Source of the DNA: an uncultured Chloroflexia bacterium | GTDB taxonomy: Bacteria > Chloroflexota > Anaerolineae > Fen-1058 | DNA: 64,000 nt | NCBI GenBank assembly: GCA_963844815.1 | Contig: CAWJPR010000018.1 | Location: 462,498-526,497 of the forward strand | Direction of reading: 5' to 3' | Shown: piece by piece, positions 1 through 64,000 of the stretch | Layout: each line of letters starts with the position of its first letter | How positions within the stretch are numbered: position 1 is the stretch's first letter | Position numbers and translations under genes: made by a program | The notes under the pieces: model-generated | Databases searched by the model: none | What the model was told of the DNA's origin: nothing | The model's input: the letters and a program-made list of their open reading frames with translations, nothing else

Positions 1-237
1 GACGCGATCGTGATCCCGTATCCCGGCCGCAAGTCGCTGGAGACCATCGCCGCCATGGTCAGCGTGCCGTGGCTGATCAGGCCGGGCCATTTGGAAAATG
101 CGGCCGCCGAACTGAGTGAGGCGATCGAGCTGGGGAGCGCGGGTGTGTGGTTCGATCACGCGGTGTTTGCCCGCTCGAATCCGGTGGAACTGCTGCAGGC
201 CTATGCGGCGCAGGTCCATCCAGCGGCAGTCGCTTAA
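1..237 (+). CDS. C-terminal fragment of a gene that starts upstream of the window (hypothetical; product not identified)
   Basis: ORF is open from base 1 in the frame of ORF 10..237; stop at 235-237; high-GC codon usage. Confidence 0.3.
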   Translation, partial: DAIVIPYPGRKSLETIAAMVSVPWLIRPGHLENAAAELSEAIELGSAGVWFDHAVFARSNPVELLQAYAAQVHPAAVA

Positions 238-263
238 CACGTGACCACAGGGATGACGACATT

Positions 264-1550
264 ATGCACAACGGTTTAGAAGCCCGCATGGCACGCTTGT
301 TCAACCGGCACGGCGACGGCCGCGCGGTGTGCGTCGCCGCCGATCACGGTTACATGAGCGACGTGACGCCGAACGTCGTGAAGCTGAGGCCGATCACGGA
401 AGCCGTGATTCGCGGCGGGGTAGACGGCATCTTGATGAGCCCCGGCCAGGCCGCGCGCCTCGCGCCGCTGTTTCAGGGACGCGCCGGCCCGGCGTTGATC
501 GTGCGCGCCGACTGGATGAACCTGCCCCGGCTGGGCAGCGCCAACGTCAGCAACGCCGTGCCGCAGCGCGCGCTCTTTCATCAAAAAGTGTTGACGGCCG
601 AGCAGGCGCTGTCACTCGGCGCGACGGCGATCACGATCTATTTGTTTCTGGGTTACGGCGATGAGGTCGAGGCGGCGGGAATTGACTCCTGCGCGAAGTT
701 CGCGGCGGAGTGCCGCAAGGCCGGGCTGCCGTGCATCATGGAGCCGCTGGCCGTGGGCGGCCAGGTGACCGGCGCGAACGTCGTCGAAGTGCTCACGCTC
801 GGCGCGCGCATCTGCGTCGAAATCGGCGCAGACGCTTTGAAGATCCCGTACACGGGCGATGTCGATTCGTTTGCCAATCTGTGCCGCGTCTCGCAGGTGC
901 CCGTGCTCGTGCTCGGCGGCGCCCGCTCGGACAACGAGCGCGACGCGCTGGAACTGTTCGCCGAAGGGCTGGAGGCCGGTTGTCACGGCTGCCTGATGGG
1001 CCGCAACGTCACCAAATCGCCCGACCCCGAAAAGTTGATGCGCCAGCTCTGCCAGGTCGCGCATGAAGGTTACACCGTCGACGAGGCGCTGCGCGGCGAG
1101 CGCTGGAACTACGTCCGCTTGAAGGCCGCGGCCAGCAAATGCACCGGCTGCCAGCTGTGCGTGACTGCCTGCGTGGGCGCGCACGACAGCGGCGCGTTCA
1201 GCACGCACCTGGCGCGGCTGCACATCGATCCGGTGAAGTTGGGCCAGCACAAGGTGATGTTCTGCACGCTGTGCAAGAAGTGCCTCGACGTCTGTCCGAC
1301 AGGCGCCCTGAAGTGGCACGACAGCACGGGCGCGGTGGAACTGATCGTGGAGCAGTGCACGGCGTGCGACAAGTGCGTGGAGATTTGCCCGACCAGGGTG
1401 ATCGAGCGCAGTGACACGGCGGTGCGCTTCGACGGCACCGAGCTGCCGTGGTATCCCATCGTGTGCGACCTGTGCGGCGGCGATCCGGCCTGCGCGCGCA
1501 TCTGCCCGACCGAGGCGATCACTATCGACGAGCGCAAGAGGTTTCCATAG
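264..1550 (+). CDS. class I aldolase (DhnA/FbaB/LsrF-type TIM barrel) fused to a C-terminal 2x[4Fe-4S] polyferredoxin domain
   Basis: ATG at 264 begins MHNGLEARMARLF..., a DhnA-family aldolase-like N-terminal about 290 aa; C-terminal about 140 aa carries four CxxCxxCxxxCP-type cysteine clusters (CTGCQLCVTAC, CTLCKKCLDVCP, CTACDKCVEICP, CDLCGGDPACARICP); directly upstream of the AOR gene. Confidence 0.8.
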   Translation: MHNGLEARMARLFNRHGDGRAVCVAADHGYMSDVTPNVVKLRPITEAVIRGGVDGILMSPGQAARLAPLFQGRAGPALIVRADWMNLPRLGSANVSNAVPQRALFHQKVLTAEQALSLGATAITIYLFLGYGDEVEAAGIDSCAKFAAECRKAGLPCIMEPLAVGGQVTGANVVEVLTLGARICVEIGADALKIPYTGDVDSFANLCRVSQVPVLVLGGARSDNERDALELFAEGLEAGCHGCLMGRNVTKSPDPEKLMRQLCQVAHEGYTVDEALRGERWNYVRLKAAASKCTGCQLCVTACVGAHDSGAFSTHLARLHIDPVKLGQHKVMFCTLCKKCLDVCPTGALKWHDSTGAVELIVEQCTACDKCVEICPTRVIERSDTAVRFDGTELPWYPIVCDLCGGDPACARICPTEAITIDERKRFP

Positions 1551-1565
1551 TGCTAAGGTGAATGT

Positions 1566-3384
1566 ATGAATCCAACACAACGCGGTTATTGCAACCGTAT
1601 CTTGCGCGTGAATTTGAGCAGCGGCCGCATCTCGACCGAGCCGCTGCCCGAACCCGCCTTGCGCCTGCTGCTGGGGGGCAAGGGCCTGGGCGCCTACTTC
1701 CTGTTCAACGAACAGGCGCCGGGCGTGGAGGCGCTGTCGCCGGACAACAACTTGATCTTCAACGTCGGCCCGCTCACCGGCACGACCGCGCCAACGGCCG
1801 GCCGTTTTGGCAGCACGACGAAGAGCCCGGCCACCGGCACATACTCCGATGCCTATTGCGGCGGCTACTTCGGGCAGACGCTGAAATATGCGGGTTACGA
1901 CGCGCTGATCGTGCAGGGCGCGGCGAGCGAGCCCGTCTCCATCGTGATCGACGACGATCGGGTGGAGGTCCGCTCCGCGCGCGAGTTGTGGGGCACGACG
2001 ATCACCGCTGCCACCGAGCGCCTGTGGCGCGACTTCGGGCGCGATTGGGAATCGCTGGTCATCGGGCCGCCGGGCGAGAAACAAACCAACATCGCCAGCA
2101 TCTTCAACGATACGCGCGCGCTGGCGCGCGGCGGCGTGGGCGCGGTGATGGGCTCGAAGCATCTGAAGGCCGTCGTCGCGCGCGGAACCGGCCGGGTGAC
2201 GGTGGCCGATCGGGCGCGGTTCGATCGCGCGCTGCAGCTCGCCAGCCGGGCCGTGCGCATGTCCAGCGCCATTACTCGCATGAATCAGGAAGGCACGGCC
2301 AACATCCTGGAATTCGTCAATATGGCGGGCGCCCTGCCCACGCGCAACTTTCAGCAGGGGCAGTTTGAAGGCGCGGACGAGATCAGCGGCGAGGCCTGGA
2401 AGGAAAAATCCTGGAAGCAGAATTACGCCTGCTTCGGCTGTCCCATCGCCTGCAGCAAGATCGCGCGCGAGGTCGACGGCAAAGTGCTGGAAGGGCCGGA
2501 ATACGAGACGATCTACGCCATGGGATCGAACTGCGCCATTGCCGATCACGATACAATCATCCGCATGTCGCTGCTGTGCGACGAGTACGGCATCGACACG
2601 ATCAGCGCCGGAGCGATCGCGGCCTTCGTGATGGAGTTGTTCGAGAAAGGCTTCATCCGCGCCAGTGAGCTCGACGGCCTTGAGCCGCGCTTCGGCGATT
2701 GTCGCGCGGCGCTGGCGCTGATCGACAAGCTGGCGAAGGGGGAAGGCTGCGGCGAGTGGTTGAGCGAGGGCGTTGCCAGGATTGCGGCGCGCTATCCCGG
2801 GTCTGACGCGTTTGCCATGCACGTCAAGGGGCTGGAGATGCCGGCCTATCATCCCAACGGCGCGAAGGGCATGGCGCTGGGTTACGCGGTATCCGAGCGC
2901 GGCGCCTGTCACCTGCGCGGCGCGCCGCTGACCGAAGTGCTGGGCGGGGCCGATCCCTTGAGCATTGCCGGCAAGGCGAAGTTGTTCCGCGAGCATCAGT
3001 CCGAGTCGGCCCTGTGGAATAGCGCGGTGCTGTGCTGCTTCCCCGGCTTTGGCATGAGCCTGAAAGAGACTGTGGCAATTGGTCAACGCCGCCACCGGTT
3101 TTGATTATGCGACGGCGCGCGAGTTCGAGTCAGTGGGCGAGCGCATCAATACCCTGGCGCGGCTGTTCAATGTGCGCGAAGGCCTGGCGCGCCGGCAGGA
3201 CACGCTGCCCGCGCGGAATCTCTCGCAGCCGCTGCAAGGCAGCGGGCCGGCCAAAGGCCACGTGGTGGAACTCGATCCGATGCTGGACGAGTATTACGCG
3301 CTGATGGGCTGGGATCAGAACGGCGTGCCGACGCCGGAGCGTTTGAAGGAAATGCAGTTGGATCAACTGCTGACGGCAGCCTAA
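1566..3384 (+). CDS. aor: aldehyde:ferredoxin oxidoreductase (tungsten/molybdopterin AOR family); reading frame broken by an apparent 1-nt insertion near 3066-3070
   Basis: ORF 1566..3104 has AOR N-terminal and central domains (MNPTQRGYCNRILRVNLSSG..., GGKGLGAYFL). The AOR C-terminal domain continues in ORF 3079..3384 (LVNAATGFDY...). The junction 'gcaattggtc' versus an expected 'gcattggtc' indicates one extra base. Confidence 0.85.
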
Positions 3385-3608
3385 GTGTGCGGAATCGCAA
3401 CGGCTCAGCCGTTCCCGCGTGCACGCACGAGTGCCGCAGCGAGGCGGGCGGTAGCGGCATAGCGCGAATCGAGCGTGATCGGCCATACCCGCCGCTCATG
3501 CGGCGGAGGCGCGCTGGGCAACGGACTGACCGCTCCGCCAGGGGCGACCTCACCGACGGTCACTGGATACCGCCTAGACACGCGGGAATGCTGATACAGG
3601 AGCAATTG

Positions 3609-4652
3609 ATGCCCACTCTTTGGAACAACGCATACACCCGATCGGAATTGCAGCGCCACGTCATGGATCTGCGGCACCTGGCCGACATCCGCCCGTTTGA
3701 GTTGAGCGACGGCCCGGAACGCGGGGGGCGCTGCCTGCACGTGCGCAACGCCGCCGGTCTTGACTTCACCATCCTGGCCGATCGCGGCCTGGGCCTGTAT
3801 GACGCGCAGTTTCAAGGCGTGCCGCTGGCTTTCATCTCCTCCGTCGGCGCGACGCACCCCGCCTACGCCGAGCAGCCCGGCTTCGGCTGGCTGCGCACGT
3901 GGCCCGGCGGTTTTCTCACGCCCTGCGGGCTGACGCAAGTGGGCAGCCCGTGCAACGACAACGGCGAAGAATTGGGCATCCACGGACGCCTGTCCAATCT
4001 GGCGGCGCAGCAATTGCAGTGGGGCGCCGAGTGGCAGAACGATCGCTACGTGCTGTGGGCCGCAGGCGCGCTGCGCGAAACCTCGGTCTTTGGCGTGAAC
4101 CTCGTCATGAAGCGCCGCATCAGCACCACACTGGACGAGGCCAAAATGTGGATCGAAGATCGGATCGAGAATCACGGCTTCGAACCCGCGCCGTTGATGC
4201 TGCTGCAGCACTTCAGTCTGGGCTTTCCGCTGGCGGACGCGACCACCCGCCTGGTTTTGCCGGCCCATACGACCGTGCCGCGCGACGACGCCGCGCGTCC
4301 CGGCCTCGATCACTGCCTTGAATTCGACGATCCGATCGACGACTATCAAGAGCAGGTCTTTTATCACGACCTGCAAGCCGGCGCGGACGGCAAGGTGGAA
4401 GTGCGCCTGGTCAATTCCGCCTTTAACCACGGGCAGGGATTGGGCGTGGCGTGGCGCTACCCCAAAGCGGACTATCCCGTGCTGGTCGAATGGAAGATGA
4501 TGCGCGCGGGCTTCTATGCCGTCGGCGTCGAGCCGGGCAACTGCCGCGTGGAAGGGCGGGTTGCCGAACGCGAGCGCGGCACGCTGCAGATGATCGCGCC
4601 ACAGGAGGCGCGCACGTTCAGCATCGAGCTGGAGTTCTTCAACAACCAGTAA
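3609..4652 (+). CDS. hypothetical protein (possibly aldose-epimerase/DUF4432-like, as seen in sugar-catabolic clusters; family assignment tentative)
   Basis: ATG at 3609 preceded by AGGAG; 347-aa ORF with coding-like composition. The upstream part of listed ORF 3387.. lacks coding character. Confidence 0.7.
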   Translation: MPTLWNNAYTRSELQRHVMDLRHLADIRPFELSDGPERGGRCLHVRNAAGLDFTILADRGLGLYDAQFQGVPLAFISSVGATHPAYAEQPGFGWLRTWPGGFLTPCGLTQVGSPCNDNGEELGIHGRLSNLAAQQLQWGAEWQNDRYVLWAAGALRETSVFGVNLVMKRRISTTLDEAKMWIEDRIENHGFEPAPLMLLQHFSLGFPLADATTRLVLPAHTTVPRDDAARPGLDHCLEFDDPIDDYQEQVFYHDLQAGADGKVEVRLVNSAFNHGQGLGVAWRYPKADYPVLVEWKMMRAGFYAVGVEPGNCRVEGRVAERERGTLQMIAPQEARTFSIELEFFNNQ

Positions 4653-4678
4653 CGCGTCCGGGTTACATTCTCAATTGC

Positions 4679-4784
4679 GTGTCATTCTGAACGAGCGAAG
4701 CGAGTGAAGAATCTCTACCACAGCTTGCACTTGATGCCAATCAAGTAAGAGATGCTTCGTCCCTGCGGGACTCAGCATGACACT
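4679..4784. repeat. REP/MITE-like imperfect palindrome, family A (GTCATTCTGAACGAGCGAAGCGAGTGAAGAATCTC ... GAGATGCTTCGTCCCTGCGGGACTCAGCATGAC)
   Basis: inverted arms read directly; intercistronic. Confidence 0.7.
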
Positions 4785-4818
4785 CATGATCTAACTTCGT
4801 CAATGCGAAAGAGGAAGC

Positions 4819-5709
4819 ATGAAACTCTATGGCGGTATTGAAGCCGGCGGCACCAAATTTGTCTGCGTGATCGGCAGCGGGCCGGACGACATCGTGGCCG
4901 AGGCGCGCATCGCGACCACGCAGCCCGCGGAAACCATCGGGCACACGATCGACTTCTTCAAGCGGCACGCGCGCGACTACCCGGTCAGCGCGGTCGGCAT
5001 TGGCTCATTCGGGCCGGTCGATCTCGATCGGGCGTCCGCGACTTACGGCTACATCACCACCACGCCCAAGCCGGGCTGGGCGCAGACCGATCTCTGCGGC
5101 GCGCTCCAGCACACCCTGCAGGTCCCGGTCGCCTTTGACACCGACGTGAACGCGGCGGCCTTTGGCGAGCATCACTGGGTCGCGGAGAATCGTTTACTCG
5201 ATCCGCTGCTCTATCTCACCATCGGCACGGGCATCGGGCTGGGCGCCATCGTCAACGGCAAGCCGCTGCACGGCCTGCTGCATCCCGAAGGGGGCCACAT
5301 GTTATTACCGCACGATCGCACGGTCGATCCCTTTGAGGGCGCGTGTCCCTTTCACGGCGACTGCTGGGAGGGCCTGGCGGCCGGGCCCGCCGTGGAAAAA
5401 CGCTGGCAGCAGCGCGGCGAAACCCTGCCGCCCGATCATCCCGCGTGGCAGCTGGAGGCGCACTACGTGGCGCTGGCCGTGGCGAATTTGATCTATTGCT
5501 TCTCGCCGCGGCGGGTGGTCCTGGGCGGCGGCGTGATGCAGCAGCCGGGCATCATCGATCGCGTCCGGGGCGAAGTGCAGCGCTCGATCAACGGCTATCT
5601 GCAATCCGAGCGGATCACGCGCGACATCGATCAACTGATCGTGCCGCCGGGACTGGGCACGCGCTCCGGGGTGCTGGGCGCGATCGCGCTGGCGATTGCG
5701 GCGGAATAA
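4819..5709 (+). CDS. ROK-family sugar kinase (fructokinase/Mak-like)
   Basis: MKLYGGIEAGGTKFVCV... glycine-rich ATP-binding N-terminus; Zn-binding PEGGHMLLPHDRTVDPFEGACPFHGDCWEGLA motif typical of ROK fructokinases. Confidence 0.85.
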   Translation: MKLYGGIEAGGTKFVCVIGSGPDDIVAEARIATTQPAETIGHTIDFFKRHARDYPVSAVGIGSFGPVDLDRASATYGYITTTPKPGWAQTDLCGALQHTLQVPVAFDTDVNAAAFGEHHWVAENRLLDPLLYLTIGTGIGLGAIVNGKPLHGLLHPEGGHMLLPHDRTVDPFEGACPFHGDCWEGLAAGPAVEKRWQQRGETLPPDHPAWQLEAHYVALAVANLIYCFSPRRVVLGGGVMQQPGIIDRVRGEVQRSINGYLQSERITRDIDQLIVPPGLGTRSGVLGAIALAIAAE

Positions 5710-5925
5710 TCGTAGAGGCGTTTTCGTGCAGGGCAAGTTGGCTACTTGCCCTGCTTTTGTTTATAGAAGACGAATCAAGCGTGAACGGCGCAGGCGTCGG
5801 AAGCGAGGCGGCATGGTGCTCCTGATGGGTTGAGGTTATGCGGCGGGGGAGATGATACCATGAAGTGAATCGAACGACGCCGAGAATGTTTTGCTTGCGT
5901 TTGCCCAGCGTATCATTCGAGCATA
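5683..5925 (+). repeat. left copy of an about 240-bp diverged direct repeat (3' end of fructokinase gene + terminator + 5' end of a downstream ORF)
   Basis: About 70-75% identical to 8536-8775, e.g. gcgatcgcgctggcgattgcggcggaataa versus gcgatggcgctggcgattgcagcggaataa. Confidence 0.6.
5731..5769 (+). terminator. rho-independent terminator after the fructokinase gene
   Basis: gcagggcaag-ttggcta-cttgccctgc stem-loop followed by ttttgtttat. Confidence 0.7.
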
Positions 5926-7785
5926 AATTAGAACGCTGTAGTTTGCGCAGTTTGCTTTACTCAGAAATAGACGATGCTAAGTTGGCGGCTGAACATAAAC
6001 TGTGCCGAAAGATTAGTTGTGCTTTTCCATATATGAAAGTAAGTGTAGTACACTCTAGCAAGAGAGTGTCCATCACGGATTCAATATTTTACGATTACCT
6101 TTCAGGAAGGATGTTGTGGGCTATGGCTAAAAGAACTGATAAACACCACCCAGATCAAATGTGGATGTTTGCAGACCTAGTTGAACAGGCTGACACCATC
6201 TCAGACATTCGAGCACGTGAGTCGCAATTGCGTGGTGAGGCCGAGATTCGTATTTCAGCGCCATCCACTCACAACTTCCCACCCTTGGTTTTTCCACAAC
6301 GGTGGGAATTACTAAAAGCAGAAACCGAAAAACGGAATATTCCAATTAAACCACTCATAATACCAGTGCAGCAGGCGCTTATAGAGATTGAAAAAGAACG
6401 TCGCCAAATCCATGAAACTGGAATGGGACGCTTGTCATCATAAGCGGAGTTTGAGGCAGCGGCAAATCGACTTTTCTAAATTCGCTGGATTTGTTTATTG
6501 GGGGCGTGAGCGTACACACTATTACTCTGCGAACAATTGATCGAAATGAATCTGTCGAGGATAAACTTGCGGCACTGCGACGCGAGAAAAGTGAATTCAC
6601 TGTTATTGTGCTTGAAGGCAAAGAGTCGCCCGGGGCCTTGAAGAGCGAAGAAATCGATATTCTCCTAACAACCCTAAACTCAGACTTTCGCCATGGCGCA
6701 GGGGAAGCATACTCTTTTTGTTATTCCAACAACCTCACAATCTGTTGCGCAGGCAAATAGTCAACGTGCAGCTGATATAGGCGGTATGACATTACGATCC
6801 CGCCCATTCTACATTTTCACCGGTCCCCGCCGAAACGAATACGAGCAGACCACTGATAAGATGCTGCGTGCTTTGAATGATTCGCGAGGACTGTTCGACT
6901 ATGGAATTACTCCCGAAACCGCTAAGGGTTTGACTGAATCTTCTGAATCCATGGGACAATTCATAATCGACTGCTATGAAGAAATCAAGCGTCAGCAGGA
7001 CGCACTTAAAACAGACGGCATTTGAGATTAGGCGAAAGAACCTGCATCTTTGGATGGTCTTTTGCTCCTATGAAGAAGACAATCGCCGAAATTACGATAT
7101 CATACGCGCACTGACCATTAGCAACTTTCAATACGCCCAAGTTGGGCGTATGTTGGTTGGTGAATCCAACGAAATCAAATTCTGGGAAGGAAGGCAGTCG
7201 ACCTTTGCATTGGCTGCACAGTATTTAGACTTGCGAGTAACTTACATGCCGATGAAGACTGCAAACGCCATTGTCACTGCATATGGCAATAAGGGAGCTA
7301 ATTGAGAAACTCAAGAAAATCCCTCTAGAAAGTGGCGAGGCGGCGGTCAAACGCGAGGCAGTTGGGACAATTGCTCAAGAGTCTCTCATGGGTACAGCAC
7401 TTGGAGCATTTCTGCGCGGTGAAGAATTCGTTGAGCGTGATATTGTCCGTCGAAACAAACCCCGAGAGAAACAAAACTCTTTTCAAAGAGATAATGAAAA
7501 CCTCAAATGACAAAGACCTCAACGCCCTTGTTGCCCAAACATTGCGTGATGCAGCAGTAAAGACGCCGAACAGAAATGTTTATACTGAGACTAACGATTG
7601 ATGACGGTGGGCACCTTGTTACGGATATCGCTGTAGTAACGCCGACGGACATTTACTGCATAGAGTTAAAGTGGCGCTCATCTTTGCTGGCCGAGAGTGA
7701 AATAACCAGAGAAACTTTGGACAGAGTAAAAGACTTTTCTATTCAACTACCCGAACTGCGAAACCTTCTAGGAAGGCTCGACTAA
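5865..7785 (+). pseudogene. decayed AT-rich gene broken into at least 7 overlapping frame-shifted ORFs; C-terminal piece has a PD-(D/E)XK-nuclease-like motif
   Basis: Consecutive overlapping ORFs 5865-6443, 6491-6760, 6693-7025, 6976-7305, 7271-7510, 7332-7601, 7576-7785 in shifting frames; last piece has TDIAVVTPTDIYCIELKW (D...ELK); GC far below flanks. Confidence 0.5.
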
Positions 7786-7814
7786 GTTATGCGCTGTGTG
7801 AAGTTCGCGCTTAC

Positions 7815-8234
7815 TCAGGGCGCAAACTGCCGCAAGAATTCGTCGGGGGTGATGATTGAAATCCCACGGAAAGGGTTCAAGGTCAATAAATCCTGATCGC
7901 CGCTAATCAGATAAGCAGCCGCGCCGTTGACGGCCAATTCCAAGTACTTGTCATCCTTGGGATCACGGCAGGCATGAATTTCTTCGGCGATTTCAACCAG
8001 CTGGGCCTCACGAACCAGGGCTTCAATGAATCGATCGCGCTCCTGTGGGAGGATATACCGCTCAAACTTCTCGCGGCACAGGACTTCGATCAACTCAGTC
8101 AGCACCGGCAGCGAAATCAAAATGACAGGCTGCTCCAGAGCGAGACGAAAGGCTTGACCCGGCTTCGAGTGCTCAAAGAGCAATGCGCTGATCGCCACAT
8201 TGGCGTCAAAGATGCAGCATGTATCACTCGTCAC
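7815..8234 (-). CDS. vapC: PIN-domain toxin (VapC-like) of a type II toxin-antitoxin pair
   Basis: 139-aa intact ORF with PIN-like acidic residues (IFDANVAISAL..., ...ISGDQDLL); 11-nt overlap with upstream small ORF. Confidence 0.7.
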   Translation of the reverse strand: MTSDTCCIFDANVAISALLFEHSKPGQAFRLALEQPVILISLPVLTELIEVLCREKFERYILPQERDRFIEALVREAQLVEIAEEIHACRDPKDDKYLELAVNGAAAYLISGDQDLLTLNPFRGISIITPDEFLRQFAP

Positions 8235-8451
8235 TGAGCAGATCCTGCAGCATGTGAGGGGTCAAGCCACGCGCCTGTGCATTGCGGCTGATCTCACTCA
8301 TCACGCGCGTGAGGGATTCGGGAGTTCGCGTCGCCTCCAGCAGGCGCAAGCTTAGCAAGGTTTCCAGTTTCCGCCGCATTTCAGGCGTAACCGATGCGAA
8401 GGCGCGAGCCGCTTGTGGATCAACTTGAATTGTGATGGGAATGGTCGTCAT
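8224..8451 (-). CDS. antitoxin partner of the PIN toxin (small, acidic C-terminus)
   Basis: 75-aa ORF immediately upstream of and overlapping the PIN toxin gene; classic TA arrangement. Confidence 0.6.
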   Translation of the reverse strand: MTTIPITIQVDPQAARAFASVTPEMRRKLETLLSLRLLEATRTPESLTRVMSEISRNAQARGLTPHMLQDLLSDE

Positions 8452-8465
8452 TGCGATACCTCCTG

Positions 8466-11400
8466 CTACACTAATTCTACTGTGAATAAAGGACCGTGAC
8501 CAGGGTCTGACGTGGAGAGTATAGCATAAAGTGATAACGGCGCGATGGCGCTGGCGATTGCAGCGGAATAATGGTCAATGCACAAGGATGGGGCAAGTGA
8601 AAGCTTGCTCCGTTTTTGTTGATGGGAAGGTCGAATAAAGTAACGGCGCAGGTGTTGAAAGTGAGGCGCACAGTGCTCCATGGGCCGGGATATGTGCAAC
8701 GAGAAAGATGATGCCATGAAGCAAGATCGAACGGAAAGCAGAGGCATGATTTTCTTGCATCGCAGGCTCTTTCCTTATCGTATATCCCGTTCTTCCTTCT
8801 CCCGTCGCCACCAATCCGCTTGCCGTTTTGCAGTCTCAATATCATCTACGGCCCATTCTCTTATTCTACGCAACGGATAATTAAGGAACTTCTTTGCTAC
8901 TTCGCGCTTAATCCGCGTCGTGAGGCAATATCGCTAGAATACATCTGTCGACTTTGTGCGCCTGCACAAAATTCAGTGAAAACTAAATCATCATCTTCAA
9001 ACTCCTTTAGAACAAATTCGGTCAGCGCAGGAACGCTCACTTCACCGTTAGAATCGACGTTTGGTAATGGAAGATGTCTTGCGATATGCCTTGCGCCTTC
9101 GACTCCCACCGATTTGACCCATTCAATTACTACATCTGTAGGTAATGCTTGGATGAGGCCCTTATATTGTCCTATATAGAAATGCCAGCCTTTCTCGGCA
9201 TCCAACATCACTTGACCGAGTTGCCTCATCACAATAACAGGGTGCTGTTTTGCAACTCCAGCAAGCACTTTAAGTGCCTCATCTCTGATATAGATTCAAT
9301 TCCGTTGCAATCGCGATCTACTGCGATGCGAGCAACAAGGTCAGGATCATCAATATCGAAAGCGACTCAAGAATCCTTACCCACCAAAAAGACTCTGTTC
9401 CGTACCCCCCTCGACCGATCTCTACTACGGCGCCAAATCAAATCTCTTAATTCACCGTATTCAAGCATCTGGTTTACATCGAAATTCTGCGGATCATTTA
9501 ATCGGTATCAGACAATTTCGACAGCAATTCGCATGCAATTTGCGTTGCCGATTTCGGCTTTGGCTACAAGTGGGCTAAGGATGTTACGAATTCCGATGTT
9601 GTAATTTGTGAGATCCAGCGCACATCTGAAACTTTGAAGGTATTCCGCAGGGACTTAGCCCGAATCAACCAACCGCAAAGCTTCGGGCAAGTGAATGCGT
9701 TACTCCTTGTCCTGCTATGGCTAACTCATAAGCTTATAAACGGGTGCTTGTTGCTCCATGGTATCTAGCCAAACATTAACCGGGTCTGCGAGGCCAGGTG
9801 ACTGCCCTATAAAGCCATAAATGTATCCTCTTGCCAATGCTGCAGATTGATAAATGAAGGCTCAAATTCATTATCATGTCTAGCAATGTTCCTTGAATAT
9901 CTTGTCGTCCAAACTCTTCGCCAAGGACAACAGCACTTCGCGCGTCTGGCGAGAATAACCACCCTGACTCATTTTTGAACAAATCGGTGGCACGAAATTC
10001 AGGCGACAGAAAGCGCGTGCGAAGCTTCTGGTCCAATGATTGAGCAGTGCCAATCAGAATGATAGACCAGACCAACGTCTGGATCAATTCATCACGCTCG
10101 AGTAGCCAATCGGCCTGCCGCCGTATATTTTGACAGTCCTGCGCTCGCATAGATGATGATGCAAATTGCCTAAATTCTTCCAGCATTACCATTAAACGCG
10201 TGCGTACCTTGAGCGATATACGATCACTGGCAAATAGTTTCTGAGTACTCCAGATAACCGTCGCCAAGCAGTGACCGAGTATAAGTAATTCCGATATCAT
10301 ATGCCCCGTCACGGATAAATTGCCTGGTATCAGAAGTGAGTTCGATCAGGAAAGAAATGGCAGCATTCACGCAGATCGTACTGCAGCCGTTCGAGCGATC
10401 GTCTCTCATAATTGCGGCTACTGGTGTTCCATCTTGCAAACTCGTGTGTCGAATTCGATCACGAAAAGCCCCTTGTATCGGTGATGTCGATTCACATCAG
10501 ATCGAATTCTTTGCTTTAATCTATCAAAACGCTGCAAGAATGGGACTGATGTACCTGATAGTATGACCGATAAATCTGATGCCATATGGAAGTGGCATTA
10601 TTGCCGATGATTGGTTCAGACTCCGCCAGAGCAAATCGCAGCAAGATACTTTCGGCCTCATCAAAAAATTCCATCAACGCGACAATCCGCTCAGGTACAA
10701 GCATTGGCGTGCGGTCCCGGCTCCATGTTCCTGCGTTATTGTACTCAATTCCTCTTGTTTCGCTGATTCAATAATTCTACGAAGGACTGGCAAGTAGATT
10801 TCTGGTCTAGTATCAATCAAGATAACAAGGCGATCTACTTTGTCAACATCTGTCAAATCAGCAACTCCTAATGCCATCGCCCATTTTCGAAAAAATTCTC
10901 CAACAAGGCGACGCACCCCCTGTGATGCGCTTTGTGCTACGCGCCTTGAGAATGGTTGCAGAAATAGATTGAGGAATAATTCTTAAAAAATCTTCCGGAT
11001 TTCGTTCAAGCCAGCGTCGCCATGCACCAGAAAAAGCGGCTTCTGCAATAATCTCAGATGTGACATAGAAGTATCGACCACGTCTGCCTACAAACCTGGT
11101 ACATCATGAATCTTATAAGGATATCACTTTCTCTGTTGGAATATTTACGATGCTGCATAGGTCCTTAAGTTCACCGGCCATCTCTCCTGCAAAGCCAATT
11201 CGCGTTACTAACGCTAAGGCTTCAATAACGATCAATTCATCATCTGAAAACGTCGGCGCATATAATCACGCAAATCTTGGATCACTGGTACAACGTGACC
11301 CACTTGGTCTATTTCAGCGTGATGAGCAATCCACATTATCCGCGGCGGGCCTCGCAGAGCCACCGAGCCAAAGACGCGTATGCATGTCGCCTGTCTTCTG

Positions 11401-12600
11401 GCACATAAGGAAAGTTCTGTTTAAGTATTTCGCCAAGTAACTCTTTGGGAATTTTTTGAATCCAAATTTCAGGAGCACCGGCTATCGGACGTTCACCTGC
11501 ATTGTCAATTGCTACTATCCGAATGCGATTAGGATACCCTCTCGTGAGATCGATCAACTTTGCTCGAGTATTGAGCGAGCACTCATCAACAACCAGAATT
11601 CCATAAAGAGTTCGGTCGTTTGCAAGTGCGCCATGCAATTGAACGGCAAAGTGCTCGTCATTTGTATAAATGACAAGATTTTCCTTGCGCCGGCATGTTT
11701 CATGCTTCATAAACCATTCGCGTCTTCAACACCCGCTCTCCTGAATTGGCAGTCAATCTGTCCGTCGAAGTGACAGATTGACGTAATGTCTCAGCATTTC
11801 TCTGGAAAACATCCCACTGCGGAGGTGGAACAAAGGTAGGCGTGATCGCAGTTACGTTGGTTTTCCAAATGTCAAGATGAATAGCCTTACCAACGAGGCT
11901 CGGAGAAAAGATGCGCTGGATTAATGCTGGAAGCCGATTTGCCCGGTAAACAAATATCTGCGGTGAGTATAACATAAACCTAGAGCGCAACAGCGATTTA
12001 TGCTCTGCACACCTTGCTCAAGAACTCTCTCCCATTCATCTACTTTATTTGAGAGGCTATCACAAATACAAAATCGGTAGGCATATCCATTTAAAACACA
12101 CTCTCGGGAGTAGCGTTTGTTAACCTCTTCGAGTAGACTTTCCTTCAGATACATCTCCGGCGTCTGTTGCCTTAAACTGCCATATAGTTCTTTCCATCAT
12201 CCAACCTATAGGATCATCGACAATGCCTTGTTCGACAAGCGTATCAACGCCGCCATCCTGGATATTCACACGTAGATTGGTATGGATGCTCGCTTGCGGC
12301 AGATTGCTTACAGCAACTTGAGATCGAATAATGCTGTCAACTAATTCCGTAGAATCGATCACCGCCGGGTGTTCGTCCTAAATGAATAACATCATGGGCA
12401 TTTATAGTCCACATGTAACACTCCCTCTTCGATCGCTTTGCCAGCACATACAATCTATTTGGTCTGAGTGTAATTTGCTCAAAATGCCAGATTGTTCGAG
12501 TCTTGTAGCATCTGAGGATTAGTATAAGCATAAAGAGAATATAACGATCAACAGCCGCTGCATGCAATTCATGCTGTTGAGTCCTCGCGCACAGTGCCAT
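8466..12600 (-). pseudogene. heavily decayed AT-rich gene(s) on the minus strand (many frameshifts and stops); one fragment has a DExH-like Walker-B-like motif (ILVVDECS)
   Basis: Chain of short overlapping minus-strand ORFs (12337-12600, 12120-12362, 11921-12154, 11700-11990, 11336-11710, 10674-10916, 10516-10704, 10224-10439, 9776-10312, 8897-9268, 8466-8845) in changing frames; low GC. Confidence 0.45.
8536..8775 (+). repeat. right copy of the about 240-bp diverged direct repeat (second, non-functional copy of the fructokinase 3' end ...GAMALAIAAE-stop, hairpin, ORF start MKQDRTESRGM...)
   Basis: aligned by eye with 5683-5925. Confidence 0.6.
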
Positions 12601-12644
12601 CGGCGCTTCCCCGGCGTTGACGAACAGACGCGGGGCAGGGCGGT

Positions 12645-12777
12645 GAGACCTCGGAGGTTTTCATCAGCAGGCAGGCACGGCTCGATCATCGATCAGGTTG
12701 ATGGGCAGGCAATGACAGAAAACCGATAACTCCACGGTTGGGGGCGCTGCGCGAAACCTCCGAGGTCTTGATCAGTT
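12645..12777. repeat. two copies of a 23-26 nt motif with a central palindrome (GAGACCTCGGAGGTTTTCATCAGC / GAAACCTCCGAGGTCTTGATCAG) at the right edge of the AT-rich island
   Basis: 12645-12670 and 12753-12777; read directly. Confidence 0.5.
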
Positions 12778-12846
12778 TGGGGATGGATGCTGCGCAGAGC
12801 GGAAGTTATAGCGTTGCGAACTCTTTACCAATGATCGTAACTCAAA

Positions 12847-13473
12847 CTAATTAGCCATCAATAGACAAGCGGAACCAGTTTCTTGTACTCTCTGCCGATA
12901 CGCGCGGTACGGCTCGCCGTAGGCCTGTTGCAGCCCTGCTTCCTCGACCGGGATCAATCCGCTGAGCAGCACCACGTAGATGACGAACACGGCCAGGAAA
13001 GCCCACGATTGCAGCAGGCAAGCCAATCCCAGCGAGATGCACAAGACCGCCGAGTACATCGGATGCCTGACCAGCTTGTACGGTCCGACGATGGTCAGCT
13101 GATCGGTCTTCCGCGGGGCGTTTCCGCCTAACTGATACCTGCGTCCCAGGCAGATCAATGCCCACGCCATGAGCAGATAACCGATCACCGTCAACACCAG
13201 GCCGGCGATCTCCAACGCCTGCGCGAGCCATGGCGCAGTCACGGCCATGTGCGTCGGATCGATGGCCCCGGCGTTCCCGGTGATCAGCAGGATGGCGGCC
13301 AGCGGATTCACTACGAGCAGGAAGAAGAGATTGAAACTGTTCGTGAGCCGCAGCAAGCGGCTGCCGGTGGGCTTCTCAATAATGGAACCGGTCGCCAGTT
13401 GCTTGACGACCACCAACATCCCCAGCAGGACCAGCAGCACGATTCCAATGGTCTTTTGATCGAGCAGGTACAT
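12847..13473 (-). CDS. isoprenylcysteine carboxyl methyltransferase (ICMT)/phospholipid methyltransferase family membrane protein
   Basis: Multiple TM helices; VGPYKLVRHPMYSA motif typical of the ICMT/PEMT family; start placed at MYLLDQ (alternative upstream start at 13518). Confidence 0.75.
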   Translation of the reverse strand: MYLLDQKTIGIVLLVLLGMLVVVKQLATGSIIEKPTGSRLLRLTNSFNLFFLLVVNPLAAILLITGNAGAIDPTHMAVTAPWLAQALEIAGLVLTVIGYLLMAWALICLGRRYQLGGNAPRKTDQLTIVGPYKLVRHPMYSAVLCISLGLACLLQSWAFLAVFVIYVVLLSGLIPVEEAGLQQAYGEPYRAYRQRVQETGSACLLMAN

Positions 13474-13489
13474 CGCTGATTTCTCCTTT

Positions 13490-14266
13490 TCAAGCCACGT
13501 CACTACCGCGCGTTGCACGCCTACGCGAGTCCCCGAAGCGAAGCGGAGTGGGAGTGGGTGCGCGTGTGCCCGAGTGCCTGCGAAGCGTGTCGGGCATCCA
13601 GTTTGACCGGTTTGCTGGATTCCCGCTTAAAGCACGTGGGCACATGCGGTGTGACGATTGCGCTCCCGTGACGACGGCGTAAAATGCCCTAGCACCAAAA
13701 TCATCCGCGTGTAGGCGCAGCCGCAGAACGCAAGCCATAGTCACAACTGCTCCCATGACAGCGCCGTAGACGAGGTGCATCACCACGGAAATGCCAAACC
13801 AGAGCGCCGTCGCAGCAGCCGTCATACTTAATACGAAGGTCGCCGTTGCCAGCAGCGGCAGGCTCAGCACTTCGACGTATAGGACGCCCAGCCCCACACC
13901 TTTCTTGATCGAATCCAGCCGGAAGGCATCAATCCGCAAGACGAGTGCGACGAAAGTGACGCCGAGGGCAAGGCCCAAGAGATAGAACACCACCATCCCC
14001 AAAGGCGCGCCCCCGGCCAGTTTGATGCCCAGCATTGCAAAGAAACTCGCCGCGGCATCGCCGATGATCGAGAAGGAAATGCTCGCCGGCTGGCCCATGA
14101 CCAGGAAAATGCCAACCCCAAACACATGCATCGCGATCGTTCCTGCCAGACCTCCAGCTAACCCGACGATGATGTCTCTGGTGAAGATACCGCTGCTCCG
14201 CTGACGTTCCACACGCCGCTGAGATCCTCTGTCGATTCCGAGTGTCTGTCGCTTGCGCAGATGCAT
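13490..14266 (-). CDS. hypothetical integral membrane protein
   Basis: 258-aa ORF with several hydrophobic helices (IIVGLAGGLAGTIAMHVFGVGIFLVMG...); the C-terminal tail may be read-through. Confidence 0.55.
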   Translation of the reverse strand: MHLRKRQTLGIDRGSQRRVERQRSSGIFTRDIIVGLAGGLAGTIAMHVFGVGIFLVMGQPASISFSIIGDAAASFFAMLGIKLAGGAPLGMVVFYLLGLALGVTFVALVLRIDAFRLDSIKKGVGLGVLYVEVLSLPLLATATFVLSMTAAATALWFGISVVMHLVYGAVMGAVVTMACVLRLRLHADDFGARAFYAVVTGAQSSHRMCPRALSGNPANRSNWMPDTLRRHSGTRAPTPTPLRFGDSRRRATRGSDVA

Positions 14267-14332
14267 CTCTTCTCCTTGAGTGTCATCACGCTCCGTCCCC
14301 GATCTCCGGGGTACGGAGCGGTCGCACGATCC

Positions 14333-14635
14333 CTACACTGACGGAGTTCCCTCCGCTGTCTGGTGCTCGTCGAGCTCAGCGAACATCTTCCTCATGCGCG
14401 TGCACATCTCTGCCGGATCGAATCCTTCGCTTTTCATTTTCTCCATCATGAGGCGCGGCATCTTGCTCATCATTTCGTTCATGATCTGCGACACGAGCCG
14501 GGGGATGGCTTTGGTCGCGAGCGCTACGGCGATACCGCCGCCTAGCGCGCCTGCGAAAGCGGCCAGAATATATCCGCGCTTGGATGAATTAGAGTGTTGC
14601 ATGATATTTGCTCCTTCTGGTATGAATTGAGACAT
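14333..14635 (-). CDS. small hypothetical protein (one TM segment, Met/Lys-rich tail)
   Basis: 100-aa ORF, co-directional in the ECF-sigma operon. Confidence 0.45.
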   Translation of the reverse strand: MSQFIPEGANIMQHSNSSKRGYILAAFAGALGGGIAVALATKAIPRLVSQIMNEMMSKMPRLMMEKMKSEGFDPAEMCTRMRKMFAELDEHQTAEGTPSV

Positions 14636-14646
14636 AGCGTTCCGTT

Positions 14647-14994
14647 CTATTCACTCGCGCTGGTTTGACGCATCCCGCGTCCCAGTAAAATGATGCCCAG
14701 CACGATCAACAAGATCGCAAAGATCGGGATTTCGAACGGCAGATTCAAGGCCGCTGCGGCCAATTCCAGTCCGCCCAACACCAGGGCGAGGATGCCGAGC
14801 GTGGTGGTGAAGCCGCTGGCCGGGATGCCGTTCCGCGTCCGCACGGCATTCAAGCCGAGCAAAATCAAGCCGAGACCGATCGCGCCGACGCCCTCCGGCA
14901 GGAAATTGAACAACTCGGTGATACCCCACCACACAAAGAATAAGCCCCACCCCAACGTGTCGAGTTGGCGATTCAACAGACGTGCGTGTTCCAT
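14647..14994 (-). CDS. small hypothetical membrane protein (3 predicted TM helices)
   Basis: 115-aa ORF with GWGLFFVWWGITELF and LGLILLGLNAV hydrophobic segments. Confidence 0.5.
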   Translation of the reverse strand: MEHARLLNRQLDTLGWGLFFVWWGITELFNFLPEGVGAIGLGLILLGLNAVRTRNGIPASGFTTTLGILALVLGGLELAAAALNLPFEIPIFAILLIVLGIILLGRGMRQTSASE

Positions 14995-15016
14995 TTTTGT
15001 CTCCTATGGATTTGTT

Positions 15017-15277
15017 TTACGAACTACAGCCACACCGATCGGTTGTGGCCTCAACGGAAGAAGGGACGGCGCAGTCCAAACTGAGGACGAATTTGTCCAT
15101 CTTGGAAGCCGCGCCCTGCCGCACGCGCTTGCCGACCTCGATGGCTTCGGCGATCTGCTGGCGATCGGCTCCAAATTCGAGGGCTTTACGGACGTTGTAA
15201 TCCAGACAGGGCTGACAATTGGCAGCGACGGACGCGCCGACGGCGATCAATTCGAGGATGCGATTATCGAGATTCAT
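15017..15277 (-). CDS. carboxymuconolactone decarboxylase / AhpD-like family protein
   Basis: ILELIAVGASVAANCQPCLDYNVRKALEFGADRQQIAEAIEVG is a typical AhpD-core CxxC helix motif. Confidence 0.7.
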   Translation of the reverse strand: MNLDNRILELIAVGASVAANCQPCLDYNVRKALEFGADRQQIAEAIEVGKRVRQGAASKMDKFVLSLDCAVPSSVEATTDRCGCSS

Positions 15278-15370
15278 GGTGGATCTTCTCCTTTCTGATT
15301 CTATAGACGGTGATCAGTCCGGAAAAGATACACCCCCCGATCGGTTTTCTGCGCGGTGCGAGGCCCGGCC

Positions 15371-15970
15371 TTACTCGTCAGGCACCCACTCGGCCGGCGG
15401 GCAATACCTCTCGATGTCTTTGCGGAGCCTGGCCCGGGCGCGGTGCAATCTGATTTTGACCGCGTCCAGACTCACGCCCAGAATTTCGGCGACCTCGCTG
15501 TTGGTAAATCCTTCCATGTCGCTGAGGAGGAGCACGGTGCGATAGTTTGCGGGGAGATGCTCGAGGCGATTCCAGACACAGGCATACATTTCTTGCCGCA
15601 TCACCTCAGTCTCAAGCCGAGGTGCTTTTTCGCCCGTCCACACATCTTGATCTTCCAGTTCCACTTCGTCGTCGCCAATGGCGTCCTGCGCCAATTGGGC
15701 TTGAATGACACGTTGATAAGACGGGCTATCGATCCGATCGAGGGCGGTATTGGTGGCGATGCGATAGAGCCAGGTAGAGAGCTGCGACTCACCCCGAAAA
15801 TTCTTCAGCGCCCGACTGACTTTCACAAAAACTTCCTGCGTCAGATCCTCCGCTTCCTGCTCGCCCACCAGACGGATCAGGTAGCGCTGAATTTTCGGCC
15901 GAAAGTCTGCGTGAATTTGCTCGAATTCCAGATCAGTGTGAATCATATGGATTGCCCCTTGAGCAGACAT
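15371..15970 (-). CDS. RNA polymerase ECF (sigma-70 family) sigma factor
   Basis: Region 2 (IQRYLIRLVG...AEDLTQEVFVKV) and region 4 (LPANYRTVLLLSDMEGFTNSEVAEILGVSLDAVKIRLHRAR) are recognisable; first gene of a minus-strand operon. Confidence 0.85.
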   Translation of the reverse strand: MSAQGAIHMIHTDLEFEQIHADFRPKIQRYLIRLVGEQEAEDLTQEVFVKVSRALKNFRGESQLSTWLYRIATNTALDRIDSPSYQRVIQAQLAQDAIGDDEVELEDQDVWTGEKAPRLETEVMRQEMYACVWNRLEHLPANYRTVLLLSDMEGFTNSEVAEILGVSLDAVKIRLHRARARLRKDIERYCPPAEWVPDE

Positions 15971-16120
15971 AACAAAACGCCCGGTCTCTGCGGCCGAGCG
16001 CTACATCTCATATGTAGCACAGGCTATCGGCGCGCCGCCCGTCATCAAACTGCGTCTGCCTCCCTGACTATCTTCAGTGTACACCCTGTGTCAAGTATAA
16101 TCTTTCGGACAAGATGGACT

Positions 16121-16639
16121 TCAAAGTTCTTTGTAGAAGATCACCGTTGTCCACAGCCTGCCATCCGGGAAACTGGCATAGTTGGGAATCTCGCCGACCC
16201 GCACGTAACCGAGTTTCAAATAGAGTTGCTCGGCCAGTTCGCCTTCGATCGTATCCAGCACCAGCAAAGTAAGGTCGCGTTGTCGCGCCTCGTGCTCGAT
16301 CGCCTCCATCAAGCGGCGGCCCAGGCCGCGATTGCGATGGCGGCTGTGAACGAGCAGCTTCTGCACCTCGGCGCGATGGCGGCCGGTTTCCTTCTGGCCC
16401 AGCGACAACTGCACCGAACCGGCCACTGCGCCGCTCTCCGTGGTGGCGACGAGTATCACGCGATACGGTGATTCAACCTCGCGCAGCACGCCCTGCCAGT
16501 AAGCCTCGGCGGTTTCGCGCTTTAGCGGCGAGAGGAAGCCCACCGATGCGCCGCCCTCGACGGAATCACGGAGGAGATCGATCAGACCTTCGCGCACGGC
16601 GTAAGCCGGTGGAAGCGCCAATCGTTGTAGAGTGAACAT
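16121..16639 (-). CDS. GNAT-family N-acetyltransferase
   Basis: Acetyl-CoA binding motif HSRHRNRGLGRRLMEAIEHEAR (Q/RxxGxG/A). Confidence 0.8.
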   Translation of the reverse strand: MFTLQRLALPPAYAVREGLIDLLRDSVEGGASVGFLSPLKRETAEAYWQGVLREVESPYRVILVATTESGAVAGSVQLSLGQKETGRHRAEVQKLLVHSRHRNRGLGRRLMEAIEHEARQRDLTLLVLDTIEGELAEQLYLKLGYVRVGEIPNYASFPDGRLWTTVIFYKEL

Positions 16640-16757
16640 ACCGTCTGCCTGTTGTAAGATAACAAAATCGTAGGGGCGAGACCGCAGATGCCGCGCTGTC
16701 GGCGGCACACCTCGCCCCTACGATTACATCGGCTTCCGTCCAGTCAACACATCGGAC

Positions 16758-19700
16758 TCAGCGCATGACGAGCGGCAGATACACGGCGTGGCCGGTGACC
16801 TGCAGCGTGACGTGCACTTGGAACGGACTATTCACAGCCTGGGCTGAGTTGAAGGTGATCGTGCCCGTAAAGACTCCGACGGGCATGCCACCGGGATAGA
16901 TTGTCAGCACCGGATCGGCGGGCGTCTGCCCGCCGCCCGTATTCAGGGTCAGCCAGGGTATGTTCTCGCTGGCCGTCCAGTCCAGCACGGCTTCGCCTGA
17001 GTTGCGCACATTGAGCGTCTGTGTCACCGGAACACTGCCGACAGCCACCACGGCGCCCGCGCCGACGGGAGCCACATCAAGGTTGTTCGCTTCCGGGGTG
17101 CTTTCGTCGGCGATCGTGATCGACCGCTGCACCTGCGTGCTCATCCCGTTGCTGTCCGTGACCTGCAAGGTGATCACGTGATTGCCCGTGGTCAGCTCGG
17201 CGGTGTTCAGGCTCGCGCCCGTGCCCAGGACGCCGTCGATGCTGGACGACCATTGGAATGCGGCATCGTCCGGCGTTCCATCTTCGAGATCATAGGCGGT
17301 GCCCTGCAGCGCCACTTGTTGCGTCGGATAGAACACCTGATCGGGGTTGGGCGAGACGATCTCGACGGTCGGCGCGTGCAGCGGCAGGCCGAGCGATCCA
17401 TGGTATCCTGCCGCTCAAGAAACCGTCCGAGGCGACGATCCGCAGCAGTCCCGTGCCGCCGGGCAGCTGATTCGTGTTCAGTTGCAACCCGGTGCCCGTC
17501 AGGTTGGTGGCCAGCGTTTGCCAGCTGACGCCGTTGTCATTACTGTACAGCAGACTATACGTCAGCGCATCGCCGTCCAGGTCAGAGCCAGTCCAGGAGA
17601 CCTGGAATGGACCGGCCGAAAGCGTGCTGCCGGCCGCGGGCGAGATCAGGTTGACGGTGGGCGCGTTGGCACTGGCAGTGCGCGAGGCGAGGACTTGTCC
17701 CCCGTGACGGATCTCGACTCGGACTGTGCCCGCCGTCCAGGGAACGACTTCGGCGATCACGGCCGGTGTGCCGGGGCTTTCTTCAGCGTCCGTTCAGCTC
17801 ATCGGGGGCGAAGGGATACGTCGCCAGATCATTGTTCGCTGCTCCCACCAGCGCGATCGTCCAATCGCCGGGAACGGGCAGAGGCAGCGTGTTGTCCTGA
17901 GTGATCAGGTAGACGTTGTCGAGCGTGGCGGTATTGCTCTCCAGATCGGCCATGCCGGCCACCGCCAGAAATTGGCTGGCCGTAACCTCCTCCGGTCTTG
18001 CGCTCAGCAAGCCGATCCCCACCAGGTAACTTCGAATGCCTTCGTAAGTGAAGTCTGATACCCATTCGTTGGAGCAGTACGTCATGACATCGGTCCAGCT
18101 GGGCGGATAGATGGCGCGCGTGGTGATATCAAAGCCGTAGATCGCGGTGTTTCCGCTCAACGCCGGGCTGATGCGCCCACCCGTATAGGGATAAGGAACA
18201 CCGCCGCCCGCGCCGCAAAACTCCGCGTGATAGCGGCCGCGCGTGTGGCCGATCTCGTGCCCGCCGTACCAGTCGTTGTACGAGCCGTCGAAGTCCCAGC
18301 CCCAGTTGCCGGGCCCAGACGGTCCGGCGGCGATGGTGCCGGGGATGCCGGCGGCCTTGCCGCGCATGAAACCGCCGCCGTCGTCGACGACGCCGTAGTA
18401 AACGACGCGCGAGTCTTCACCGCTGAAGATGATCCGCAGCAGCTTGGCCAGCGCCAAATAGCCGTGCAGCGTATCCACATTCGGCAGTCCACCCACCGGA
18501 TAGATGTAGGTCTGGCGCGTCACCTGCAAACTATTGATCGGGTAGGCCCGCCGCAGCCAGGATTCCAGCGCCGACAGATGACTGTTGCCCGCCAAGTAGG
18601 TGTTGCCGCCTGCGGTGTATTGCACATTCATCAAGCGCAGCCGGAGCGGCGGCGTGCTCTTGAAGTTCACCGTCACTGTGCGGGTGTTGTTGCCCAACAC
18701 CAGATCGTTCTTGGCATTGTTGGGATCCAGTCTGGCCGTGAGCGTCAAGTTGCCGGCTGTGGTCCAACTGGAAGGCAGCTCGAACCAGAAGCTGTCGTTG
18801 ATCTGCCCGCGATTGGGACTGTTGAGCACGGTAATGTCGCTGCCGGGGTTGCCGGGATTCAGGACCGGGGCCAGGCTGACGAAGCCATGCTTGCCGCTGA
18901 GCGTGGCAAACACGTCGTTCGCATTGACGGGCGAACTGACGTGCACCCGCGCATAGGTGCGCTTGCCCGCCACCAGATCGACGCTGTTGTTGAGATCCTG
19001 GATGGCCTGCGTCACCTCGATCGAATCCACGCGCATATCCGGCCCGGGCGGCGGGCCGGATCCGGCCCAGAACAGGTGCACCGGCAGGAAAGCCTCGAAG
19101 AGCAGTGTAGTTTGATTGTTGTCCCACATCTGGATGCGCACTTTGTCCACGACCGTCGGCCCGGCGGTCAGGGTGAACGAGCCGGTGCCGCTGCCCGAGC
19201 CGACCGGGTAGACGGGCGAGCCGTGTGCGCGCATAACCAGGAGATAGGTTCGGGCCGCTGAACGGCCGGGCAAAAATGCGTACGCCATCTTGGTTGGTGG
19301 TGTAATTGAACGTCAGATTGACGTTATGGTTATACTTGAAGACATTCGGCGTATCGGGGCTGAGTTCGATGTGGGTGACGATATTCTCGGGCTGCGGAAG
19401 CGGTAGTAGACCGGCAGGAACGCTTCAAACAGGAGCATGGTTTGATTGTCATCCCACATCTGGATGCGGATCTGATCGACCACGACTTGCCCGGTAGTGA
19501 TGCTGAACGAGCCTGTGCCGCTGCCGGAGCCGGCCGGGTATAAGGGTGAACCGTGCGCGGCATAGTTCGGAGTTAAGGCTCCGTTAGTAAAGGGCCGGGC
19601 CCAGATGCGCACGCCCCCTTGCTGCCGGGTGATGTAATTGAATCTCAAATCGACGTTCTGACCGAACTTGAGCACGTCCGGGGTATCCGGACTGAGGCTG

Positions 19701-20203
19701 ACGTGGGTGACCATGTTCGGCTGATCGCTGTAGAGGTAATACACCGGGATGAAGGTCTCGAAGAGCAGCGTGGTCTGATTAGCATCCCACATCTGGAGGC
19801 GAATCTGATCGACCACGGTGGTTCCGCTCGAGATAGTGAACCAGCCGGTGCCTGACCCGGTGGCGGAGGTGGGGTATAGCGGCGAGGGGTGCGCCGCGTA
19901 GTTGGGGCTGAGCGCGCCGTTGGTGAAGGGCCGGGCGAAGATGCGCACACCGCCCGCTGCGGTGGTGCTGTAACTAAAACTCAGATCGACGTTCTGGTTG
20001 TCGCGCAGGATGTTGGGCGTGTCCGGGCCGAGGCTGATGGCCGTGACCAGATGATCCCCCGGCGCGGCGACAACTTCCGGGCCGGTTCCCTGGCCGACCG
20101 GCACAACTGACGCAGAGCGACTGGCGGCCGGGGCGAAGATCAGTGTAAACAGCAGCAGGTAAACAGTGAAACGCCACGTGGTGGACTGAAATCGAGTTCG
20201 CAT
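16758..20203 (-). CDS. large secreted multidomain zinc metalloprotease (signal peptide, 3 tandem ~100-aa N-terminal repeats, HEXXH catalytic domain, Ig/PKD-like and BACON-like C-terminal domains); interrupted by about 4 apparent frameshifts
   Basis: Pieces 19313-20203, 17783-19288, 17290-17760 and 16758-17336 read as one protein. Signal peptide is MRTRFQSTTWRFTVYLLLFTLIFAPAAS. The repeat ...GSGSGTGSF..VVDQIRIQMWD.NQT.LLFE.F.PVYY occurs 3 times. Catalytic site HEIGHTRGRYH. Frame slips sit near 19385, 19275, 17775 and 17400. Confidence 0.7.
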
Positions 20204-20379
20204 GCTAGCCTCCCTTGTGCTTGTTGCGCATACTCAATTGCTCAGTAAAAAGACGGTTGGACTACGGCTCACGCTGTGGTTCACCTCCTGAGTGTGCGGA
20301 CGCCGGAGAGACGGCTCGACGCGGCACGGCTGATGGTCCTGCGAGTCACACGAGGTACTGAATCAATCTTATCATCTTT

Positions 20380-20790
20380 CGGGAAAAGTCGAGAGGTGCG
20401 TATTTCATTACCATCGTCACTTACCAGCGCGAGTTGTTATTCGACGATCCCGTATTTCGCAAGATTGTCGAGACATTCTGGCAGCGCATTCCGCAACACA
20501 TGCCGCGCATAAAGTTGGACATTTTCATCATGATGCCCAATCACCTTCACGGCATCCTATGGCTGATCAATGCTGGTCTTGGCGCTCCAGCGCGTGACAC
20601 TATTGCTTCAACTCAACCTCCAATACACCATCGACAATCCGGCCAATTGGGCGCGGGACACGGAAAACCCCGATCGATCTGTGTAGGGGCGAGGCATTCG
20701 CACCACGATTCCCGTTGATTCACCTCACCGCCATGGCAGCGATGCTGATCGACATTCCCCTCTTGGCGAATGCCTCGCCCCTACCCTCCC
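20380..20790 (+). mobile_element. decayed IS200/IS605-family (Y1 HUH, RAYT-like) transposase remnant with a perfect 19-bp inverted repeat at its 3' side
   Basis: GAYFITIVTYQRELLFDDP... and HUH motif DIFIMMPNHLHGILWL; no start codon and a degenerate C-terminus; IR GTAGGGGCGAGGCATTCGC (20683-20701) / GCGAATGCCTCGCCCCTAC (20768-20786). Confidence 0.55.
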
Positions 20791-20898
20791 CTGGCAAGTC
20801 AGACAGAAGTCAGCGAACGGCGTACTTCCCTGTCATCCATTCACAGCGAAACAGTAGTATAGTAGGCGTATTCGATGATTAAGAGCAGGAGGCACATC

Positions 20899-21210
20899 AT
20901 GACTGAAATCACCGACATCCCGTCCGCCGCAACAGCACCCCGCCCGAAGCGGGCGCCGTCACCCGCGCAGGCACGCGCGGGTGTACAAGGCATCATCAAC
21001 CTGGCGCTCATGATTTGGACCATCTGGGACATTCGCCATCGGAGCGATGACGAGATCAACGGCAAGCGCAAGCTGTGGATGATGGCGGCTTTCGCGCCCC
21101 CGATCGGCCCGATCGCCTACTTCATCTTCGGCCGCAAACGCGGCGCGCAACAGGATGAGGCTCTATCCTCTTCGGATTCAGCACCGCAGACAGAGGTAAC
21201 GCCGCTTTAA
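20899..21210 (+). CDS. small membrane protein with a PLD-nuclease N-terminal-like (PLDc_N) domain
   Basis: LWMMAAFAPPIGPIAYFIFGRK motif. Confidence 0.55.
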   Translation: MTEITDIPSAATAPRPKRAPSPAQARAGVQGIINLALMIWTIWDIRHRSDDEINGKRKLWMMAAFAPPIGPIAYFIFGRKRGAQQDEALSSSDSAPQTEVTPL

Positions 21211-21304
21211 CTTTCGCGGATGGATCCGATCGCTCCGAACCGGTTGTCGAAGCCCAGGGAGAATCACTTCTCCCGTCTATCATGCTGCGCGGAGGTATCC
21301 GCTC

Positions 21305-22022
21305 ATGGATGAGTCCAGTCTCGAAACCGCCCGCCCCGATTGGTCCTGGCTCTACAACATCGGCGGCGCAGCTGCCCTGTTCTCAGTAGCGCTCATCCCG
21401 ATCCAGACTCATGGTCTTCTCCACCGTGCCCGAGCCTGACACCGCCATAGGCTGGTTCACCCTGTTTCAGGGCAACAAACTCCTGGGGCTCCTGTCCTTT
21501 GAAGTGTTGTTTGTGGTCAACGCTGCGCTGGGCATCACGACGACGCTGGCCCTGTACATTGCTCTCAGGCAAATCAACGAATCGCTCATGGCCATCGCTT
21601 TGGCCTTTGGCTTTATCGGGACCACCGCCATCATCGTGGCGCGACCGGCCATCGATATGCTGTACCTCAGCGACCAATATGCGGCGGCGGCGACCGCGGC
21701 GCAGAGCACCCTGTTCCTGGCGGCAGGCGAGGCGCTGATCGCCCTCCGTCAGGGCACTGCTTTCCACGTGAGTTACAACCTCGCGAACATTAATCTCCTG
21801 ATCATCGCCGCCGTCATGCTGCAGAGCCGCGGCCGTGTCTTCAGCAAAGCCACCGCCTATACGGGAATTCTGTCCGGCGTCATCGGCTTTGGCCTTTACG
21901 TGGCGACGATCGGCATCTTCATCTCGGTCTTGTCGGTCTTGTTTTTTGCGATCTGGAATATCCTGATCGCCCGCCGGCTGTTCCAACTCGGGCATCTCGC
22001 AAGCAAGCGGCCTTCCCCATAA
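21305..22022 (+). CDS. DUF4386-like integral membrane protein; apparent frameshift near 21400
   Basis: ATG at 21305 (MDESSLETARPDWSWLYNIGGAAALFSVALIPIQT) continues in the frame of ORF 21411..22022 after a 1-nt slip; multiple TM helices. Confidence 0.55.
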
Positions 22023-22041
22023 GCAGGAAACAAGGCAAATC

Positions 22042-23034
22042 ATGAAATACAAAAGCGTCGTTGCGAGCGGGAGAGGCTCCACGGAAGTTCTCAAGGTCGT
22101 CGAGAACGATCTGCGCGCGCCAGCGGCCGGAGAGGCGCGGATCAAGATCCTGGCCGTGGGTGTGTGCCAGGATGACATCGCCGCCCGGGTGGGCAACCGG
22201 CCTTTTCTGCCGAAGGTGCCGTTCGTGCCGGGCTATGACATCGTGGGCGTCGTCGATGCGATCGGCGCGGGCGTGACTGCGGCGGCGGTCGGCGATCGCG
22301 TCGCGGCTTTGACGGTCTACGGCGGCTATGCCGAATACATCACCCTGAGCCAGGATAAGTTGGTGCGCGTGCCGGCCGCGTTGGACCCGGCAGAAGTTGC
22401 GCCGCTGATCTTGAACTATCTCGTCGCTTATCAGGTACTGCACCGCATGGCCCGGGTCAAGCCGGATGACAAGGTCTTGCTCATCGGCGCGAGCGGCGGC
22501 GTGGGAACGGCTTTGCTGCAACTCGGCCGGCTGGACAATCTGAAGATGTATGGCCTGGCCTCGCCCGGCAAACATGCTGCCCTGATCGAATTGGGCGCAG
22601 TCCCGCTTGACTACCGCTCGCAGGATTTTGTCGCGGTGCTGCGCCGCGCCGAACCCGGCGGTCTCGACGCCGTGTTCAATGGGATGGCCGAGGACTATCT
22701 CCGGCGCGGCATGGCCGTGCTGCGGCGCGGAGGCACATTGGTGCACTACGGCGCTCCGCAGAGCCTTGCGCGCTTCGGGCTGTTTCTGGCGCAATTCATC
22801 TGGCTCAACGTCGTGCCGGACGGCAAGGCGATTCTGGGCTACGGCACCCACCGCGTTGAGCCCCGGTTGCATAAGGAAGATTGGATCACACTCTTCACAC
22901 TGCTGGCTGAAGGCAAAATCAAACCCATCATCGCGGCGAAGTTCCCCATCCTGGAAGCGGCCCGGGCGAATCAGCTGCTGGAAAGCGGCAGCGTCGTCGG
23001 CAATGTCGTTTTGCTGGCGCCGGAATTGCTGTAA
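22042..23034 (+). CDS. zinc-binding alcohol dehydrogenase / quinone oxidoreductase (MDR superfamily)
   Basis: GroES-like N-terminus, Rossmann motif LLIGASGGVGTALLQL, 330 aa. Confidence 0.85.
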   Translation: MKYKSVVASGRGSTEVLKVVENDLRAPAAGEARIKILAVGVCQDDIAARVGNRPFLPKVPFVPGYDIVGVVDAIGAGVTAAAVGDRVAALTVYGGYAEYITLSQDKLVRVPAALDPAEVAPLILNYLVAYQVLHRMARVKPDDKVLLIGASGGVGTALLQLGRLDNLKMYGLASPGKHAALIELGAVPLDYRSQDFVAVLRRAEPGGLDAVFNGMAEDYLRRGMAVLRRGGTLVHYGAPQSLARFGLFLAQFIWLNVVPDGKAILGYGTHRVEPRLHKEDWITLFTLLAEGKIKPIIAAKFPILEAARANQLLESGSVVGNVVLLAPELL

Positions 23035-23096
23035 AATACTGCGCCGGGCAGCAGCCGTCCCCTGCTTGCTCGAAAACACTTTAGGAGAGCCTTGTC

Positions 23097-23618
23097 ATGT
23101 CGAACACCATCCTCGTCACCTACGCCAGCCGCCTGGGCGCCACCGCCGGCGTGGCCGAAGCGATCGGCAAAACACTCACGGACAACGGCGCGCAGGTGGA
23201 AGTGCGGCGCATGGAAGAGGTTACCGACCTCACGCCTTACAGCGCAGTCGTGGCCGGGAGCGCTATTCGCGGCAAGCAGTGGCTGCCGGAAGCGATGCAG
23301 TTCATGCGGACGCATCAAGCCGCCCTGCGCCAGAAACCCTTCGCCGCGTTCCTGGTGTGCATGACGCTGGCGATGAAGGACGGCGAAAAATACCGCCCGC
23401 AGGTGGCCACGTGGCTGGATCCAGTGCGCGCCCTGGTGAAACCGGTGAGCGAGGGGCTCTTTGCCGGCGTGCTGGACATCGGCCAAATCTCTTCATTCAG
23501 CGATCGCTTGAAGTTCCGTGCGAGTGTTCTCTTCGGCGTCTGGCAAGAGGGCGATCACCGGGATTGGAATGCCATCCGTGACTGGGCGACCAGACTCCGC
23601 CCGCTGCTGCTCCCCTGA
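23097..23618 (+). CDS. flavodoxin-like fold protein (HemG/WrbA-like)
   Basis: MSNTILVTYASRLGATAGVAEAIG... is a typical flavodoxin N-terminus. Confidence 0.7.
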   Translation: MSNTILVTYASRLGATAGVAEAIGKTLTDNGAQVEVRRMEEVTDLTPYSAVVAGSAIRGKQWLPEAMQFMRTHQAALRQKPFAAFLVCMTLAMKDGEKYRPQVATWLDPVRALVKPVSEGLFAGVLDIGQISSFSDRLKFRASVLFGVWQEGDHRDWNAIRDWATRLRPLLLP

Positions 23619-23628
23619 AAGACCCATC

Positions 23629-23800
23629 ATGACAACAGGCATCAAACCGATTCGTTTGGCGCCCCCTTACAAATCAGGCAGTGTCAACTGTTATCTCATC
23701 ACCACCGGCGCCGGCTATCTCCTGATCGACACGGGCAGTTCGAATCAGCGCGCCGCAGTTGAAAAAGAACTCGCTCTCTTCCAGCGCCTGGCCCCGGCCT
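23629..23800 (+). pseudogene. N-terminal fragment of an MBL-fold metallo-hydrolase (remnant)
   Basis: MTTGIKPIRLAPPYKSGSVNCYLITTGAGYLLIDTGS matches an MBL N-terminus, but no HxHxDH follows; the frame then runs into the next gene. Confidence 0.4.
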
Positions 23801-24028
23801 TCTTGGGGTTCGGTAAGTCGCAAAGAGGCAGCCCCGATGTCATCATGCGGAGGGCGTCGATCTATCGGCCTATGGCTGCGACGCGCGAGCGCTGCATTTG
23901 CCGGGGCGTTCGACAATCGATTAACGCCGCCTCCCTGTCTGCCTGGTTGACGCATCGGTTATTTGCATCTAGAATCGCCTCGCGTCGTTCGTTGTTCATT
24001 CTCACCAATCGAGAAACTGGAGAAAACT

Positions 24029-24949
24029 ATGAAACTGAAAGTGTTGAGCATCGTCGCCATCTTCATCGTCGGAGCAGCGCTGCTGAGCGCCTGCGAGAAC
24101 ATCACACCGCAGCAGGCCAAAGCCATCGTCGCCACGTACGAGGCGCTGCCTGCCCCGCAGCGCACCGCCGTCGCCGAAAAAGCCGTGACCTATTTGAAGT
24201 CCCTCACGGCCGAACAAAAGGCCGAGATCAAAGCCAAGATGGAAGCCGCACAGGCGCAGTATGTGCAGGCTCGTGACGCCGGTGCGCCTCCGCCGCCTGT
24301 GGCCGCCGCTCCCATGTCCGCGCCTGCGCCAGTCAGCGCGACCGAAGCGCCCGCCGGTCAAGCGCCGCAGATTGTCAGCTTCTTCGCTTCAGCGCCCAGC
24401 CCCGAAGAACGCAATCAGGGCGTGGCCTACTTCTTGAACTACGATACGCTGAATGCCACGCGCGTCGAGATTGCCGGCTTCGTCATGGACAATCCCGCCA
24501 CCGGGCGCTGGCCGGTGTGGGGCACCGATCCCAACACAGTGCCTCAAGAATGGTCGATCTGGGCGTCCAATGACGCGGCCTGGGTCGATCAATGGATGCG
24601 GATCGAGTTCGATACCGATCGCGGCAGCGCCTTCCAGCCGGTCAGTGTGAACAACCGCAACGTGACGCTTTCGCTGCGCGATCCGCAATACGTCGACGGC
24701 GATGCCGTGGAACTGCGCGTCAACGGCCAATCCTTGGGCAACTACGTGCTGGATGGCCGCAAGATCAGCTTCCCGCTGGTGCTGGTCGCCGGGCAGAACA
24801 CGATCGAAATCGTCTGCACCAACGCGGGCGCTGTGCCGCCCGCCATTGTCGAACTTACCCTCAGCAATGTCTCGGCTGGAAACTCAACGCAAGTTTCGCG
24901 CGCCTTGCAGGCAGGGCAAAGCGATACGTTGATCGTCACCGCGCCGTAA
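24029..24949 (+). CDS. hypothetical lipoprotein (signal peptide + lipobox LLSAC; Ala/Pro-rich linker)
   Basis: MKLKVLSIVAIFIVGAALLSAC...; start chosen at the Met before the signal peptide. Confidence 0.65.
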   Translation: MKLKVLSIVAIFIVGAALLSACENITPQQAKAIVATYEALPAPQRTAVAEKAVTYLKSLTAEQKAEIKAKMEAAQAQYVQARDAGAPPPPVAAAPMSAPAPVSATEAPAGQAPQIVSFFASAPSPEERNQGVAYFLNYDTLNATRVEIAGFVMDNPATGRWPVWGTDPNTVPQEWSIWASNDAAWVDQWMRIEFDTDRGSAFQPVSVNNRNVTLSLRDPQYVDGDAVELRVNGQSLGNYVLDGRKISFPLVLVAGQNTIEIVCTNAGAVPPAIVELTLSNVSAGNSTQVSRALQAGQSDTLIVTAP

Positions 24950-24967
24950 AGATCGCGGCTTACGAAA

Positions 24968-25012
24968 AACCGATCGGCCTGAGCTGCTTCAAGCCGATCG
25001 GTTTTGTTTTCC
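24968..25012. terminator. bidirectional hairpin terminator between convergent genes
   Basis: aaaaccgatcggc...gccgatcggtttt flanked by U-runs on both strands. Confidence 0.55.
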
Positions 25013-25024
25013 GGTCTGATCGCA

Positions 25025-25670
25025 TCAGACGGCCGCCCGGATGAACTCCTGCGCCCGCTCGGTCAGTGCGGCCCAATCGCGCGCTGCGATCAACTGCTTA
25101 TCGACCAAATTGCCGCCCACGCCCACCGCAAATGCGCCGTGCTCCAGGTACGCTTTGAGGTTGCCGCGATCGATCCCGCCGGTCGGGATCAGGCGCAGAA
25201 ACGGCAGCGGCTCGCGCACATCCTTGAGGTAACTCGGCCCCACCGACCGCGCCGGAAACACCTTGACGGCGCTCGCGCCCGCTTCCCACGCGGCGAGGAT
25301 TTCCGTCGGCGTGAGCGCGCCCGGCATCACGGCCACCTTCAGTCTGCCGGCACGTTTCGATCGTCGCGAAGTTCGTCGCCGGCGACACGATGAACTGCGC
25401 GCCCGCCTCGATCGCAGCTCGCGCCTGATCGGCGTTCAGCACCGTGCCGAGGCCGATGACGGCTTCACCGCGATCGAATTCCGGCAGCGCGGCTTTCACC
25501 TCGGCCAGCGCCTTGATCGCAGCGGGGTTGCTCAGCGTAAACTCCAGCGCGCGGATGCCGCCGGCGAGCAGCGCTCGCGACAGATCGATCGCCGTGCTCA
25601 GATCGTTCAGGCGCACGATGGCAATCATGCGGTGAACCCCGATGATTTCGATAACTTCAGCTATTGACAT
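25025..25670 (-). CDS. eda: 2-dehydro-3-deoxyphosphogluconate / 4-hydroxy-2-oxoglutarate aldolase (KDPG aldolase); apparent frameshift near 25340
   Basis: ORF 25098-25670 (MSIAEVIEIIGVHRMIAIVRL...FIVSPATN) and ORF 25025-25336 (MPGALTPTEILAAWEAGASAVKVFPA...) together make a full Eda. Confidence 0.8.
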
Positions 25671-25812
25671 GGATTGCTCCGACGTGATTCACCCTCACCC
25701 CTACACCCCTCTCCCTGCGGCCAGCCGTCCCGCCGCTGTGCGGACACGGGAAGGGAGAGGGGAATGCGCGCTTACCCTTCTCCCTGGTAGGGAGAAGGGT
25801 GGGGGATGAGGG

Positions 25813-26929
25813 TCAATATCCTCCGTACTTCCTCGCCGCTTCAAACAAAGCGATGACGTTCCGCGCGGGCACGTCGGGCTGCAAGTGGTTCGCCGGGGCG
25901 AGCACGTAGCCTCCGCCCGGCGCGAGAACCCGCACGCGCTCCTGCACTTCCGCTTCAATGCCGGCCGCGCTGCCCTGCATCGTCTGCTTGATATCGATCG
26001 CGCCCCAGAAGGTCAGTTTGTCTCCGTATTTCGCTTTGACGCCCGCCATATCCACGTTGGGCAGCGGCTCGAGGCAGTGAAAGACATCCACGCCCAGATC
26101 GATCAGGCGGCCCAGGAACGGCTCCATGCGCCCGTCGGAGTGGAACAAGATCTTCACGTGCGGCGCGGCCTCTTTGATCAAGCCGATGAGGCGGCGATAG
26201 GCCGGCGCGAAAAACCGATCGAACATCCTGGGCGAGATCAGCGGATTCGCCGCCGCGTAGTCGTCGCCGGGCAGTTCGATCATATCCAGATAGTCGCCGG
26301 CCGTGTCGAGATAGATCTCCAGCAGGCGGCACAGCACCGTCGTCACCTTGTCGATCAGCGCCGTGACAAATTCCGGATTCCGGCCCAGATCGATCATGAA
26401 CTGATCCATGCGGCGCAGGCTGTTGCAGCGTTCCAGCGGTCCGTAGGAATCACACGGGCGGCCGGCCACCGCAAAATCAGTTTTTTCTTTCAGATACTTT
26501 GCCCGCTCGCGCAATTCATCACGCCGCACCAGCTGCTCCACGGCGGGCCACGCGAACCGGTCGAGGTCGTCCACGGTCGCGGTTTCCAGCGGATAGTTCG
26601 TCGGGCCGAGGTAAATTCCCGCCTGTGTCCAGCCCACGCCCCACGCGTCGATCGCGCCGCCGCGCGCGGGACCGCCCAGGTCGGTGAAGCCCAGCCACAC
26701 ATGGCGCACATCGGTGCCCAGCGCGTCCAGCACGCGATCGTCGTAATAGTTGACCGTGTGGCCTAAACGGCGGCGAAACGGCGGCTACGGGATCGCCCAA
26801 CTTCAGTTCCCTCAGCAGTTCAAAGTACAGCGCATCGGTGATCCCATACGCGCCGCCCCAGATCGCCGTGGGCACCCGATCGGGTGGCTGATGATTGATC
26901 GCCGTCAAGACTCGTTCGCGATGGTCCAT
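25813..26929 (-). CDS. uroporphyrinogen-decarboxylase (URO-D) superfamily protein (MtaA/CmuA-like methyltransferase or decarboxylase); apparent frameshift near 26775
   Basis: The N-terminal piece in ORF 26519-26968 (MDHRERVLTAINHQPPDRVP...) and the body in ORF 25813-26733 join into a URO-D-like TIM barrel. Confidence 0.7.
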
Positions 26930-26995
26930 GCTGCCCCGTCTCTTTACGCAGTACGCACTACGCGCCACGTATTGCGTAGTGCGTAAACCGTTTCA

Positions 26996-28081
26996 TCATT
27001 TCTTCCACAAATCGATCGGCTTCTCGACCTGCGGCGGCTGATATGGCCACTCAATCTTGCGGCCCTCGCCCGCCGACTGATACGCCGCGTAGATGATCTT
27101 CAACACTTCGCGGCCGTCCTCGCCCGTCTCGATGGGCGTCTCTTGGCCCGCCACGCAGTTGACGAAGTGCTGCATCTCCTGCGGGAAGCCATAGTTCCAC
27201 GTCTCTTCAAACGTCGTGAATGTCCAGCCTTTCGTCGTGTCGGCTTTCTCCACGGCGTAACCGTAGCCCGTGTTGCTGTACGTGGTTAAGGCATTGCCGT
27301 GCAGCAAGTCCGCGCGCGTGTGCCCGTGCGAGCCGTAGATTTCCACGCGATCATCGACGCCGCCCAACTTGGCCCACGAGTTTTCGCACACGGCCATGCA
27401 GTTGCCTTCGTATTCGATCACGGCGACTGAATGATCTTCGCCCTGCGTCTTGTCGCCGTGCACGAACGTGCCCATCGTAGCCAGGACGCTCCTCACCTTG
27501 GGCTTGCCCAACACCCAACGCGTGTACTCGATCGAGTGGCAGCCCATGTCCAGCAGCACGCCGCCGCCCGATCGCTTCACATCCCAGAACCACGGCATGT
27601 GCGGACCCGGGTGCTCTTCCATCTGCTTGGCGAGGAAGACCTTGCCCAGCGCGCCTTCATCGACCAACGTTTTGGCCCGCACGTACTTCGGCGCGAACAA
27701 TAATTCCTCGGCGTACAACAGCAGCACGCCGTGCTTCCGGCATTCGTCGATCATCTGATCGGCTTCTTCGAGCGTCTTGCACAGCGGCTTCTCGCAGATC
27801 ACGTGCTTGCCCGCGCGCGCCGCGGCGACAGCAACCTGCGCGTGGAGATCGTTCGGGATCGCCACGGTTATCACGTCGATCTCCTTCAGCGCCAGCAGAT
27901 CGCGATAGTCATCGAAGGCGTGGGGGATGCCGCGCTCTTGGGCAAAGTGCGCGGCCTTGCCCGGCGTCGGCGACGCCACCGCCACGACCTCGGCGTTCTG
28001 CACGAAATGCCTGAACGAGAACTCATGCAGATCGGTCACAAACCCCGCGCCGATCAATCCGACTTTAACGGTCTTGCTCAT
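26996..28081 (-). CDS. Gfo/Idh/MocA-family NAD(P)-dependent oxidoreductase
   Basis: VKVGLIGAGFVTDLHEF Rossmann N-terminus; ICEKPL motif. Confidence 0.85.
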   Translation of the reverse strand: MSKTVKVGLIGAGFVTDLHEFSFRHFVQNAEVVAVASPTPGKAAHFAQERGIPHAFDDYRDLLALKEIDVITVAIPNDLHAQVAVAAARAGKHVICEKPLCKTLEEADQMIDECRKHGVLLLYAEELLFAPKYVRAKTLVDEGALGKVFLAKQMEEHPGPHMPWFWDVKRSGGGVLLDMGCHSIEYTRWVLGKPKVRSVLATMGTFVHGDKTQGEDHSVAVIEYEGNCMAVCENSWAKLGGVDDRVEIYGSHGHTRADLLHGNALTTYSNTGYGYAVEKADTTKGWTFTTFEETWNYGFPQEMQHFVNCVAGQETPIETGEDGREVLKIIYAAYQSAGEGRKIEWPYQPPQVEKPIDLWKK

Positions 28082-28107
28082 GGTTGGGCCTCCTGTGTTT
28101 TAGGTAA

Positions 28108-28210
28108 GTGTCGAAGCATTCTGAGCGGAGTCAGCGCAGTCGAAGAATGCGGGCTCCCCGACAGCGCGTCCTTCGACTACGTCCCTTTGGGACTCCGCTC
28201 AGGATGCTGG
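28108..28210. repeat. REP/MITE-like nested palindrome, family A variant (GCATTCTGAGCGGAGTC ... GACTCCGCTCAGGATGC)
   Basis: intercistronic between the SIS and Gfo/Idh genes. Confidence 0.65.
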
Positions 28211-28223
28211 TGGACCATCTTGA

Positions 28224-29264
28224 TCAAAAGCCTGTTTCGCTGCTGGTCACCTGCGCCGCCACACGGAACTCGCCCGGCGTGAAACCGCGCCATTCCGCTA
28301 AACGCATGGCCGCGCACTGTACCGGAATGATTTCGATCAATGGCGCAAGGGAAGCCGTCACCTCAGGCGTTGCCCACCAACCCTCAGCGGCTTCCTCCGG
28401 CCCAATTAATCTTGCCTGCCCGCCCAGCCGCTTGAGATCGTGCGCCAGCGCGATATTCAACGCGCGCGTGGGATCGCGCGGCGCAAACACGATCGCCCGG
28501 AAATGCTCGTCGACAATCTCCACCGGCCCGTGCCGGAACTGCGCGGCCTCCATCGGCACCGAGGGGAACTTGGCCACCTCATTGAACAACAGCGCGCCTT
28601 CGCAGATCGACGCTATCGCGCGGCCACGTCCCAGCAAATGGATCGCCTGCGCTCCGTCGAAAAATGGGCGCCACTCAGCACTCTGATCAACGCACCGCGG
28701 GACGTAGTCAGCCAGCGATCGGATCGCGGTCTCCAGCTCAGCGTGCGCTGCAGCGAAGGTGTTCAGCAGCGCTGCGCCCAGCAGGCGGAGCGTGATCGAC
28801 GTCGCGGTGTAGCTCTGCACGGCCACAAGATGATCCTTGCCGCCGTGAATCAAGACCGTCGCATCCGCCTCACGCGCCAGGGTACTGCCGGCCACATCCG
28901 TCACACCGACGATGCGTGTCCCCTGCGCCTTCAAAACGGGCAGCAACTTCAGCGTCTCGATCGATTCGCCGGAGCGCGAGACCAGCACGGCCACCGCGTC
29001 ACGATAAGCGTCATGCTGATAGTGCAGCAGTTCAGCCGTATCAATCACGTTTGCAGCAGCGCCCTGTTGAGCCAGCTCCGCATTCAGCCCATAACACGCA
29101 TACAACGAGCTGCCCATGCCGCTGAAGAGCAGCCGCTGGCCGGTCATCAAACGCGCGGCGTCGTGCAGCGCCGGCTTGCCCACGCCGCAGTGATAATCAA
29201 CGGTCTCGGCCAGGGACCGCGGCTGATTGAGAATATCCCGCAAGAGAGGAGAGTCGTTAATCAT
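28224..29264 (-). CDS. SIS-domain sugar-phosphate isomerase/deaminase (AgaS / GlmS-C-terminal-like, two SIS domains)
   Basis: LLFSGMGSSLYA and VLVSRSGESIETL SIS motifs; start placed at MINDSPLL. Confidence 0.75.
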   Translation of the reverse strand: MINDSPLLRDILNQPRSLAETVDYHCGVGKPALHDAARLMTGQRLLFSGMGSSLYACYGLNAELAQQGAAANVIDTAELLHYQHDAYRDAVAVLVSRSGESIETLKLLPVLKAQGTRIVGVTDVAGSTLAREADATVLIHGGKDHLVAVQSYTATSITLRLLGAALLNTFAAAHAELETAIRSLADYVPRCVDQSAEWRPFFDGAQAIHLLGRGRAIASICEGALLFNEVAKFPSVPMEAAQFRHGPVEIVDEHFRAIVFAPRDPTRALNIALAHDLKRLGGQARLIGPEEAAEGWWATPEVTASLAPLIEIIPVQCAAMRLAEWRGFTPGEFRVAAQVTSSETGF

Positions 29265-29410
29265 ACCGAACCTTTGGACACGGATGACACGGATCATACG
29301 GATTACTGAAATCAATGTCGAATCCGTGTTGATCCGTTCAATCCGTCAAACATATGCGGTGCACGAAGTCCCCATCTTTTAGGGGAATGCTCCCGTCCGT
29401 GTACAAAAAA

Positions 29411-30331
29411 TCAGCCTATCTTTAGAACGCGTGCGGGATTGTGAACCAGCATATCTTGAATCGCATCTTCGCTCAGTCCTTCGGATCGCAGCCACGGGAT
29501 GAAGCGCCACAAAATGTACGTCAGCCCCGGCCCGCCGCCTGTGCCGTAACTGGGCCAGTAGGACTTGCGCGCCAGATCGCCGCCGAGGACGATCTGGCGG
29601 CCGAAACCCGCCTTCACGGCGCGCAGGATGAACTCCACGCGCTGGCTGTCCGGCGCGTACTTCTCTTTGCTGATCTGATCGTAGCTCAACGTCACGCCCG
29701 TCTGCCACAGCGCCACGTGGTACTCCCAGTCGAGTTTGCGATCGACGTGACCGATGATGATGCGCTCCGGCGGCACGCCGTCCGCCATGAGCAATTGAAT
29801 CTGCTCCAGGCCCATCGTGCCGACTTCGGTGTGCGTGGAGATGGCCGCGCCCGTGCGCTGCTGCGCGCGCGCCGCCGCCCGAAAGACCTTCTCCTCACTC
29901 GCGGTGATGGTGTTCAAACTCGACGCGGCTTTGATCACGCCGGCCTTGATGTCCGTGCCGTCGACGCCTTCCATCACATCGCGCGCAAAGCGATCGGCCA
30001 ATTCGTCGATCGATTTGTTCGTGACGAAGCGCGCCGAGAACTTGTCTTTGTGCAGCCCGGTCGTGGCGATGAGGTGAATGCCGGTCGCTTCAGAGACGCG
30101 CTTCATCCCCGGCGCATTGCGGCCATAATCGGCGGGCGTCATATCGACCAGCGCGCAGCCGCCGGCCTGCTTGAACCACGTCAATTCTTGAAGCGCCGCC
30201 GCTTCGCTGTCCATCTCCAAATCGCGATCGCTTACGTCGGGCGGCGGGGAGCACAGCACGTGCTCGTGCGGGTAGCACACGCCGAGGTCAGAAGGATCGA
30301 TGTCACCACGCACGGTTCGAATGAAAGGCAT
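29411..30331 (-). CDS. phosphotriesterase-family (PTE/PHP) amidohydrolase; likely a sugar-lactone(phosphate) lactonase
   Basis: CYPHEHVL (HxH), ...STHTEVG..., IIGHVD metal-ligand pattern of the PTE family. Confidence 0.75.
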   Translation of the reverse strand: MPFIRTVRGDIDPSDLGVCYPHEHVLCSPPPDVSDRDLEMDSEAAALQELTWFKQAGGCALVDMTPADYGRNAPGMKRVSEATGIHLIATTGLHKDKFSARFVTNKSIDELADRFARDVMEGVDGTDIKAGVIKAASSLNTITASEEKVFRAAARAQQRTGAAISTHTEVGTMGLEQIQLLMADGVPPERIIIGHVDRKLDWEYHVALWQTGVTLSYDQISKEKYAPDSQRVEFILRAVKAGFGRQIVLGGDLARKSYWPSYGTGGGPGLTYILWRFIPWLRSEGLSEDAIQDMLVHNPARVLKIG

Positions 30332-30372
30332 TATTTCTCCACAAATTCACACGAATCTTCACAAATACGAAT

Positions 30373-30449
30373 GTGTCATTCCGAGCGAAGCGAGGAATCT
30401 CTTCAGGTCACGCAGAGACCCCTCGCCACTCCGCGGCTCGGGGTGACAC
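30373..30449. repeat. REP/MITE-like palindrome, family A (GTGTCATTCCGAGCGAAGCGAGGAATCTC ... GGCTCGGGGTGACAC)
   Basis: intercistronic between the HD and PTE genes. Confidence 0.65.
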
Positions 30450-30471
30450 CGTAAACCAAGTGGAATTTCCG

Positions 30472-31048
30472 TTAGAAATAGCCAAACGAGTCGGCCTCAA
30501 ACTTCGCAAAGAGATCGTCCATGTCTGCCAGGCGCTGCACGGCGATCTCTTTCGATGTGGCGAGGCACAACAGGCCGGGCAGTTTCGCTCGGCGCTTGCG
30601 GCTGATGTCATAGGCCTGCCGCAAATCCCTGGCATTCTTGGATACATCGCGCAGCACGCCGACCACGCCCAGGAAGTCCAGCGCATCCGCGTCGCTCAGC
30701 AGTTGAACTTCGAGGCAGCGCGCCGCGTTATCCGCGTGATGGAATTCGATGCAGTCCAGGATCAACTTCGCATCGTCCGGCGTATAATCTCTGCTCTGCG
30801 AGAAACGCCTCGGCCACCTGACGCGAGCGCAGCGCATGATCGACGCCCGGCTGCGCCCATTTGCCGTACGCACCCCAATCGTGCAGATGCGCCGCCACCC
30901 ACAGCGCGTCGGCGTTGTACGATTGGCCTTCGCCGATGATCGAAATCAACTGCAGCAAGCGCCGCGTGTGATTGATGCCCCACGGCCCGCCGTATTCTTC
31001 GGTCAGTCGCACAAGTTCATCGCGATCGATGTTCATGAGGCAATCCAT
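30472..31048 (-). CDS. HD-domain metal-dependent phosphohydrolase; apparent frameshift near 30800-30870
   Basis: N-terminal piece MNIDRDELVRLTEEY...AAHLHDWGAY (HD motif) in ORF 30728-31456; C-terminal piece in ORF 30472-30873. Confidence 0.6.
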
Positions 31049-31077
31049 TTCAAGAGAAAAGATTGTGGGGCGAGACC

Positions 31078-32095
31078 TTACCCACCTAACTCCCCGCGCA
31101 CTGTCGTCGTCCCTTCCACCATCGCCTTCAACTTCGCGCGCGAAGCCCAGCGCGCGGTCTGGCTGAAGCCGCAATCGGGCACGATGGCGAGCTGGTCCGC
31201 AGGCACATGCTTCAACGCGGTGCGGATGCGCTGCGCCACATCTTCCGGCGTTTCGATGTAATAGTTCTTCACGTCGATTAAGCCCGCCGCCAGAGTCTTG
31301 CCCGCCTCGGCCACTTGCTTGCCAATTTCGATCTCGAACAACTCGCGATTGGCAAACTCCAGCGCCAACTCGTCGGTGCGCGTGTCGAGGATGTGCGGGA
31401 ACAGCGGCGCATAGGTCCGCTTGGCCACAGGCCGTCCGACGAAGTTGCCGAAGCACAGGTGCAGACCGATGCGCGCGTTGACGCCGTTCACGACAGCATT
31501 GAACAATTCGACAAAGTCATGCGGCGATTTGGGGTGTACCGCGTATGACGGTTCGTCGAGTTGAATAAAGTCCACGCCTGCGGCCACGAGCGCTTTCAAT
31601 TCGGCGTTGATGATCTCGGCCAGCGCGTGCGCCACATCCATGCGGTCGTTGTACGCGCTGCCCGGCGCGATGCGGCCCGCCAGCGTGAACGGCCCGGGGC
31701 ATGGCATCTTGATCGGCTTCACAGTGCGCGTGCGGACGTATTGATATTCGGGGACGAGGCCCAACCCATCGGGCGCGGCGAGGCGATCGACCGCCTCGTA
31801 GTGCTCGCGTTGATCGTGGCCGGCGGGGCCGAGCCGTCGGTCGGGCGGCAGAGTGCGCAGCCCGCTCAAGCGATTGTAGAAATCCGCCGTGAAGAAGCCC
31901 AGGCGCCGCATCTCGCCATCGGATACAATATCGATCCCCGCATCTTCCTGATCGCGCAGCGCCACATCGACGGCATCGTTCAACGTTTCCTGAATATCGG
32001 CGGGGCCGTACTCGCCGCGCTGCATGGCTTCGACGGCAGTGATGAACCACGACGGCCAGGCGTAACTGCCGATGACACTGGTGGGTAAGAAGCAT
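31078..32095 (-). CDS. cobalamin-independent methionine-synthase (MetE C-terminal domain)-like / URO-D-like TIM-barrel protein; apparent frameshift at codon ~4
   Basis: ATG 32093-32095 with AGGGAGG RBS; after MLL the frame shifts to PTSVIGSYAWPSWF...QEDAGIDIVSDGEMRR, which continues in ORF 31078-32025. Confidence 0.7.
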
Positions 32096-32122
32096 TGTAG
32101 CCTCCCTTAAACTTGGTATGTC

Positions 32123-32250
32123 GTCATTGCACGCAGCATCCTGAGCGCAGCGGAGTCGAAGGATGCGAAGGATGCGACACTTTTTGCGACGAAGCGATCG
32201 CCTACAGTTACGATCGAGATTGCTTCGCAGAAAACGCTCCTCGCAATGAC
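32123..32250. repeat. REP/MITE-like composite palindrome, family A (GTCATTGCACGCAGCATCC... ...GATTGCTTCGCAG..CTCCTCGCAATGAC)
   Basis: intercistronic between the permease and MetE-like genes. Confidence 0.7.
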
Positions 32251-32258
32251 GTGGTCAT

Positions 32259-33227
32259 TTACTGTCTGAATCCTCGCTGCCGCCCGTAGATCGAGATCAT
32301 GATGAGCAGCGTCGCGCCCAGGACCATGCGCCGCACCGATTCGGGCATCTGCATCGTGGTGAGCAGACTGGTGATCAGCGTCAGCACCAGCGCGCCCGCC
32401 ATCGTGCCCCAGTAGCTGCCCTTGCCGCCCGAGAGGAGCGTGCCGCCGACCGCGACCGCCGCGATCGACGGGAATAGAAACGGATCGCCGATACGAATGT
32501 GAACCACGCCCGTATTGCCGACGACGAGGAAGCCGCCCAGTCCGGCCAGCAGTCCCGCCAGCGCGTAAGTGCCTAACACCATGCGGGTCACATTGACGCC
32601 CGACAGGCGCGCGGTGACCCGATTGGTCCCGATGGCAAACAAATGCTTGCCGAACGTCGTGCGCTCCAACAGCAGCCACATCAACAGCCCAAAGATGATC
32701 CAGATCACGATCGCGCCGGGGATGATTTTGAGAATATTCGGGCGCGCAATCAAATCCGTCATGATCGGTGCGACGGAGCCGCTGACGTTGCCCTGCGTGA
32801 TGACGAGGATCAAGCCGCTGACGACGCCCGCCATGCCCAGCGTCATGACCAGCGGCGAGATCTTGAGGAAAGCAATGCCCGCGCCATTCAGAAACCCGAT
32901 GGCGGCCCCGACGACTAACACGGCCAGCAGGGCCGGCAGCACATTCTCGTTGCGGCCGCTGACGATCGAGTAGGTAATGATGGCCGTCAAGGTTACGACC
33001 GCGCCGATGGACAGATCGATGCCTTCGCCGCCGCTGATGATTACCAAGGTTTGTCCAGCAGCGATAATACCTAAGAACACCGAAATACGGACGATGTTGA
33101 TCGCCGTCCGAGCAGCGATGTCCAGGTCGCTGCCAAAGCCATTGGGCAACAGGCCGCTTAAGAGAAACAACACTACCGCCAACAGCACGGCGGCTACCGG
33201 GGGGGAGATGGCCAGTCGCTTCTTCAT
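32259..33227 (-). CDS. sugar ABC transporter permease (ribose/CUT2 type)
   Basis: about 10 TM helices; start at MKKRLAIS. Confidence 0.85.
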   Translation of the reverse strand: MKKRLAISPPVAAVLLAVVLFLLSGLLPNGFGSDLDIAARTAINIVRISVFLGIIAAGQTLVIISGGEGIDLSIGAVVTLTAIITYSIVSGRNENVLPALLAVLVVGAAIGFLNGAGIAFLKISPLVMTLGMAGVVSGLILVITQGNVSGSVAPIMTDLIARPNILKIIPGAIVIWIIFGLLMWLLLERTTFGKHLFAIGTNRVTARLSGVNVTRMVLGTYALAGLLAGLGGFLVVGNTGVVHIRIGDPFLFPSIAAVAVGGTLLSGGKGSYWGTMAGALVLTLITSLLTTMQMPESVRRMVLGATLLIMISIYGRQRGFRQ

Positions 33228-34195
33228 GCGCGCTTCCTCCGGATCAGGCTCAAGATGCCGGGCATCGCCAGCGCCAGCACGATGATGGCCGCGTTGACAA
33301 ACGTCTGCCACCACGATTCGACGTTGGCGAATGAAATGATGTTGCGAATCAAACCCAGAATGATCGCGCCGATGATGGCGCCAGCCACGCCGCCCTTGCC
33401 GCCGCTGAGGATCGTCCCGCCGATGACGACCGCCGTAATCGCCTGCAACGTCAACGCATCGCCGACCCCGGCGTTGCCGGAACCGGTCAGCAACGTGATA
33501 GCAATGCCGCCGAACGCCGCCATCAATCCTGAAATAACGTAGGTGCTGAACTGCACGGCGCTGACCGGCACACCCGTTTCATAGGCCGCTTCGCTATTGC
33601 CGCCAACCGCAAAGAGGTAACGGCCAAAGCGGGTTTGCCGGGTCACATACCACGCCAGCAAAATCAGGAAGATGAGGTAAAACGCCAGCGGCAGGCCTAA
33701 TGGCGTAGCCTCGCGATAAAACACGGTGAACATCGAGGGCACGCCACCGCCGGGATTCGGGAGGATGAACAACGCCAGACCCGCAAAAAGGAAACTGGTC
33801 GCGTACGTCGTGATGATCGGCTGCAAGCGCAGATAAGCGACGAAGAAGCCATTGATGGCGCCCGCGATCATGCCGACAAGCAGCGCCACGAGCATCCAGA
33901 GCACGGCCTGCCCCGGATCGCCCTTCAAGCCGATCTGCGTGGCCAGCAAAGCGTTGACCACGGACACGATCGCCCCGACCGAAATATCGATGCCACCGGC
34001 CAGGATGACCACCGCCTCTCCCGCTGACAGGAGGATCAAAGGCAGGAACACGCGCATGTTGTTGTTGAGCGTTTTCGGATCGAACAGGTCGGGCTGCAAA
34101 ACAAAATTGACGACCACCGCGACGACCAGCAGTCCCAGGGCAAAGAGATACGGATTGCGATAAGTGAAGTGCTGCCAGCGGAAGTTTTTCATGGC
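33224..34195 (-). CDS. sugar ABC transporter permease (ribose/CUT2 type), second copy
   Basis: Paralogous to the downstream permease; start at MKNFRWQ. Confidence 0.85.
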   Translation of the reverse strand, partial: AMKNFRWQHFTYRNPYLFALGLLVVAVVVNFVLQPDLFDPKTLNNNMRVFLPLILLSAGEAVVILAGGIDISVGAIVSVVNALLATQIGLKGDPGQAVLWMLVALLVGMIAGAINGFFVAYLRLQPIITTYATSFLFAGLALFILPNPGGGVPSMFTVFYREATPLGLPLAFYLIFLILLAWYVTRQTRFGRYLFAVGGNSEAAYETGVPVSAVQFSTYVISGLMAAFGGIAITLLTGSGNAGVGDALTLQAITAVVIGGTILSGGKGGVAGAIIGAIILGLIRNIISFANVESWWQTFVNAAIIVLALAMPGILSLIRRKRA

Positions 34196-35724
34196 AGCTC
34201 CTCGTGCGCGGCCCCGAGGCTGGCTGCCACCAGATTCGATTTCGTGAGCGAGTCGCCGGCCAGTTCTGATCGGATCACCCCATCGTGCATCACCAGCACT
34301 CGATCGCACAAGCCGATCAACTCTTCGTCGTCGCTGCTGTAGAACAACACCGACTTGCCTTCTTCACACAACTGCGTCAGCAACTGATAGAACTCGGCTT
34401 TCGTGCCCACGTCTACGCCTTTAGTGGGATCGTCCAACAGCAGAAAGCGCGGATTGCGTAATAACCATTTGCCGATGACGACTTTCTGCGCGTTGCCGCC
34501 CGATAGGCTGCTCACCGGCTCCTTCAATCCCGCCATTTTCAAACTCAGGCGTTTACCCATTTCCGTGGCGTCGGCACTGGCCCGGCCCAGGCGCAGCGGC
34601 GTGCCATACTTGCGCCACGAAGGAATCTGGAAGTTCTCCAGGATCGATCGGATGAACAACAGTCCTTCTTTCGCGCGTTCGCCGGGCACGAGCGATAAGC
34701 CTTGCTCCATCGCCTGGCGCGGATGCGTGAAGTGCATCGCCGTGCCGTCAATGCTGACCGTCCCGGCATACGGCATATCGCCGAACAACGCCAGCAGCAG
34801 ATCGCGCTGGCCCTGTCCCTTCAAGCCGCCCAGCCCCAGCAGCTCGCCCTGGTGCAGTTGCACGCTCACGCCCTTCAGGACATCGGTCCGCAGGTCTTTG
34901 ACCTCCATCTGCACCGCGCGTTCCCGCAGGCTCTGCGCTGAGGGGCGGCTGCGCTGCACTACCTTCTCCACCGCGGCCGTTTCCACCATCAAGTCCACCA
35001 GCGTTCGGGTGGTGGCGTCTTTCATCGGGCCTTCGCCCACGGTCTGGCCGTTGCGCAGCACCGAATAGCGATCGGCGATCTGGAAGATCTCTTCCATGCG
35101 GTGTGAGACAAACACGATCGCTTTGCCGTCCGCCTTCCAGCGCGTCACCAACTCGAACAGGCGCTGCACCTGCCGGCTGTCCAGGCTGGCGGTCGCTTCG
35201 TCCAGGAGCAACAAGCGGGGATTGAAACTCACCGCTTTCAAGATCTCGATGATCTGTTTTTCGTCGGGCGGCAAAGAACCGATCGGGGTGTCCGGCGTCA
35301 ACGCGGATTTGAACATGCCGTCGAACAACGCCAGCAGTTCCTCCGTCCGGCGATAGATCTCTGGCTGCGCCACAAAGCCCGCGCGTTTCAGCGGCTCGCG
35401 CGTCAGCCAGATGTTCTCGGCCACCGTCAGCTGCGGCACCAGGCTGAGCTCTTGAAAGACCGTGGAAATGCCGACGTTTTTAGCAGCGTGCGGCGCAGAG
35501 AACTGGATGGCTTGCCCATCGAGGATCAGCTGTCCGCCATCGAGGACAACAACGCCGTTGATGATCTTGCTGAGCGTGCTCTTGCCGCTGCCATTGGCCC
35601 CGATCAACGCCAGCACCTCACCGGATTGAATATCCAGGTTGGCATCGGAAAGCGCAACCACACCGCCGTAGCGTTTAACCACATGACGGGCAGACAGCGA
35701 TATTGTCATGACTCCCTTTTCCAT
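34189..35724 (-). CDS. sugar ABC transporter ATP-binding protein with two fused ATP-binding domains (RbsA/MglA-like)
   Basis: Walker A GANGSGKST and a second ABC signature; the start is ambiguous (35709/35724/35730) because the 5' extension overlaps a palindrome. Confidence 0.85.
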   Translation of the reverse strand: MEKGVMTISLSARHVVKRYGGVVALSDANLDIQSGEVLALIGANGSGKSTLSKIINGVVVLDGGQLILDGQAIQFSAPHAAKNVGISTVFQELSLVPQLTVAENIWLTREPLKRAGFVAQPEIYRRTEELLALFDGMFKSALTPDTPIGSLPPDEKQIIEILKAVSFNPRLLLLDEATASLDSRQVQRLFELVTRWKADGKAIVFVSHRMEEIFQIADRYSVLRNGQTVGEGPMKDATTRTLVDLMVETAAVEKVVQRSRPSAQSLRERAVQMEVKDLRTDVLKGVSVQLHQGELLGLGGLKGQGQRDLLLALFGDMPYAGTVSIDGTAMHFTHPRQAMEQGLSLVPGERAKEGLLFIRSILENFQIPSWRKYGTPLRLGRASADATEMGKRLSLKMAGLKEPVSSLSGGNAQKVVIGKWLLRNPRFLLLDDPTKGVDVGTKAEFYQLLTQLCEEGKSVLFYSSDDEELIGLCDRVLVMHDGVIRSELAGDSLTKSNLVAASLGAAHEELP

Positions 35725-35730
35725 ATTCAT

Positions 35731-35770
35731 GTCATCCTTGCGAGGGCGTGATAGCCCTCGCAAGGATGAC
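35731..35770. repeat. perfect 17-bp inverted repeat (GTCATCCTTGCGAGGGC / GCCCTCGCAAGGATGAC) between the binding-protein and ATPase genes; REP-family-A-like intercistronic hairpin
   Basis: read directly from sequence. Confidence 0.8.
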
Positions 35771-35839
35771 GCTTGTTCATCCTCCCGGCCAAGGAAAGCT
35801 AACCCTGGCAGGAAACACTGAGTTGGAGGTGAGAGTTTA

Positions 35840-37972
35840 CTACTTGAAATACTGTTGAACTTCGGCGTCGCTCATGATGCCGTCGAGCAGGTACGTGGCC
35901 GGCTTGTCCTTGCACATCGACTCGTACACTTGCTTGAAGTTGTCCTTGGTCACGGTCACGGGCACCGGGATCACAAACGACATATCGTTCGCGCCGCCCA
36001 ATTTGCTCATGTCTACTTGCTTGCCTTGCAGCATATTGTAGGCAATGCGCAAGCCGGTGGGCGACACGCCCGGCGGATTCGCCACAGCGATCGACTCGAA
36101 GTTTGGATCTTTTTGCAGCTGCTCATTCCACAGTTGCAGGAACTGGCAGCGGCCTTCGCCGACGACCGCCGGCCACTTGGCCGGATTTGCCGCCAGCAGC
36201 GCCTGCATCGCGCCGATGGCCATGCCGTCCTGCGTCCAGTACCCGTTCAGATTCGGGAACGACGCCAGGAAGTTCGACATCACTTGCTGGCCGGTGGCCT
36301 CATCCCACTTGCCGGTCTCGGTCGCCAGCACCTTGATGTCGGGATAGTCCTTCAGCACTTCCGCCACGCCTTCCATGCGCGCTACATTGGCGGGATGGCC
36401 GGGGAAGCCCTCGATCTGCACGATGCTGCCCTGGCCGCCCAACTTCTCGGCCAGCCACTTCGCCGACGTCTTCGCCCATTCCTTCTGATCGATGCCCACG
36501 TTGTACACGTTCGGCGTCGCCAGTTCCTGATCCACCGAGATGACGATGATGCCCTTTTTCACCGCCTCTTGCAGCGTGTCGTTCAGCCCGTTGACATCGC
36601 CGGGATTCACCAGGATCGCATCGACGCCCTTGCTCATCAGGTTCTGCAATTGCTGAATCTGGCCGGCCACATCGGTGTCGGCGCTCTCGATCACCAGATC
36701 GTTGGCAATGCCCTTGTCCACGTATTCTTTGTTGATATCCTTGAGCTCCTGAATCATCTGCGTGCGATACTCGCTGCTGATGAACGGATTCGAGATACCC
36801 ACGGTGAATTTCTCGCCGCCGGTCGAGGACGCCGCCGGGGCCTTACCGCCCACAAAGAACTGCTGCACTTCCTCGTCGCTCATGATGCCGTCGAGCAGGA
36901 ACGTGGCCGGCTTGTCCTGGCACGTCGACTCATAGACTTCCTTGAAGTTGTCCTTGGTCACGACCACCGGCACCGGAATCACAAACGATTGGCCGCTCAG
37001 CTTGCTCTTGTCCACTTCCTTGCCTTGCAGCATATTCACCGCGATGCGCAGGCCGGTCGGGGACACGCCCGGCGGATTCGCCACCGCGATCGTCTCGAAG
37101 TTCGGATCGTCCTTCAGACGCTGATCCCACAGTTGCAGGAACTGGCAGCGGCCTTCGCCGACGACCACCGGCCACTTCGCCGGGTTCGCCGCCAGCAGCG
37201 CCTGCATCGCGCCGATCGCCATGCCGTCCTGCGTCCAGTACCCATTCAGATTCGGGAACGACGCCAGGAAGTTCGACATCACTTGCTGCCCGGTCGCCTC
37301 GTCCCACTTGCCGGTCTCGGTCGCCAGCACTTTGATGTCCGGATAGTCCTTCAACACTTCCGCCACGCCGTCCATGCGCGCCACATTCGCCGGGTGGCCG
37401 GGGAAACCTTCGATCTGCACGATGTCGCCCTTGCCGCCCAACTTCTCGGCCAGCCACTTCGCCGACGTCTTCGCCCATTCCTTCTGGTCGATGCCCACAT
37501 TGTATACGCACGGCACGTCCAGTGCCTGGTCCACCGAGATCACGATGATGCCCTTGTCGCACGCTTCCTTCAGCGTGTCATTCAAACCGTTGACATCACC
37601 CGGGTTAACGAGGATGGCATCCACGTTCTTGCTGATCAAGTTTTGCAGTTGTTGAATCTGGCCGGCCACATCGGTGTCGGCGCTCTCGATCACCAGATCA
37701 TTCGTCAGGTCCGCCGCCATGTACTCGGCATTCACGTCCTTCAATTCCTGAATCATCTGCGTGCGATACTCGCTGCTGATGAACGGATTGGAAATGCCGA
37801 TGGTAAATCGTCCACCCGTAACCGGGGCCGCCGTCGGGGCTTCAGCCGGAGCGGTCGTCGGAGCCGCCGCCGGAGCGGTCGTTGGAGCAGCGGCCGGGGC
37901 TTGCGTCGGAGCCGGGGTCGGTGCGGCACACGCTGCCAGCACTTGCGCCACCACCAGCAACAAGACCATCAC
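35840..37972 (-). CDS. periplasmic sugar-binding lipoprotein made of two tandem, about 85-90% identical RbsB-like binding domains (internal duplication); 5' end uncertain
   Basis: Lipobox VAQVLAAC and a Pro/Ala/Thr linker; two about 330-aa halves (GGRFTIGISNPFISSEYRTQMIQELKD... and GGEKFTVGISNPFISSEYRTQMIQELKD...); long identical nucleotide runs between 35.87-36.86 kb and 36.87-37.87 kb. Confidence 0.8.
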   Translation of the reverse strand: MMVLLLVVAQVLAACAAPTPAPTQAPAAAPTTAPAAAPTTAPAEAPTAAPVTGGRFTIGISNPFISSEYRTQMIQELKDVNAEYMAADLTNDLVIESADTDVAGQIQQLQNLISKNVDAILVNPGDVNGLNDTLKEACDKGIIVISVDQALDVPCVYNVGIDQKEWAKTSAKWLAEKLGGKGDIVQIEGFPGHPANVARMDGVAEVLKDYPDIKVLATETGKWDEATGQQVMSNFLASFPNLNGYWTQDGMAIGAMQALLAANPAKWPVVVGEGRCQFLQLWDQRLKDDPNFETIAVANPPGVSPTGLRIAVNMLQGKEVDKSKLSGQSFVIPVPVVVTKDNFKEVYESTCQDKPATFLLDGIMSDEEVQQFFVGGKAPAASSTGGEKFTVGISNPFISSEYRTQMIQELKDINKEYVDKGIANDLVIESADTDVAGQIQQLQNLMSKGVDAILVNPGDVNGLNDTLQEAVKKGIIVISVDQELATPNVYNVGIDQKEWAKTSAKWLAEKLGGQGSIVQIEGFPGHPANVARMEGVAEVLKDYPDIKVLATETGKWDEATGQQVMSNFLASFPNLNGYWTQDGMAIGAMQALLAANPAKWPAVVGEGRCQFLQLWNEQLQKDPNFESIAVANPPGVSPTGLRIAYNMLQGKQVDMSKLGGANDMSFVIPVPVTVTKDNFKQVYESMCKDKPATYLLDGIMSDAEVQQYFK

Positions 37973-38161
37973 TACGTCATCTTCTTCATGGTAAACTCCT
38001 CCTGAGAGTATTGGGATGCACTACAGCTTGTTGAGCAATCAGTCGAACAACATCCGCTTTTTTCTTCGTGTAGAGCAGCCTCCTTTCTTTCACGACTGAG
38101 AACGTCGATAAGGGCAGTTATGGAGAAAATAGCCTCATACACTACACTCGCAATGACTGTG

Positions 38162-38965
38162 TTACTTCACTGTCCAGCCACCATCTACGGTCAACACCGC
38201 ACCCGTCACAAACTTTGCCTGCTCCGAAGCGAGATACAAGGCCGCTTGTGCCACATCACCCGGCTGTCCGAAATCGCCCGTCAACGGCTGAAGTTCACTC
38301 AAGCGCGCGCGAATCGCCTCGTTCGCCTGGGCGCGTCGGCTCATCGGGGTGGCGATCAACCCCGGACAGATCACATTCGCGCGAATCCGCTGCGGCGCGT
38401 AGTAGGCCGCGATCGAGCGCGTCAGGCTGATGATGCCGCCCTTGCTCGCCGCGTAAGCGTGCGTCGCGAAATCTTCATCGCCGCCCACCAGCCCCAACAC
38501 CGACGACAGGTTGACGATCGCGCCGCCGCCGGCTTTCAGCATTTCACGGATCGCATACTTGCAGCCCAGGAACACGCTCTTCAAATTGATTGCCAGCACG
38601 CGATCCCACGCTTCTTCCGTGCAGTCGGCCGTTGGCCCATCGCCCCACTTGCGGCCGCTCAACCCCGCGCCGTTGAAGATCACGTCGAGCCGGCCAAACT
38701 CTGCAACCGTACGTTTTACAGCGGTTTCAACATCCTGCGCGACGCTCACATCCGTTCGCGCGAAGATCGCGCCGCCGCCGTTCGTTCGAATCTCCTCGAC
38801 CGTCTGCTGCCCGCCCGTTTCATCCAGATCGAAGATCGCGACGCGCGCGCCTGCCTGTGCGAACAGCAGCGCGGTGGCCCGCCCGATGCCGCTGGCCCCG
38901 CCCGTCACGATGGCCACCTTGCGATCCAACACTCGTTCTGCCACAATCACTCTATCCACCGTCAT
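38162..38965 (-). CDS. SDR-family short-chain dehydrogenase/reductase
   Basis: TGGASGIGRA cofactor motif; YAASK catalytic motif. Confidence 0.85.
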   Translation of the reverse strand: MTVDRVIVAERVLDRKVAIVTGGASGIGRATALLFAQAGARVAIFDLDETGGQQTVEEIRTNGGGAIFARTDVSVAQDVETAVKRTVAEFGRLDVIFNGAGLSGRKWGDGPTADCTEEAWDRVLAINLKSVFLGCKYAIREMLKAGGGAIVNLSSVLGLVGGDEDFATHAYAASKGGIISLTRSIAAYYAPQRIRANVICPGLIATPMSRRAQANEAIRARLSELQPLTGDFGQPGDVAQAALYLASEQAKFVTGAVLTVDGGWTVK

Positions 38966-39094
38966 GGCCAGGAGGCCACAGGCCGACGACACATGCGCCT
39001 GCGTTGCGCTTGGCGCAGTGCAGGTGAGCAATCCCGGTGCCAATCAACAAGAGATTGCTTCGCCGCTGCGCGGCTCGCAATGACGTTTCCGCGT

Positions 39095-39877
39095 TTAATC
39101 ATCGCCACATCCGTAAACGCGCCTGACCCGCGATCGATAATCGTCGTAGACTTCGTCAAACCGCTGCGACGAGGCCGCCTCTCCGATGAAGAAGCTGCTC
39201 GTCAAAACCGGCGGCATCTTGCCCAGCCGTGTGAGCCGATCGGCCACCAGCACCTTGAGCGCATTCGCGACCAGCGCATGTCCGATGGTGGAGCCCGGCC
39301 CAATCGGATCTTCCAGCCCTTCAATCTTCACCAGCGCGTCGCCGCCCGGCGTGCCATTATCGATCACGACGTCGGCGGCATCCGGCAGGCGCTGGCCCGA
39401 ACTGTGCCTGATCGGCGAATGCATACAATGATCCAGGGACACCACCGCCATCACCGGCAGCCCGCGCCGCTGCGCGCCGAGGGCCACTTCTACCACCACT
39501 TCATTCACGCCGCTGTTGGAAAAGATCAGAAAACTATCAGGCGGCTCCAGCACGAAATTGCGCAGAATCACTTCGCCCAGTCCCTCGACATGTTCGAGGA
39601 ACATCGCCTGACGTTGGCCATTGGCGCCGACGACGGGATTGTGATAAGTCAGCGACAACTCGACGATGGGGTGAAAACCCGGATAACTGCCATGGCGCGG
39701 AAACATCTCTTCAACCGGGATGCGCGAGTGTCCCGTGCCAAACACGTGCACCAATCCGCCACTGGCAATCGAGCCGGCGCAAATCTCAGCCGCACGCTCC
39801 AACGCCTCCATTTGCGTGGCGCGAATGCGATCCAGAATCTTCTGCACCTCGTCGAAGTAAGTTGCTGCTGGGCTCAT
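39095..39877 (-). CDS. SIS_2 (UPF0309-like) sugar-isomerase-domain protein
   Basis: LVHVFGTGHSRIPVEEMFPR signature. Confidence 0.6.
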   Translation of the reverse strand: MSPAATYFDEVQKILDRIRATQMEALERAAEICAGSIASGGLVHVFGTGHSRIPVEEMFPRHGSYPGFHPIVELSLTYHNPVVGANGQRQAMFLEHVEGLGEVILRNFVLEPPDSFLIFSNSGVNEVVVEVALGAQRRGLPVMAVVSLDHCMHSPIRHSSGQRLPDAADVVIDNGTPGGDALVKIEGLEDPIGPGSTIGHALVANALKVLVADRLTRLGKMPPVLTSSFFIGEAASSQRFDEVYDDYRSRVRRVYGCGDD

Positions 39878-39906
39878 CTGGTTGACTTGCTTCCTGGCCT
39901 GCTTGC

Positions 39907-41097
39907 CTACGGTATTTTCTGCACAATCTCGCCCGTCGTTTTATCCTTCAAGATAAACTTCGTCTGGCCGTCCGGCAACACTTCCTGCTTGATCAAGAAG
40001 TACTGCGCGTCGAATTCGGTCAGGCCCGCTTTCGTCGCGATTTCCTCTGAACCGCGCCACACCTCCAACTGCACCGGCTCCCACTTCTTCGACGCGATCG
40101 AGCGATAAGCCGCATCCATGATGGCATTCACCACGTAGCCGTCGTAGAAGGTCTCCATCGGCGCCTGGCCCGCGTCATACGAATTGAGCATGTCCATGAA
40201 CATCGCTTCGTAACCCAGGGCCGCGACTTCATCGCCGACCGGGAACAGCCAGCCGGAATCGCTCTCGCTCTTTTCGGAGACATAGCCGCCCTGCCCCGGC
40301 GCGGAGAACATCTCGAAGCCGGTGCGCAGCCAGTGGTTCAGCCAGATCGTGCCTTCCGTGCCGGAGACTTCATCGCGCAAGTCCATGCCGCCGCGGAACG
40401 TCCACGACACTTCAAACTGCGACAGCGCGCCGCTGGCATAGCGCACCAGCCCGACCGCGCTGTCTTCCGCTTCGATGGGATGCACCTGCGTGTCCGCCCA
40501 GCACATCACCTCCAACGGTTTCACATCTTTGCCGATGAAGTTTCGGCCGATCTCGATGCAGTGGCAGCCCATGTCCACGATCGCGCCGCCGCCCGAGAGT
40601 TCCTTCTTCCAGAACCAATCGCTGTGCGGGCCGGGGTGTGTCTCGCGCGAGCGCGTCCACAACACCTTGCCGATCGAGCCATTCTTGACCGCTTGCAGTG
40701 ACTTCAGCGTCTTGGGAGTGTAAGCCAGGTCTTCGAGATAACCGTGGAAGACGCCCGCCTTCTCGACCGCGGCCAGCATCTCTTGCGCTTCGGCGGCCGT
40801 GCGCCCCAGCGGCTTGGTGCAGAAGATCGCCTTGCCGGCCTGCGCGGCCAGCAGCACCGCTTCCCTGTGCAGATAATTGGGCAGCCCCACAATGACGACG
40901 TCGACATCGGGGCGCTGCACCGCCTCGGCAATGCTCGTCGTCCAGTGGGGAATGCCCCATTTCTGCGCGAAAGCGCTGGTTTCATCCGCGCGCCTGGCGC
41001 AGACGACGGCAATCTGATCGCGCCCGCGCTTGGCCTGCAAACTCATCGTGTAGAACATGCCGATGAGGCCGGTGCCCAACATCGCGATGTTTGCCAT
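39907..41097 (-). CDS. Gfo/Idh/MocA-family oxidoreductase
   Basis: [16 protein letters not shown] Rossmann N-terminus; 396 aa. Confidence 0.85.
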
Positions 41098-41145
41098 AGC
41101 TGATCTCTCCTTGATCTAGCGGGCAGGTTTGCAACTCGCCCGGCA

Positions 41146-41949
41146 TTACCTGGCGGCTACAACGGCAATCTCCACCTGCGCGCGATCGCCGCGCTGCTTG
41201 GCGACGCCATGCTCCACGGGCCGGCCTTCCACGTCATACATGGTGCTGTGAATGACTAACAGGGGCATGCTGGCTTTGACGTGCAGCAGCCGGGCCTCTT
41301 CCGGCGAACAGGGAGCCGCCTCGGCCAGGCGCACGCCATGATCGAGCCGGATGCCGTATTTGGATTGCATCAGCGCGTAGAGCGAAGCCGTGGTCAGATC
41401 TTCGCGCTCCAGTCCCGGAAACAACTGGGCCGGCAAATAGTTCGTGGCGATGTCAAACGGCTTATCGTCGACGTAGCGCAACCGCACGAATTTCACGACC
41501 GGGGCGCCCAGGTTCAGGCCCAACTCAGCAGCGACACGTTGATCCGCCGGCGCCAGGGCCTGTTCCAGCACGCGGATTTTGACCCCCAGGCCGCGCCGCG
41601 CCATATCGGCGTGAAAGCCAGCCGTCTCCTGCGCCCACTGCACGCGGAATTTGTGCGGCGAAACAAACGTCCCTTTGCCCTGCACCGTGTACAGCAGGCC
41701 CTGATGGACCAAATCGTTCAGCGCTTTGCGCACCGTGATGCGGCTGACCTCGTGCGCCTGGCACAATTCGTTCTCAGACGGGATCGGCTGGCCGCTCTGC
41801 AGCAGGTCAATCTGCTCACGCAAGGTTTCACGCAGCTGATAATACTTCGGCAGTGGAGCGGCTTTCCCGCCGGGTTGACTCTTGGGCAGGCGCGTTGTCG
41901 TATTCACGCTGGAGATTTCCCGGAGTCTGAAGTGAGTACAACTCGTCAT
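41146..41949 (-). CDS. GntR/HutC-family transcriptional regulator (winged HTH + UTRA effector domain)
   Basis: LPKYYQLRETLREQI...SENELCQAHEVSRITVRKALNDLVHQGLLYTVQGKGTFV. Confidence 0.8.
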   Translation of the reverse strand: MTSCTHFRLREISSVNTTTRLPKSQPGGKAAPLPKYYQLRETLREQIDLLQSGQPIPSENELCQAHEVSRITVRKALNDLVHQGLLYTVQGKGTFVSPHKFRVQWAQETAGFHADMARRGLGVKIRVLEQALAPADQRVAAELGLNLGAPVVKFVRLRYVDDKPFDIATNYLPAQLFPGLEREDLTTASLYALMQSKYGIRLDHGVRLAEAAPCSPEEARLLHVKASMPLLVIHSTMYDVEGRPVEHGVAKQRGDRAQVEIAVVAAR

Positions 41950-42181
41950 GTTGTCATTACAAGCCAAGTGCATTATACTATAATTTATCAACCCGGACGC
42001 CCGCAAAAAAGCGGCGTAACTCCCACAAAAACGCGCGGTGGCGGCCAACTTACGAACATTTCACTATAACTTACGAAAATTCGTGAAGTAAGTCATGTGA
42101 CTGATTACACATTGATCACATGACAAGCGTACCGAAATTGTGTTACGCTGGAAGCCAGCCCACCGGGGTCGATGGCGCTGC

Positions 42182-43438
42182 ATGCCTAGAACTGCTGCCA
42201 AACCGATCGCTCCAACGCTCCCCACTGCCCCGCTGATTGTGTCAACGCACGCGGCGCAGATCATCGCGGCGCTGCGCAAGCGCGAAGCGATCTCGCGCAC
42301 CGATCTGGCGCGCCTGACGGGCTGGTCGCGCCCGAAAGTCACGGCCGAGGTGGGCAAGCTGGCGAAGCGCAACCTCCTGGTCGAAAGCGGTGAAGGCGCC
42401 TCGCAGGGTGGGCGGCGGCCGCGCTTGCTGAAGTTCAACTATGAATTAGGCTATATCGTCGGCGTAGACATCGGCGCAACGAGCATGGATATCGCGGTCG
42501 CCGATCTCAACGCGCAGGTTCTGCAGCGCGACAGCGGTCCGGCTGATGTGCGCGACGAGCCGCTCGAGCTGCTGGGCGAAGCAAAACGGCGCGCGCTGGC
42601 CCTGCTGGCCAGACGTGACATTCGACCCGAACAAGTTCTGGGCGTGGGCGTGGGCGTGCCCGGTCCGGTGGACTTCATCAAAGGGGTATTAGTTGCGCCG
42701 CCGTTGATGCCCGCCTGGGAAGGCTTTTCCATTCGCAGCTATTTTCACCCGATCTTTCCTTCGGCGTTCATCGCCGTCGACAATGACGTCAACATCATGG
42801 CGCTGGGTGAATTGAAGGGCGGCGCCGGAATGGGCCAGGATGATTTCATCTTCGTCAAGATCGGCACGGGCATCGGCGCGGGCATCGTGTGCCACGGCGT
42901 CATTCATCGCGGCCACACCGGCAGCGCGGGAGATATCGGGCACATTTGCGCCGATCACCAGGGCCCGATCTGCCGCTGCGGCAACGTCGGCTGCCTGGAA
43001 GCGATGGCCGCCGGGCCGGCGATTGCCGATCGGGCACTGGCCGCCGCGCAGAATGGCGCGAGCCCGATCCTGGCGCACAAGCTCGCCGCGAGCCAGGGCG
43101 TGCTGCGCGCCGAGGATGTGGCCGCGGCCGTTCGCGAGGGCGATCACGCCGCCATCGAAATCGTGCAGCGCAGCGGGCAGCTCATCGGCGATGTGTTGGC
43201 CGGGCTGGTGAACTTCTTCAATCCCAGCCTGATTCTGGTGGGCGGCGGCGTCGCCAACATTGGCAACCAGCTGTTGGCGTCGATCCGCCAGGCCGTGCTG
43301 CGCCGCTCGACGGCGCTGGCGACGCGCGAATTGATCGTGAGCTATTCGCCGATGGGCGGCGAAGCGGGCATGACCGGCGCGATTCATCTGGCCCTAGAGC
43401 ACTTGTTTGTCGTGCAGGATAAACCTTCAGGAGTGTGA
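42182..43438 (+). CDS. ROK-family transcriptional repressor (NagC/XylR-like; N-terminal HTH + ROK sugar-binding domain)
   Basis: ISRTDLARLTGWSRPKVTAEVGKL HTH; ROK Zn motif CRCGNVGCLEAMA. Confidence 0.85.
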   Translation: MPRTAAKPIAPTLPTAPLIVSTHAAQIIAALRKREAISRTDLARLTGWSRPKVTAEVGKLAKRNLLVESGEGASQGGRRPRLLKFNYELGYIVGVDIGATSMDIAVADLNAQVLQRDSGPADVRDEPLELLGEAKRRALALLARRDIRPEQVLGVGVGVPGPVDFIKGVLVAPPLMPAWEGFSIRSYFHPIFPSAFIAVDNDVNIMALGELKGGAGMGQDDFIFVKIGTGIGAGIVCHGVIHRGHTGSAGDIGHICADHQGPICRCGNVGCLEAMAAGPAIADRALAAAQNGASPILAHKLAASQGVLRAEDVAAAVREGDHAAIEIVQRSGQLIGDVLAGLVNFFNPSLILVGGGVANIGNQLLASIRQAVLRRSTALATRELIVSYSPMGGEAGMTGAIHLALEHLFVVQDKPSGV

Positions 43439-43439
43439 C

Positions 43440-44147
43440 ATGCCACAAACCCCGACCTTGAACAGCAGAACCATTACCTACGAGCAGCTCGCCAAAACGA
43501 TCGATCACTCGCTGCTGCGGCCCGAACTCACCGAAGCCGACGTCGTCGCCGGCTGTGACTTGGCCGCGCAGTATCACGTGGCCTCGGTGTGCGTGAAGCC
43601 CTGCCACGTCAAGCTGGCCAAGAAACTGCTGGCCGGTTCCGACGTCGCCGTGGGCACCGTCGTCGGATTTCCGCACGGCAACTCGACGATGGCGACCAAG
43701 GTGTTTGAAACGCAGGAAGCCGTGGCCGCCGGCGCCACCGAAATTGACATGGTCATCAACATCGGCGAGCTGCAATCGGGCCACGCGGACTATGTCCGCA
43801 ATGAGATCCGCGCCGTGGTCAATGCCGCGCACCCGCAGGCGATCGTGAAAGTGATTCTGGAGAACGCTTACCTCACGCACGCCGAGAAAGTGCTGGGCTG
43901 CCAGTTGGTGGAGGAAGCCGGCGCGGATTTCGTGAAGACCTCGACCGGCTTTGCGCCGACCGGCGCAACGGTGGAAGACATCACCTTGATGCGGGCGTCC
44001 GTGGGGCCGCAGGTGCAGGTCAAGGCCGCGCACGGCGTGCGCACGCTCGATCAACTGCTGGCCATGATCGATGCCGGCGCCACCCGCTCGGGCGCCACGG
44101 CGACGGCGACGATTCTCGACGAATTCAAGCAACGCCACGGAGGATAA
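43440..44147 (+). CDS. deoC: deoxyribose-phosphate aldolase
   Basis: [15 protein letters not shown]...VCVKP...VKTSTGF, the catalytic Lys region of DeoC. Confidence 0.85.
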
Positions 44148-44148
44148 C

Positions 44149-45306
44149 ATGCCAGATTTGAAAGTAGGCGTGATCGGCACAGGGTTCATCGGGCCAGTGC
44201 ATGTGGAAGCGCTGCGGCGTCTGGGGATCGAGGTGGCGGCGGTGGCCGGACCGCGCGCCGACGGCGTGGCCGAAAAAGCCCGGGCCCTGCGCATTCAGAA
44301 GTACTACGAGACAGCCGAAGCGTTGATCGCCGATCCGGCGATCGACGTCGTGCACATCACCTCGCCCAATCACGCGCATTACCCGCAGGCTAAGGCAGCG
44401 CTGCTGGCGGGCAAGCATGTGGTGTGCGAGAAGCCGCTGGCGATGAACTCGGCCGAATCGAGCGAGCTGGTGAAGTTGGCCAAGGACGCGCAGCGGGTTA
44501 ACGCCGTTAACTTCAACATTCGCTTCTATCCGTTGTCGCATCAGGCGCGGCAGTTGGTGCAGAGCGGCGAGATCGGCGAAGTGTACATCGTGCAGGGATC
44601 GTATCTGCAGGACTGGCTGCTGCTGCCCACCGACTGGAACTGGCGGCTGGAACCGCAGTTCAGCGGCGAAATGCGCGCCGTGGCCGACATCGGATCGCAT
44701 TGGCTCGATCTGACGACGTTTATCACCGGTCTGCAAATCGAAGCCGTGTGCGCCGATTTTGCGACGTTCTTGAAGACGCGCCGGAAGCCGGCGCAGCCGG
44801 TGGAAACCTTCACGGGCAAACTGCAGACCGCCGCGGAATACGTGGAGCAGCCCATCAACACCGAGGACTATGCCACCGTGATGCTGCGTTATAACAACGG
44901 CGCGCGCGGCGTGATGACGGTCGCGCAGGTCTGCGCCGGGCGCAAGAATCGCTTAAGCTACGAAATCGACGGCGCGCGCGCGGCCCTCGTCTGGGACGGC
45001 GAGCGGCCCAACGAGCTGTGGATCAACCATCGGGAACGGCCCAACGAACTGCTGTTGAAGGATCCCGCGCTGCTGGCGCCCGAAGCGCGGCAGTTCGCGT
45101 CCTATCCCGGCGGGCACAACGAGGGCTTTCCCGATACGTTCAAGCAGCTGTATCATGCCATCTATCGCTACATTGAAGCGGGCGACTTCAGCGCCCGGCC
45201 CGACTTCCCGACCTTTGAAGATGGTCAGCGCGCCCTGCGGGTGGGTGAGGCGATCTTCCGCAGCGCGAAAGAGGGACGCTGGGTAAATATGAGCGAAATC
45301 GGCTAG
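44149..45306 (+). CDS. Gfo/Idh/MocA-family oxidoreductase
   Basis: [22 protein letters not shown]; VCEKPLAM motif. Confidence 0.85.
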
Positions 45307-45318
45307 TAATGAACAAGC

Positions 45319-45360
45319 AATGAGTAACGAGTAATTCACTTGTTACTCATTACTCGTTAC
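45319..45360. repeat. family-B repeat: GAGTAACGAGTAAT and inverted TTACTCATTACTCGTTAC, forming a hairpin downstream of a TAG-TAA-TGA triple stop
   Basis: read directly; 17 nt upstream of the isomerase start. Confidence 0.65.
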
Positions 45361-45376
45361 GCATTAGGAGGGAATC

Positions 45377-46291
45377 ATGAAACTCGGATTGATGAGCGCA
45401 GCTTTCCCGAACATGTCGCTGGAAAATCTCGCCAGGTGGGCGGCCGGCAATGGGTTTGAGATGCTGGAACTGGCCTGCTGGCCGGTCGGCAAAGCCGATC
45501 GGAGGTACGCGGGGGTTACGCACGTCGACGTGGCTACCCTGACACCCGCCCAGGCCAGGAAGATTCAGGGCCTGATCAAGAAGAACGGCCTGGAAATCTC
45601 TTCGTTAGGCTATTACCCCAATCCGCTCCATCCCGATCTGCAGCACCGCAAAGGCGTGATCGAGCATCTCAAGAAAGTCATCACGGCCGCGGAACTGCTC
45701 AACGTCCCGGTGGTGGGCACGTTCGTCGGGCGCGACAAGGACAAGACGCTGGAAGAGAATCTGGACGAATACGCCAGGGTGTGGCCCGCGATTGTGAAGT
45801 TTGCCAACGACCACGGCGTGAAGATTGCGATCGAGAACTGCCCGATGATCTTCTCCAACGACGAATGGCCCGGCGGCAACAACCTGGCGATCTCGCCCTA
45901 CGTGTGGCGCAAGATGTGGGAGATCATTCCCGATCCGAACTTCGGCCTTAATCTCGATCCGTCGCACCTGATCTGGCAAATGATCGATGTGGTGCGCGTG
46001 GTGTACGAGTTCGGCCCGCGCATCTTCCACGTGCACGCCAAGGACCTGCGTATCGATCGGGAGCAGCTGTATCAGCGCGGCGTGATGTCGCTGGGCATGG
46101 GCTGGCAAATTCCGCGCCTGCCCGGCCTGGGCGATGTGAATTGGGCGCAGTTCATCAGCGCTTTGTACGGTGCGGGCTACGACTACGCGATCAGCATCGA
46201 GCACGAAGATCGCGCCTTTGAGAAGACTGAGGAGTTGATCAAGCGCGGCTTCCTGATCTCGCGCGACGCATTAAGGCCGTACATTCATTAA
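45377..46291 (+). CDS. sugar phosphate isomerase/epimerase (xylose-isomerase-like TIM barrel)
   Basis: 304 aa; IAIENCP and ISIEHEDRAFE motifs. Confidence 0.8.
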   Translation: MKLGLMSAAFPNMSLENLARWAAGNGFEMLELACWPVGKADRRYAGVTHVDVATLTPAQARKIQGLIKKNGLEISSLGYYPNPLHPDLQHRKGVIEHLKKVITAAELLNVPVVGTFVGRDKDKTLEENLDEYARVWPAIVKFANDHGVKIAIENCPMIFSNDEWPGGNNLAISPYVWRKMWEIIPDPNFGLNLDPSHLIWQMIDVVRVVYEFGPRIFHVHAKDLRIDREQLYQRGVMSLGMGWQIPRLPGLGDVNWAQFISALYGAGYDYAISIEHEDRAFEKTEELIKRGFLISRDALRPYIH

Positions 46292-46297
46292 ACCACC

Positions 46298-46383
46298 GTC
46301 ATTGCGAGCCGCGCAGCAGCGAAGCAATCTCCCGCGCAAGTCATGAGATTGCGTCGTCGGCCTGTGGCCTCCTCGCAATGACT
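46298..46383. repeat. REP/MITE-like palindrome, family A (GTCATTGCGAGCCGCGCAGCAGCGAAGCAATCTC ... GAGATTGCGTCGTCGGCCTGTGGCCTCCTCGCAATGAC)
   Basis: intercistronic between the isomerase and glucokinase genes. Confidence 0.75.
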
Positions 46384-46396
46384 CCCACATAACCCC

Positions 46397-47371
46397 ATGA
46401 GCAAAGTCATCGGCGTCGATCTGGGCGGAACCAATCTGCGAGCGGCGGTGATCAACACCGACACCGGCGCGTTCGAGCACCTGACCTCGGTGCCCACCCT
46501 GGCACGCGAAGGCCACGCGGCGGTCATGGACCACATGGCGCGCTTGATCGAGCAGGTCATCGCCGACAGCGGCTTGAGAAAATCCGATATCGGCGGCGTG
46601 GGCATCGGCGTGCCGGGGGTGCTCGATCTGGAGCACGGCCTCACCGTCTTTCTGCCCAACCTCCCCGGCACGTGGCCCAACGTTCCGCTGCGGGACACGA
46701 TCGCCGATCGGGTGCAGCTGCCCGCGTTCCTGATCAACGATGCGCGCGCCATGACGCTGGGTGAATATTCCTTTGGCGCAGGGCGCGGCGTCGATACGAT
46801 CGCGTGTCTGGGCATCGGCACCGGCATCGGCGGCGGACTGGTGATCAATGGCCGCCTGCATCTCAACCTCGGCGGCACCTCGGCAGAATTAGGCCACACC
46901 GTCATCGATATGAACGGCCCGCTGTGCGGCTGCGGCACGCGCGGCTGTCTGGAAGCGTATGCCTCGGGCCCGGCCATCACCGCGCTGGGCCTGAAGGCCG
47001 TGGTGCAAGGCGCCACGACGCGCATTGGCGAGATGGTGGACTACGATCTCAATCGCATCACGCCGCAAGTGATCTTCGAAGCGGCTCGCGCGGGCGATGC
47101 GATTGCGAAAGACATCTATGAGCAGGCCGGGTTCTACATCGGCGTGGCCGTATCCAACATCATCATTGCCGTCGGGCCGCAGCGCGTCGTCATCGGCGGG
47201 GGTGTCTCGCAAGCAGGCGATTTGCTGCTGGATCCGATCCGGCGCACGGTGGCGGAGCGCGTCAACGTCACTTCGATCGAAAAGGTGCAGATCGTGCGCG
47301 CTGAGCTTGGCCCTAACGCGGGACTGATCGGCGCGGGAGTGTGGGTCAGAGATCAAAATCAGGTGGGATAG
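46397..47371 (+). CDS. ROK-family glucokinase
   Basis: [18 protein letters not shown]; Zn motif [15 protein letters not shown]. Confidence 0.85.
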
Positions 47372-47468
47372 TTGTTTTGCAGAGGTAGATCAAGCGATCG
47401 ACTATTAAATAGCCGATCGTTTTGTTTATTCTCGCCTGCTAGCGGAATTTGTGAAAAAAATCCCATTG

Positions 47469-47498
47469 TTGACGAATGATTGACATCTCCCATATAAT
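47469..47498 (+). promoter_or_regulatory. sigma-70-like promoter (-35 TTGACG, 18-nt spacer, -10 TATAAT) in an AT-rich spacer upstream of the hdr locus
   Basis: ttgacg-aatgattgacatctccca-tataat read directly from sequence. Confidence 0.45.
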
Positions 47499-47541
47499 AG
47501 AAATAGCCGCAGGGGGGAAGAAGCAGTCGCGCTAAGGTCTG

Positions 47542-48090
47542 GTGGTGGGGAGCGCGATGGCCATCTTCCGAAATGGGCAGACACGCAGTAAAGCTGAGGT
47601 TGCCGCCACGATCGCTGGCGGCGGCATTAGTTTGGTGTGGCCTGCTTTCGACCCTGCGGACGCCGGGCTCAAGATTTTCCTCGTCGAACATTCCCCCTGC
47701 CCCGGCCAACACGTTACCCAACTCGGATCCATGTTTTTGCCGCGCCGCGGCGCTTCCGGTCACGGACACGGTTGCACGCGGCCGTTCATTTCTCCTGCGC
47801 ACATTCATCACAACCAACATTCCAACGTCGAGGTCCTCACCAACGCGCGCGTGATCGGCGTCGAAGGTCAGGCCGGTGATTTCACCCTAGCGCTGCATCC
47901 GGAACCGCACGATGCAGATGTCGAACGCTGCCTCGTGCACGGATGCACGCCGCCCGGCGAACGGGAAAGGTTCTTGACCAGATCGACAGCGGCGGCGAAC
48001 GGCTGGTTCGCGAAAGACGCGCAGCATAGGCAGCAATTGAGGGAATGCTGCACTTCATTAACAATATTACTCGTCACTCATTACTCGTGA
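47542..48090 (+). pseudogene. decayed partial paralog of the HdrA/HdrL N-terminal region (FAD-binding + first Fe-S motif), cysteine ligands lost
   Basis: AATIAGGGISLVWPAFDPADAGLKIFLVE..GQHVTQLGSMFLP and SNVEVLTNARVIGVEGQAGDFTLAL parallel GAVMVVGGGIAGMQSALDLADQGFKVYLVE..GGHMAQLDKTFPT and PNITLMTDSEVLDVQGQVGDFNVRV of the downstream gene. Confidence 0.5.
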
Positions 48091-48091
48091 C
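48066..48091. repeat. family-B repeat: two tandem ATTACTCGTSAC units immediately upstream of hdrL copy 1
   Basis: attactcgtcactcattactcgtgac. Confidence 0.65.
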
Positions 48092-48106
48092 CCATACTAA
48101 ACCAAT

Positions 48107-51100
48107 ATGACTCAAACCAACGAACCTGCAACGAATAAGCAACCCATCGGGGCCGTCATGGTCGTCGGCGGCGGCATCGCCGGGATGCAGTCCGCGCTCG
48201 ATCTGGCCGATCAGGGCTTCAAGGTGTATCTCGTCGAAGCTCAATCGGCCATCGGTGGACACATGGCGCAGCTCGACAAGACCTTCCCCACCAACGACTG
48301 CGCCATGTGCACCATTTCGCCGCGCCTGGTCGAGACGGGCCGGCATCCCAACATCACCTTGATGACCGACAGCGAAGTCCTCGACGTGCAGGGCCAGGTC
48401 GGCGATTTCAACGTGCGCGTGCGACATCATCCGCGCTACATCGATCTTGAAAAGTGCGTCGGCTGTGGCGATTGCGCCAAGGTCTGCCCCATTCTCATTC
48501 CCGACACGTTCAACGAGGGATTGGCGAAACGCCGCGCGGCCTACAAGTTGTATCCGCAGGCCGTGCCCAACGCTTACGCCATCGCCAAGCGCGGCATTGC
48601 CCCGTGCCGGGATGCCTGCCCCGCCGGCCAACGCGCGCAGGGTTATATCGCGCTGATCCGTGAAGGCCGCTGGAATGACGCGCTGCGCGTGATCAAGATG
48701 GACAATCCGTTCCCCGGCATCTGCGGGCGGATTTGCAATCATCGCTGCGAGACGGCTTGCAATCGCGGACAAGTTGACGAGCCGATCAATATCCGCGCGC
48801 TCAAGCGCTTCGTGACCGATAAAGTCTACGCGGAGCCACGCCAATCGGTGGAGCCGCTGCCCCGGAAGTTCGACCAGCGCGTCGCCATTATCGGCGCAGG
48901 GCCGTGCGGCTTGACGGCGGCGCAGGACCTGGTGCGGGCGGGCTTTGGCGTCACCGTCTTCGAAGCGATGCCGGTGGCGGGCGGCATGCTGCGCCTCGGC
49001 GTGCCGGAATACCGCCTGCCGACGGCCATCATCGAGCGTGAAGTGCAGGACATCGTCGATCTCGGCGTCGATCTGCAACTGAATCATCGCATCGACAATC
49101 TCGACGACATCTTCAGCGCAGGCTTCGATTCGGTGCTGATCGCCGTCGGCGCGCACGAGGGCATTCGCCTGCCCATCCCCGGCGCGAACCTCGACGGCGT
49201 GATCATCAATACGCATTTCTTGAGAGATGTGAGATTGGGCAAGTACACTGGTAACTTGGCAGATAGTAAATTGGCAGATGGTAAATTGGGCAATTCGCCC
49301 ATTACCAATTTACCAATCACCAATCTACCAACCGCCTTAGGCAAAAACGTGCTCGTCCTCGGCGGCGGCAATGTGGCCATCGACTGCGCGCGCAGCGCGG
49401 TGCGCCTGGGCCGCCATGTCGAGATGGCGTGCCTCGAAAGCGGCGACAAGGTTCCGGCGCATGCGTGGGAAGTGCAGGCCGCGCAGGAAGAAGGCATCGT
49501 CCTGCATGAGGGCCGTACCTTTGAGCGAGTTCTGAGCGACGATAACGGGCACGTGCGCGGCGTCGAGTGTATGCGCGTCGCCTCGTTCCATTTCGACGAG
49601 ATGGGACGCTTGAACGTCGAGAAAGTGCCGAACTCAACGCACGTGATCGAATGCGATACCGTGATCTTCTCGGTGGGCCAGCGCGCCGGTCTCGCCTTCA
49701 TTCCCGATGATGCCGGTGTGGGCTTGACGGGCCGCAAGCTGATCGCGGTGAATCCCAACACGCTGGCCGCAACGCGCGAAGGCGTATTCGCTGCGGGCGA
49801 TAGTGTCTCGGGCACGGCGTTTGTGATCGAGGCGGTGAACAGCGGCCACACCGCGGCCCGATCGATCATCCGCTATTTGCAGGGCGAGCATCTCGAGCCG
49901 CCGCATCGACCCGATCTGCCGGTCGTGAAGTCTGACGCGCGATGAGATCAACACGCGCATGGCGCGCGGCGAGATCAGCCGCCAGCCGCGCGTCCCCCTG
50001 CCCGAAGTGCCGGTCGCGCAGCGCATCGACAACTTCATCGAGGTCGAAGGCGGCTACGACGATCAATCAGCGCAGCTGGAAGCCGCTCGCTGCCTGGCCT
50101 GCGGCATCTGCTCGGAGTGCATGAGCTGCACGTTTGCGTGCGGCGTCAACGCGATCGATCACAACATGGTCGCGCGCGACGAAAGCGTGCGCGTGGGAGC
50201 CGTCGTGCTCGCGCCCGGTTATCAAGCCTATCGCGCCGAATTGTCCGAAGAATACGGTCTGGGCCGCTACCCGAACGTCGTCACGTCGCTGCAATTCGAG
50301 CGCCTGCTGTCGGCATCGGGACCAACGTTAGGGCACGTGCAGCGCCCATCGGATGCCAGGGGCGCGCAGAAGATCGCGTTTCTGCAATGCGTGGGCAGCC
50401 GCGACCCAGCGCACGATTACTGCTCGTCGGTGTGCTGCATGTACGCGGCCAAGCAAGCGATCATGGCCGTGGAGCACGCCAAGGCGGAAACGCTTCGCGA
50501 CGACGGCCCGCTGCACTGCCAGGTGTTCTTCATGGACACGCGCGCTTACAGTAAGGGTTACGAAGAATACTATCGGCGGGCGGAGAAGAAATACGGCGTG
50601 CAGTACACGCGCTGCCGCATCAGCGATTTGCGCGAGGACCCCGCCACGCACGATTTGATCCTGCGCTACTTCGACGAACAAGGCCAACTGCAGCGCGAGC
50701 GCTTCGATCTTGTCACGCTGTCGATCGGCATGGAGATTTCGCCCAAGGTGCGCGAGTTGGGGCTGCGGCTGGGCATCGAACTGGATGAGTACGGCTTCTG
50801 CCACACGGTGCAGTTCAATCCGCTCGAGACGAGCCGCGCGGGCATCTATGCCGTCGGGCCGTTCCGCGAGCCGAAGGACATCCCCGAATCGATCGTGGAA
50901 GCGAGCGGCGCGGCAGCCGCCGTTGCGGCGCGCCTTGGCGAGGCGCGCTTCACCTTGACGACGCGCAAAGAGTTTCCACCCGAACGTGATATCACGCAGG
51001 AAGAGCCGCGCGTGGGCGTGTTCGTGTGTCACTGCGGATCGAACATCGGCGGCTTCCTCGATGTGCCCGATGTGTCGGCGTATGCGAAGACCCTGCCGAA

Positions 51101-52871
51101 CGTCGTGCATGCCGAAAACAATCTTTACACCTGCTCGCAAGACAGCATCAAGCACATCATCGAGCGGGTGCAGGAACTCAATCTCAATCGCGTGGTCGTA
51201 GCGTCGTGCACGCCCTTGACGCACGAGCCGTTGTTCCAGGATGCGATTCATCAGGCAGGCCTGAATCCGTATTTGTTCGAGATGGCGAACATCCGCAATC
51301 AATGTTCGTGGGTGCATCCGGGCGATTGGGACGGCGCGACGGCGAAAGCGAAGACGCTGGTGCGCATGGCGGCGGCGCGCGCGGCTGAGCTCGAGCCGCT
51401 GCAGACCTCGCAAGTGCCGATCCAGCACGCGGCGTTGATCATTGGCGGCGGAGCGGCGGGCTTGAACGCCGCGTTGTCGCTGGCCGAGCAAGGTTTCCCG
51501 GTGCATCTGATCGAAAAGAGCGATCAGCCTGGCGGCAATCTGCGCCACCTGCATTTCCTGATTGGCGAGGAGCGCAGCCCGCAGGACTATCTGGCGGAAT
51601 TGGTCGATCGCGCCGCACATCACCCGCTGATCACCATTTACCTGCAAACGGAGTTGATCCAGACCGGCGGCTTCAAGGGCAACTTCACGAGCAAGGTGCG
51701 TGATGCGGCCGGCGCCCTGCAAGAGATACAGCACGGCGTGACCATTGTGGCGACGGGCGGCACGGAATACCGAGGTCGCGAGTATAGCTACGGCAAGCAT
51801 CCGGGCATCATGACCCAGTTGGAGTTTGAGGCGCTGCTAAGTGATATGACATCGTCATTGCGAGGAGCATCCTTGCGCGACGAAGCAATCCCCGATGTGG
51901 CAAAGGAGATTGCTTCGCGAAAAAATGCTCGCAATGACGTGGCTTCGGTGGTCATGATCCAGTGCGTCGGCCCGGGCGAGAAATTCTGCTCGCGCCTGTG
52001 CTGCTCGACGGCGCTCAAGAACGCCTTGCAGGTCAAGCAGCTCAATCCCCAGGCCGAAGTCACGATCCTTTATCGCGACATCCGCACCTACGGCTTCAAA
52101 GAGCGCCTGTACACCGCAGCGCGGCGCGCCGGCGTGCGCTTCATCCGCTTCGACTTCGATCACAAACCAACAGTTGACATCAGCGATCAGCCATCAGCCA
52201 TCAGCCATCAGCAAATCATCGTGCGCGTTCACGAGCCGATTCTGAACCGTGAGGTTGAATTGCGTCCTGATCTGCTCGTCCTCAGCACGCCGATCGTGCC
52301 GCAGAAGGACGCGCACCAGCTGGCCGCGCGCCTCAAAGTGCCGCTCGACGCCGACGGCTTCTTCCTCGAAGCGCATCCGAAATTGCGGCCGGTGGACTTC
52401 GCCTCCGACGGGCTGTTCATGGCGGGCGTGGCGCACTATCCCAAGTTCCTCGACGAGACGATCGCGCAGGCGCAGGCGGCCGCGGCGCGCGCGGCGATCA
52501 TTCTCTCGCAAGAGAGCGTGCTGACCAATGCGCGCGTGGCCGTGGTCGATAACACGAAGTGTGTGGGCTGTCTCACCTGTGTGCGCGCGTGCCCGTATGA
52601 CGTGCCGAAAGTCAAGATGAGCTTCACGGGCGTGGGCAATATCACCGGCGCGGCCTACATCGAAGCCGCCATGTGCCAGGGCTGCGGCACCTGCGCCGCC
52701 GAGTGCCCGGCCCAGGCGATCCAGTTGATGCACTATCGGGATGCGGAGATGCTGCCCAAGATCGACGCCTTGTTCGGGTTGCAGCCGGGAGTAGTCAGTA
52801 GTCAGATTTCAGAAGACAGTACGCAGTCGGGCACATACTGGCTAATGCCCAAGGAGAGCGAGCGTGCATAA
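48107..52871 (+). CDS. giant HdrA-family flavoprotein, copy 1: HdrA N-half + inserted GltD-like NAD(P)H oxidoreductase module (HdrL-like) + HdrA C-half, fused in-frame to a second complete HdrA; one apparent frameshift near 49930
   Basis: VMVVGGGIAGMQSALDLADQGF, TNDCAMC and CVGCGDCAKVCP (HdrA N-half). CRDACPAGQRAQGY...GICGRICNHRCETAC...IIGAGPCGLTAA (GltD-like). Then, in the ORF 49959 frame, ARCLACGICSECMSCTFAC...FLQCVGSRD...YCSSVCCMYAA (HdrA C-half). This is followed by VGVFVCHCGSNIGG, ANIRNQCSWVH, IIGGGAAGLNAAL, IQCVGPGEKFCSRLCCS and a C-terminal 2x[4Fe-4S] domain (complete second HdrA). Confidence 0.8.
51854..51938. repeat. family-A REP/MITE-like palindrome inserted IN-FRAME inside hdrA copy 1 (GTCATTGCGAGGAGCATCCTTGCGCGACGAAGCAATC ... 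GAGATTGCTTCGCGAAAAAATGCTCGCAATGAC)
   Basis: Encodes ...MTSSLRGASLRDEAIPDVAKEIASRKNARNDVAS... between conserved QLEFEALLSD and VVMIQCVGPGEKF. Confidence 0.75.
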
Positions 52872-53256
52872 GTTCAGGGAATTAAAAGTCTGGCAGCGAT
52901 CGATGGATTTGATAGTCGAAGTTTATCAGCTCACCCAGACTTTTCCGCAGGCGGAACAACTTGGACTGATCAGCCAGTGCGACGGGCAGCCGTCTCAATT
53001 TCGTTGAACATTGCTGAGGGTGCGGGCAGCGGCACCGATCCTGAATTTCGGTGCTTCTGGCGCATGGCGCTGCGTTCCTGTTACGAAGTGATGACCGGCC
53101 TGGAAATTGGCCACCGTTTGGGCTACTGCGACGATCGACGTGTGAATACCTTGATTCCAGAAGCGGACGAGATCGCTGCCATGATCGTTGGTCTTAGCCG
53201 CGGCCTATCCGAGAAGTAATCTGACTACTGACTTCTGACTACTGACTACTGGAGAC
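52795..53256. mobile_element. small cassette carrying the four-helix-bundle gene, flanked by inverted simple repeats (GTAGTCAGTAGTCAG / CTGACTACTGACTTCTGACTACTGACTACTGG), inserted at the 3' end of hdrA copy 1
   Basis: Inverted (CTGACTA)n-type arms at 52795-52809 and 53223-53255. The hdrA copy-1 ORF is extended by about 25 codons encoded by the left arm, relative to copy 2. Confidence 0.5.
52864..53219 (+). CDS. four-helix-bundle protein (TIGR02436-like, '23S rRNA intervening-sequence protein' family); apparent frameshift near 52975
   Basis: VHKFRELKVWQRSMDLIVEVYQLTQTFPQAEQLGLISQ, then in the next frame RRAAVSISLNIAEGAGSGTDPEFRCFWRMALRSCYEVMTGLEI...; GTG start overlaps the hdrA stop. Confidence 0.65.
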
Positions 53257-53260
53257 ACCT

Positions 53261-53719
53261 TTGAGCAACAATGGATTCGAACCGAACATCATAGCGTTCT
53301 GCTGTCACTACTGCGCGTACGCCGCCGCCGATCTGGCCGGGTCGATGCGCCTCGAATACCCGACGGCGGTGAAGATCGTCGAGCTGCCCTGCACCGGCAA
53401 ACTCGACGTGCTCTACGTCTTGCGCGCGTTCGAGGACGGCGCCGACGGCGTGCTGGTGGCGGGTTGACTGGAAGGCGAATGTCATTACCTGGAAGGTAAT
53501 CTCAACGCCCGCCGGCGAATTGAATACGCGCAGAAACTGTTGGAGCAGATCGGATTGCAGGGCCGCCGCGTCCAGATGATCAACCTGTCGTCGGCGATGG
53601 GCGGCCAGTTCGCGTTCTCGATCGCGGAATTGACCGCGGAGATCAAGCAGCTGGGGCCGAACCCATTGGGCATTAAAGACCTGGCAGGTTCTTCTGCGCC
53701 TGAAGGCGAAACTCGATAG
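53261..53719 (+). CDS. mvhD: MvhD-like protein (methyl-viologen-reducing hydrogenase delta subunit family; HdrA electron-transfer partner) with in-frame TGA (putative selenocysteine) at the conserved Cys of the AG[C/U]..G.CHY motif
   Basis: FCCHYCAYAAADLAG...VELPCTGKLDVLYVLRAFEDGADGVLVAG-TGA(53465-53467)-LEGECHYLEGNLNARRR...; the frame is conserved through the TGA. Confidence 0.75.
53474..53509 (+). promoter_or_regulatory. putative bacterial SECIS hairpin downstream of the mvhD UGA (copy 1)
   Basis: ggcg-aatgtc-attacc-tggaa-ggtaat-ctcaa-cgcc; the core gtcattacctggaaggtaatctcaacgc is nucleotide-identical in the paralogous copy. Confidence 0.5.
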
Positions 53720-53793
53720 ACTAACGTGTGATGTTGGCAAGCAAGACCAGACAGAGAGTGAAAACCTGCCAGGTCTACCCACAGAGGTAAAAG

Positions 53794-54189
53794 ATGGACA
53801 AGCAGCCGTACATCATCATCACCGACGACGATCCCGACATCATTGAGAACCTGGTTACCATTCTCGGCACCCGGCCCTATCGGCTGGGGACGGCGCGCGA
53901 TGGCAAGCAGTGCCTGGCGCTGATCAGACAGGAGCAGCCCGATCTGCTGATCCTCGACATGCTGATGCCGCGCATGGACGGCTGGGGCGTGATCCGCGAA
54001 CTGCGCAGCGATCCGTTGTATGCCGATTTGCCGATCATGGTGTTGACCACCGTCGTCGAAGACGCCAGCCGCCGCCGCTACGAACTGGAAGTCGGCATGG
54101 AGATGGACGTGCAGGACTACCTGCAGAAACCGGCCAAGCCCGCCGAGCTGCTGCAGCGTGTCGAGAAACTGCTGAAGGTCCATGCTTAA
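53794..54189 (+). CDS. response regulator, receiver domain only (CheY-like)
   Basis: IIITDDDPDI...LILDMLMPRMDGW...KP signature residues. Confidence 0.8.
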   Translation: MDKQPYIIITDDDPDIIENLVTILGTRPYRLGTARDGKQCLALIRQEQPDLLILDMLMPRMDGWGVIRELRSDPLYADLPIMVLTTVVEDASRRRYELEVGMEMDVQDYLQKPAKPAELLQRVEKLLKVHA

Positions 54190-55384
54190 CCCAGCGATCA
54201 CGTCCATCTCAATCCGAGTTGACCGCCTGCGCCGATCGGAAATCTTCAGCGAGCTGGCCGAGGCCGACCTGTTGGCTATCGCCGAGCTCTGCGCCGAGGA
54301 ACGCTACGACGAGGGTGAGGCGGTGCTGTCTGAAGGCGCGCCCGCCGCCGCGGTGTTCGTCGTCGAGCGCGGCAAACTCGCCCTGGAGAAGAAGATCCAG
54401 ATCGGGCGGCACTCGACGCCGCGCAATGCGACCATCGACTACGTCGAGCCGGGCAAGACGGCGGGATTCTCGGGGTTGGTGGCGCCGTTTGTCTATTCCA
54501 CATCCGCCGTCTGCCTGGAGCCGACGCGCGTCCTGCGCGTCGACGGCCCGGCGCTGCGCGCCTACCTCGCAGCGCATCCGGCCGCGGGCGTGAAAGTGTT
54601 CACGGCGGTAGCCGAATTGATCAGCGATCGCTATCGCCACTCGATCGATACCTTGACTTACTTTTTGTCGGTCGTGTCGCACGAACTCCGCTCGCCGCTG
54701 GCCGCGGTCGAGAATTATCTGCAGACGCTGCTGGGCGGCTACGCCGGCGAGCTCACCGACAAGCAGCAGCACATGATGACGCGCTGCGTGCTGCGGGTGA
54801 CCGATCTGCGCGGGCTGATCGGCGACGTGGTCGATCTGGCGCGCATGCGGCCCGAGCAGATTCAGGCCGACTTCGAATGGTTCGATCCCGGCGAGGTGGG
54901 CACCGAGTCGATCGAGGATGCGCGGTTGGCGGCCGCCGAAAAAGGGATTCACCTCAAGATCGAAGCGCCGCCGAAGTTCGAACCGATCGTCGGCGCGCGG
55001 CGGCGCATGCGCCAGGTGTTTACGAACCTGCTGAACAACGCGGTCAAGTATGCGCCGCCCGACAGCATCGTGACGATTCGCGCGTGGTACGCGCCGGACA
55101 CGCTGTATTTTGAAGTCGAGGACGAAGGTCCCGGGATTCCGGCCGAAGATGTGCCGCACGTTTTCGAGGAATTCTTTCGCTCCGAAAGCACGAGTGATAC
55201 GCCGGGCGTCGGTCTCGGCCTGTCAATCGCCCAGAAGATCGTCGCTGCGCACCACGGCGAAATCACTGTAAAGAGCGTGCATGGTTTTGGGGCCACAGGC
55301 ACCCGTTTCACCGTCACCATCCCGCGCAACTTGCAGACGCCGGAGATGCGGCGGCGCGAATGGATGATGACAGGCAATGAGTGA
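54182..55384 (+). CDS. sensor histidine kinase with an N-terminal cyclic-nucleotide-binding (cNMP/CAP-like) domain
   Basis: cNMP-like SEIFSELAEADLLAIAELCAEERYDEGEAVLSEG; H-box VSHELRSPL; N-box and G-boxes (NLLNNAVKYA, GVGLGLSI). Confidence 0.8.
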   Translation: MLNPAITSISIRVDRLRRSEIFSELAEADLLAIAELCAEERYDEGEAVLSEGAPAAAVFVVERGKLALEKKIQIGRHSTPRNATIDYVEPGKTAGFSGLVAPFVYSTSAVCLEPTRVLRVDGPALRAYLAAHPAAGVKVFTAVAELISDRYRHSIDTLTYFLSVVSHELRSPLAAVENYLQTLLGGYAGELTDKQQHMMTRCVLRVTDLRGLIGDVVDLARMRPEQIQADFEWFDPGEVGTESIEDARLAAAEKGIHLKIEAPPKFEPIVGARRRMRQVFTNLLNNAVKYAPPDSIVTIRAWYAPDTLYFEVEDEGPGIPAEDVPHVFEEFFRSESTSDTPGVGLGLSIAQKIVAAHHGEITVKSVHGFGATGTRFTVTIPRNLQTPEMRRREWMMTGNE

Positions 55385-55435
55385 CGAGTGATAAGTAACG
55401 AGTAATGGATTACGTATTACGCACTACTCGTTATC
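55377..55435. repeat. family-B repeat: AATGAGTGACGAGTGATAAGTAACGAGTAATGG ... CACTACTCGTTATC upstream of hdrL copy 2; supplies the histidine-kinase stop codon
   Basis: read directly. Confidence 0.65.
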
Positions 55436-55497
55436 ATAGATGAATCGACATGACTTAAGCCAGTGACACGCAATCAAATAAGCAGCCTATCGGCGCC

Positions 55498-58400
55498 GTG
55501 ATGGTCGTCGGCGGCGGCATCGCGGGGATGCAGGCCGCGCTCGATCTGGCCGATCAGGGCTTCAAGGTCTACCTCGTCGAGGAGAAATCGGCGATCGGCG
55601 GCCACATGGCGCAGCTCGATAAGACGTTCCCGACCAACGACTGCGCGATGTGCAACATCAGCCCGAAGTTGGTGGACGTGGGCCGCCATCTCAACATCGA
55701 GATTCTCACCGACACGGACGTGCTCGGCGTCACCGGACAGGCCGGCAATTTCACGGTGTCCGTGCGCCGCCGGCCGCGCTACGTCGACGTGGCGAAGTGT
55801 ATCGGCTGCGGCGACTGCGCGCAGGTGTGTCCGGTGTCGCTGCCCAACTTGTACGAAGAGCAGCTGAAGGATCGCAAGGCCGCGTATCGCTTGTACACGC
55901 AGGCCGTGCCCTCGGCCTATGCGATCGACAAACGCGGCGTCGCGCCGTGTCGCGATGCCTGTCCAGCGGGTCAGCGCGCGCAGGGTTACATCGCGTTGAT
56001 CGCGCAGGGGCGCTACCGCGAAGCGTTCCGCGTCATCAAAGAGGACAATCCGTTCCCCAGCGTCTGCGGGCGCACGTGCCACCATCCGTGCGAAGGGCAC
56101 TGCACGCGCGCCATGGTCGACGAAGCGGTCGGCATCATGTCGCTCAAGCGCTTCGTGATCGATCACGCCCTCGCCTACGGGCGCGAGAAGGTCGAGCCCG
56201 CGGCGCGCACGCGGCCCGCATGGATCGCCGTCGTCGGCGCGGGCCCGGCCGGCCTTACCGCCGCGCACGATCTGGCGAAGCTGGGCTACGGCGTCACCGT
56301 GTACGAAGCGCTGCCGGTAGCGGGCGGCATGATGCGCGTCGGCATCCCGGCGCACCGCCTGCCCAAAGGCGTGCTGCAGCAGGACATCGACGACATCCTG
56401 GCGTTGGGCGTCGTCCTCAAGACCAACTCTCCGGTCAAAGACCCGGCCGAGCTGCTCAAGCGTGGCTACAACGCGGTGTGCCTGGCGACGGGCATCTCGT
56501 CGCGCGATCAAGCGATCGGGATTGAAGGTGAAAACGCCGCGGGCGTCATCCCCGCTGCGACGTTCCTGCGCAAGGTCAATCTGGGCGAGCCGGTCACGAT
56601 CGGGGATCGCGTGGCCGTGATCGGCGGGGGCATCACGGCGCTGGATGCGGCCGCCGTCGCGCGCCGCCTGGGCGCCGAGGTTTACCTGGTGCTCGATCGG
56701 CCTCGCGGCGAGATTCCGGCCTACGAAGTGGAGATGAACGCGGTTGAAGCAGAGGGCATTCATCTCTTCGAGCGCACGACCGCGACGCGCATCCTGGCGC
56801 AGAATGGCAAAGTCACCGGCGTCGAGCTGGCGCAGACCGAAGGCGGCCTGACGACCGACGAGCGCGGCCGCCGCCGTCCGATGATCAAACCCGGCTCTGA
56901 ATTCACGTGCGAGGTCGATACCGTGATCGGCACGGTCGGCCAGTTCTCCGATCTGTCGTTCCTCGATCAGCGCTACGACGATCTCACGGTCGATAAGCAC
57001 ACGCTGGCGAGCGACATCCCCGGCCTGTTCGTGGTGGGCGGCCGCAAGACCGGCGCGAGCTATATCATCGAGGCGGTGGCGCTGGGGCATCGCGTCGCCG
57101 CGTCGATCGATCGTTACTTGCAGGGCCAGCCGCTGAAACACGCTGCGCCGCCCGCCCCGCCGGTCGTGAAATTCGCGCGCGAAGAGCTGGCGCAGAAAGT
57201 GACTGCGCGGCGAGATTCGTTTGCAGCCGCGCACGCAGCCGGCCCTGCTGCCGATGGAAGAGCGCGTGACCAGCTTCCGCGAAGTGGTGCTGGGGCTCAC
57301 CGAGCGGCAGGCGCGCGCCGAAGCGCAGCGCTGCCTGCAATGCGGCCTGTGCTCCGAATGCCTGGCGTGTGTCTATGCCTGCGGCGTCGACGCGATTGAT
57401 CACAACGCGGTCGCGCGCGAGGAGCAGATCGATGTCGGCGCCGTCATTCTCGCGCCGGGTTATCAGGCTTACCAGGCCGCCCTGTCACGCGAATACGGCT
57501 TCGGCCGTTATCCGAACGTGATCACGGCGCTGCAATTCGAGCGCTTGCTGTCGGCGTCCGGCCCGACCCTGGGGCATGTGCGCCGGCCGTCGGATCAACG
57601 TGAACCGCAGCGCGTCGCGTTCCTGCAGTGTGTCGGCTCGCGCGATCAGGCGCACGATTACTGCTCGGCGGTGTGCTGCATGTACGCGACGAAGGAAGCG
57701 GTCATCGCCAAAGAACACCAACCCGATCTGGACGTGCACGTCTTCATGATGGACATGCGCGCCTTCAGCAAAGGCTATTGGTCCTACTTCGAGCGCGCGC
57801 GCGATCAATACGGCGTGCACTACCATCGCTGCCGCGTCAGCGAACTGCACGAAGACCCAGCGACGCATAATCTGCTCATTCGATATCAGGGCGATCAGCA
57901 ATCTCGCGGGGATAGTGGGCACTCGGCACTCAGCATTCAGCATTCAGCAATCAGCACTCAAGAATTCGATCTCGTCGTGTTATCCGTCGGAATGGAAATC
58001 TCAGAGTCTGTTCGCGCGTTAGGCAAGCGCCTGGGCGTCGAACTCGACGAGTACGGCTTCTGCCACACGGTGCAATTCAACCCGATCGAAACGAGTCGTC
58101 CGGGCATCTATGCGGTCGGCCCGTTCCGCGAGCCGAAGGACATTCCCGAATCCGTCGTGGAGGCGAGCGGTGCAGCGGCGGCGAGCGCGGGCCTGCTGGC
58201 CGGCGCCCGCTGGTCCCTGACGCGCACCCGTGAGTACGCGGCCGAACGCGACGTCGCACATGAAGAACCGCGGATCGGCGTGTTCGTGTGCCACTGCGGA
58301 TCGAACATCGCCGGTTACCTCGACGTGCCTGCCGTGACCGAGTATGCGCGCGCGCTGCCGCACGTCGTCCACGCCGAAGACAAGCTGTATGCCTGCTCGC

Positions 58401-60180
58401 AGGATTCGATCAAGTTGATTACCGAGCGCGTGCAGGAACATCACCTCAACCGCGTGGTCGTCGCCAGCCTGCACGCCGCTGACGCATCAGCCCTTGTTCC
58501 AGGACAGCATCCGCAACGCCGGGTTGAATCCGTACCTGTTCGAGATGGCGAACATCCGCAATCAATGCTCGTGGGTGCACTCGCACGAACCGGATGTCGC
58601 CACCGAGAAAGCGCAGGACCTCGTGCGCATGTCCGTCGCGCGCGCGGCGCTGCTTCAACCTCAACACACGTTCACGGTGCCGGTCAAGCACGCGGCGCTG
58701 ATCGTCGGCGGCGGCGTGGCGGGCATGACGGCGGCACTCTCGTTAGCCGAGCAGGGCTTTCCCGTTCACTTGGTCGAGAAGGAAGCGGAGCTCGGCGGCA
58801 ATCTGCGGCAGGCGTTCCTGCCGTCCAACGGCAAAGAGCCGCAAATCATCCTGACGCAACTGGTTGATCAAGTTCAACACAACTCGCTCATCACCGTTCA
58901 TCTCGAAAGCCGGGTCGTGTCGACCGGCGGCTTTATGGGCAACTTCGAAAGCAAGATGCGTGATGCAAGAGGCATACTGCAGGAAGTGCAGCACGGCGTG
59001 ACAATTTTAGCCACCGGCGCCCAGGAATATCGCGGATCGGACTACGGTTTCGGCACGCACCCGAGGATTATCACGCAACAACAGTTTGAGAGAATGCTGA
59101 CCAAAGGGTGTCATTCCCCCCAGCGCGCCCCCGCTGAGAAGCAGCGGACAGGGCGTGAGGCGCGTAGCGCCGAAGAATCTCTACCGCCGACGAACAGCGC
59201 TACCGATCAGAGCCGAGATTCTTCGCTCCCCGCAAAGCGGGTCGCTCAGAATGACACGGCCAGAAATGAGCCGCTCGCCATTCCGAATTCCGAATTCCGA
59301 GTTCAGAATTCCGTCGTCATGATCCAGTGCGTCGGCCCGGCTGAGAAGTTCTGCAGCCGTATCTGCTGCGCCGAGGCGCTAAAGAATGCCATTGCACTGA
59401 AAGCGCAGCAGCCCGAGGCACAGGTTGTCATTCTCTACAAGGATATCCGCACCTATGGCTTCAAAGAGCGGCTCTATACAACTGCCCGCCAGCATGGCGT
59501 CATCTTCATGCGCTATGATGATAATCATCGGCCAGAGGTAGTAGTCAGCAATCAGCAGTCAGCAATCAGCAGTTCAGGCCTGGGATTCCATTCTGCAACG
59601 TTCCATCATCCTGCAACCCAATCTACTCGTCCTGTCAATGCCCGTGGTGCCACGCGACGACGCGCACGAGGTCGCCAAGTTGTTCAAGGTCTCGCTCGAC
59701 GCCGACGGTTTCTTCCTCGAAGCACACGTGAAATTGCGGCCGGTTGATTTCGCATCCGACGGCGTGTTCATGGCGGGCATGGCGCATTATCCCAAGCTGT
59801 TGGACGAGACGATGATTCAGGCGCAGGCGGCTGCCTCGCGCGCGGCGAGAGTGCTGAGCCACGAATCGCTCACGGCAGGCGGGCGCGTCGCCGTGGTGGA
59901 CGATGCGAAGTGCACCGGCTGCCTGACGTGCGTGCGCATCTGCCCCTTCGGCGTGCCGAAGATCAAAGCGAACTTGACCGGCGTGGGCCACATCGTCGGC
60001 GCGGCCTATATCGAAGCAGCCGTGTGCCAGGGCTGCGGCTCGTGCGTGGCCGAATGTCCTGCGCAGGCGATCCAGTTGATGCATTACACTGATGCGCAGA
60101 TGGTCGCAAAGATTCAGGCGCTGATGCGGCCGTCGGGCGGGTTTGTACCAGTCGATGAGATAGCGGCGAGTGGAAACTAA
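55498..60180 (+). CDS. giant HdrA/HdrL-like + HdrA fusion, copy 2 (same architecture as copy 1); three apparent frameshifts (about 57217, 58466, 59575) and a TAA at codon 3 of the ancestral start
   Basis: ORFs 55498-57399, 57221-58867, 58494-59747 and 59638-60180 align co-linearly with copy 1. Upstream in-frame ATG ACT TAA (55450-55458) corresponds to the ATG ACT CAA start of copy 1. Confidence 0.7.
59109..59256. repeat. family-A REP/MITE-like palindrome inserted IN-FRAME inside hdrA copy 2 at the homologous position (GTGTCATTCC...GAAGAATCTC ... GAGATTCTTCG...CAGAATGACAC)
   Basis: Encodes ...GCHSPQRAPAEKQRTGREARSAEESLPPTNSATDQSRDSSLPAKRVAQNDTARNE... followed by the tandem repeat cattccgaattccgaattccgagttcagaattccg (59278-59312). 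Confidence 0.75.
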
Positions 60181-60251
60181 CGCAGTGAAGCACTTGCCGT
60201 CTTAGCAGGTAAGTCCATCATTTGAAAGAGATAGCAGTGAGTAATCGCTAA

Positions 60252-60713
60252 ATGGATACAGCATCAAGTGCAGTTCAAACAAAACTGAATATCATCGCCT
60301 ACTGCTGTGAGCACTGCGCTTACGCCGCGGCCGATCTGGCGGGTGGATTGCGGATGCAATACCCGCCCGCGATCAAGATCGTGCAGATACCCTGCACGGG
60401 CCGCATGGATGTGCTGACCGTGTTGCGGGCCATCGAGGACGGCGCGGACGGCATCATGGTGGCGGGTTGACTGCCCGGCGACTGTCATTACCTGGAAGGT
60501 AATCTCAACGCAAAACGCCGGGTGGCCCATGTGCAGGATGTGCTGAAGAACATCGGGCTGGAGCCCGAGCGCGTGCAGATGTTCAACCTGTCCTCGGCAA
60601 TGGCGGGACGATTTGCCGAGGCGACGAAAGAGATGACGGAAAAGATTGAGGAGTTGGGCCCAAATCCATTGAGAGAAGAGATGACAAAGCGATCCACGAA
60701 TGAACACGAATGA
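60252..60713 (+). CDS. mvhD: MvhD-like protein, copy 2, with in-frame TGA (putative selenocysteine) at the same position
   Basis: YCCEHCAYAAADLAG...VQIPCTGRMDVLTVLRAIEDGADGIMVAG-TGA(60468-60470)-LPGDCHYLEGNLNAKRR... Confidence 0.75.
60475..60521 (+). promoter_or_regulatory. putative bacterial SECIS hairpin downstream of the mvhD UGA (copy 2)
   Basis: ccggcg-actgtc-attacc-tggaa-ggtaat-ctcaacgcaaaa-cgccgg. Confidence 0.5.
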
Positions 60714-60783
60714 ACACGAACAAAAAATCATTCGAGAAGATTCGTGGAGATTCGTGCGATCAGCCTTTAGCATTGAACGGAGG

Positions 60784-61473
60784 ATGAACATGATCGTAGC
60801 CGAACAGAAACCCCTGGCAGAAATCAAGACGCTGGTCGCCAACGCGCAGAAAGTGCTGGTGGTCGGGTGCGGCACGTGCGTAACGGTGTGCTTTGCGGGC
60901 GGCGCGCGTGAAGCCGCCATCACCGCCTCGTCGCTGCGCATGGCCACCAAGCTCGACGGCAGCGGCAAGGAGGTCGCCGACGTGACCGTGCAGCGCCAGT
61001 GCGAGTGGGAATACCTTGACGAGATCGCGCCGCAAGTCGGCGAGGTCGACGTCGTCCTTTCGCTGGGCTGCGGCATCGGCGTGCAGGCCATGGCCGAGCA
61101 TTTTCCCAACGCGTGGATCGTGCCGGGCCTCAACACCAGCTTCCTGGGCATGCCGACCGAGCAAGGGGTATGGGCCGAGCGCTGCGCCGCCTGCGGCGAT
61201 TGCATCCTCGGCCTGACGGGCGGCATCTGCCCGATCGCGCGCTGCTCCAAGTCGCTGCTCAACGGGCCGTGCGGCGGATCGGAGAACGGCCACTGCGAGA
61301 TCAATGCCGAGGTGCCGTGCGCCTGGCAGCTGATCTACGACCGCTTGAGCAGCATGGGCAAACTCGACCAGCTGCTGGAGATTCAGCCGCCCAAGAACTG
61401 GCGCACGGCGCGCGATGGCGGCCCGCGCAAAATCGTTCGGCCCGATCTGAGACTGGCTTCGGAAGAAGAATAA
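60784..61473 (+). CDS. metV: MetV (methylene-tetrahydrofolate reductase C-terminal-domain, zinc-ribbon protein; MetF partner)
   Basis: VVGCGTCVTVC...CAACGDCILGLTGGICPIARCSKSLLNGPCGGS..GHCE, hallmark of the MTHFR_C/MetV family; GGAGG RBS. Confidence 0.8.
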   Translation: MNMIVAEQKPLAEIKTLVANAQKVLVVGCGTCVTVCFAGGAREAAITASSLRMATKLDGSGKEVADVTVQRQCEWEYLDEIAPQVGEVDVVLSLGCGIGVQAMAEHFPNAWIVPGLNTSFLGMPTEQGVWAERCAACGDCILGLTGGICPIARCSKSLLNGPCGGSENGHCEINAEVPCAWQLIYDRLSSMGKLDQLLEIQPPKNWRTARDGGPRKIVRPDLRLASEEE

Positions 61474-61476
61474 TTC

Positions 61477-61546
61477 AATGCGGAACGTGGAATGCGGAGT
61501 GCGGAATACGCCATTCCGAGTTCCGAATTCCGCATTCCGAATTGAA
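61477..61546. repeat. imperfect palindrome built from (G)CGGAAT / ATTCCG units between metV and metF (hairpin; related to the tandem ATTCCGAATTCCG run inside hdrA copy 2)
   Basis: caatgcggaacgtggaatgcggagtgcggaatacgccattccgagttccgaattccgcattccgaattg. Confidence 0.65.
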
Positions 61547-61557
61547 CGGAGGAAACA

Positions 61558-62592
61558 ATGGCTCCACAGCCCAATGGCAACGGTTACCTGTCTGGATCAA
61601 ATCTGGAGAAGGTGCTCAAGAACGGCCACTTCGCCGTCACGGCCGAGCTCGGTCCGCCGCAGAGCGCCGATGGTGAGGTCATTCGCAAGAAAGCCAAACT
61701 GCTTAAAGGCAACTGCGACGCGGTGAACATCACCGACAACCAGACGGCCATCGTGCGCATGTCGAGCATCAGCGCGGGGACGATCGTGGTGCAGGAAGGG
61801 CTGGAGCCGATCATCCAGATGACCTGCCGCGATCGCAACCGGCTGGCGATACAGAGCGATCTGCTCGGCGCCTACGCGCTGGGCATGCGCAACCTGTTGT
61901 GCCTGTCGGGCGATCACCAGACGTTCGGCAATCATCCCGGCGCCAAGAACGTTTTTGACATGGACTCGATCCAGCTGGTGCAGATGGTGGCGGCGATGCG
62001 CGATCAGCACGTGTTCCAGAGCGGCGACGCCTTCAAGGGGCCGGAACCGCGCTTCTTCGTCGGCGCCGCCGAATCGCCCTTTGCCAACCCGGTCGAGTTT
62101 CGCCCCCTGCGGCTGGCCAAGAAAGTCAAAGCAGGCGCGAACTTCATCCAGACGCAGTTGATCTACGACATCGAAGCATTCACGGCGTTCATGGCGAAAG
62201 TGCGCGAGCTCGGCCTGCACGAGAAAGTCTACCTCCTGGCCGGAGTCGGCCCGTTGAAGAGCCCGATGATGGCGCGTCATATGAAAGACAACGTGCCGGG
62301 CCTGCGCATACCCGATCAGATCATCGCTCGGATGGAAGCCGCCGGCGCGCCGTGGGCCAGCAAGTCGAAAGACGAATTGACGAAGGAAGACAGAAAGGCC
62401 CGAATGATTGCCTGGCAGCATGAAGGGATCAAGATCTGCATCGAGCTGATCCAGCAGATCCGCGAGATCGAAGGCGTGGCCGGCGTGCACATCATGGCCA
62501 TCGAGTGGGAAGAGGCCGTGAAGCCGATCGTGGAAGGCGCGGGCCTGCTGCCCCGGCCGATCGTGACAGAGACGGTCGCAACGCTGACATGA
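61558..62592 (+). CDS. metF: methylenetetrahydrofolate reductase
   Basis: 344-aa MTHFR TIM barrel (…AVNITDNQTAIVRMSS…, …IQTQLIYD…). Confidence 0.85.
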   Translation: MAPQPNGNGYLSGSNLEKVLKNGHFAVTAELGPPQSADGEVIRKKAKLLKGNCDAVNITDNQTAIVRMSSISAGTIVVQEGLEPIIQMTCRDRNRLAIQSDLLGAYALGMRNLLCLSGDHQTFGNHPGAKNVFDMDSIQLVQMVAAMRDQHVFQSGDAFKGPEPRFFVGAAESPFANPVEFRPLRLAKKVKAGANFIQTQLIYDIEAFTAFMAKVRELGLHEKVYLLAGVGPLKSPMMARHMKDNVPGLRIPDQIIARMEAAGAPWASKSKDELTKEDRKARMIAWQHEGIKICIELIQQIREIEGVAGVHIMAIEWEEAVKPIVEGAGLLPRPIVTETVATLT

Positions 62593-62728
62593 GGTCTGGG
62601 CGTTGGTGATGCAGAAGGAGGAATCGCTATTGATTTAACCAATGACGATGCCTGCTGGTCATTTGCCGAGAAGAAACTCGTCGCGAGCACAACTCGATTC
62701 AACATTGCACAAAGCGGAGGAAGACAAG

Positions 62729-63151
62729 ATGGCTAAACCAACGTATCAAGATGCGACGCTTATGCTCCAGCTTGCTCAGTGGGGCGCGGTCTCTGGCTTA
62801 CAGGAGGCGCAGAGCTGGCTGTGGAGCGATCAGTTCACGCCTGACTATGCGGAGTTCTCAAAGCAATATCCTCCCGGCACTGAAGGCAGCATTAAGGTTT
62901 CCAAAGTCTGCAACTATTTTGAGACGCTGGGCACACTCTGGAAGCACGGATTGCTCAACGAGGAATTGATCTTCGACTGGTGGGCCGTCTCTGCAGTCTG
63001 GGAGAGGATCAAGAATATTCCTCTGGGATGGAGACAAAATGCCGGTAATCCACGCTTGTATGAGAATTTTGAAGCCCTGGCTAAGGCCAATGTTGCTTAC
63101 GATGCGAAATCGAACAGGCGAGCAACCAAAACCAGGCGTTCCAAAAAATAG
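62729..63151 (+). CDS. hypothetical protein (lower-GC orphan gene between metF and hdrCB)
   Basis: MAKPTYQDATLMLQLAQWGAVSG...; 140 aa; composition differs from its neighbours. Confidence 0.45.
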   Translation: MAKPTYQDATLMLQLAQWGAVSGLQEAQSWLWSDQFTPDYAEFSKQYPPGTEGSIKVSKVCNYFETLGTLWKHGLLNEELIFDWWAVSAVWERIKNIPLGWRQNAGNPRLYENFEALAKANVAYDAKSNRRATKTRRSKK

Positions 63152-63253
63152 CAGAGATACCTGTCGTTGAAGATACACCTATCGCTGCCTGACTGCTGGG
63201 CAAGAGCGGTAGGTGAAAGACCACCGGGCAGATAAGGCTGTGAGGAGGCGCAC

Positions 63254-64000
63254 ATGAGTGAATCAACACCGATCAATTCTGAACTGGCTCGCCGGGTGCA
63301 GGACGAAACCGGGCAGAATGTTCATCTGTGTTATCAGTGCGTCAAGTGCACCAGCGGCTGTCCGGTTGCGGAGTTCTTCGACTGGCAGCCCAACCAGATC
63401 ATGCGCGCCTTGCAGTTGGGGCAGGAAGACATTGCCCTGCATTCGCAGACGCCGTGGCTGTGCGCCTCGTGCCAGACCTGCACCACCCGCTGTCCGCAGG
63501 GCCTGGACATCACGGCGATCATGGAGTTCCTGACGCGCGAGGCGAAGGCGCGCGACATCGAACCGCAGGTGCCCGAGGTCAACATCTTCAACGAAGCGTT
63601 CCTGCGCGAAATCAAGTTGTGGGGCCGCGCTTACGAGCTGGGCCTGATGGCCGAGATGAAACTGCGCACAGGCAACATCATGGGCGATATGGACCTGGGC
63701 GTGAAGATGCTGCGCAAGCGCAAGATGCCGTTTCTGCCGCATCCTACCCGCCCGCCGCACAACGTCAAACCCGTCAGCGGCGCGACGAATGCCGTAGCCT
63801 ACTATCCGGGCTGCTCGCTGCATTCGACGGCAACGGAGTTCAACGCATCGACGCACGCGGTCTGTGAGGCGCTCGATCTGAAATTGATCGAGCCGCACGG
63901 CTGGATTTGCTGCGGCAGTTCCGCCGCACACCGCGCCGACCCCGACGAAGCGCTGCGGCTGCCGCTGGAAAACCTGGCTATCGTCGAGCAGAGCGGCTTC
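63254..64000 (+). CDS. hdrCB: fused heterodisulfide reductase subunits C and B (HdrCB), 3'-truncated by the window end
   Basis: GAGGAGG RBS; HdrC motifs CYQCVKCTSGCP and CASCQTCTTRCP; HdrB CCG-domain start YYPGCSLHS...WICCGS. Confidence 0.8.
   Translation, partial: MSESTPINSELARRVQDETGQNVHLCYQCVKCTSGCPVAEFFDWQPNQIMRALQLGQEDIALHSQTPWLCASCQTCTTRCPQGLDITAIMEFLTREAKARDIEPQVPEVNIFNEAFLREIKLWGRAYELGLMAEMKLRTGNIMGDMDLGVKMLRKRKMPFLPHPTRPPHNVKPVSGATNAVAYYPGCSLHSTATEFNASTHAVCEALDLKLIEPHGWICCGSSAAHRADPDEALRLPLENLAIVEQSGF

What the first reader, a model, noticed from the sequence alone, without database searches (positions are those of the whole stretch)
264..3384. Class-I aldolase fused to a polyferredoxin, directly upstream of an aldehyde:ferredoxin oxidoreductase
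A DhnA/FbaB/LsrF-type aldolase (about 290 aa) carries a C-terminal 2x[4Fe-4S] ferredoxin (four Cys clusters). The next gene is a W/Mo AOR, which uses ferredoxin as electron acceptor. The arrangement suggests a channelled module: aldol cleavage releases an aldehyde (for example glyceraldehyde or its phosphate) that is oxidised by AOR, with electrons passed to the aldolase-tethered ferredoxin. This resembles archaeal GAPOR-type or non-phosphorylative routes but uses a fused aldolase::Fd, a fusion I do not recall as characterised.
Basis: partly seen in the sequence, partly recalled or inferred. Interest (0 to 1): 0.7.

Follow-up and report, generated by a model that had tools for sequence, protein, structure and literature searches.

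The report
Sugar aldolase fused to tungsten-enzyme subunit
A sugar-splitting enzyme is permanently joined to the iron-sulfur "wire" subunit of the aldehyde-oxidising enzyme encoded next to it, an arrangement kept in over 100 uncultured bacterial genomes and found in none of the papers I could search, which suggests the toxic aldehyde made by the first enzyme is handed straight to the second.

Summary

**The fusion.** ORF 264-1550 (428 aa) is a DhnA-type class I aldolase domain joined by a roughly 10-residue linker to a ferredoxin domain. The ferredoxin domain has four Cys motifs, so it is a four-cluster [4Fe-4S] domain, not a 2x[4Fe-4S] one. It is collinear with AorA/WorS/WOR5-S, the dedicated small subunit of multi-subunit aldehyde oxidoreductases. 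It is therefore the AOR's own electron-transfer subunit fused to an aldolase, not a generic ferredoxin.

**The AOR.** The next gene is a canonical AOR (best match P. furiosus AOR, not GAPOR). In this window it is broken by one extra A at 3069. All relatives are intact.

**Not an artefact.** More than 120 protein clusters and about 130 independent loci carry the fusion, mostly Anaerolineae, with divergence down to 35% identity. An AOR follows 110 of 112 Fd-bearing fusions but only 1 of 12 Fd-less orthologues.

**Third partner.** A Lys-less, catalytically dead aldolase paralogue sits directly upstream; its tail is window 1-237.

**Context.** Neighbours are sugar kinases (PfkB, FGGY), lyxose/mannose and fucose-type isomerases, and GH38.

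**Best reading.** A ketose-phosphate is cleaved to DHAP plus a free aldehyde, which the tethered AOR oxidises.

**Status.** A new variant of a known kind. The mechanism is inferred, not shown.

The parts
1..237 (+). C-terminal 78 aa of the upstream DhnA-like paralogue. The gene runs off the window start. It is a non-catalytic 'pseudo-aldolase'.
   Evidence: It gives weak NCBIfam hits to DhnA-type models. It is 74% identical to the about 260-aa gene directly upstream of the fusion in L001, and that gene is present in nearly all related loci. The window sequence reads DAIVIPYPGR where the fusion has DALKIPYTGD, so the Schiff-base Lys is Val (nt 10-12). The GG and GRN phosphate loops are also lost. 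Across about 109 paralogues the Lys position is A/V/I and the Asp27 position is Ser.
264..1550 (+). Aldolase::polyferredoxin fusion gene, 428 aa.
   Evidence: It is a single ORF. Pfam finds DeoC plus Fer4 families. It is conserved full-length in more than 120 protein clusters and about 130 loci. The AlphaFold2 model has pLDDT 80.8 and pTM 0.73.
264..1097 (+). DhnA-type class I aldolase domain, residues 1-278. The Schiff-base Lys193 codon is nt 840-842.
   Evidence: Best solved relatives are MJ0400 ADH synthase/FBP aldolase 2qjg (phmmer 1.8e-30; Foldseek TM 0.84-0.86), T. tenax FBP aldolase and LsrF. D27, H28, K193, Y196, G218-G219 and G246-R247-N248 are invariant in 54 of 54 fusions. The catalytic Tyr of MJ0400/T. 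tenax is Leu/Ile/Met162, and E160-P161 is invariant.
504..584 (+). Family-specific, near-invariant insert in the aldolase domain (residues 81-107, RADWMNxPRLGxxNVxNxxPQ). Role unknown.
   Evidence: It is absent from MJ0400, and the insert's central part (residues 91-93) is gapped in nearly all paralogues, which keep only its start as R.DWtN..Rg. Many of its columns are invariant. AF2 pLDDT is below 50 for residues 85-107.
1122..1547 (+). WorS/AorA-type polyferredoxin domain, residues about 287-428, with four Cys motifs at nt 1140-1172, 1263-1298, 1356-1391 and 1464-1508.
   Evidence: It aligns collinearly, covering all four motifs, with AorA 8c0z_C (1e-12), P. furiosus WOR5-S 6x1o_B/6x6u_B (1.6e-12) and 9mqx_E (6.5e-9). 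All 16 Cys are invariant among the 41 closest homologues; among the six most divergent fusions C368 and the Cys before C376 are not invariant. Only 7 residues follow the last aligned position, against 25 in AorA, 41 in WOR5-S and 22 in 9mqx_E.
1566..3384 (+). Aldehyde:ferredoxin oxidoreductase (WorL/AorB-type catalytic subunit), interrupted by a 1-nt insertion.
   Evidence: Pfam finds AFOR_N plus AFOR_C. With the A at 3069 removed the protein is 605 aa. It then matches P. furiosus AOR 1aor at 2.9e-141, followed by 9g7j, 9mqx_D and AorB 8c0z_A. The alignment keeps the CxxCxxxC...C cluster ligands and the Glu/His equivalent to Pf E313/H448.
3069..3069 (+). Extra A that shifts the AOR frame. A premature stop follows at 3102-3104, and the remaining 101 codons continue in the +1 frame (3079-3384).
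   Evidence: DNA and protein comparison with L053, L002 and L004. The two halves are in one frame in all related loci long enough to judge.
3609..4652 (+). DUF4432 (aldose-epimerase-like) gene, same strand.
   Evidence: Pfam PF14486, E 1.8e-91. It recurs next to the cassette in other loci.
4819..5709 (+). ROK-family sugar kinase, fructokinase-like.
   Evidence: Pfam ROK, E 1.2e-61. The best NCBIfam hit is ScrK at 294 bits, below the cut-off of 400.
5728..5754 (+). Terminator-like hairpin (11-bp stem plus T-run) that probably ends the transcription unit.
   Evidence: GC drops from about 65% to about 46% right after it.

Best explanation
The window carries a three-gene cassette.
1. A Lys-less, non-catalytic DhnA-like paralogue.
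2. A catalytic DhnA-type Schiff-base aldolase whose C-terminus is fused to a four-[4Fe-4S] WorS/AorA-type domain.
3. A canonical tungsten/molybdenum-pterin aldehyde oxidoreductase.

Proposed mechanism:
- A neighbouring sugar kinase (PfkB or FGGY type) makes a ketose phosphate, most likely a ketose-1-phosphate such as fructose-1-P or xylulose-1-P. The ketose comes from mannose/lyxose-type or fucose-type isomerases.
- The aldolase, probably as a hetero-oligomer with its dead paralogue, cleaves it into DHAP plus a non-phosphorylated aldehyde (glyceraldehyde, glycolaldehyde or lactaldehyde).
- The fused polyferredoxin domain docks the AOR, as WorS docks WorL, so the aldehyde is oxidised to the acid right where it is produced.
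- Electrons run from the pterin cofactor to the AOR [4Fe-4S] cluster, through the four clusters of the fused domain, to a soluble low-potential acceptor.
- The very exergonic oxidation pulls the aldol cleavage and keeps the reactive aldehyde low.

What is shown: domain identities, conserved catalytic residues, the fusion, the gene linkage and the contexts.
What is inferred: the physical complex, the direction, the substrate, the acceptor and the channelling.

In this particular window the AOR gene has a 1-nt frameshift. The module is therefore either freshly inactivated or mis-sequenced here.
For: **Fusion real and conserved.**

**Aldolase domain competent.**
- Schiff-base Lys193, Asp27 and the GG and GRN phosphate loops are invariant in 54 of 54 fusions.
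- They are also kept in fusions only 35-43% identical.
- The fold is that of MJ0400.

**Fd domain is the AOR small subunit.** It aligns collinearly over four motifs with AorA, WOR5-S and 9mqx_E. In those enzymes the S subunit packs on the L subunit at about 11-12 A cluster distance (PMC12318220, PMC10413684).

**Linkage.**
- An AOR lies directly downstream in 60 of 61 genome loci and 50 of 51 metagenome loci that carry the Fd domain.
- It is present in only 0 of 3 and 1 of 9 loci whose orthologous aldolase lacks the Fd domain (Fisher p = 5e-13).
- Gaps between the two genes are mostly 6-34 nt.
- Identities of the two proteins co-vary with r = 0.95 over 90 loci.

**Independent support.** In L149 an unfused aldolase of the same subfamily overlaps the start codon of a 605-aa AOR.

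**Syntenic operons exist with and without the Fd+AOR insert.** GH38-PfkB-a-A(::Fd-AOR)-Lyx_isomer-DUF4432.

**Sugar context.** PfkB or FGGY kinase within one or two genes upstream in most annotated contexts, plus Lyx_isomer, Fucose_iso_C, GH38, an ABC sugar transporter and LacI.

**The AOR belongs with the broad-specificity AORs, not GAPOR**.
Against: - No biochemical or structural datum exists for any member. The complex, the channelling, the substrate and the metal are inferred.
- The aldolase lacks the catalytic Tyr of characterised DhnA-type aldolases (Leu162). It scores below every curated equivalog cut-off, so its chemistry could differ.
- Contexts are heterogeneous. In some genomes the cassette stands alone (L073). 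About 20 loci embed it in a 16-gene operon with LarA-, UPF0261-, PEP_hydrolase- and creatininase-like genes of unknown role.
- Several contexts already contain a class II aldolase, which makes the need for a second aldolase unclear.
- One locus (L105) has the fusion but no AOR nearby.
- This window's AOR is frameshifted.
Confidence: 0.55

Rival explanations
1. GAPOR-like glycolytic shunt. The aldolase is the organism's FBP aldolase, and the AOR oxidises glyceraldehyde-3-phosphate to 3-phosphoglycerate with ferredoxin, as in archaeal modified glycolysis.
For: - The DhnA family's best-known activity is FBP cleavage, and source annotations call the protein 'class I fructose-bisphosphate aldolase'.
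- The phosphate-binding loops are kept.
- The cassette sometimes stands alone, as a central-metabolism module might.
Against: - The AOR scores 42.7 bits against the GAPOR equivalog (cut-off 1300). It is closest to the broad-specificity P. furiosus AOR.
- The aldolase scores 127 bits against the archaeal FBP aldolase model (cut-off 430) and lacks the catalytic Tyr and the Arg of the SYPRGG motif.
- The cassette usually sits in substrate-specific sugar operons with LacI regulators, isomerases and kinases.
Confidence: 0.12
2. Reverse (reductive or biosynthetic) operation. Reduced ferredoxin drives the AOR to reduce a carboxylic acid to an aldehyde. The tethered aldolase immediately condenses it with DHAP, pulling the unfavourable acid reduction.
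For: - AORs are the only enzymes known to reduce non-activated acids (abstract of PMC9295118).
- Tethering an aldehyde-consuming enzyme would help thermodynamically (inference).
- The closest characterised aldolase relative, MJ0400, works biosynthetically (own knowledge).
Against: The recurrent neighbours are catabolic: glycosidase GH38, sugar ABC transporter, LacI repressor, kinases and isomerases. No biosynthetic pathway genes recur next to the cassette.
Confidence: 0.1
3. Scaffold only. The aldolase domain and its dead paralogue serve as an oligomerisation platform for the AOR small subunit, replacing the C-terminal helix that makes nanowires in AorA/WorS. The AOR detoxifies aldehydes from elsewhere, and there is no metabolic hand-over.
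For: - The Fd domain lacks the C-terminal extension used for filament formation (PMC12318220).
- Solved DhnA-type aldolases carry 10 or 20 chains per entry and are decamers (own knowledge).
- A non-catalytic paralogue is conserved.
- Clade-87 AORs are broad-spectrum detoxifiers (PMC12318220).
Against: - All catalytic and phosphate-binding residues of the fused aldolase are invariant down to 35% identity. A pure scaffold would not need that.
- The same aldolase pair exists without Fd/AOR in syntenic sugar operons.
- An unfused aldolase is translationally coupled to an AOR in L149.
Confidence: 0.13
4. Different chemistry. Because the catalytic Tyr is replaced and Glu160-Pro161 is invariant, the 'aldolase' may be an LsrF-like thiolase/transferase or a transaldolase-like enzyme. 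Its product would then not be the AOR substrate. A sulfosugar route (sulfolactaldehyde to sulfolactate) is one version of this.
For: - LsrF is a DhnA-fold enzyme with non-aldolase chemistry and is among the hits.
- A TauE/SafE-family permease follows the AOR in 25 genome loci.
- SFP aldolases share the Pfam family and fold distantly.
Against: - An AOR needs an aldehyde, which retro-aldol cleavage supplies.
- LsrF scores far below its cut-off (93 against 297).
- YihT-type aldolases are much more distant (TM about 0.6, 14-20% identity).
- No recurrent glycosidase other than GH38, and no sulfoquinovose-specific gene family, showed up among recurrent neighbours.
- No paper links sulfoquinovose with AOR.
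Confidence: 0.08
5. Artefact. The fusion results from a missed stop or an assembly error.
For: None found. The nearby AOR does carry a 1-nt indel, so the assembly is not error-proof.
Against: The same in-frame architecture appears in more than 120 clusters and about 130 loci from independent assemblies and sequencing platforms. The junction is conserved.
Confidence: 0.01

Closest known systems
WorSL / AorAB modules of multi-subunit tungsten aldehyde oxidoreductases (Aromatoleum aromaticum AorABC, PDB 8C0Z; Acetomicrobium mobile WorABCSL; P. furiosus WOR5)
   Same: - A catalytic L/B subunit with pterin cofactor and one [4Fe-4S] cluster is encoded next to a small subunit with four CxxCxxCxxxC motifs.
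- The window's Fd domain aligns collinearly with AorA, WOR5-S and 9mqx_E.
- The AOR aligns with AorB and 9mqx_D.
   Different: - The small subunit is not free-standing. It is the C-terminal domain of an aldolase.
- It lacks the C-terminal helix that builds the nanowire (PMC12318220, PMC10413684).
- No AorC-like or WorABC-like partner recurs next to the cassette.
- The published clade-87 types are M, N, BF and U (PMC12318220), and none involves an aldolase.
Pyrococcus furiosus AOR (PDB 1AOR), monomer-type broad-specificity aldehyde:ferredoxin oxidoreductase
   Same: It is the best solved relative of the repaired AOR (2.9e-141 over residues 7-598). The cluster Cys ligands and the Glu/His near the cofactor are conserved.
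   Different: Pf AOR has no small subunit and uses free ferredoxin. Here a four-cluster domain is supplied by the neighbouring gene, and the window copy is frameshifted.
DhnA-type (class IA) aldolases: M. jannaschii MJ0400 ADH synthase/FBP aldolase, T. tenax FBP aldolase, E. coli FbaB, LsrF
   Same: TIM-barrel fold (TM 0.84-0.86 to 2qjg). The Schiff-base Lys sits in the GAD-x-hK-x-xYTGD motif. Asp in the DHG motif and the GG and GRN phosphate loops are kept.
   Different: - It scores below all curated cut-offs.
- The catalytic Tyr is replaced by Leu, and Arg of PRGG by Val/Tyr.
- It has an invariant Glu-Pro and a conserved 27-residue insert.
- It is paired with a dead paralogue and fused to a polyferredoxin.
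Aldolase-dehydrogenase channelling complexes DmpFG / BphI-BphJ (own knowledge, not tested here)
   Same: An aldolase and an aldehyde-oxidising enzyme are encoded side by side and physically joined, so that a toxic aldehyde does not escape. This is what the cassette most plausibly works like.
   Different: Those use a class II (metal) pyruvate aldolase and an NAD/CoA-dependent acylating dehydrogenase in a non-covalent complex. Here a class I aldolase is covalently tied to the Fe-S subunit of a pterin enzyme. No tunnel has been demonstrated.
Archaeal non-phosphorylative ED branch and GAPOR glycolysis (own knowledge)
   Same: Aldol cleavage is followed by ferredoxin-linked oxidation of glyceraldehyde (or its phosphate) by an AOR-family enzyme.
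   Different: Those use separate, unlinked enzymes, with a KD(P)G aldolase of another family, and GAPOR is a different AOR clade. The GAPOR model was tested here and not met.
GatZ/KbaZ non-catalytic partners of class II tagatose-bisphosphate aldolases (own knowledge)
   Same: It is a precedent for a catalytically inactive aldolase paralogue kept next to, and needed by, the active aldolase.
   Different: It belongs to a different aldolase class and fold family. The role of the paralogue here is untested.

Membership tests
DhnA-type class I aldolase superfamily (Pfam PF01791 DeoC/LacD) | Pfam score above the gathering cut-off and a TIM-barrel fold like solved members | tested here: met
   PF01791 scores 74.8 bits against a cut-off of 23.8. 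Foldseek matches 2qjg at E 6e-22 with TM 0.84-0.86.
DhnA-type class I aldolase superfamily (Pfam PF01791 DeoC/LacD) | Schiff-base Lys on the strand carrying the GAD..K..Y.GD motif | tested here: met
   K193 aligns with MJ0400 K184. It is invariant in 54 of 54 fusions and in divergent fusions.
DhnA-type class I aldolase superfamily (Pfam PF01791 DeoC/LacD) | Catalytic Tyr (T. tenax Y146 / MJ0400 Y153) acting as proton shuttle | tested here: not met
   The position is Leu162 (L/I/M in all fusions). The neighbouring E160-P161 is invariant.
DhnA-type class I aldolase superfamily (Pfam PF01791 DeoC/LacD) | Aldol cleavage activity on a ketose phosphate | not testable with these tools
   This needs an enzyme assay.
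Archaeal/bacterial class I FBP aldolase, ADH synthase or LsrF equivalogs (NCBIfam NF040816, TIGR01949/NF005556, NF006081) | Score at or above the curated equivalog cut-off | tested here: not met
   Scores against cut-offs are 127.5 vs 430, 133.4 vs 299, 173.3 vs 241 and 93 vs 297.
WorS/AorA-type AOR small subunit (four-cluster polyferredoxin) | Four CxxCxxCxxxC(P)-type motifs, collinear with solved small subunits | tested here: met
   Matches are 8c0z_C residues 42-167 (1e-12), 6x1o_B residues 8-125 (1.6e-12) and 9mqx_E residues 8-130 (6.5e-9). The alignments cover all four motifs, including CDLCGGDPAC. The Cys are conserved.
WorS/AorA-type AOR small subunit (four-cluster polyferredoxin) | Encoded next to a WorL/AorB catalytic subunit gene | tested here: met
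   The AOR starts 15 nt downstream in the window. It is directly downstream in 110 of 112 related loci.
WorS/AorA-type AOR small subunit (four-cluster polyferredoxin) | Free-standing subunit with a C-terminal helix that mediates filament/nanowire assembly | tested here: not met
   The domain is fused to an aldolase. Only 7 residues follow the aligned core, against 22-41 in solved homologues. The AF2 model ends in a short strand.
WorS/AorA-type AOR small subunit (four-cluster polyferredoxin) | Binds four [4Fe-4S] clusters and contacts the AOR cluster within electron-transfer distance | not testable with these tools
   This needs EPR/metal analysis and a structure or multimer model.
AOR family (WorL; Pfam AFOR_N + AFOR_C) | Both domains present, with the cluster Cys ligands and the catalytic Glu/His | tested here: met
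   AFOR_N E 1.5e-71. AFOR_C E 3.9e-91 and 3e-32 on the two fragments. The alignment to 1aor keeps CxxCxxxC...C and the Glu/His.
AOR family (WorL; Pfam AFOR_N + AFOR_C) | Intact reading frame in this window | tested here: not met
   An extra A at 3069 gives a stop at 3102-3104. Relatives are intact.
GAPOR (glyceraldehyde-3-phosphate:ferredoxin oxidoreductase, NCBIfam NF040818) | Score at or above the curated cut-off | tested here: not met
   42.7 bits against a cut-off of 1300, matching only residues 52-136.
Clade-87 WOR types M / N / BF / U (PMC12318220) | Subunit composition: L alone; SL plus an FAD subunit; SL plus BfuABC; or SL plus a membrane quinone-linked dehydrogenase | tested here: not met
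   An S domain is present, so it is not type M. No FAD-subunit, Bfu or membrane dehydrogenase family recurs beside the cassette. Membership of clade 87 itself was not tested by phylogeny. It is only suggested by the best PDB hits being clade-87 enzymes.

The most novel reading that the evidence does not exclude
The cassette encodes a previously undescribed fifth architecture of the AOR/WOR family.
- It would be a covalent 'aldolase-AOR metabolon'.
- A heteromeric class I ketose-1-phosphate aldolase (catalytic subunit plus dead paralogue) replaces the nanowire helix as the assembly platform for the four-cluster S domain.
- Several AOR catalytic subunits would then sit around an aldolase ring and oxidise the nascent sugar-derived aldehyde to its acid with ferredoxin reduction.
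- This would give one of the few defined physiological substrates for a bacterial AOR.
- It would also define a ferredoxin-yielding fructolysis-like route (ketose to ketose-1-P to DHAP plus glyceraldehyde/glycolaldehyde to acid) in Anaerolineae and relatives.
Probability: 0.4. Interest if true: 0.75.

Novelty: new variant of a known kind. Interest (0 to 1): 0.62.

Why it matters
- **Physiological role of AORs.** Tungsten/molybdenum AORs are widespread in anaerobes, but to my knowledge their physiological substrates are mostly unknown. They are usually described as broad-spectrum detoxifiers. Here evolution has welded the AOR's electron-transfer subunit to a specific aldehyde-producing enzyme. 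This points to a defined metabolic job and gives a directly testable substrate hypothesis.
- **New assembly solution.** The published nanowire or 'plug' architectures rely on a C-terminal helix. This fusion suggests an aldolase oligomer serves as the assembly platform instead.
- **Ecology.** Anaerolineae are abundant sugar fermenters in digesters and sediments. A ferredoxin-linked aldehyde oxidation step in their sugar catabolism would change their predicted energy and hydrogen yields.
- **Engineering.** A ready-made aldolase-AOR fusion is of interest for aldehyde-free cascades and for acid reduction coupled to C-C bond formation.

Tried and rejected
- **Missed stop or artefact at the junction.** Rejected by conservation of the fusion in independent assemblies.
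- **Programmed frameshift at 3069.** Considered and thought unlikely from reading the sequence, which shows no slippery motif. All relatives encode one frame. The alternatives, sequencing error or fresh pseudogene, cannot be separated without reads.
- **Sulfoquinovose/sulfolactaldehyde route.**
  - It was suggested by a TauE/SafE permease after the AOR in 25 genome loci and by SFP aldolases sharing the Pfam family.
  - It is not supported. YihT-type aldolases are only distant fold matches.
  - No sulfosugar-specific family recurs, and no literature link exists.
  - It is not excluded.
- **6-deoxyhexose reading for the 16-gene Anaerolineae operon.** The idea was lactaldehyde to lactate, then a LarA racemase, then a GlcD-like D-lactate dehydrogenase. 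It is attractive but untested. It is left as an idea because the UPF0261, PEP_hydrolase and creatininase genes remain unexplained.
- **RNA elements.** An Rfam scan of the whole window for riboswitches (for example Moco) found no hit at gathering thresholds.
- **Window's own contig.** An exact look-up to recover the upstream context found nothing on record.
- **Cultured or annotated carriers.** Foldseek against AFDB50 was unavailable.
  - All related genome hits from the genome-contig scan were MAGs.
  - Cluster look-up gave no taxonomy for four of the five fusion-cluster representatives looked up; P0121 (55% identity) is from an Anaerolineae MAG.
- **Literature.** Searches returned nothing relevant: AOR + polyferredoxin + aldolase; Anaerolineae + AOR + aldolase; WOR family + aldolase; DUF4432; F1P + AOR.
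- **Not attempted.**
  - A multimer prediction, because the tool takes single chains only.
  - An AOR phylogeny against the published 92 clades.
  - Folding of the paralogue.

Full report
**What is in the window**

On the + strand the genes are tightly packed.
- 1-237 is the tail of a gene that runs off the window start.
- After a 26-nt gap, 264-1550 encodes a 428-aa protein.
- After a 15-nt gap, 1566-3384 encodes an aldehyde oxidoreductase.
- Then come a DUF4432 gene (3609-4652) and a ROK sugar kinase (4819-5709).
- A strong terminator-like hairpin follows at 5728-5754, after which GC falls from about 65% to about 46%.

**The fusion is real**

The 428-aa ORF has no interruption. Pfam places a DeoC/LacD aldolase domain at residues 22-250 and Fer4-type domains at about residues 287-425.

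The large protein collection returns 120 listed clusters at 73-96% identity. All are 398-446 aa and carry both domain types. Other searches agree:
- A scan of one genome per species finds the aldolase in 67 loci, 62 of them with the Fe-S domain. Nearly all are Anaerolineae/Chloroflexota MAGs; the closest is a Thermoflexales MAG at 91%. Two are KSB1/Zhuqueibacterota at about 52%.
- A library of 50%-identity representatives holds further full-length fusions at 55, 43, 42, 41 and 35% identity.
- A metagenome scan seeded with those gives 66 more Fd-bearing loci.

A missed stop or misassembly is excluded.

**The aldolase domain**

The best solved relatives are M. jannaschii MJ0400 (ADH synthase/FBP aldolase, 1.8e-30), T. 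tenax FBP aldolase and LsrF. An AlphaFold2 model (pLDDT 80.8, pTM 0.73) superposes on MJ0400 with TM 0.84-0.86.

Conserved features, invariant in 54 of 54 fusions and kept in the most divergent ones:
- Lys193 aligns with the Schiff-base Lys184 of MJ0400.
- Asp27-His28 matches the DHG motif.
- Gly218-Gly219 and Gly246-Arg247-Asn248 match the phosphate loops.

Three differences from characterised members stand out:
- The catalytic Tyr (T. tenax Y146, MJ0400 Y153) is Leu/Ile/Met162, while Glu160-Pro161 just before it is invariant.
- The Arg of the SYPRGG motif is lost.
- A near-invariant 27-residue insert (residues 81-107) is present, and the model cannot place it.

The protein scores below the curated cut-offs of every named equivalog: FBP aldolase, ADH synthase and LsrF.

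I therefore file it as a member of the DhnA-type superfamily with an apparently competent Schiff-base and phosphate site, but not as an FBP aldolase. Retention of the phosphate loops suggests, by inference, that DHAP or a similar phosphoketone is one product.

**The Fe-S domain**

It has four Cys motifs (16 Cys), all conserved. Searched alone, it aligns collinearly across all four motifs with three solved proteins:
- AorA of the Aromatoleum aromaticum AOR (8c0z_C, 1e-12).
- The small subunit of P. furiosus WOR5 (6x1o_B/6x6u_B, 1.6e-12).
- Chain 9mqx_E (6.5e-9).

The signature CDLCGGDPAC is shared.

In the solved enzymes this subunit binds four [4Fe-4S] clusters. Its N-terminal half packs on the catalytic subunit at about 11-12 A cluster distance. 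Its C-terminal helix polymerises the complex into a nanowire (PMC10413684, PMC12318220).

Here only 7 residues follow the aligned core, against 22-41 in the solved homologues, so that helix is missing.

**The AOR**

Pfam finds AFOR_N and AFOR_C, but on two ORFs (1566-3104 and 3079-3384).
- Comparison with intact homologues shows one extra A at 3069.
- Removing it gives a 605-aa protein that reads ...GMSLKELWQLVNAATGF... exactly like the relatives.
- The repaired protein matches P. furiosus AOR at 2.9e-141, then 9g7j, 9mqx_D and AorB. The cluster Cys ligands and the Glu/His near the cofactor are conserved.
- It is not GAPOR (42.7 bits against a cut-off of 1300), nor closest to FOR or WOR5.

All related loci long enough to judge have one frame. 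The lesion is unique to this sequence. It is either an error or a very recent pseudogene, and I cannot tell which without reads.

**A third, overlooked partner**

Directly upstream of the fusion, nearly every locus has an about 260-aa gene that is 27-35% identical to the aldolase domain. It is present in 55 of 56 Fd-bearing and 10 of 11 Fd-less metagenome loci with room upstream, and in most genome loci.
- It has no Pfam hit.
- It has lost the Schiff-base Lys (Ala/Val/Ile), the Asp (Ser) and both phosphate loops.
- It keeps scaffold motifs and part of the family-specific insert.
- The window's 1-237 is its tail, with Val at the Lys position.

It is best read as a non-catalytic partner subunit. 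This is an inference; GatZ/KbaZ are a precedent from my own knowledge.

**Linkage**

| Locus class | Genome loci with AOR directly downstream | Metagenome loci with AOR directly downstream |
|---|---|---|
| Fusion carries the Fe-S domain | 60 of 61 | 50 of 51 |
| Orthologous aldolase lacks the Fe-S domain | 0 of 3 | 1 of 9 |

- The genome exception, L033, has a small inserted ORF and the contig then ends. The metagenome exception is L105.
- Fisher's exact test gives p = 5e-13.
- Gaps between the two genes are mostly 6-34 nt.
- Identities of the fusion and the AOR to the window proteins co-vary with r = 0.95 over 90 loci, spanning 37-93% and 42-88%.
- Operons that are otherwise syntenic exist with and without the Fd-plus-AOR insert: GH38, PfkB, paralogue, aldolase(::Fd, AOR), lyxose-isomerase-like cupin, DUF4432, DUF2961, URO-D.
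- In L149 an unfused aldolase of the same subfamily overlaps the start codon of a 605-aa AOR.

The Fe-S domain and the AOR thus come and go together, and the aldolase-AOR association has arisen with and without the fusion.

**Context and likely substrate**

Recurrent neighbours were annotated by Pfam:
- PfkB or FGGY sugar kinases within one or two genes upstream.
- D-lyxose/mannose isomerase-type cupins.
- Fucose-isomerase-like and arabinose-isomerase genes.
- GH38 alpha-mannosidase, a sugar ABC transporter and LacI regulators.
- DUF4432, URO-D/B12 methyltransferase parts, and a TauE-family permease after the AOR in 25 genome loci.

The closest relatives of the window show two layouts:
- ABC transporter, Lyx_isomer, PfkB, paralogue, fusion, AOR (L076, 93% identity).
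- Class II aldolase, FGGY, DUF4432, paralogue, fusion, AOR (L074, 92% identity).

The most economical reading is aldose to ketose (isomerase), then ketose phosphate (kinase), then DHAP plus a free aldehyde (this aldolase), then acid (AOR). Mannose/fructose giving glyceraldehyde, or lyxose/xylulose giving glycolaldehyde, are the leading candidates. This is inference from context.

About 20 Anaerolineae loci place the cassette in a 16-gene operon with LarA-, GlcD/GlcF-, UPF0261-, PEP_hydrolase- and creatininase-like genes that I cannot explain. In some genomes the cassette stands alone.

**Mechanism and rivals**

The best explanation (about 0.55) is an aldolase-coupled AOR. The fused S domain docks the AOR, so the aldehyde released by retro-aldol cleavage is oxidised in place. 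Electrons leave through five clusters to a low-potential acceptor. The exergonic oxidation pulls the cleavage and limits aldehyde toxicity.

Rivals:
- A GAPOR-like FBP/GAP shunt (0.12). The failed GAPOR and FBP-aldolase model scores and the sugar-specific contexts speak against it.
- Reverse, reductive operation (0.10). The catabolic neighbours speak against it.
- A pure scaffold role for the aldolase (0.13). The strictly conserved catalytic residues speak against it.
- Non-aldolase chemistry or a sulfosugar route (0.08).
- Artefact (0.01).

**Comparison with what is known**

The parts are known: DhnA-type aldolases, WorS/AorA polyferredoxins and clade-87-like AORs.

The published classification of the AOR clade that holds P. 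furiosus AOR, AorB and A. mobile WorL lists four types: monomeric, NAD-linked, bifurcating, and an uncharacterised membrane-linked type. It states that the clade has no simple WorSL heterodimers (PMC12318220). An S domain fused to an aldolase, with no further redox partner nearby, is not among them.

Full-text searches found no paper that combines AOR, polyferredoxin and aldolase. Database names are only 'class I fructose-bisphosphate aldolase' or '4Fe-4S dicluster domain-containing protein'.

Functionally it most resembles the DmpFG/BphIJ aldolase-dehydrogenase channelling complexes and the archaeal glyceraldehyde:ferredoxin step (own knowledge). It is built from different families and joined covalently. 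I rate it a new variant of a known kind.

**Caveats**
- Nothing here is biochemical.
- All related genomes found are MAGs.
- Clade membership of the AOR was not tested by phylogeny.
- The model is of a single chain.
- This window's AOR copy is broken.

Noticed in passing
window 5800-12800: A low-GC stretch (about 46% against 60-65% elsewhere) begins right after the terminator-like hairpin at 5728-5754. Its ORFs have no Pfam hit except a PIN_3 toxin (7815-8234, minus strand). A small overlapping ORF upstream of it (8224-8451, minus strand) makes a toxin-antitoxin pair likely. The stretch looks like an acquired island.
   Followed up: partly
window 48107-62589: A redox gene cluster. It holds two GltD/NfnB-like Fe-S flavoproteins (48107-49942, 55498-57396), a 970-aa HdrA-like protein with Fer4 domains (49959-52868) and an MTHFR (61558-62589). 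This suggests an Hdr/Nfn/MetF-type, possibly electron-bifurcating, system. It fits a ferredoxin-based anaerobe.
   Followed up: no
window 25816-47368: A second sugar-utilisation region. It holds URO-D-like, Gfo/Idh/MocA, SIS, phosphotriesterase-family and Meth_synt_2-like genes. It also has an ABC ATPase, an unusual 710-aa protein with two periplasmic-binding-domain stretches (35843-37972, minus strand), a ROK regulator and a xylose-isomerase-like TIM.
   Followed up: no
window 15356-16468, 17786-19288(-), 19316-20203(-), 23963-24946, 38120-40105: These are long ORFs with coding-like third-position GC but no Pfam family at E <= 1e-4.
   Followed up: no
L149 5932-8636: An unfused aldolase of the same subfamily (Lys and phosphate loops present) has a stop that overlaps the start of a 605-aa AOR. 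There is no Fe-S domain and no dead paralogue. It is flanked by GH3-like and GlcD-like genes. This is an independent aldolase-AOR pairing.
   Followed up: partly
L105 5186-7233: This is the one metagenome locus where the paralogue and the Fd-bearing fusion are present but no AOR follows. A creatininase-like gene and a sulfatase-like gene lie downstream on the other strand.
   Followed up: partly
L061, L063, L064, L145-L155: These loci carry the paralogue plus a catalytic aldolase but no Fe-S domain and no AOR. They are otherwise syntenic with Fd/AOR-bearing operons (GH38, PfkB, lyxose-isomerase-like cupin, DUF4432, DUF2961, URO-D). This natural with/without comparison would be useful for phylogeny.
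   Followed up: partly
L006-L009, L012, L014, L016, L018, L034, L042, L052, L056, L067 and others: A conserved 16-gene Anaerolineae operon surrounds the cassette. Its order is FGGY, PfkB, xylose-isomerase-like TIM, GlcD-like FAD oxidase, CCG Fe-S protein, TIM, UPF0261, creatininase-like, LarA-like, paralogue, fusion, AOR, TauE permease, UPF0261, PEP_hydrolase-like. The substrate is unknown.
   Followed up: partly
L074 9808-11469; L151 10302-12078: A URO-D-like methyltransferase and a B12-binding protein are encoded next to the cassette. Together they look like a corrinoid methyltransferase pair, perhaps for O-demethylating methylated sugars.
   Followed up: no
L011, L046, L084, L085: These loci carry second, divergent AOR copies (33-43% identical to the cassette AOR) within 10 kb of the cassette. 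In L046 the second copy is followed by a separate polyferredoxin-like hit.
   Followed up: no

Follow-up and report, generated by a model that had tools for sequence, protein, structure and literature searches.

Palindromic repeats in the sugar-utilisation locus

The window, a 64,000-nucleotide stretch of the genome of an uncultured Chloroflexia bacterium, holds nine elements of one palindromic repeat family (family A), seven of them intergenic and two in frame inside HdrA-like genes (Table 1). A preliminary description of this DNA had listed six palindromic elements, all of which are present where it placed them; the element between the adh_short and SIS_2 genes is a seventh intergenic copy, and the two intragenic copies it mentioned correspond to the last two rows of the table. 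The repeats are REP-like, as it had stated. They are restricted to intercistronic gaps and gene-internal linkers, and each of the seven intergenic copies has Pfam-supported, co-directional genes on either side. Of the 14 co-directional gaps in the window that measure 60 nt or more, 7 hold family A; the two divergent gaps hold none.

The earlier description of these elements needs some corrections. The doublet at 28108–28210 belongs to a related subfamily (GCATYCT...AGRATGC) that retains the GAGCGGAGTC core and has neither the GTC tag nor the 3′ C. The element at 35731–35770 is a collapsed doublet, in which two outer half-units, GTCATCCTTGCGAGGGC and its complement, form a perfect 17-bp hairpin (–36.4 kcal/mol, z = –9.9) with no U-tract. 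A similar-looking hairpin, GTCATCCT...AGGATGAC, adjoins the ssn nuclease gene of Spirosoma.

Table 1. Repeats and associated features of the window. Bits are covariance-model scores.
Positions	Feature	Context	Units and stems	Bits
4680–4782	Family-A doublet	Between DUF4432 and ROK genes (both +)	TGTC-ATTCT..AGAAT-CTC (4680–4715, +); TGTC-ATGCT..AGCAT-CTC (4749–4782, –)	30.0 and 38.3
16666–16725	Second GTAG-tagged REP doublet
20395–20686 (+)	RAYT (REP-associated Y1 transposase) pseudogene
20683–20784	GTAG-tagged REP doublet	Abuts RAYT remnant	GTAGGGGCGAGGCATTCGC ... GCGAATGCCTCGCCCCTAC
28108–28210	Related-subfamily doublet	Between GFO/IDH/MocA and SIS genes (both –)	GCATTCT/AGAATGC and GCATCCT/AGGACGC	8.6 only
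30374–30448	Family-A doublet	Between PTE gene and 133-aa ORF (both –)	Minimal TGTC-ATTCC-GA-GCGAAGC-GA-GGAAT-CTC (+); TGTC-ACCCC..GGGGT-CTC (–)	33.9 and 39.7
32122–32251	Family-A doublet	Between Meth_synt_2-like and ABC permease genes (both –)	Left CGTC-ATTGC...GCGAT-CGC, loop with nested subfamily-2 hairpin; right CGTC-ATTGC..GCAAT-CTC (–)	41.3
35731–35770	Collapsed doublet	Between sugar-binding protein (Peripla_BP_4) and ABC ATPase genes (both –)
38960–39085	Family-A doublet	Between adh_short and SIS_2 genes (both –)	Left degenerate (ATGGC for ATTGC), 37-nt nested insertion; right CGTC-ATTGC-GA-GCCGCGCAGCGGC-GAA-GCAAT-CTC (39051–39085, –)	48.7
46297–46383	Family-A doublet	Between xylose-isomerase-like TIM barrel and ROK kinase genes (both +)	ATTGC/GCAAT in both units	48.4 and 46.8
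51853–51939	Family-A doublet	In frame in HdrA-like ORF 49959–52871
59109–59256	Family-A doublet	In frame in paralogous ORF 58494–59747, same linker as 51853–51939	Left (59109–59181), long loop with second small repeat (CCCCAGCGC..CGGACAGGGCGTG); right 59215–59256 (–)	38.9

The exact 11-mer GTCATTGCGAG occurs seven times in the window, against 0.08 expected and a largest count of 1 in 100 dinucleotide shuffles. A unit descriptor (GTC, 5-bp stem, GA...GA(A), complementary stem, CTC) gave 11 matches against a chance mean of 0.48 and maximum of 2, a control that is partly circular because the descriptor was built from the very copies counted. A descriptor derived from the literature (YGTC-W-Y, 5-bp stem, C) gave 19 matches (chance mean 5.8, maximum 11). 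The degenerate 12-mers proposed earlier, with two mismatches allowed, were found 22 times against 18.7 expected and do not rise above chance. The family-A signal resides in exact cores and structure. A covariance-model hit at 42260–42294 (E = 0.019) was rejected as a family-A copy, being coding sequence of a ROK regulator.

Anatomy of the repeat unit

Each family-A element is a head-to-head pair of units. The unit is an oriented single-strand hairpin with an unpaired 5′ tag, YGTC, and reads (C/T)GTC, 5-bp stem, GA, variable inner hairpin, GA(A), complementary stem, CTC. Its stem begins with A-T and encloses a tandem G.A/A.G internal loop; the inner stem-loop varies down to a GCGAAGC mini-hairpin, and C(TC) follows directly after the 3′ arm. 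Since the units stand head to head, either strand of the DNA presents one of them in the active orientation.

The window contains the compensatory stems ATTGC/GCAAT, ATTCC/GGAAT, ATTCT/AGAAT, ACCCC/GGGGT and ATGCT/AGCAT, and in the doublet at 30374–30448 the stems of the two units differ while each remains self-complementary. Among the 21 non-ATTGC stems of partner units, which were found with a pattern blind to pairing, ten form 5/5 pairs and five form 4/5. These changes keep the unit hairpin, not the long pairing between units. The doublets fold at –38 to –55 kcal/mol (z –2.1 to –5.9); single-unit hairpins have weak nearest-neighbour energies, no better than shuffles as either RNA or DNA.

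The RAYT remnant carries its own repeats

The degraded HUH Y1 gene previously proposed at 20380–20720 is confirmed as a RAYT remnant. It matches NCBIfam NF047646 over profile positions 7–65 of 146 (E = 3e-8; 33.6 bits against a cut-off of 80). About 26 N-terminal residues are gone and the HUH motif PNHLHGI is kept, an internal deletion with a frameshift eliminates the tyrosine motif WQRNYYEHIIR, and the C-terminal tail DNPANWARDTENPDRSV is legible in another frame. The doublet abutting the remnant, GTAGGGGCGAGGCATTCGC with an inverted copy of it, is the cognate RAYT repeat and not family A. The second GTAG-tagged doublet is probably the former upstream flank; it now lies 3.8 kb from the remnant, and that 3.8-kb segment is missing from the syntenic relative L121. 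Intact RAYT genes in L121 (the ortholog) and L122 have GTAG doublets on both sides, and GTAG-type hairpins also occur at RAYT homologs from Leptolinea, Spirosoma and three metagenome or MAG lineages.

These data bear on the proposal that family A consists of classic REPs or REPINs moved in trans by a RAYT (HUH Y1), the pseudogene in the window being a decayed copy. The architecture is indeed REPIN-like, with an oriented, 5′ tetranucleotide-tagged hairpin in inverted doublets; a RAYT remnant is at hand; and Di Nocera et al. left open RAYTs or other transposases as movers of CGTC repeats (PMC3733652). However, GTAGGGGCGAGGCATTCGC doublets and not family A flank both the remnant and its intact ortholog. 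Across eight RAYT loci from several lineages, GTAG hairpins were found at five by a strict descriptor, and at more by eye, as against none with family-A or YGTC hairpins, and none of the eight intact relatives is bracketed by family A. Among the matches listed, no RAYT occurs in the 853 kb of sequence around 120 family-A loci, and the Novosphingobium replicon pSA1 carries 36 family-A copies with no RAYT match. Nor have CGTC repeats been reported to flank any tyrosine transposase gene (PMC3733652). We therefore regard a RAYT as a very improbable mobilising enzyme for family A.

Spread across bacteria and turnover among relatives

The pattern GTCATTGCGAG-N5-30-GAAGCAATCTC was found at no fewer than 120 loci, counting one genome per species, where about 2 matches would be expected in 596 Gb by our own arithmetic. 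The matches listed come from Chloroflexota, Proteobacteria, Bacteroidota, Patescibacteria, Planctomycetota, Firmicutes, Omnitrophota, Nitrospirae and others. The family-A unit is pan-bacterial: an identical 28-mer recurs in many phyla beside unrelated genes, and units are also present in Novosphingobium, Methylosinus, Aulosira and a Helicobacter prophage. Most unit pairs among the matches listed stand head to head, with 47 oriented '+-', 11 '-+' and 34 alike; single units and same-orientation arrays are common.

The inverted termini, variable internal spacer and presence/absence polymorphism would also be compatible with MITEs of a conventional DDE insertion sequence, GTCAT...ATGAC being the terminal inverted repeats, and a Mutator-family transposase fragment does lie between two units in locus L016. 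That fragment is a single occurrence, however, and the units have no recurrent transposase family as neighbour; the families that do recur there are ABC ATPases and response regulators alone. We see no target-site duplication, and conservation of the flanks is limited to Y at position –1. Moreover, the supposed termini are themselves hairpins with compensatory changes, and the frequency of single units and same-orientation arrays is at odds with such an origin, which we consider the least credible of all.

Among close relatives the repeats turn over. Family-A copies are closely spaced in the window and in L121, but relatives of 65–80% identity have none. L121 departs from the window in three orthologous gaps and lacks the 28108–28210 doublet. 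The equivalent of 38960–39085 in relative L133 is an empty site at which stop and start adjoin (TAAATG). In a relative of 80–93% identity the orthologous gaps contain unrelated repeats or none. The insert at 51853–51939 adds about 28 residues directly upstream of the VVMIQCVGP motif; it is shared only by the closest ortholog, P0154 (82% identity), and is missing from P0153, P0155 and P0156 (76–78% identity). Most likely, family-A doublets are gained and lost in intercistronic gaps and permissive protein linkers in this lineage.

Could family A instead comprise host-selected RNA elements, kept because their long hairpins in the transcript stabilise upstream cistrons or define processing sites within the sugar-utilisation operons, without need of any nuclease? 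E. coli offers an established precedent in its malE-malF and hisJ-hisQ REPs. The exclusively co-directional placement and the folding of the doublets, above all at 35731–35770, suit this explanation, and REPs in general are placed likewise (PMC3733652). Against it stand the gaps of the 80–93%-identity relative, because of which no gap can be said to depend on family A, as well as the 28-mer shared beside unrelated genes across phyla, the in-frame copies inside proteins and the maintenance of the unit hairpin over inter-unit pairing. The orientation of single units is not biased with respect to transcription (3 sense, 4 antisense, a small sample), and RNA is not a substrate of Ssn (PMC11893778), the nuclease considered below. 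As the primary explanation it is unlikely, albeit less so than a RAYT; such an effect can be true alongside an Ssn-based origin, as a secondary one. The mRNA-stabilising role suggested earlier, with differential expression at 35731–35770, is plausible by analogy.

Units bracket genes for the GIY-YIG nuclease Ssn

Of 17 ssn genes, 15 have a YGTC-tagged hairpin within 200 nt, as opposed to none of the eight RAYT genes; the association emerged here independently of the published one. A 96-aa GIY-YIG ORF (PF01541, E = 6e-18) is enclosed by a pair of family-A units in L018 (Planctomycetota) and L045 (Omnitrophota) and adjoins such a pair in L080 (Lacinutrix). Units bracket a gene of about 95 aa for such a nuclease in L018, L045, L223, L226, L233 and L253, and family-A-type units bracket ssn in Planctomycetota, Omnitrophota, Bacteroidota and Cyanobacteriota. 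On PLSDB records, GIY-YIG homologs from Rhizobium, Sphingobium, Sinorhizobium, Neisseria, Azospirillum, Aeromonas, Planktothrix and Spirosoma are bracketed by YGTC hairpins, and metagenome homologs of the 96-aa ORF likewise lie between them. Because units bracket ssn genes, the ORF-less doublets of the window resemble a hairpin-ssn-hairpin module that lacks its gene.

SsnA binds and cuts single-stranded NTS DNA, for which an upstream GTC and the C right after the palindrome are critical, and NTS-ssnA-NTS arrangements are common. The Neisseria and Wolbachia enzymes bind the hairpin only as ssDNA and in one orientation only, and cut a few nucleotides 5′ of the tag (PMC11893778). The window contains no ssn gene, nor do 0.92 Mb of relatives' loci, and for this organism Ssn is thus a candidate partner only. 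Across samples, ssn genes seem to be single-copy at fixed loci, which counts against an actively transposing gene. GIY-YIG nucleases are not known to join strands, and Ssn-driven copying consequently has no worked-out mechanism.

Comparison with known repeat systems

Family A shares with the NTS/SRM repeats of Ssn (cd10448; Chenal et al., Nat Commun 2025, PMC11893778) the 5′ (C/T)GTC, the C directly 3′ of the palindrome, the A-T stem start, hundreds of dispersed, mostly intergenic copies in many phyla, and units that bracket a GIY-YIG gene of about 95 aa. However, NTS/SRM have an 8-bp perfect stem and a short loop. In family A, known here from sequence alone, the outer stem is 5 bp long and is followed by tandem G.A mismatches, and the inner hairpin measures 7 to about 60 nt. 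Searches with the published SRM sequence, HGTCWYN(0-2)YYVSBRHN(0-5)WNVSBRGN(0-2)RNCYNB, matched neither the window nor the family-A-type ssn loci, and family A is therefore a variant of the known repeat class.

The CGTC-1 to -4 superfamily, which includes Neisseria dRS3 and Rickettsia RPE-4/RPE-6 (Di Nocera et al., BMC Genomics 2013, PMC3733652), was compared through its published description. It has in common with family A the CGTC/TGTC tag, A-T and T-A first stem pairs, a 3-nt unpaired tail, mainly head-to-head dimers between unidirectional genes, no flanking transposase gene, and in-frame intragenic copies coding 20–30 aa. In contrast, its stems are perfect and 8–9 bp long with 4–5-nt loops, and its tail is CCA, that of family A being CTC/CCC. 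CGTC repeats have been reported from five phyla, Chloroflexi not among them (PMC3733652).

The GTAG REPs/REPINs with their RAYT (Nunvar 2010, PMC2817692; Bertels and Rainey 2011) are also tagged, oriented ssDNA hairpins in inverted doublets, placed inside operons, and their partner gene is single-copy, inherited vertically and framed by repeats of its own. Their true example in the window is the pair of doublets belonging to the RAYT remnant. Family A differs in its YGTC tag and, at the loci analysed, does not flank a RAYT in any case; its candidate GIY-YIG partner belongs to a different superfamily from the HUH enzyme.

Rickettsia palindromic elements insert in frame in protein genes. The doublets at 51853–51939 and 59109–59256 likewise lie in a variable linker of conserved proteins and are kept as extra peptide, although host phylum and sequence differ and, unlike in Rickettsia, two paralogs carry different family-A doublets in the same linker. 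RPE-4/6 have been equated with CGTC repeats (PMC3733652).

A candidate Ssn-associated expansion

Judged by these sequence associations, family A goes with Ssn-type repeats and not with the nearby RAYT remnant, and its features agree with the CGTC-tagged REPs of Di Nocera (2013), also named NTS/SRM repeats (Chenal 2025). We propose, with a probability of roughly 0.7, that family A is a Chloroflexota lineage-specific expansion of the CGTC/TGTC-tagged (NTS/SRM) superfamily with Ssn as candidate partner. The partner would be a single-domain GIY-YIG nuclease of about 95 aa from the Ssn family (cd10448). The source genome would encode an Ssn that recognises family A and whose activity would drive the spread of the repeats; stabilisation of operon mRNA by long RNA hairpins would be a side effect, if any.

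Family-A hairpins occupy intercistronic gaps

All six elements that the preliminary description had assigned to family A, a REP-like hairpin repeat, were recovered, together with three further doublets, one between adh_short and SIS_2 and two in frame within large ORFs (see table). The exact core GTCATTGCGAG occurs seven times in the window, against 0.08 expected from dinucleotide shuffles. The degenerate 12-mers by which the repeats had been described, with two mismatches allowed, are no more frequent than chance, and the signal therefore lies in exact cores and structure. A descriptor of the repeat anatomy finds 11 sites against a shuffle mean of 0.48, a control that is partly circular because the descriptor was derived from the same copies. 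A descriptor built from published features alone (YGTC, W, Y, 5-bp stem, C) finds 19 sites against 5.8.

The proposed intercistronic placement was borne out. According to Pfam annotation, all seven intergenic copies lie between co-directional genes of sugar-utilisation operons, encoding ROK kinases, GFO/IDH/MocA oxidoreductases, SIS proteins, an ABC sugar transporter, and TIM-barrel and PTE enzymes. Half of the co-directional gaps of at least 60 nt are filled (7/14), compared with neither of the two divergent gaps. Rfam covariance models gave no match at gathering thresholds and nothing on the elements at E<=5, and a full-text literature search with the core sequences returned only unrelated primer matches. 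The closest named homologs of the window's proteins are from Chloroflexota/Anaerolineae MAGs. The REP-like reading was right in kind, and the observation is real.

Repeats and associated features, with coordinates
Feature	Sequence	Coordinates	Remarks
Family-A element	window	4679-4784	
Family-A element	window	28108-28210	longer GCATYCT stems; both units without tag
Family-A element	window	30373-30449	minimal unit at 30374-30401
Family-A element	window	32122-32251	another small repeat nested within one unit
Family-A element	window	35731-35770	perfect 17-bp hairpin from fusion of two outer half-units
Family-A element	window	38960-39085	another small repeat nested within one unit
Family-A element	window	46298-46383	
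Family-A element	window	51853-51939	in HdrA-like ORF
Family-A element	window	59109-59256	in large ORF
Small repeat CCCCAGCGC...CGGACAGGGCGTG	window; L121	59117-59165; 19570-19625	nested in family-A unit loops
Same-orientation arrays	L117; L004; L141	1824-2030; 1345-1508; 450-600	also in ssn flanks of L253 and L256
Family-A minimal units	L222	12004-12031	and three other places
GTAG doublets	window	16666-16725; 20683-20784	
RAYT remnant	window	20395-20686	
3.8-kb segment	window	16594-20395	not in syntenic L121
ORFs of the segment	window	16758-17336; 17290-17760; 17783-19288; 19313-20203	all - strand
Heptamer-like repeats	window	26935-26990; 29270-29350; 45312-45365; 49258-49336; 59280-59315; 61477-61538	
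Heptamer-like repeats	L136	4100-4195	
Further inverted-repeat family	window	12646-12768; 53677-53776	arms ~70-95 nt apart
HdrA-like ORF	window	49959-52871	970 aa
FlpD/MvhD-like genes	window	53246-53719; 60252-60713	+ strand; in-frame TGA at 53465 and 60468
24-nt hairpin TGTCATTACCTGGAAGGTAATCTC	window	53480-53503; 60483-60506	12 nt past each TGA
Rejected family-A candidate	window	42260-42294	E=0.019; coding sequence
ssn with flanking doublets	L227	255109-256190	between sufB and sufC

The element consists of two inverted units, each a small oriented hairpin

Each unit reads (C/T)GTC, a 5-bp stem starting with A-T, GA, a variable inner stem-loop, GA(A), the complementary 5 nt and CTC; the minimal unit of the window is TGTC-ATTCC-GA-GCGAAGC-GA-GGAAT-CTC. 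The stem is followed by a G.A/A.G mismatch pair and an inner stem of 2-5 bp; unless the G.A pairs are included, the minimal unit falls short of nine stacked positions with a GAA loop. Outer stems vary with compensation between copies (ATTGC/GCAAT, ATTCC/GGAAT, ATTCT/AGAAT, ACCCC/GGGGT, ATGCT/AGCAT). Different stems can occur within one doublet; therefore it is the unit hairpin that is conserved and not a long pairing between units. The first two stem pairs are A-T and T-A in every unit except one (ACCCC).

The 14 tagged units of the window carry CGTC (seven), TGTC (six) or AGTC (one). The tag bases G, T, C and A are invariant in 11 aligned units, the first base past the 3' arm is C in all 11, and a C at position +2 after GCAATC is present in 94% of 197 units from other genomes. 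The 3' tail is CTC or CCC. All nine elements of the window are head-to-head or derived from the head-to-head form. A small sample of single units showed no preference for either strand with respect to transcription. Single units, as RNA or as DNA, have weak predicted folding energies, no better than those of shuffles, and whole doublets are predicted to fold at -38 to -55 kcal/mol. Support for the unit hairpin is comparative, not thermodynamic.

Several known hairpin classes were considered and rejected. The GUC and the GA...GAA around the stem recall a hammerhead, but lack the CUGANGA core and a three-way junction; for a kink-turn, the bulge is 1 nt long and on the wrong strand. Integron attC sites would have GTTRRRY cores, which are missing, and the neighbours are ordinary operon genes. 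IS200/IS605 PATEs do not fit units that are mostly inverted, not co-oriented.

Other small repeats share the window. The nesting of a small repeat in family-A unit loops of both the window and L121, a syntenic relative, suggests that repeats insert into repeats. A further inverted-repeat family comprises AGACCTCGGAGGTTT / AAACCTCCGAGGTCT and AGACCTGGCAGGTT / AACCTGCCAGGTCT. In each of two paralogous FlpD/MvhD-like genes (PF02662; E=7e-47 and 2e-49 with Cys in place of the TGA), the Cys position of the VAGC..G.CHY..GN motif is occupied by an in-frame TGA. This TGA is a candidate selenocysteine codon, and the identical 24-nt hairpin that follows it is SECIS-like. These TGTC hairpins were rejected as family-A copies, being FlpD-paralog coding sequence and look-alikes that fit loose YGTC descriptors.

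The RAYT remnant goes with GTAG repeats

Mobilisation of family A had been attributed to a RAYT/IS200-type enzyme with a decayed copy nearby. A degraded HUH Y1 (RAYT) gene is indeed present and matches NCBIfam REP_Tyr_transpos over profile positions 7-65 of 146 (E=3e-8; 33.6 bits against a cut-off of 80); a Pfam search of the remnant gave no match. Alignment with intact homologs, which are Y1 transposases of 170-181 aa, shows that the N-terminus is missing and that an internal deletion took out the tyrosine motif. The 3' end of the remnant adjoins GTAGGGGCGAGGCATTCGC and an inverted copy, and a second GTAG doublet lies upstream; GTAG is the canonical REP tag (PMC2817692). The 3.8-kb segment lies between this upstream doublet and the remnant, and the RAYT N-terminus was probably lost on its arrival.

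The 278-kb metagenome contig L121, syntenic with the window at 80-93% nucleotide identity, carries an intact RAYT with the same GTAG doublets on both sides. GTAG-type hairpins also lie beside RAYT homologs in L122, L214, L215, Leptolinea and Spirosoma, and GTAG repeats bracket RAYT in L121, L122, L214, L215, L219 and L220. Unlike GTAG REP/REPIN-RAYT repeats, family A lacks GTAG or GTGG at the hairpin foot, carrying YGTC instead, and does not bracket RAYT. We found no intact RAYT flanked by family A, and no RAYT gene in 853 kb around the family-A loci among the matches listed (at least 120 loci). With one fixed descriptor, GTAG hairpins lie within 200 nt of five of eight RAYT genes but of only three of 17 GIY-YIG genes, whereas YGTC hairpins are near none of the eight RAYT loci. 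The proposed role of RAYT in mobilising family A was thus not upheld: the two are separate systems that happen to co-occupy the window, and the window's own GTAG-REP/RAYT system is genuine, small and in decay.

Family A is dispersed across bacterial phyla

Scanning 596 Gb, one genome per species, with GTCATTGCGAG-N5-30-GAAGCAATCTC matched at least 120 loci, against about two expected by our own arithmetic. The repeats are thus dispersed and not unique to this region. The matches listed fall in Chloroflexota, several proteobacterial classes, Bacteroidota, Patescibacteria, Planctomycetota, Firmicutes, Omnitrophota, Nitrospirae, Elusimicrobiota, Atribacterota and others, and many of them contain the identical 28-mer GTCATTGCGAGCGAAGCGAAGCAATCTC. 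Among cultured hosts are Methylosinus, Aulosira and Novosphingobium, the last with 36 places on a single replicon. Counting covariation in the covariance-model alignment A4 gave no information, since ATTGC stems had been picked by the search pattern itself; a pairing-agnostic search was used in its place, and its partner units again showed compensatory stems.

Among the matches listed, head-to-head pairs outnumber tail-to-tail pairs by 47 to 11, and same-orientation pairs and tandem arrays are also present. Arrays are built of whole units (28 nt, spacers of 7-9 nt) or of half-units (...CAGAATGACA repeated), and do not fit simple doublet insertion. A predicted Helicobacter canis prophage (L222, BK070053.1) has minimal units in intergenic gaps and is a possible vehicle for transfer between hosts. 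No recurrent transposase was found near family-A units among the matches listed.

YGTC hairpins flank ssn genes

When ORFs of at least 100 aa near the matches listed were compared all against all by BLAST, only clusters of abundant housekeeping families (ABC ATPases, response regulators) emerged. Genes for Ssn, a single-domain GIY-YIG ssDNA nuclease, were missed because ORFs of ~95 aa fall under this cut-off. Scanning the ORFs between unit pairs revealed a 96-aa protein on the Planctomycetota contig L018, assigned through Pfam GIY-YIG (E=6e-18) and 44% identical to the N. gonorrhoeae SsnA region (E=9e-17). The layout there is a unit, 11 nt, the ORF, 4 nt and an inverted unit. A gene of this type likewise lies between or beside units on an Omnitrophota contig (L045) and in Lacinutrix (L080), and family-A-type units flank ssn in L018, L045, L080, L223/L246/L252, L226 and L253/L256/L257.

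Nearly all homologs on PLSDB records (Rhizobium, Sphingobium, Shinella, Sinorhizobium, Neisseria, Novosphingobium, Azospirillum, Aeromonas, Planktothrix, Spirosoma) have CGTC/TGTC hairpins on either side in head-to-head arrangement, as do those on metagenome contigs. By the fixed descriptor, 15 of 17 ssn-type genes, ~14 independent lineages since some loci come from the same species, have YGTC hairpins within 200 nt. On the Azospirillum lipoferum 4B plasmid AZO_p3 (L227), the conserved suf operon contains an ssn gene flanked on both sides by CGTC doublets, as would be expected if a mobile module had inserted there. The window and 0.92 Mb of relatives' loci contain no ssn gene.

Repeat content differs between close relatives

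Three adjacent orthologous gaps differ in content between the window and L121. In the URO-D/GFO gap, L121 has a family-A unit and the window a heptamer-based palindrome; the GFO/SIS gap holds the element at 28108 in the window and heptamer repeats in L121; and in the SIS/PTE gap L121 has a family-A doublet and the window heptamer repeats. Where the window has the 126-nt doublet between SIS_2 and adh_short, the SIS_2 stop codon of the relative L133 abuts the adh_short start codon. By covariance model, family A is dense in the window and L121, and was not found in relatives at 65-80% identity.

The heptamer-like short tandem repeats, of ACGGAT-, TACGCAC-, GAATTCC- and AATGCGG- types, are often followed by their own inverted copies. 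They occupy other intercistronic gaps and alternate with family A at the L121 orthologous gaps; one run lies in frame beside the 59109 doublet.

The in-frame doublet of the HdrA-like protein adds ~28 residues directly before VVMIQCVGP. This insert is present in the closest ortholog (82% identity) and absent from the next three (76-78%); in a paralog of 48% identity, the same linker is occupied by a different family-A doublet. The HdrA-like ORF is longer than its homologs (~500-640 aa), with Pfam domains beginning at residue ~490, and its N-terminal ~480 aa may derive from an upstream gene that was fused or mis-joined. Apart from a pyrimidine at -1, no target-site duplication or conserved target was seen.

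Discussion

Di Nocera et al. divide REPs into two superfamilies, GTAG-tagged repeats that go with RAYTs and CGTC-tagged repeats without a dedicated transposase (PMC3733652). The latter are defined by the tag CGTC (TGTC/CCTC allowed), a stem of 8-9 bp, a loop of 4-5 nt and a 3-nt tail with the consensus CCA; the tag is often TGTC, the stem starts with A-T followed by T-A, dimers are mainly head-to-head and intragenic copies occur (PMC3733652). This superfamily includes Neisseria dRS3 and Rickettsia RPE-4/6 and was reported from five phyla, Chloroflexi not among them (PMC3733652). Family A shares the terminal CGTC/TGTC tag, the short tail, the predominance of head-to-head pairs, the in-frame copies and, among the matches listed, the absence of a recurrent flanking transposase. 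Its tail differs, CTC/CCC instead of CCA.

The association of such hairpins with ssn is already published. Extended dRS3 repeats (NTS, CGTCATTCCCGCGMAVGCGGGAATCYRG) and their relatives (SRM) flank ssnA, a 94-aa single-domain GIY-YIG gene (cd10448), in an NTS-ssnA-NTS arrangement that resembles an insertion sequence (PMC11893778). SsnA binds the hairpin only as ssDNA and in only one orientation, cuts a few nucleotides upstream, and restricts transforming ssDNA in N. meningitidis; its key bases are three 5' of the palindrome and the C directly 3' (PMC11893778). Family A keeps exactly these bases, the GTC and the C.

The architectures differ. The published repeats have a perfect 8-9-bp stem and a 4-5-nt loop; in family A the outer stem is 5 bp long, G.A mismatches follow in tandem, and the inner hairpin spans 7 to ~60 nt. 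Because of this difference, the published SRM search sequence, which matches the proteobacterial ssn loci L224, L225, L227-L230 and L232, has no match in the window or in the family-A-type ssn loci L018, L045, L080, L223 and L226. We therefore place family A as a variant, not a plain member, of the CGTC-tagged (Ssn-related) hairpin repeats.

How the doublets spread is less certain. An effect of the doublets on mRNA is plausible, but cannot account for family A as a whole. We infer that an Ssn of the source organism would recognise family A, and that Ssn activity, not another process, may spread the doublets. In its strongest form, the hairpin-ssn-hairpin module would be, now or until recently, an autonomous mobile element, with the ORF-less doublets of family A as miniature derivatives copied through ssDNA by the GIY-YIG nuclease; we consider this rather unlikely, at a probability of roughly 0.2. 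The ssn genes appear single-copy and stable in position across samples, and we know of no joining step for GIY-YIG enzymes.

These findings correct a natural but wrong pairing: the GTAG REPs belong with the decayed RAYT, and the more abundant family A with another enzyme class. They extend the Ssn/SRM system to a Chloroflexota lineage and to a hairpin variant with a 5-bp stem, tandem G.A and a GNA mini-hairpin or longer inner stem. The published motif misses this variant, and surveys that use it therefore likely undercount. The variant also offers new candidate substrate-enzyme pairs for ssDNA-cutting tools, and the filled and empty sites in close relatives, both intergenic and in frame in the HdrA-like protein, are raw material for working out how the repeats spread. 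If the ssn module does prove mobile, its chemistry would be unlike that of DDE, HUH, serine and tyrosine enzymes, and its mobility would account for the near-identity of 28-nt units in different bacterial phyla. Family A would then be a subclass of its own, marked by a G.A-mismatch core and overlooked by the published SRM motif.

Follow-up and report, generated by a model that had tools for sequence, protein, structure and literature searches.

A displaced second fructokinase gene end in an uncultured Chloroflexia genome looks like the mark of an old insertion of reshuffled native DNA

In a 64-kb stretch of DNA from an uncultured Chloroflexia bacterium (64,000 nucleotides, analysed whole and called the window here), a diverged second copy of the end of a fructokinase gene lies downstream of the live gene. 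This second gene end marks an old insertion, and it looks like reshuffled native DNA rather than the scar of a classical integrase-bearing element. The best explanation, to which we give a probability of roughly 55%, is the recombination-driven insertion of a chromosomal fragment from a sister lineage, a process of a known kind, in which the ends were probably joined by host homologous or illegitimate recombination and not by a dedicated site-specific enzyme.

An earlier, sequence-only reading of this DNA had described diverged direct repeats (5683-5925 and 8536-8775, about 70-75% identical) containing the fructokinase C-terminus and its terminator hairpin. The repeats are real and both elements are present in each copy; local alignment shifted the limits slightly, to 5677-5898 and 8539-8758, with 72% identity (79% without gaps; 231 columns, 167 matches and 20 gap columns). 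The similarity passed a statistical test, with an alignment score of 120 compared with 22.2 ± 2.1 (maximum 29) in 200 dinucleotide shuffles, about 46 standard deviations above them, and blastn gave E = 3e-19. In both copies the final 11 codons of the fructokinase and the stop codon are followed by a terminator hairpin and then by about 135 nt of further, distal sequence; we call this unit the module. The tails, GAIALAIAAE* and GAMALAIAAE* (asterisk, stop), match at 34 of 37 nt in a gapless stretch around the stop codon.

Table 1 Features of the fructokinase-GNAT interval, in window coordinates.
Feature	Position	Strand	Basis or remark
ROK-family fructokinase, anchor gene, intact	4819..5709	+	Pfam ROK E=1e-61
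Module copy 1, on the live gene	5677..5898	+	alignment, blastn, terminator fold
Parts of copy 1	tail 5677-5709; terminator 5728-5754 with its T-run reaching ~5764; distal piece ~5766-5898	+
Pseudogene A, decayed 553-aa P-loop NTPase, NERD/PD-(D/E)XK-like C-terminus	6123..7785	+	GC 46%
PIN_3-domain toxin, intact ORF	7815..8234	-	Pfam PIN_3 E=1e-15
75-aa putative antitoxin, intact	8224..8451	-	ORF; upstream of PIN toxin
Module copy 2, displaced remnant	8539..8758	+	alignment, blastn, fold
Parts of copy 2	last 11 codons 8539-8571; hairpin ~8582-8619; distal piece ~8626-8758	+
Pseudogene B, decayed ~1230-aa STAND-like ATPase, PD-Lambda-4_A-related	8778..12414	-	GC 46%
Hairpin "spacer", native fructokinase-GNAT intergenic element	12640..12775		L105 homology, fold
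PEMT/ICMT-family methyltransferase, first host-GC gene rightward	12847..13518	-	Pfam PEMT
GNAT acetyltransferase	16121..16708	-	Pfam Acetyltransf_1

The module is native DNA. The window fructokinase is 84-97% identical to those of relatives carrying the native tail A(M/L/I)ALAIAAE*, and its AIAAE* ending, common to both window copies, is native to the subclade; an exact-protein look-up returned no record of either the fructokinase or the PIN toxin of the window. The hairpin, a GC stem and T-run straight after the stop codon, is an intrinsic terminator, with folding energies of -22.5 kcal/mol in copy 1 (z=-3.3) and -24.3 kcal/mol in copy 2 (z=-4.9). The distal piece had been read as about 20 codons of a following ORF. 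It is not a gene: homology to intact gene A begins at the ATG at 6123, and the same DNA in relative L101 (14400-14520; 79% identical to the distal piece of copy 1, E=2e-17) supplies a minus-strand PQQ-repeat gene with its promoter and first codons. The distal part corresponds to the 5' region of this PQQ gene in L101 and L002, and is a relic of the 5' region of a neighbouring gene. The module (tail, terminator and distal piece) is found natively downstream of intact fructokinase genes in L106, L087, L103 and L107, and the displaced remnants group with the alleles native to sister lineages.

Since part of the module (5770-5866) recurs elsewhere in L002 and L101, the repeat might be put down to chance similarity, or to a dispersed small repeat or structured RNA in place of a duplicated gene end. 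Against chance stands the distance of the alignment score from the shuffles, and the extra occurrence in L101 is just the ordinary promoter and 5' end of a gene. A third copy was found nowhere in the 64-kb window, the far end of the low-GC tract included, and the two that exist are both collinear with the fructokinase tail. Rfam searches (the whole window at the gathering threshold, 5.6-9.0 kb permissively) and a tRNA scan returned no matches, and thus no tRNA or ncRNA target; a structured RNA in the distal piece was rejected, as copy 2 folds no better there than its shuffles (z=-0.4). These explanations are effectively already refuted. A dispersed repeat upstream of the fructokinase was a separate candidate, rejected when the tested 28-mer was found once in the window.

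Copy 2, set between the decayed defence-type genes A and B and adjoining the intact PIN pair, lies in the middle of a tract of low-GC DNA (42-49%, compared with 60-67% in the host) that extends from 5.9 to about 12.6 kb. The two repeats had been thought to bracket the TA-containing segment; they do not enclose all of the foreign DNA, as the low-GC tract continues from copy 2 for another 4 kb. The description of the interior proved right: a frameshifted PD-(D/E)XK-like gene, an intact PIN pair and no integrase. Along its entire length, the joined translation of gene A shares 76% identity with the intact protein P0001, and the gene has undergone at least four frame changes (tblastn); Pfam was uninformative on single fragments of genes A and B, making joined translations necessary, and gave only weak matches for gene A (RsgA_GTPase, NERD). 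Homologues of gene A elsewhere are solitary, in unrelated contexts and without flanking repeats, and DNA homology ends at the limits of the coding sequence, on which grounds we rejected a self-contained mobile unit containing it. The PIN pair found beside gene A homologues in L091-L094 is just 30% identical to that of the window and differs in orientation.

The PIN_3 toxin gene and the 75-aa gene upstream of it are both intact and overlap by 11 nt, the layout of a type II toxin-antitoxin (TA) system of the PIN/VapC-like kind, in which the toxin has a small overlapping upstream partner. The 75-aa protein had no match in Pfam or PADLOC and fell into no recognised antitoxin family, and we infer its antitoxin role from position only. 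A promoter-like site is present beside its gene, at 8502-8474. The 75-aa gene, its promoter side and copy 2 are 85% conserved in relative L085. Gene B, which is absent from L085 and L083, has accumulated at least nine frame changes; its joined translation has 110 protein matches of about 1230 aa, the best being P0166 (39%), which itself matches PADLOC PD-Lambda-4_A at E=1e-15. The right edge of the inserted tract is marked by the hairpin spacer (fold -55.7 kcal/mol, z=-2.7), which is 87% identical to a spacer of about 100 nt separating the fructokinase stop from the GNAT stop in L105 and whose right arm adjoins GNAT in L084. The methyltransferase to the right of the spacer is conserved in L085 (3005-3653, 95% identical) and L083 (893-1187, 91%), in both of which it is joined straight to a fructokinase remnant. 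The window GNAT gene is 10.4 kb from the fructokinase.

We compared the locus with related Thermoflexales contigs, mostly short metagenome fragments of uncertain relatedness, among which size polymorphism was abundant. The earlier reading had anticipated empty sites. They exist in L101 and L102, where the fructokinase stop is followed after 3 nt by the GNAT stop, and nearly so in L105 with its short spacer; the particular junction predicted, of fructokinase directly with the sequence on the 8.7-kb side, was not found. Other relatives carry orphaned fructokinase 3' ends, two in L085 and one each in L083, L084 and L107, as in the window, with different cargo in each. In L085 the live gene ends in LALEAK* and is followed by a YdeI-like gene, remnant 2, a PIN/Phd pair, an antitoxin gene of the window type and remnant 3. 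Copy 2 is orthologous to remnant 3, which retains 18 codons, and the junction of antitoxin and remnant is common to both genomes (85%). In L083 an Imm5-like gene precedes the remnant; in L084 the remnant keeps at least 61 codons and is followed by a small ORF and GNAT; the cargo of L107 is HsdR-like. The remnants begin 11, 18, about 25, 30 or at least 61 codons before the stop, and end at alignment columns ~75, 101, 109, 114, 129, 147 and 232. Taken together, these alignments point to the convergent fructokinase/GNAT junction as a hotspot of gene insertion in this Thermoflexales clade. Neither a donor allele (fructokinase-module-gene A-PIN) nor a pre-insertion allele (fructokinase-module-gene B) was found among the comparison contigs.

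The two window copies differ from their clade in a complementary manner. To the left of a breakpoint just after the terminator and its T-run, the consensus of the clade matches copy 2 at 18 of 23 informative sites; to the right, it matches copy 1 at 24 of 29. Copy 1 is thus atypical of the clade in its left block and typical in its right, and copy 2 is the reverse. This was the single significant breakpoint in the pair (maximum chi-square 19.4, reached in none of 10,000 permutations, P<1e-4). The copies are reciprocal chimeras, the pattern that a single crossover between two alleles would leave. The breakpoint falls where two ancestral components meet, the terminator and the PQQ relic, so separate histories of the two module halves could mimic a crossover. 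Around the breakpoint the two alleles are now only 58-70% identical, which would suit RecA poorly unless they diverged in large part afterwards.

According to the explanation we prefer, the repeat would represent two alleles of native DNA at the downstream end of the fructokinase, namely its tail, its terminator and the 5' relic of the neighbouring gene. The incoming fragment would have come from the chromosome of a sister lineage. It would have begun about 18 codons ahead of the fructokinase stop and included the module, gene A and the PIN pair, and may have entered as a circle or an equivalent intermediate. A single recombination with the module already in place, immediately past the terminator, would have brought in the cargo and turned the two module copies into reciprocal chimeras; copy 1 would have stayed with the live gene, and copy 2 would have been moved 2.9 kb downstream, to stand before an older resident gene B. 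The insertion would predate the split from the L085 lineage, where later rounds would have added remnants and cargo; genes A and B would have decayed subsequently, with the toxin-antitoxin pair kept intact. This model leaves the arrival of gene B and of the 12.85-16.1 kb block, neither accompanied by remnants, unaccounted for.

Both copies carry the subclade-specific AIAAE* tail and no donor was identified, which would also suit a segmental duplication in situ, through replication slippage or unequal crossing-over, after which the copies would have diverged and unrelated cargo would have been inserted between them. Divergence in place, however, predicts that both copies lie at about the same distance from outgroup alleles over their whole length, whereas each is close to the clade in one block only, and reciprocally. 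The remnants of relatives differ in limits and cargo, which indicates repeated independent events, and a divergence of 28% between the copies contrasts with 98% identity between the fructokinases of the window and L087. We regard such a duplication as improbable.

The repeats had been interpreted, with a question mark, as fossil integration junctions, produced by an integrative element that carried its own copy of the gene end. That they are junctions of an insertion is borne out by the empty sites and the reciprocal chimeras; that an integrative element brought its own mimic of the gene end is not. The corresponding rival explanation would be one or more fossil dedicated integrative elements with a site-specific core just after the terminator, tandem accretion and later deletion of the integrase, a class that includes genomic islands and integrase-less att-flanked derivatives such as the Streptococcus fda CIMEs. 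Much of the locus accords with it. Direct repeats flank foreign low-GC cargo that is missing from the empty sites, as attL and attR would; up to three module copies stand in tandem; the cargo (TA pairs, defence genes, an immunity protein) is typical of islands; homology stops about 5-35 columns to the right of the window breakpoint in L103, L083, L084 and L107; and reciprocal chimeras with a sharp breakpoint are predicted equally by an integrase acting just after the terminator.

However, recombinase genes are absent from every allele examined: the window tract holds pseudogenes A and B and the PIN pair only, and none was found in L085, L083, L084, L002, L001, L004 or L107, searched end to end or for 10 kb downstream. 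The supposed attP side carries from 11 to at least 61 fructokinase codons plus the terminator, which would be purposeless for a crossover downstream of the terminator, where a mimic of the gene end is not needed, yet the incoming DNA carries 11-18 codons. Nor is that side distinct from host DNA, since it simply equals the native allele downstream of sister-lineage fructokinases, PQQ relic included. The repeat limits are ragged on both sides and vary among independent insertions, leaving no fixed crossover core, and the low-GC tract runs 4 kb past copy 2 to a far end that lacks a third copy. The usual identity segments of att sites are far shorter than the homeologous repeat observed here (220 to more than 370 nt), and scans for a viral or proviral attP gave one chance match and one empty result. 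We consider a dedicated integrative element unlikely.

The sharp breakpoint after the T-run, together with the alleles whose homology ends within about 5-35 columns of it, also leaves room for a recombination system encoded in trans that recognises the terminator hairpin and targets the tail-terminator module. No integrase of an integron-like array was found, and the module hairpin is an intrinsic terminator rather than an attC-type imperfect palindrome; we rate this as a long shot. If true, the fructokinase end would be an integron-like landing pad for single-gene defence and TA cassettes in uncultivated Chloroflexi.

Under recombination-driven insertion, the locus shows, in a clear record that can be dated, how a hotspot gains accessory and defence genes without the machinery of mobile elements, and it does so in a bacterial lineage that is uncultivated and little studied. 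Each round leaves a displaced end of the housekeeping gene, so that the order of events can be read from the array. Integrase activity need not lie behind long and diverged "att-like" repeats at gene ends, a point that calls for caution in the automated calling of island and prophage boundaries. In itself, the fructokinase-end locus is an ordinary outcome of known recombination processes.

Among known systems, the CIMEs of the Streptococcus thermophilus fda locus are integrase-less, att-flanked island derivatives that accrete in tandem at gene 3' ends. The locus described here shares with them, and with integrase islands, repeats containing a gene 3' end around foreign cargo, tandem arrays and empty sites, and units of which some lack any recombination module. 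It differs in that the examined alleles are free of integrase, the repeats are long, homeologous and ragged and consist of native flanking DNA, and the crossover lies downstream of both gene and terminator. Horizontal-transfer hotspots and defence islands reportedly lie between core genes (Oliveira et al. 2017), and in a similar way the conserved fructokinase and GNAT genes enclose strain-variable accessory and defence genes, many without mobility genes; the visible trail of displaced anchor-gene ends is a peculiarity of this locus and is not general for such hotspots.

Homology-facilitated illegitimate recombination (HFIR) and Campbell-type integration (de Vries & Wackernagel 2002; Prudhomme 2002; Meier & Wackernagel 2003), as far as they are recounted in PMC5361080, place foreign DNA beside a homologous anchor with joints at variable positions and, in the Campbell case, leave direct repeats that are reciprocal chimeras of resident and incoming alleles. 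The same features are seen here, at a locus read from its sequence alone, in repeats that are 58-79% identical, a high divergence for RecA.

The locus resembles arrays in which gene 3' ends are displaced; Rhs "orphan" C-terminal tips and CDI orphan modules are said to be of this type (Jackson 2009; Poole 2011). For Rhs C-terminal displacement and the effector-immunity arrays of the V. cholerae T6SS, HFIR has been proposed (Kirchberger 2017, PMC5361080). At this locus the anchor is a sugar kinase with a housekeeping role; its tail is no polymorphic toxin, so that selection for diverse tails is lacking. The repeated unit consists for the most part of non-coding DNA (terminator and neighbour-gene relic), the cargo consists of TA and defence genes rather than cognate immunity genes, and the window event resembles a single reciprocal crossover more than one-sided HFIR. 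The architecture is nevertheless shared: as in the Rhs, CDI and T6SS arrays, the anchor gene stays intact while an incoming homologous end with new genes pushes the old 3' end and the genes beside it downstream, and repeated rounds yield strings of orphaned 3' fragments with different cargo and no integrase, for which homologous together with illegitimate recombination is invoked. At the fructokinase locus, the intact anchor is followed by such fragments, these are native-end alleles of related lineages, and the anchor itself is mosaic, as seen in the chimerism of the copies and in the fall of identity to L087 from 96-100% within the fructokinase to about 80% directly after its stop codon.

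The window carries the end of its fructokinase gene twice, in two copies of a module composed of the fructokinase tail, a terminator and a distal piece. Smith-Waterman alignment of positions 5677-5898 (copy 1) with 8539-8758 (copy 2) gave 231 columns with 167 identities and 20 gap columns, i.e. 72% identity (79% with gaps ignored), and a score of 120 against 22.2 ± 2.1 (maximum 29) in 200 dinucleotide-preserving shuffles. Blastn returned the pair at E = 3e-19 and no third copy in the 64-kb window, and a seed finder placed collinear blocks at offsets of 2862, 2858 and 2856. The duplicated gene end noticed in the sequence-only reading was thus confirmed. Each copy holds the last 11 fructokinase codons and the stop (GAIALAIAAE-stop in copy 1, GAMALAIAAE-stop in copy 2), a GC-rich hairpin with a T-run behind it (copy 1, at 5728-5754, -22.5 kcal/mol, z = -3.3; copy 2, -24.3 kcal/mol, z = -4.9) and another ~135 nt. 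The "following ORF" formerly read past the terminator is not a gene; homology to intact relatives of gene A, a decayed defence-type gene, starts at the ATG at 6123.

Host flanks are 60-67% GC, and GC content drops to 42-49% from ~5.9 kb to ~12.6 kb, a tract where intermediate values (50-58%) are confined to the toxin-antitoxin pair and copy 2 and where no recombinase, tRNA gene or Rfam family was found. Copy 2 therefore lies in the middle of ~6.7 kb of foreign DNA and not at its end, so that the view of the repeats as brackets of a foreign segment proved too narrow.

Features of the fructokinase locus in the window and of its alleles on contigs of relatives (L numbers)
Feature	Position	Strand	Remarks
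ROK fructokinase	window 4819-5709		Pfam ROK E = 1e-61
Pseudogene A	window 6123-7782	+	left of copy 2
PIN_3 toxin, intact	window 7815-8234	-	beside pseudogene A
75-aa partner	window 8224-8451	-	upstream of PIN_3 toxin, overlapping it
Pseudogene B	window 12414→8781	-	right of copy 2, its end ~20 nt away
GNAT acetyltransferase	window 16121-16708		10.4 kb from fructokinase
L002 cargo	fructokinase 3' flank		1547-aa glycosidase-like gene
L103/L104 cargo	fructokinase 3' flank		TetR gene
L107 cargo	3' flank, 2001-2960		HsdR-like DEAD/DEAH helicase (our own reading of the translation)
L004 cargo	3' flank, 11570-13886		N6/N4 DNA methylase and GH25 lysozyme
L001 cargo	fructokinase 3' flank		small ORFs without assignment, then leu genes
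L083 cargo	1-700		Imm5-like immunity protein
L083 order			Imm5-like gene, ~25-codon fructokinase remnant, methyltransferase
L084 order			fructokinase remnant of at least 61 codons, small unassigned ORF, GNAT
L085 array, part 1			fructokinase with tail …LALEAK-stop, then YdeI/OmdA gene
L085 array, part 2			30-codon fructokinase remnant, terminator, part of distal piece
L085 array, part 3			different PIN/Phd pair, then window-type antitoxin
L085 array, part 4			18-codon fructokinase remnant, half a terminator, directly then methyltransferase gene

The gene A fragments, joined in order across at least four frame changes, match an intact 553-aa Anaerolineae protein (P0001) over its full length with 76% identity. 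No Pfam model covers the family, in which a Walker-A P-loop and a C-terminus weakly resembling NERD/PD-(D/E)XK are the only recognisable features; it is a candidate single-gene defence or restriction protein. Its uncharacterised members of ~550 aa (intact homologues P0001-P0045, on L088, L091 and L095) are solitary, low-GC genes (40% in 53-59% hosts) with unrelated surroundings from one to the next, and occur in Anaerolineae and other phyla; pentapeptide-repeat extensions are present in some, and JGI labels some as cytosine-5 methyltransferase. No flanking repeats were found around these homologues elsewhere, which are solitary insertions, and the repeat therefore belongs to the locus rather than to the cargo. 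The 75-aa partner of the PIN_3 toxin matched no known antitoxin family. Gene B is badly decayed, its reading frame changing at least nine times, and belongs to a widespread family of ~1230-aa proteins; the best match (P0166, 39%) is an intact homologue that fits the PADLOC model PD-Lambda-4_A at E = 1e-15. The family of this gene (window 8778-12414, minus strand) has ~110 homologues in Chloroflexi, Bacillus, cyanobacteria, Planctomycetes and Acidobacteria, with Pfam annotation nearly absent.

Comparison with relatives of the window genome (Thermoflexales/Anaerolineae, Chloroflexota) identified the module as native chromosomal DNA and not an element-borne site. The same terminator follows an intact fructokinase in L106 (97% protein identity to the window's), L087 (96-100% nucleotide identity within the gene), L103 and L107, and is followed by the same distal piece where contigs extend far enough; the integrative element with its own copy of the gene end, as first proposed, is thus not supported. 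Within the subclade of at least 87% identity, fructokinase normally ends in …AIAAE-stop; relatives further off have …AIQAAR-stop and similar. Homologues of the distal piece (window ~5766-5882) lie at L101 14400-14520 (79%, E = 2e-17) and L002 8391-8456; in L101 this DNA makes up the start (~9 codons, MRRSRLIR…) of a PQQ-repeat gene on the minus strand, together with the gene's promoter region, and the copy 1 minus strand still encodes …RRSRLIRLL-stop. Homology limits across alleles are ragged on the left (11, 18, ~25, 30 and at least 61 codons before the fructokinase stop) as on the right (alignment columns ~75, 101, 109, 114, 129, 147 and 232), and no viral or proviral contig carrying the module was found.

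Synteny with every relative stops at the fructokinase stop codon. When related genomes were compared for an empty site, L101 and L102 were found to have one, a convergent GNAT gene ending 3 nt past the stop of a fructokinase that is 89-90% identical to the window's (tail …ALAIAAE-stop). In L105 the two genes are separated by a ~100-nt hairpin spacer, 87% identical to window 12646-12721 at the right edge of the low-GC tract. This spacer (window 12640-12775, ~135 nt) forms a long hairpin (z = -2.7) with 19-nt inverted arms GACCTCGGAGGTTTTCATC … GATCAAAACCTCCGAGGTC, and occurs also at L105 3054-3150, as the native fructokinase-GNAT spacer, and in reverse at L084 ~770-815. Since a 12.85-16.1 kb block (methyltransferase, DUF6789, small membrane proteins, ECF sigma) parts the window spacer from GNAT, that block also looks inserted. 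The alleles with an HsdR-like helicase, a methylase and lysozyme, or an Imm5-like protein make the fructokinase 3' flank a defence/competition island hotspot across the clade.

Several other observations concern the surroundings of the locus. REP-like palindromes GTAGGGGCGAG…CTCGCCCCTAC lie upstream of GNAT (window ~16670-16730) and in relatives (L101 ~11480-11520 and ~14500), and like ones, GTAGGGGCGAGGCATTCGC…GCGAATGCCTCGCCCCTAC, come after a fragment at window ~20440-20830, upstream of the gene at 20.8 kb, that encodes 'DIFIMMPNHLHGILWL', an IS200/RAYT-like Y1 transposase motif; a REP/RAYT system is possible in this genome and its relatives. The L087 version of the intergenic DNA between DUF4432 and fructokinase (window ~4655-4795) had short matches in L001 (9881-9917, 15179-15215, 18707-18784) and, more weakly, at two other places in the window (46320-46382, 32122-32168), suggesting a small dispersed repeat; one 28-mer from this DNA occurs once in the window. 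Further upstream, the aldehyde:ferredoxin oxidoreductase ORF (1566-3104) matches the 385-position AFOR_C model at positions 8-280 only and is followed by a 101-aa ORF in another frame (3079-3384), which could reflect a frameshifted gene or an assembly error.

Displaced fructokinase remnants recur in relatives, and the methyltransferase gene that closes the L085 array corresponds to the one at window position 12847. The window and L085 have an orthologous stretch in common, made up of the antitoxin, the DNA on its promoter side and the remnant beside it; its identity of 85% is close to the 87% of fructokinase, and this common junction is therefore older than the lineage split; the window has lost 21 nt at the antitoxin/remnant boundary relative to L085. 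At L085 2600-2834 (cf. window 8224-8260), the window-type antitoxin gene lacks its PIN toxin, differs in its C-terminus from ~12 residues before the end and directly adjoins a different PIN/Phd pair, which places a recombination joint inside the antitoxin gene.

The two copies are reciprocal chimeras. Excluding L087 (the copy 1 orthologue) and, in the distal block, a short L107 overlap, the terminator block is 51-66% identical to clade alleles in copy 1 and 71-86% in copy 2 (63% to L103), and the distal piece 75-79% in copy 1 and 60-64% in copy 2. At informative sites, defined by a difference between the two copies with one of them sharing the clade consensus, this consensus matches copy 2 at 18 of 23 left of alignment columns 92-96 and copy 1 at 24 of 29 to their right (maximum chi-square 19.4, reached by 0 of 10,000 permutations). 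These columns mark the T-run end (window ~5764 and ~8624). Such chimerism is the product expected of a single reciprocal crossover between a resident and an incoming allele, copy 1 then combining resident-left with incoming-right and copy 2 incoming-left with resident-right. It argues against in-situ duplication, after which both copies would be equally distant from outgroups along their whole length, and against one-sided linear homology-facilitated illegitimate recombination for the window insertion. The breakpoint coincides with the seam between terminator and PQQ relic, and the pattern could in part reflect halves with different histories. L087 aligned with window 4819-5823 is 96-100% identical in fructokinase and only ~80% directly past the stop codon, an abrupt fall suggestive of gene-end recombination even among very close relatives.

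We propose, with a probability of roughly 55%, that the window repeat arose in steps by a single crossover of the resident module with a sister-lineage fragment, a reading that builds directly on what was observed, namely two module copies, a locus that is polymorphic among relatives, a module native to the chromosome, chimeric copies and no recombinase gene. The incoming DNA would be a ~2.9-kb piece of sister-lineage chromosome, starting ~18 codons before the fructokinase stop and containing the fructokinase end, the module, gene A and the PIN pair with its promoter. Circularised, or as another single-crossover substrate, it would have recombined with the resident module just past the terminator, gene B already lying behind that module; we infer that the intermediate was circular, that host recombination was used and in which order A and B arrived. 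Fructokinase would have been kept whole, retaining its tail and terminator, and those of the fragment would have been displaced as copy 2; similar events with joints at other positions would have made the arrays of L085, L083, L084 and L107. In the compact state fructokinase lies directly against GNAT, so insertions sparing both genes would tend to be those that bring a spare gene end.

The main rival, a true integrative element that later lost its integrase, predicts reciprocal chimeras equally well; we consider it unlikely, as it leaves unexplained the ragged homology limits, an incoming side with fructokinase codons and a terminator it has no need of, and the lack of a recombinase in seven alleles, each covered end to end or over 10 kb downstream. 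Of the four features defining an integrase-type island the locus lacks three, namely a recombinase, a fixed core and a distinct attP. A hairpin-targeting recombination system making the locus an integron-like landing pad is less probable still, and the locus did not behave as an integron in the tests for that class. Of the "fossil integration junction" of the sequence-only reading, the insertion junctions stand, with copies that behave as one-crossover products, and the integrative-element part does not.

The fructokinase locus also fits the general picture of horizontal transfer hotspots and defence islands flanked by core genes. The closest described process is 3'-end (C-terminal) displacement, known from orphaned Rhs tip strings, CDI orphan modules and V. 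cholerae T6SS effector-immunity arrays (PMC5361080). The locus works like these displacement arrays but differs in its housekeeping kinase anchor, its mostly non-coding repeat unit and its toxin-antitoxin and defence cargo, and thus represents a new example, in an uncultivated lineage, of a known kind of process.
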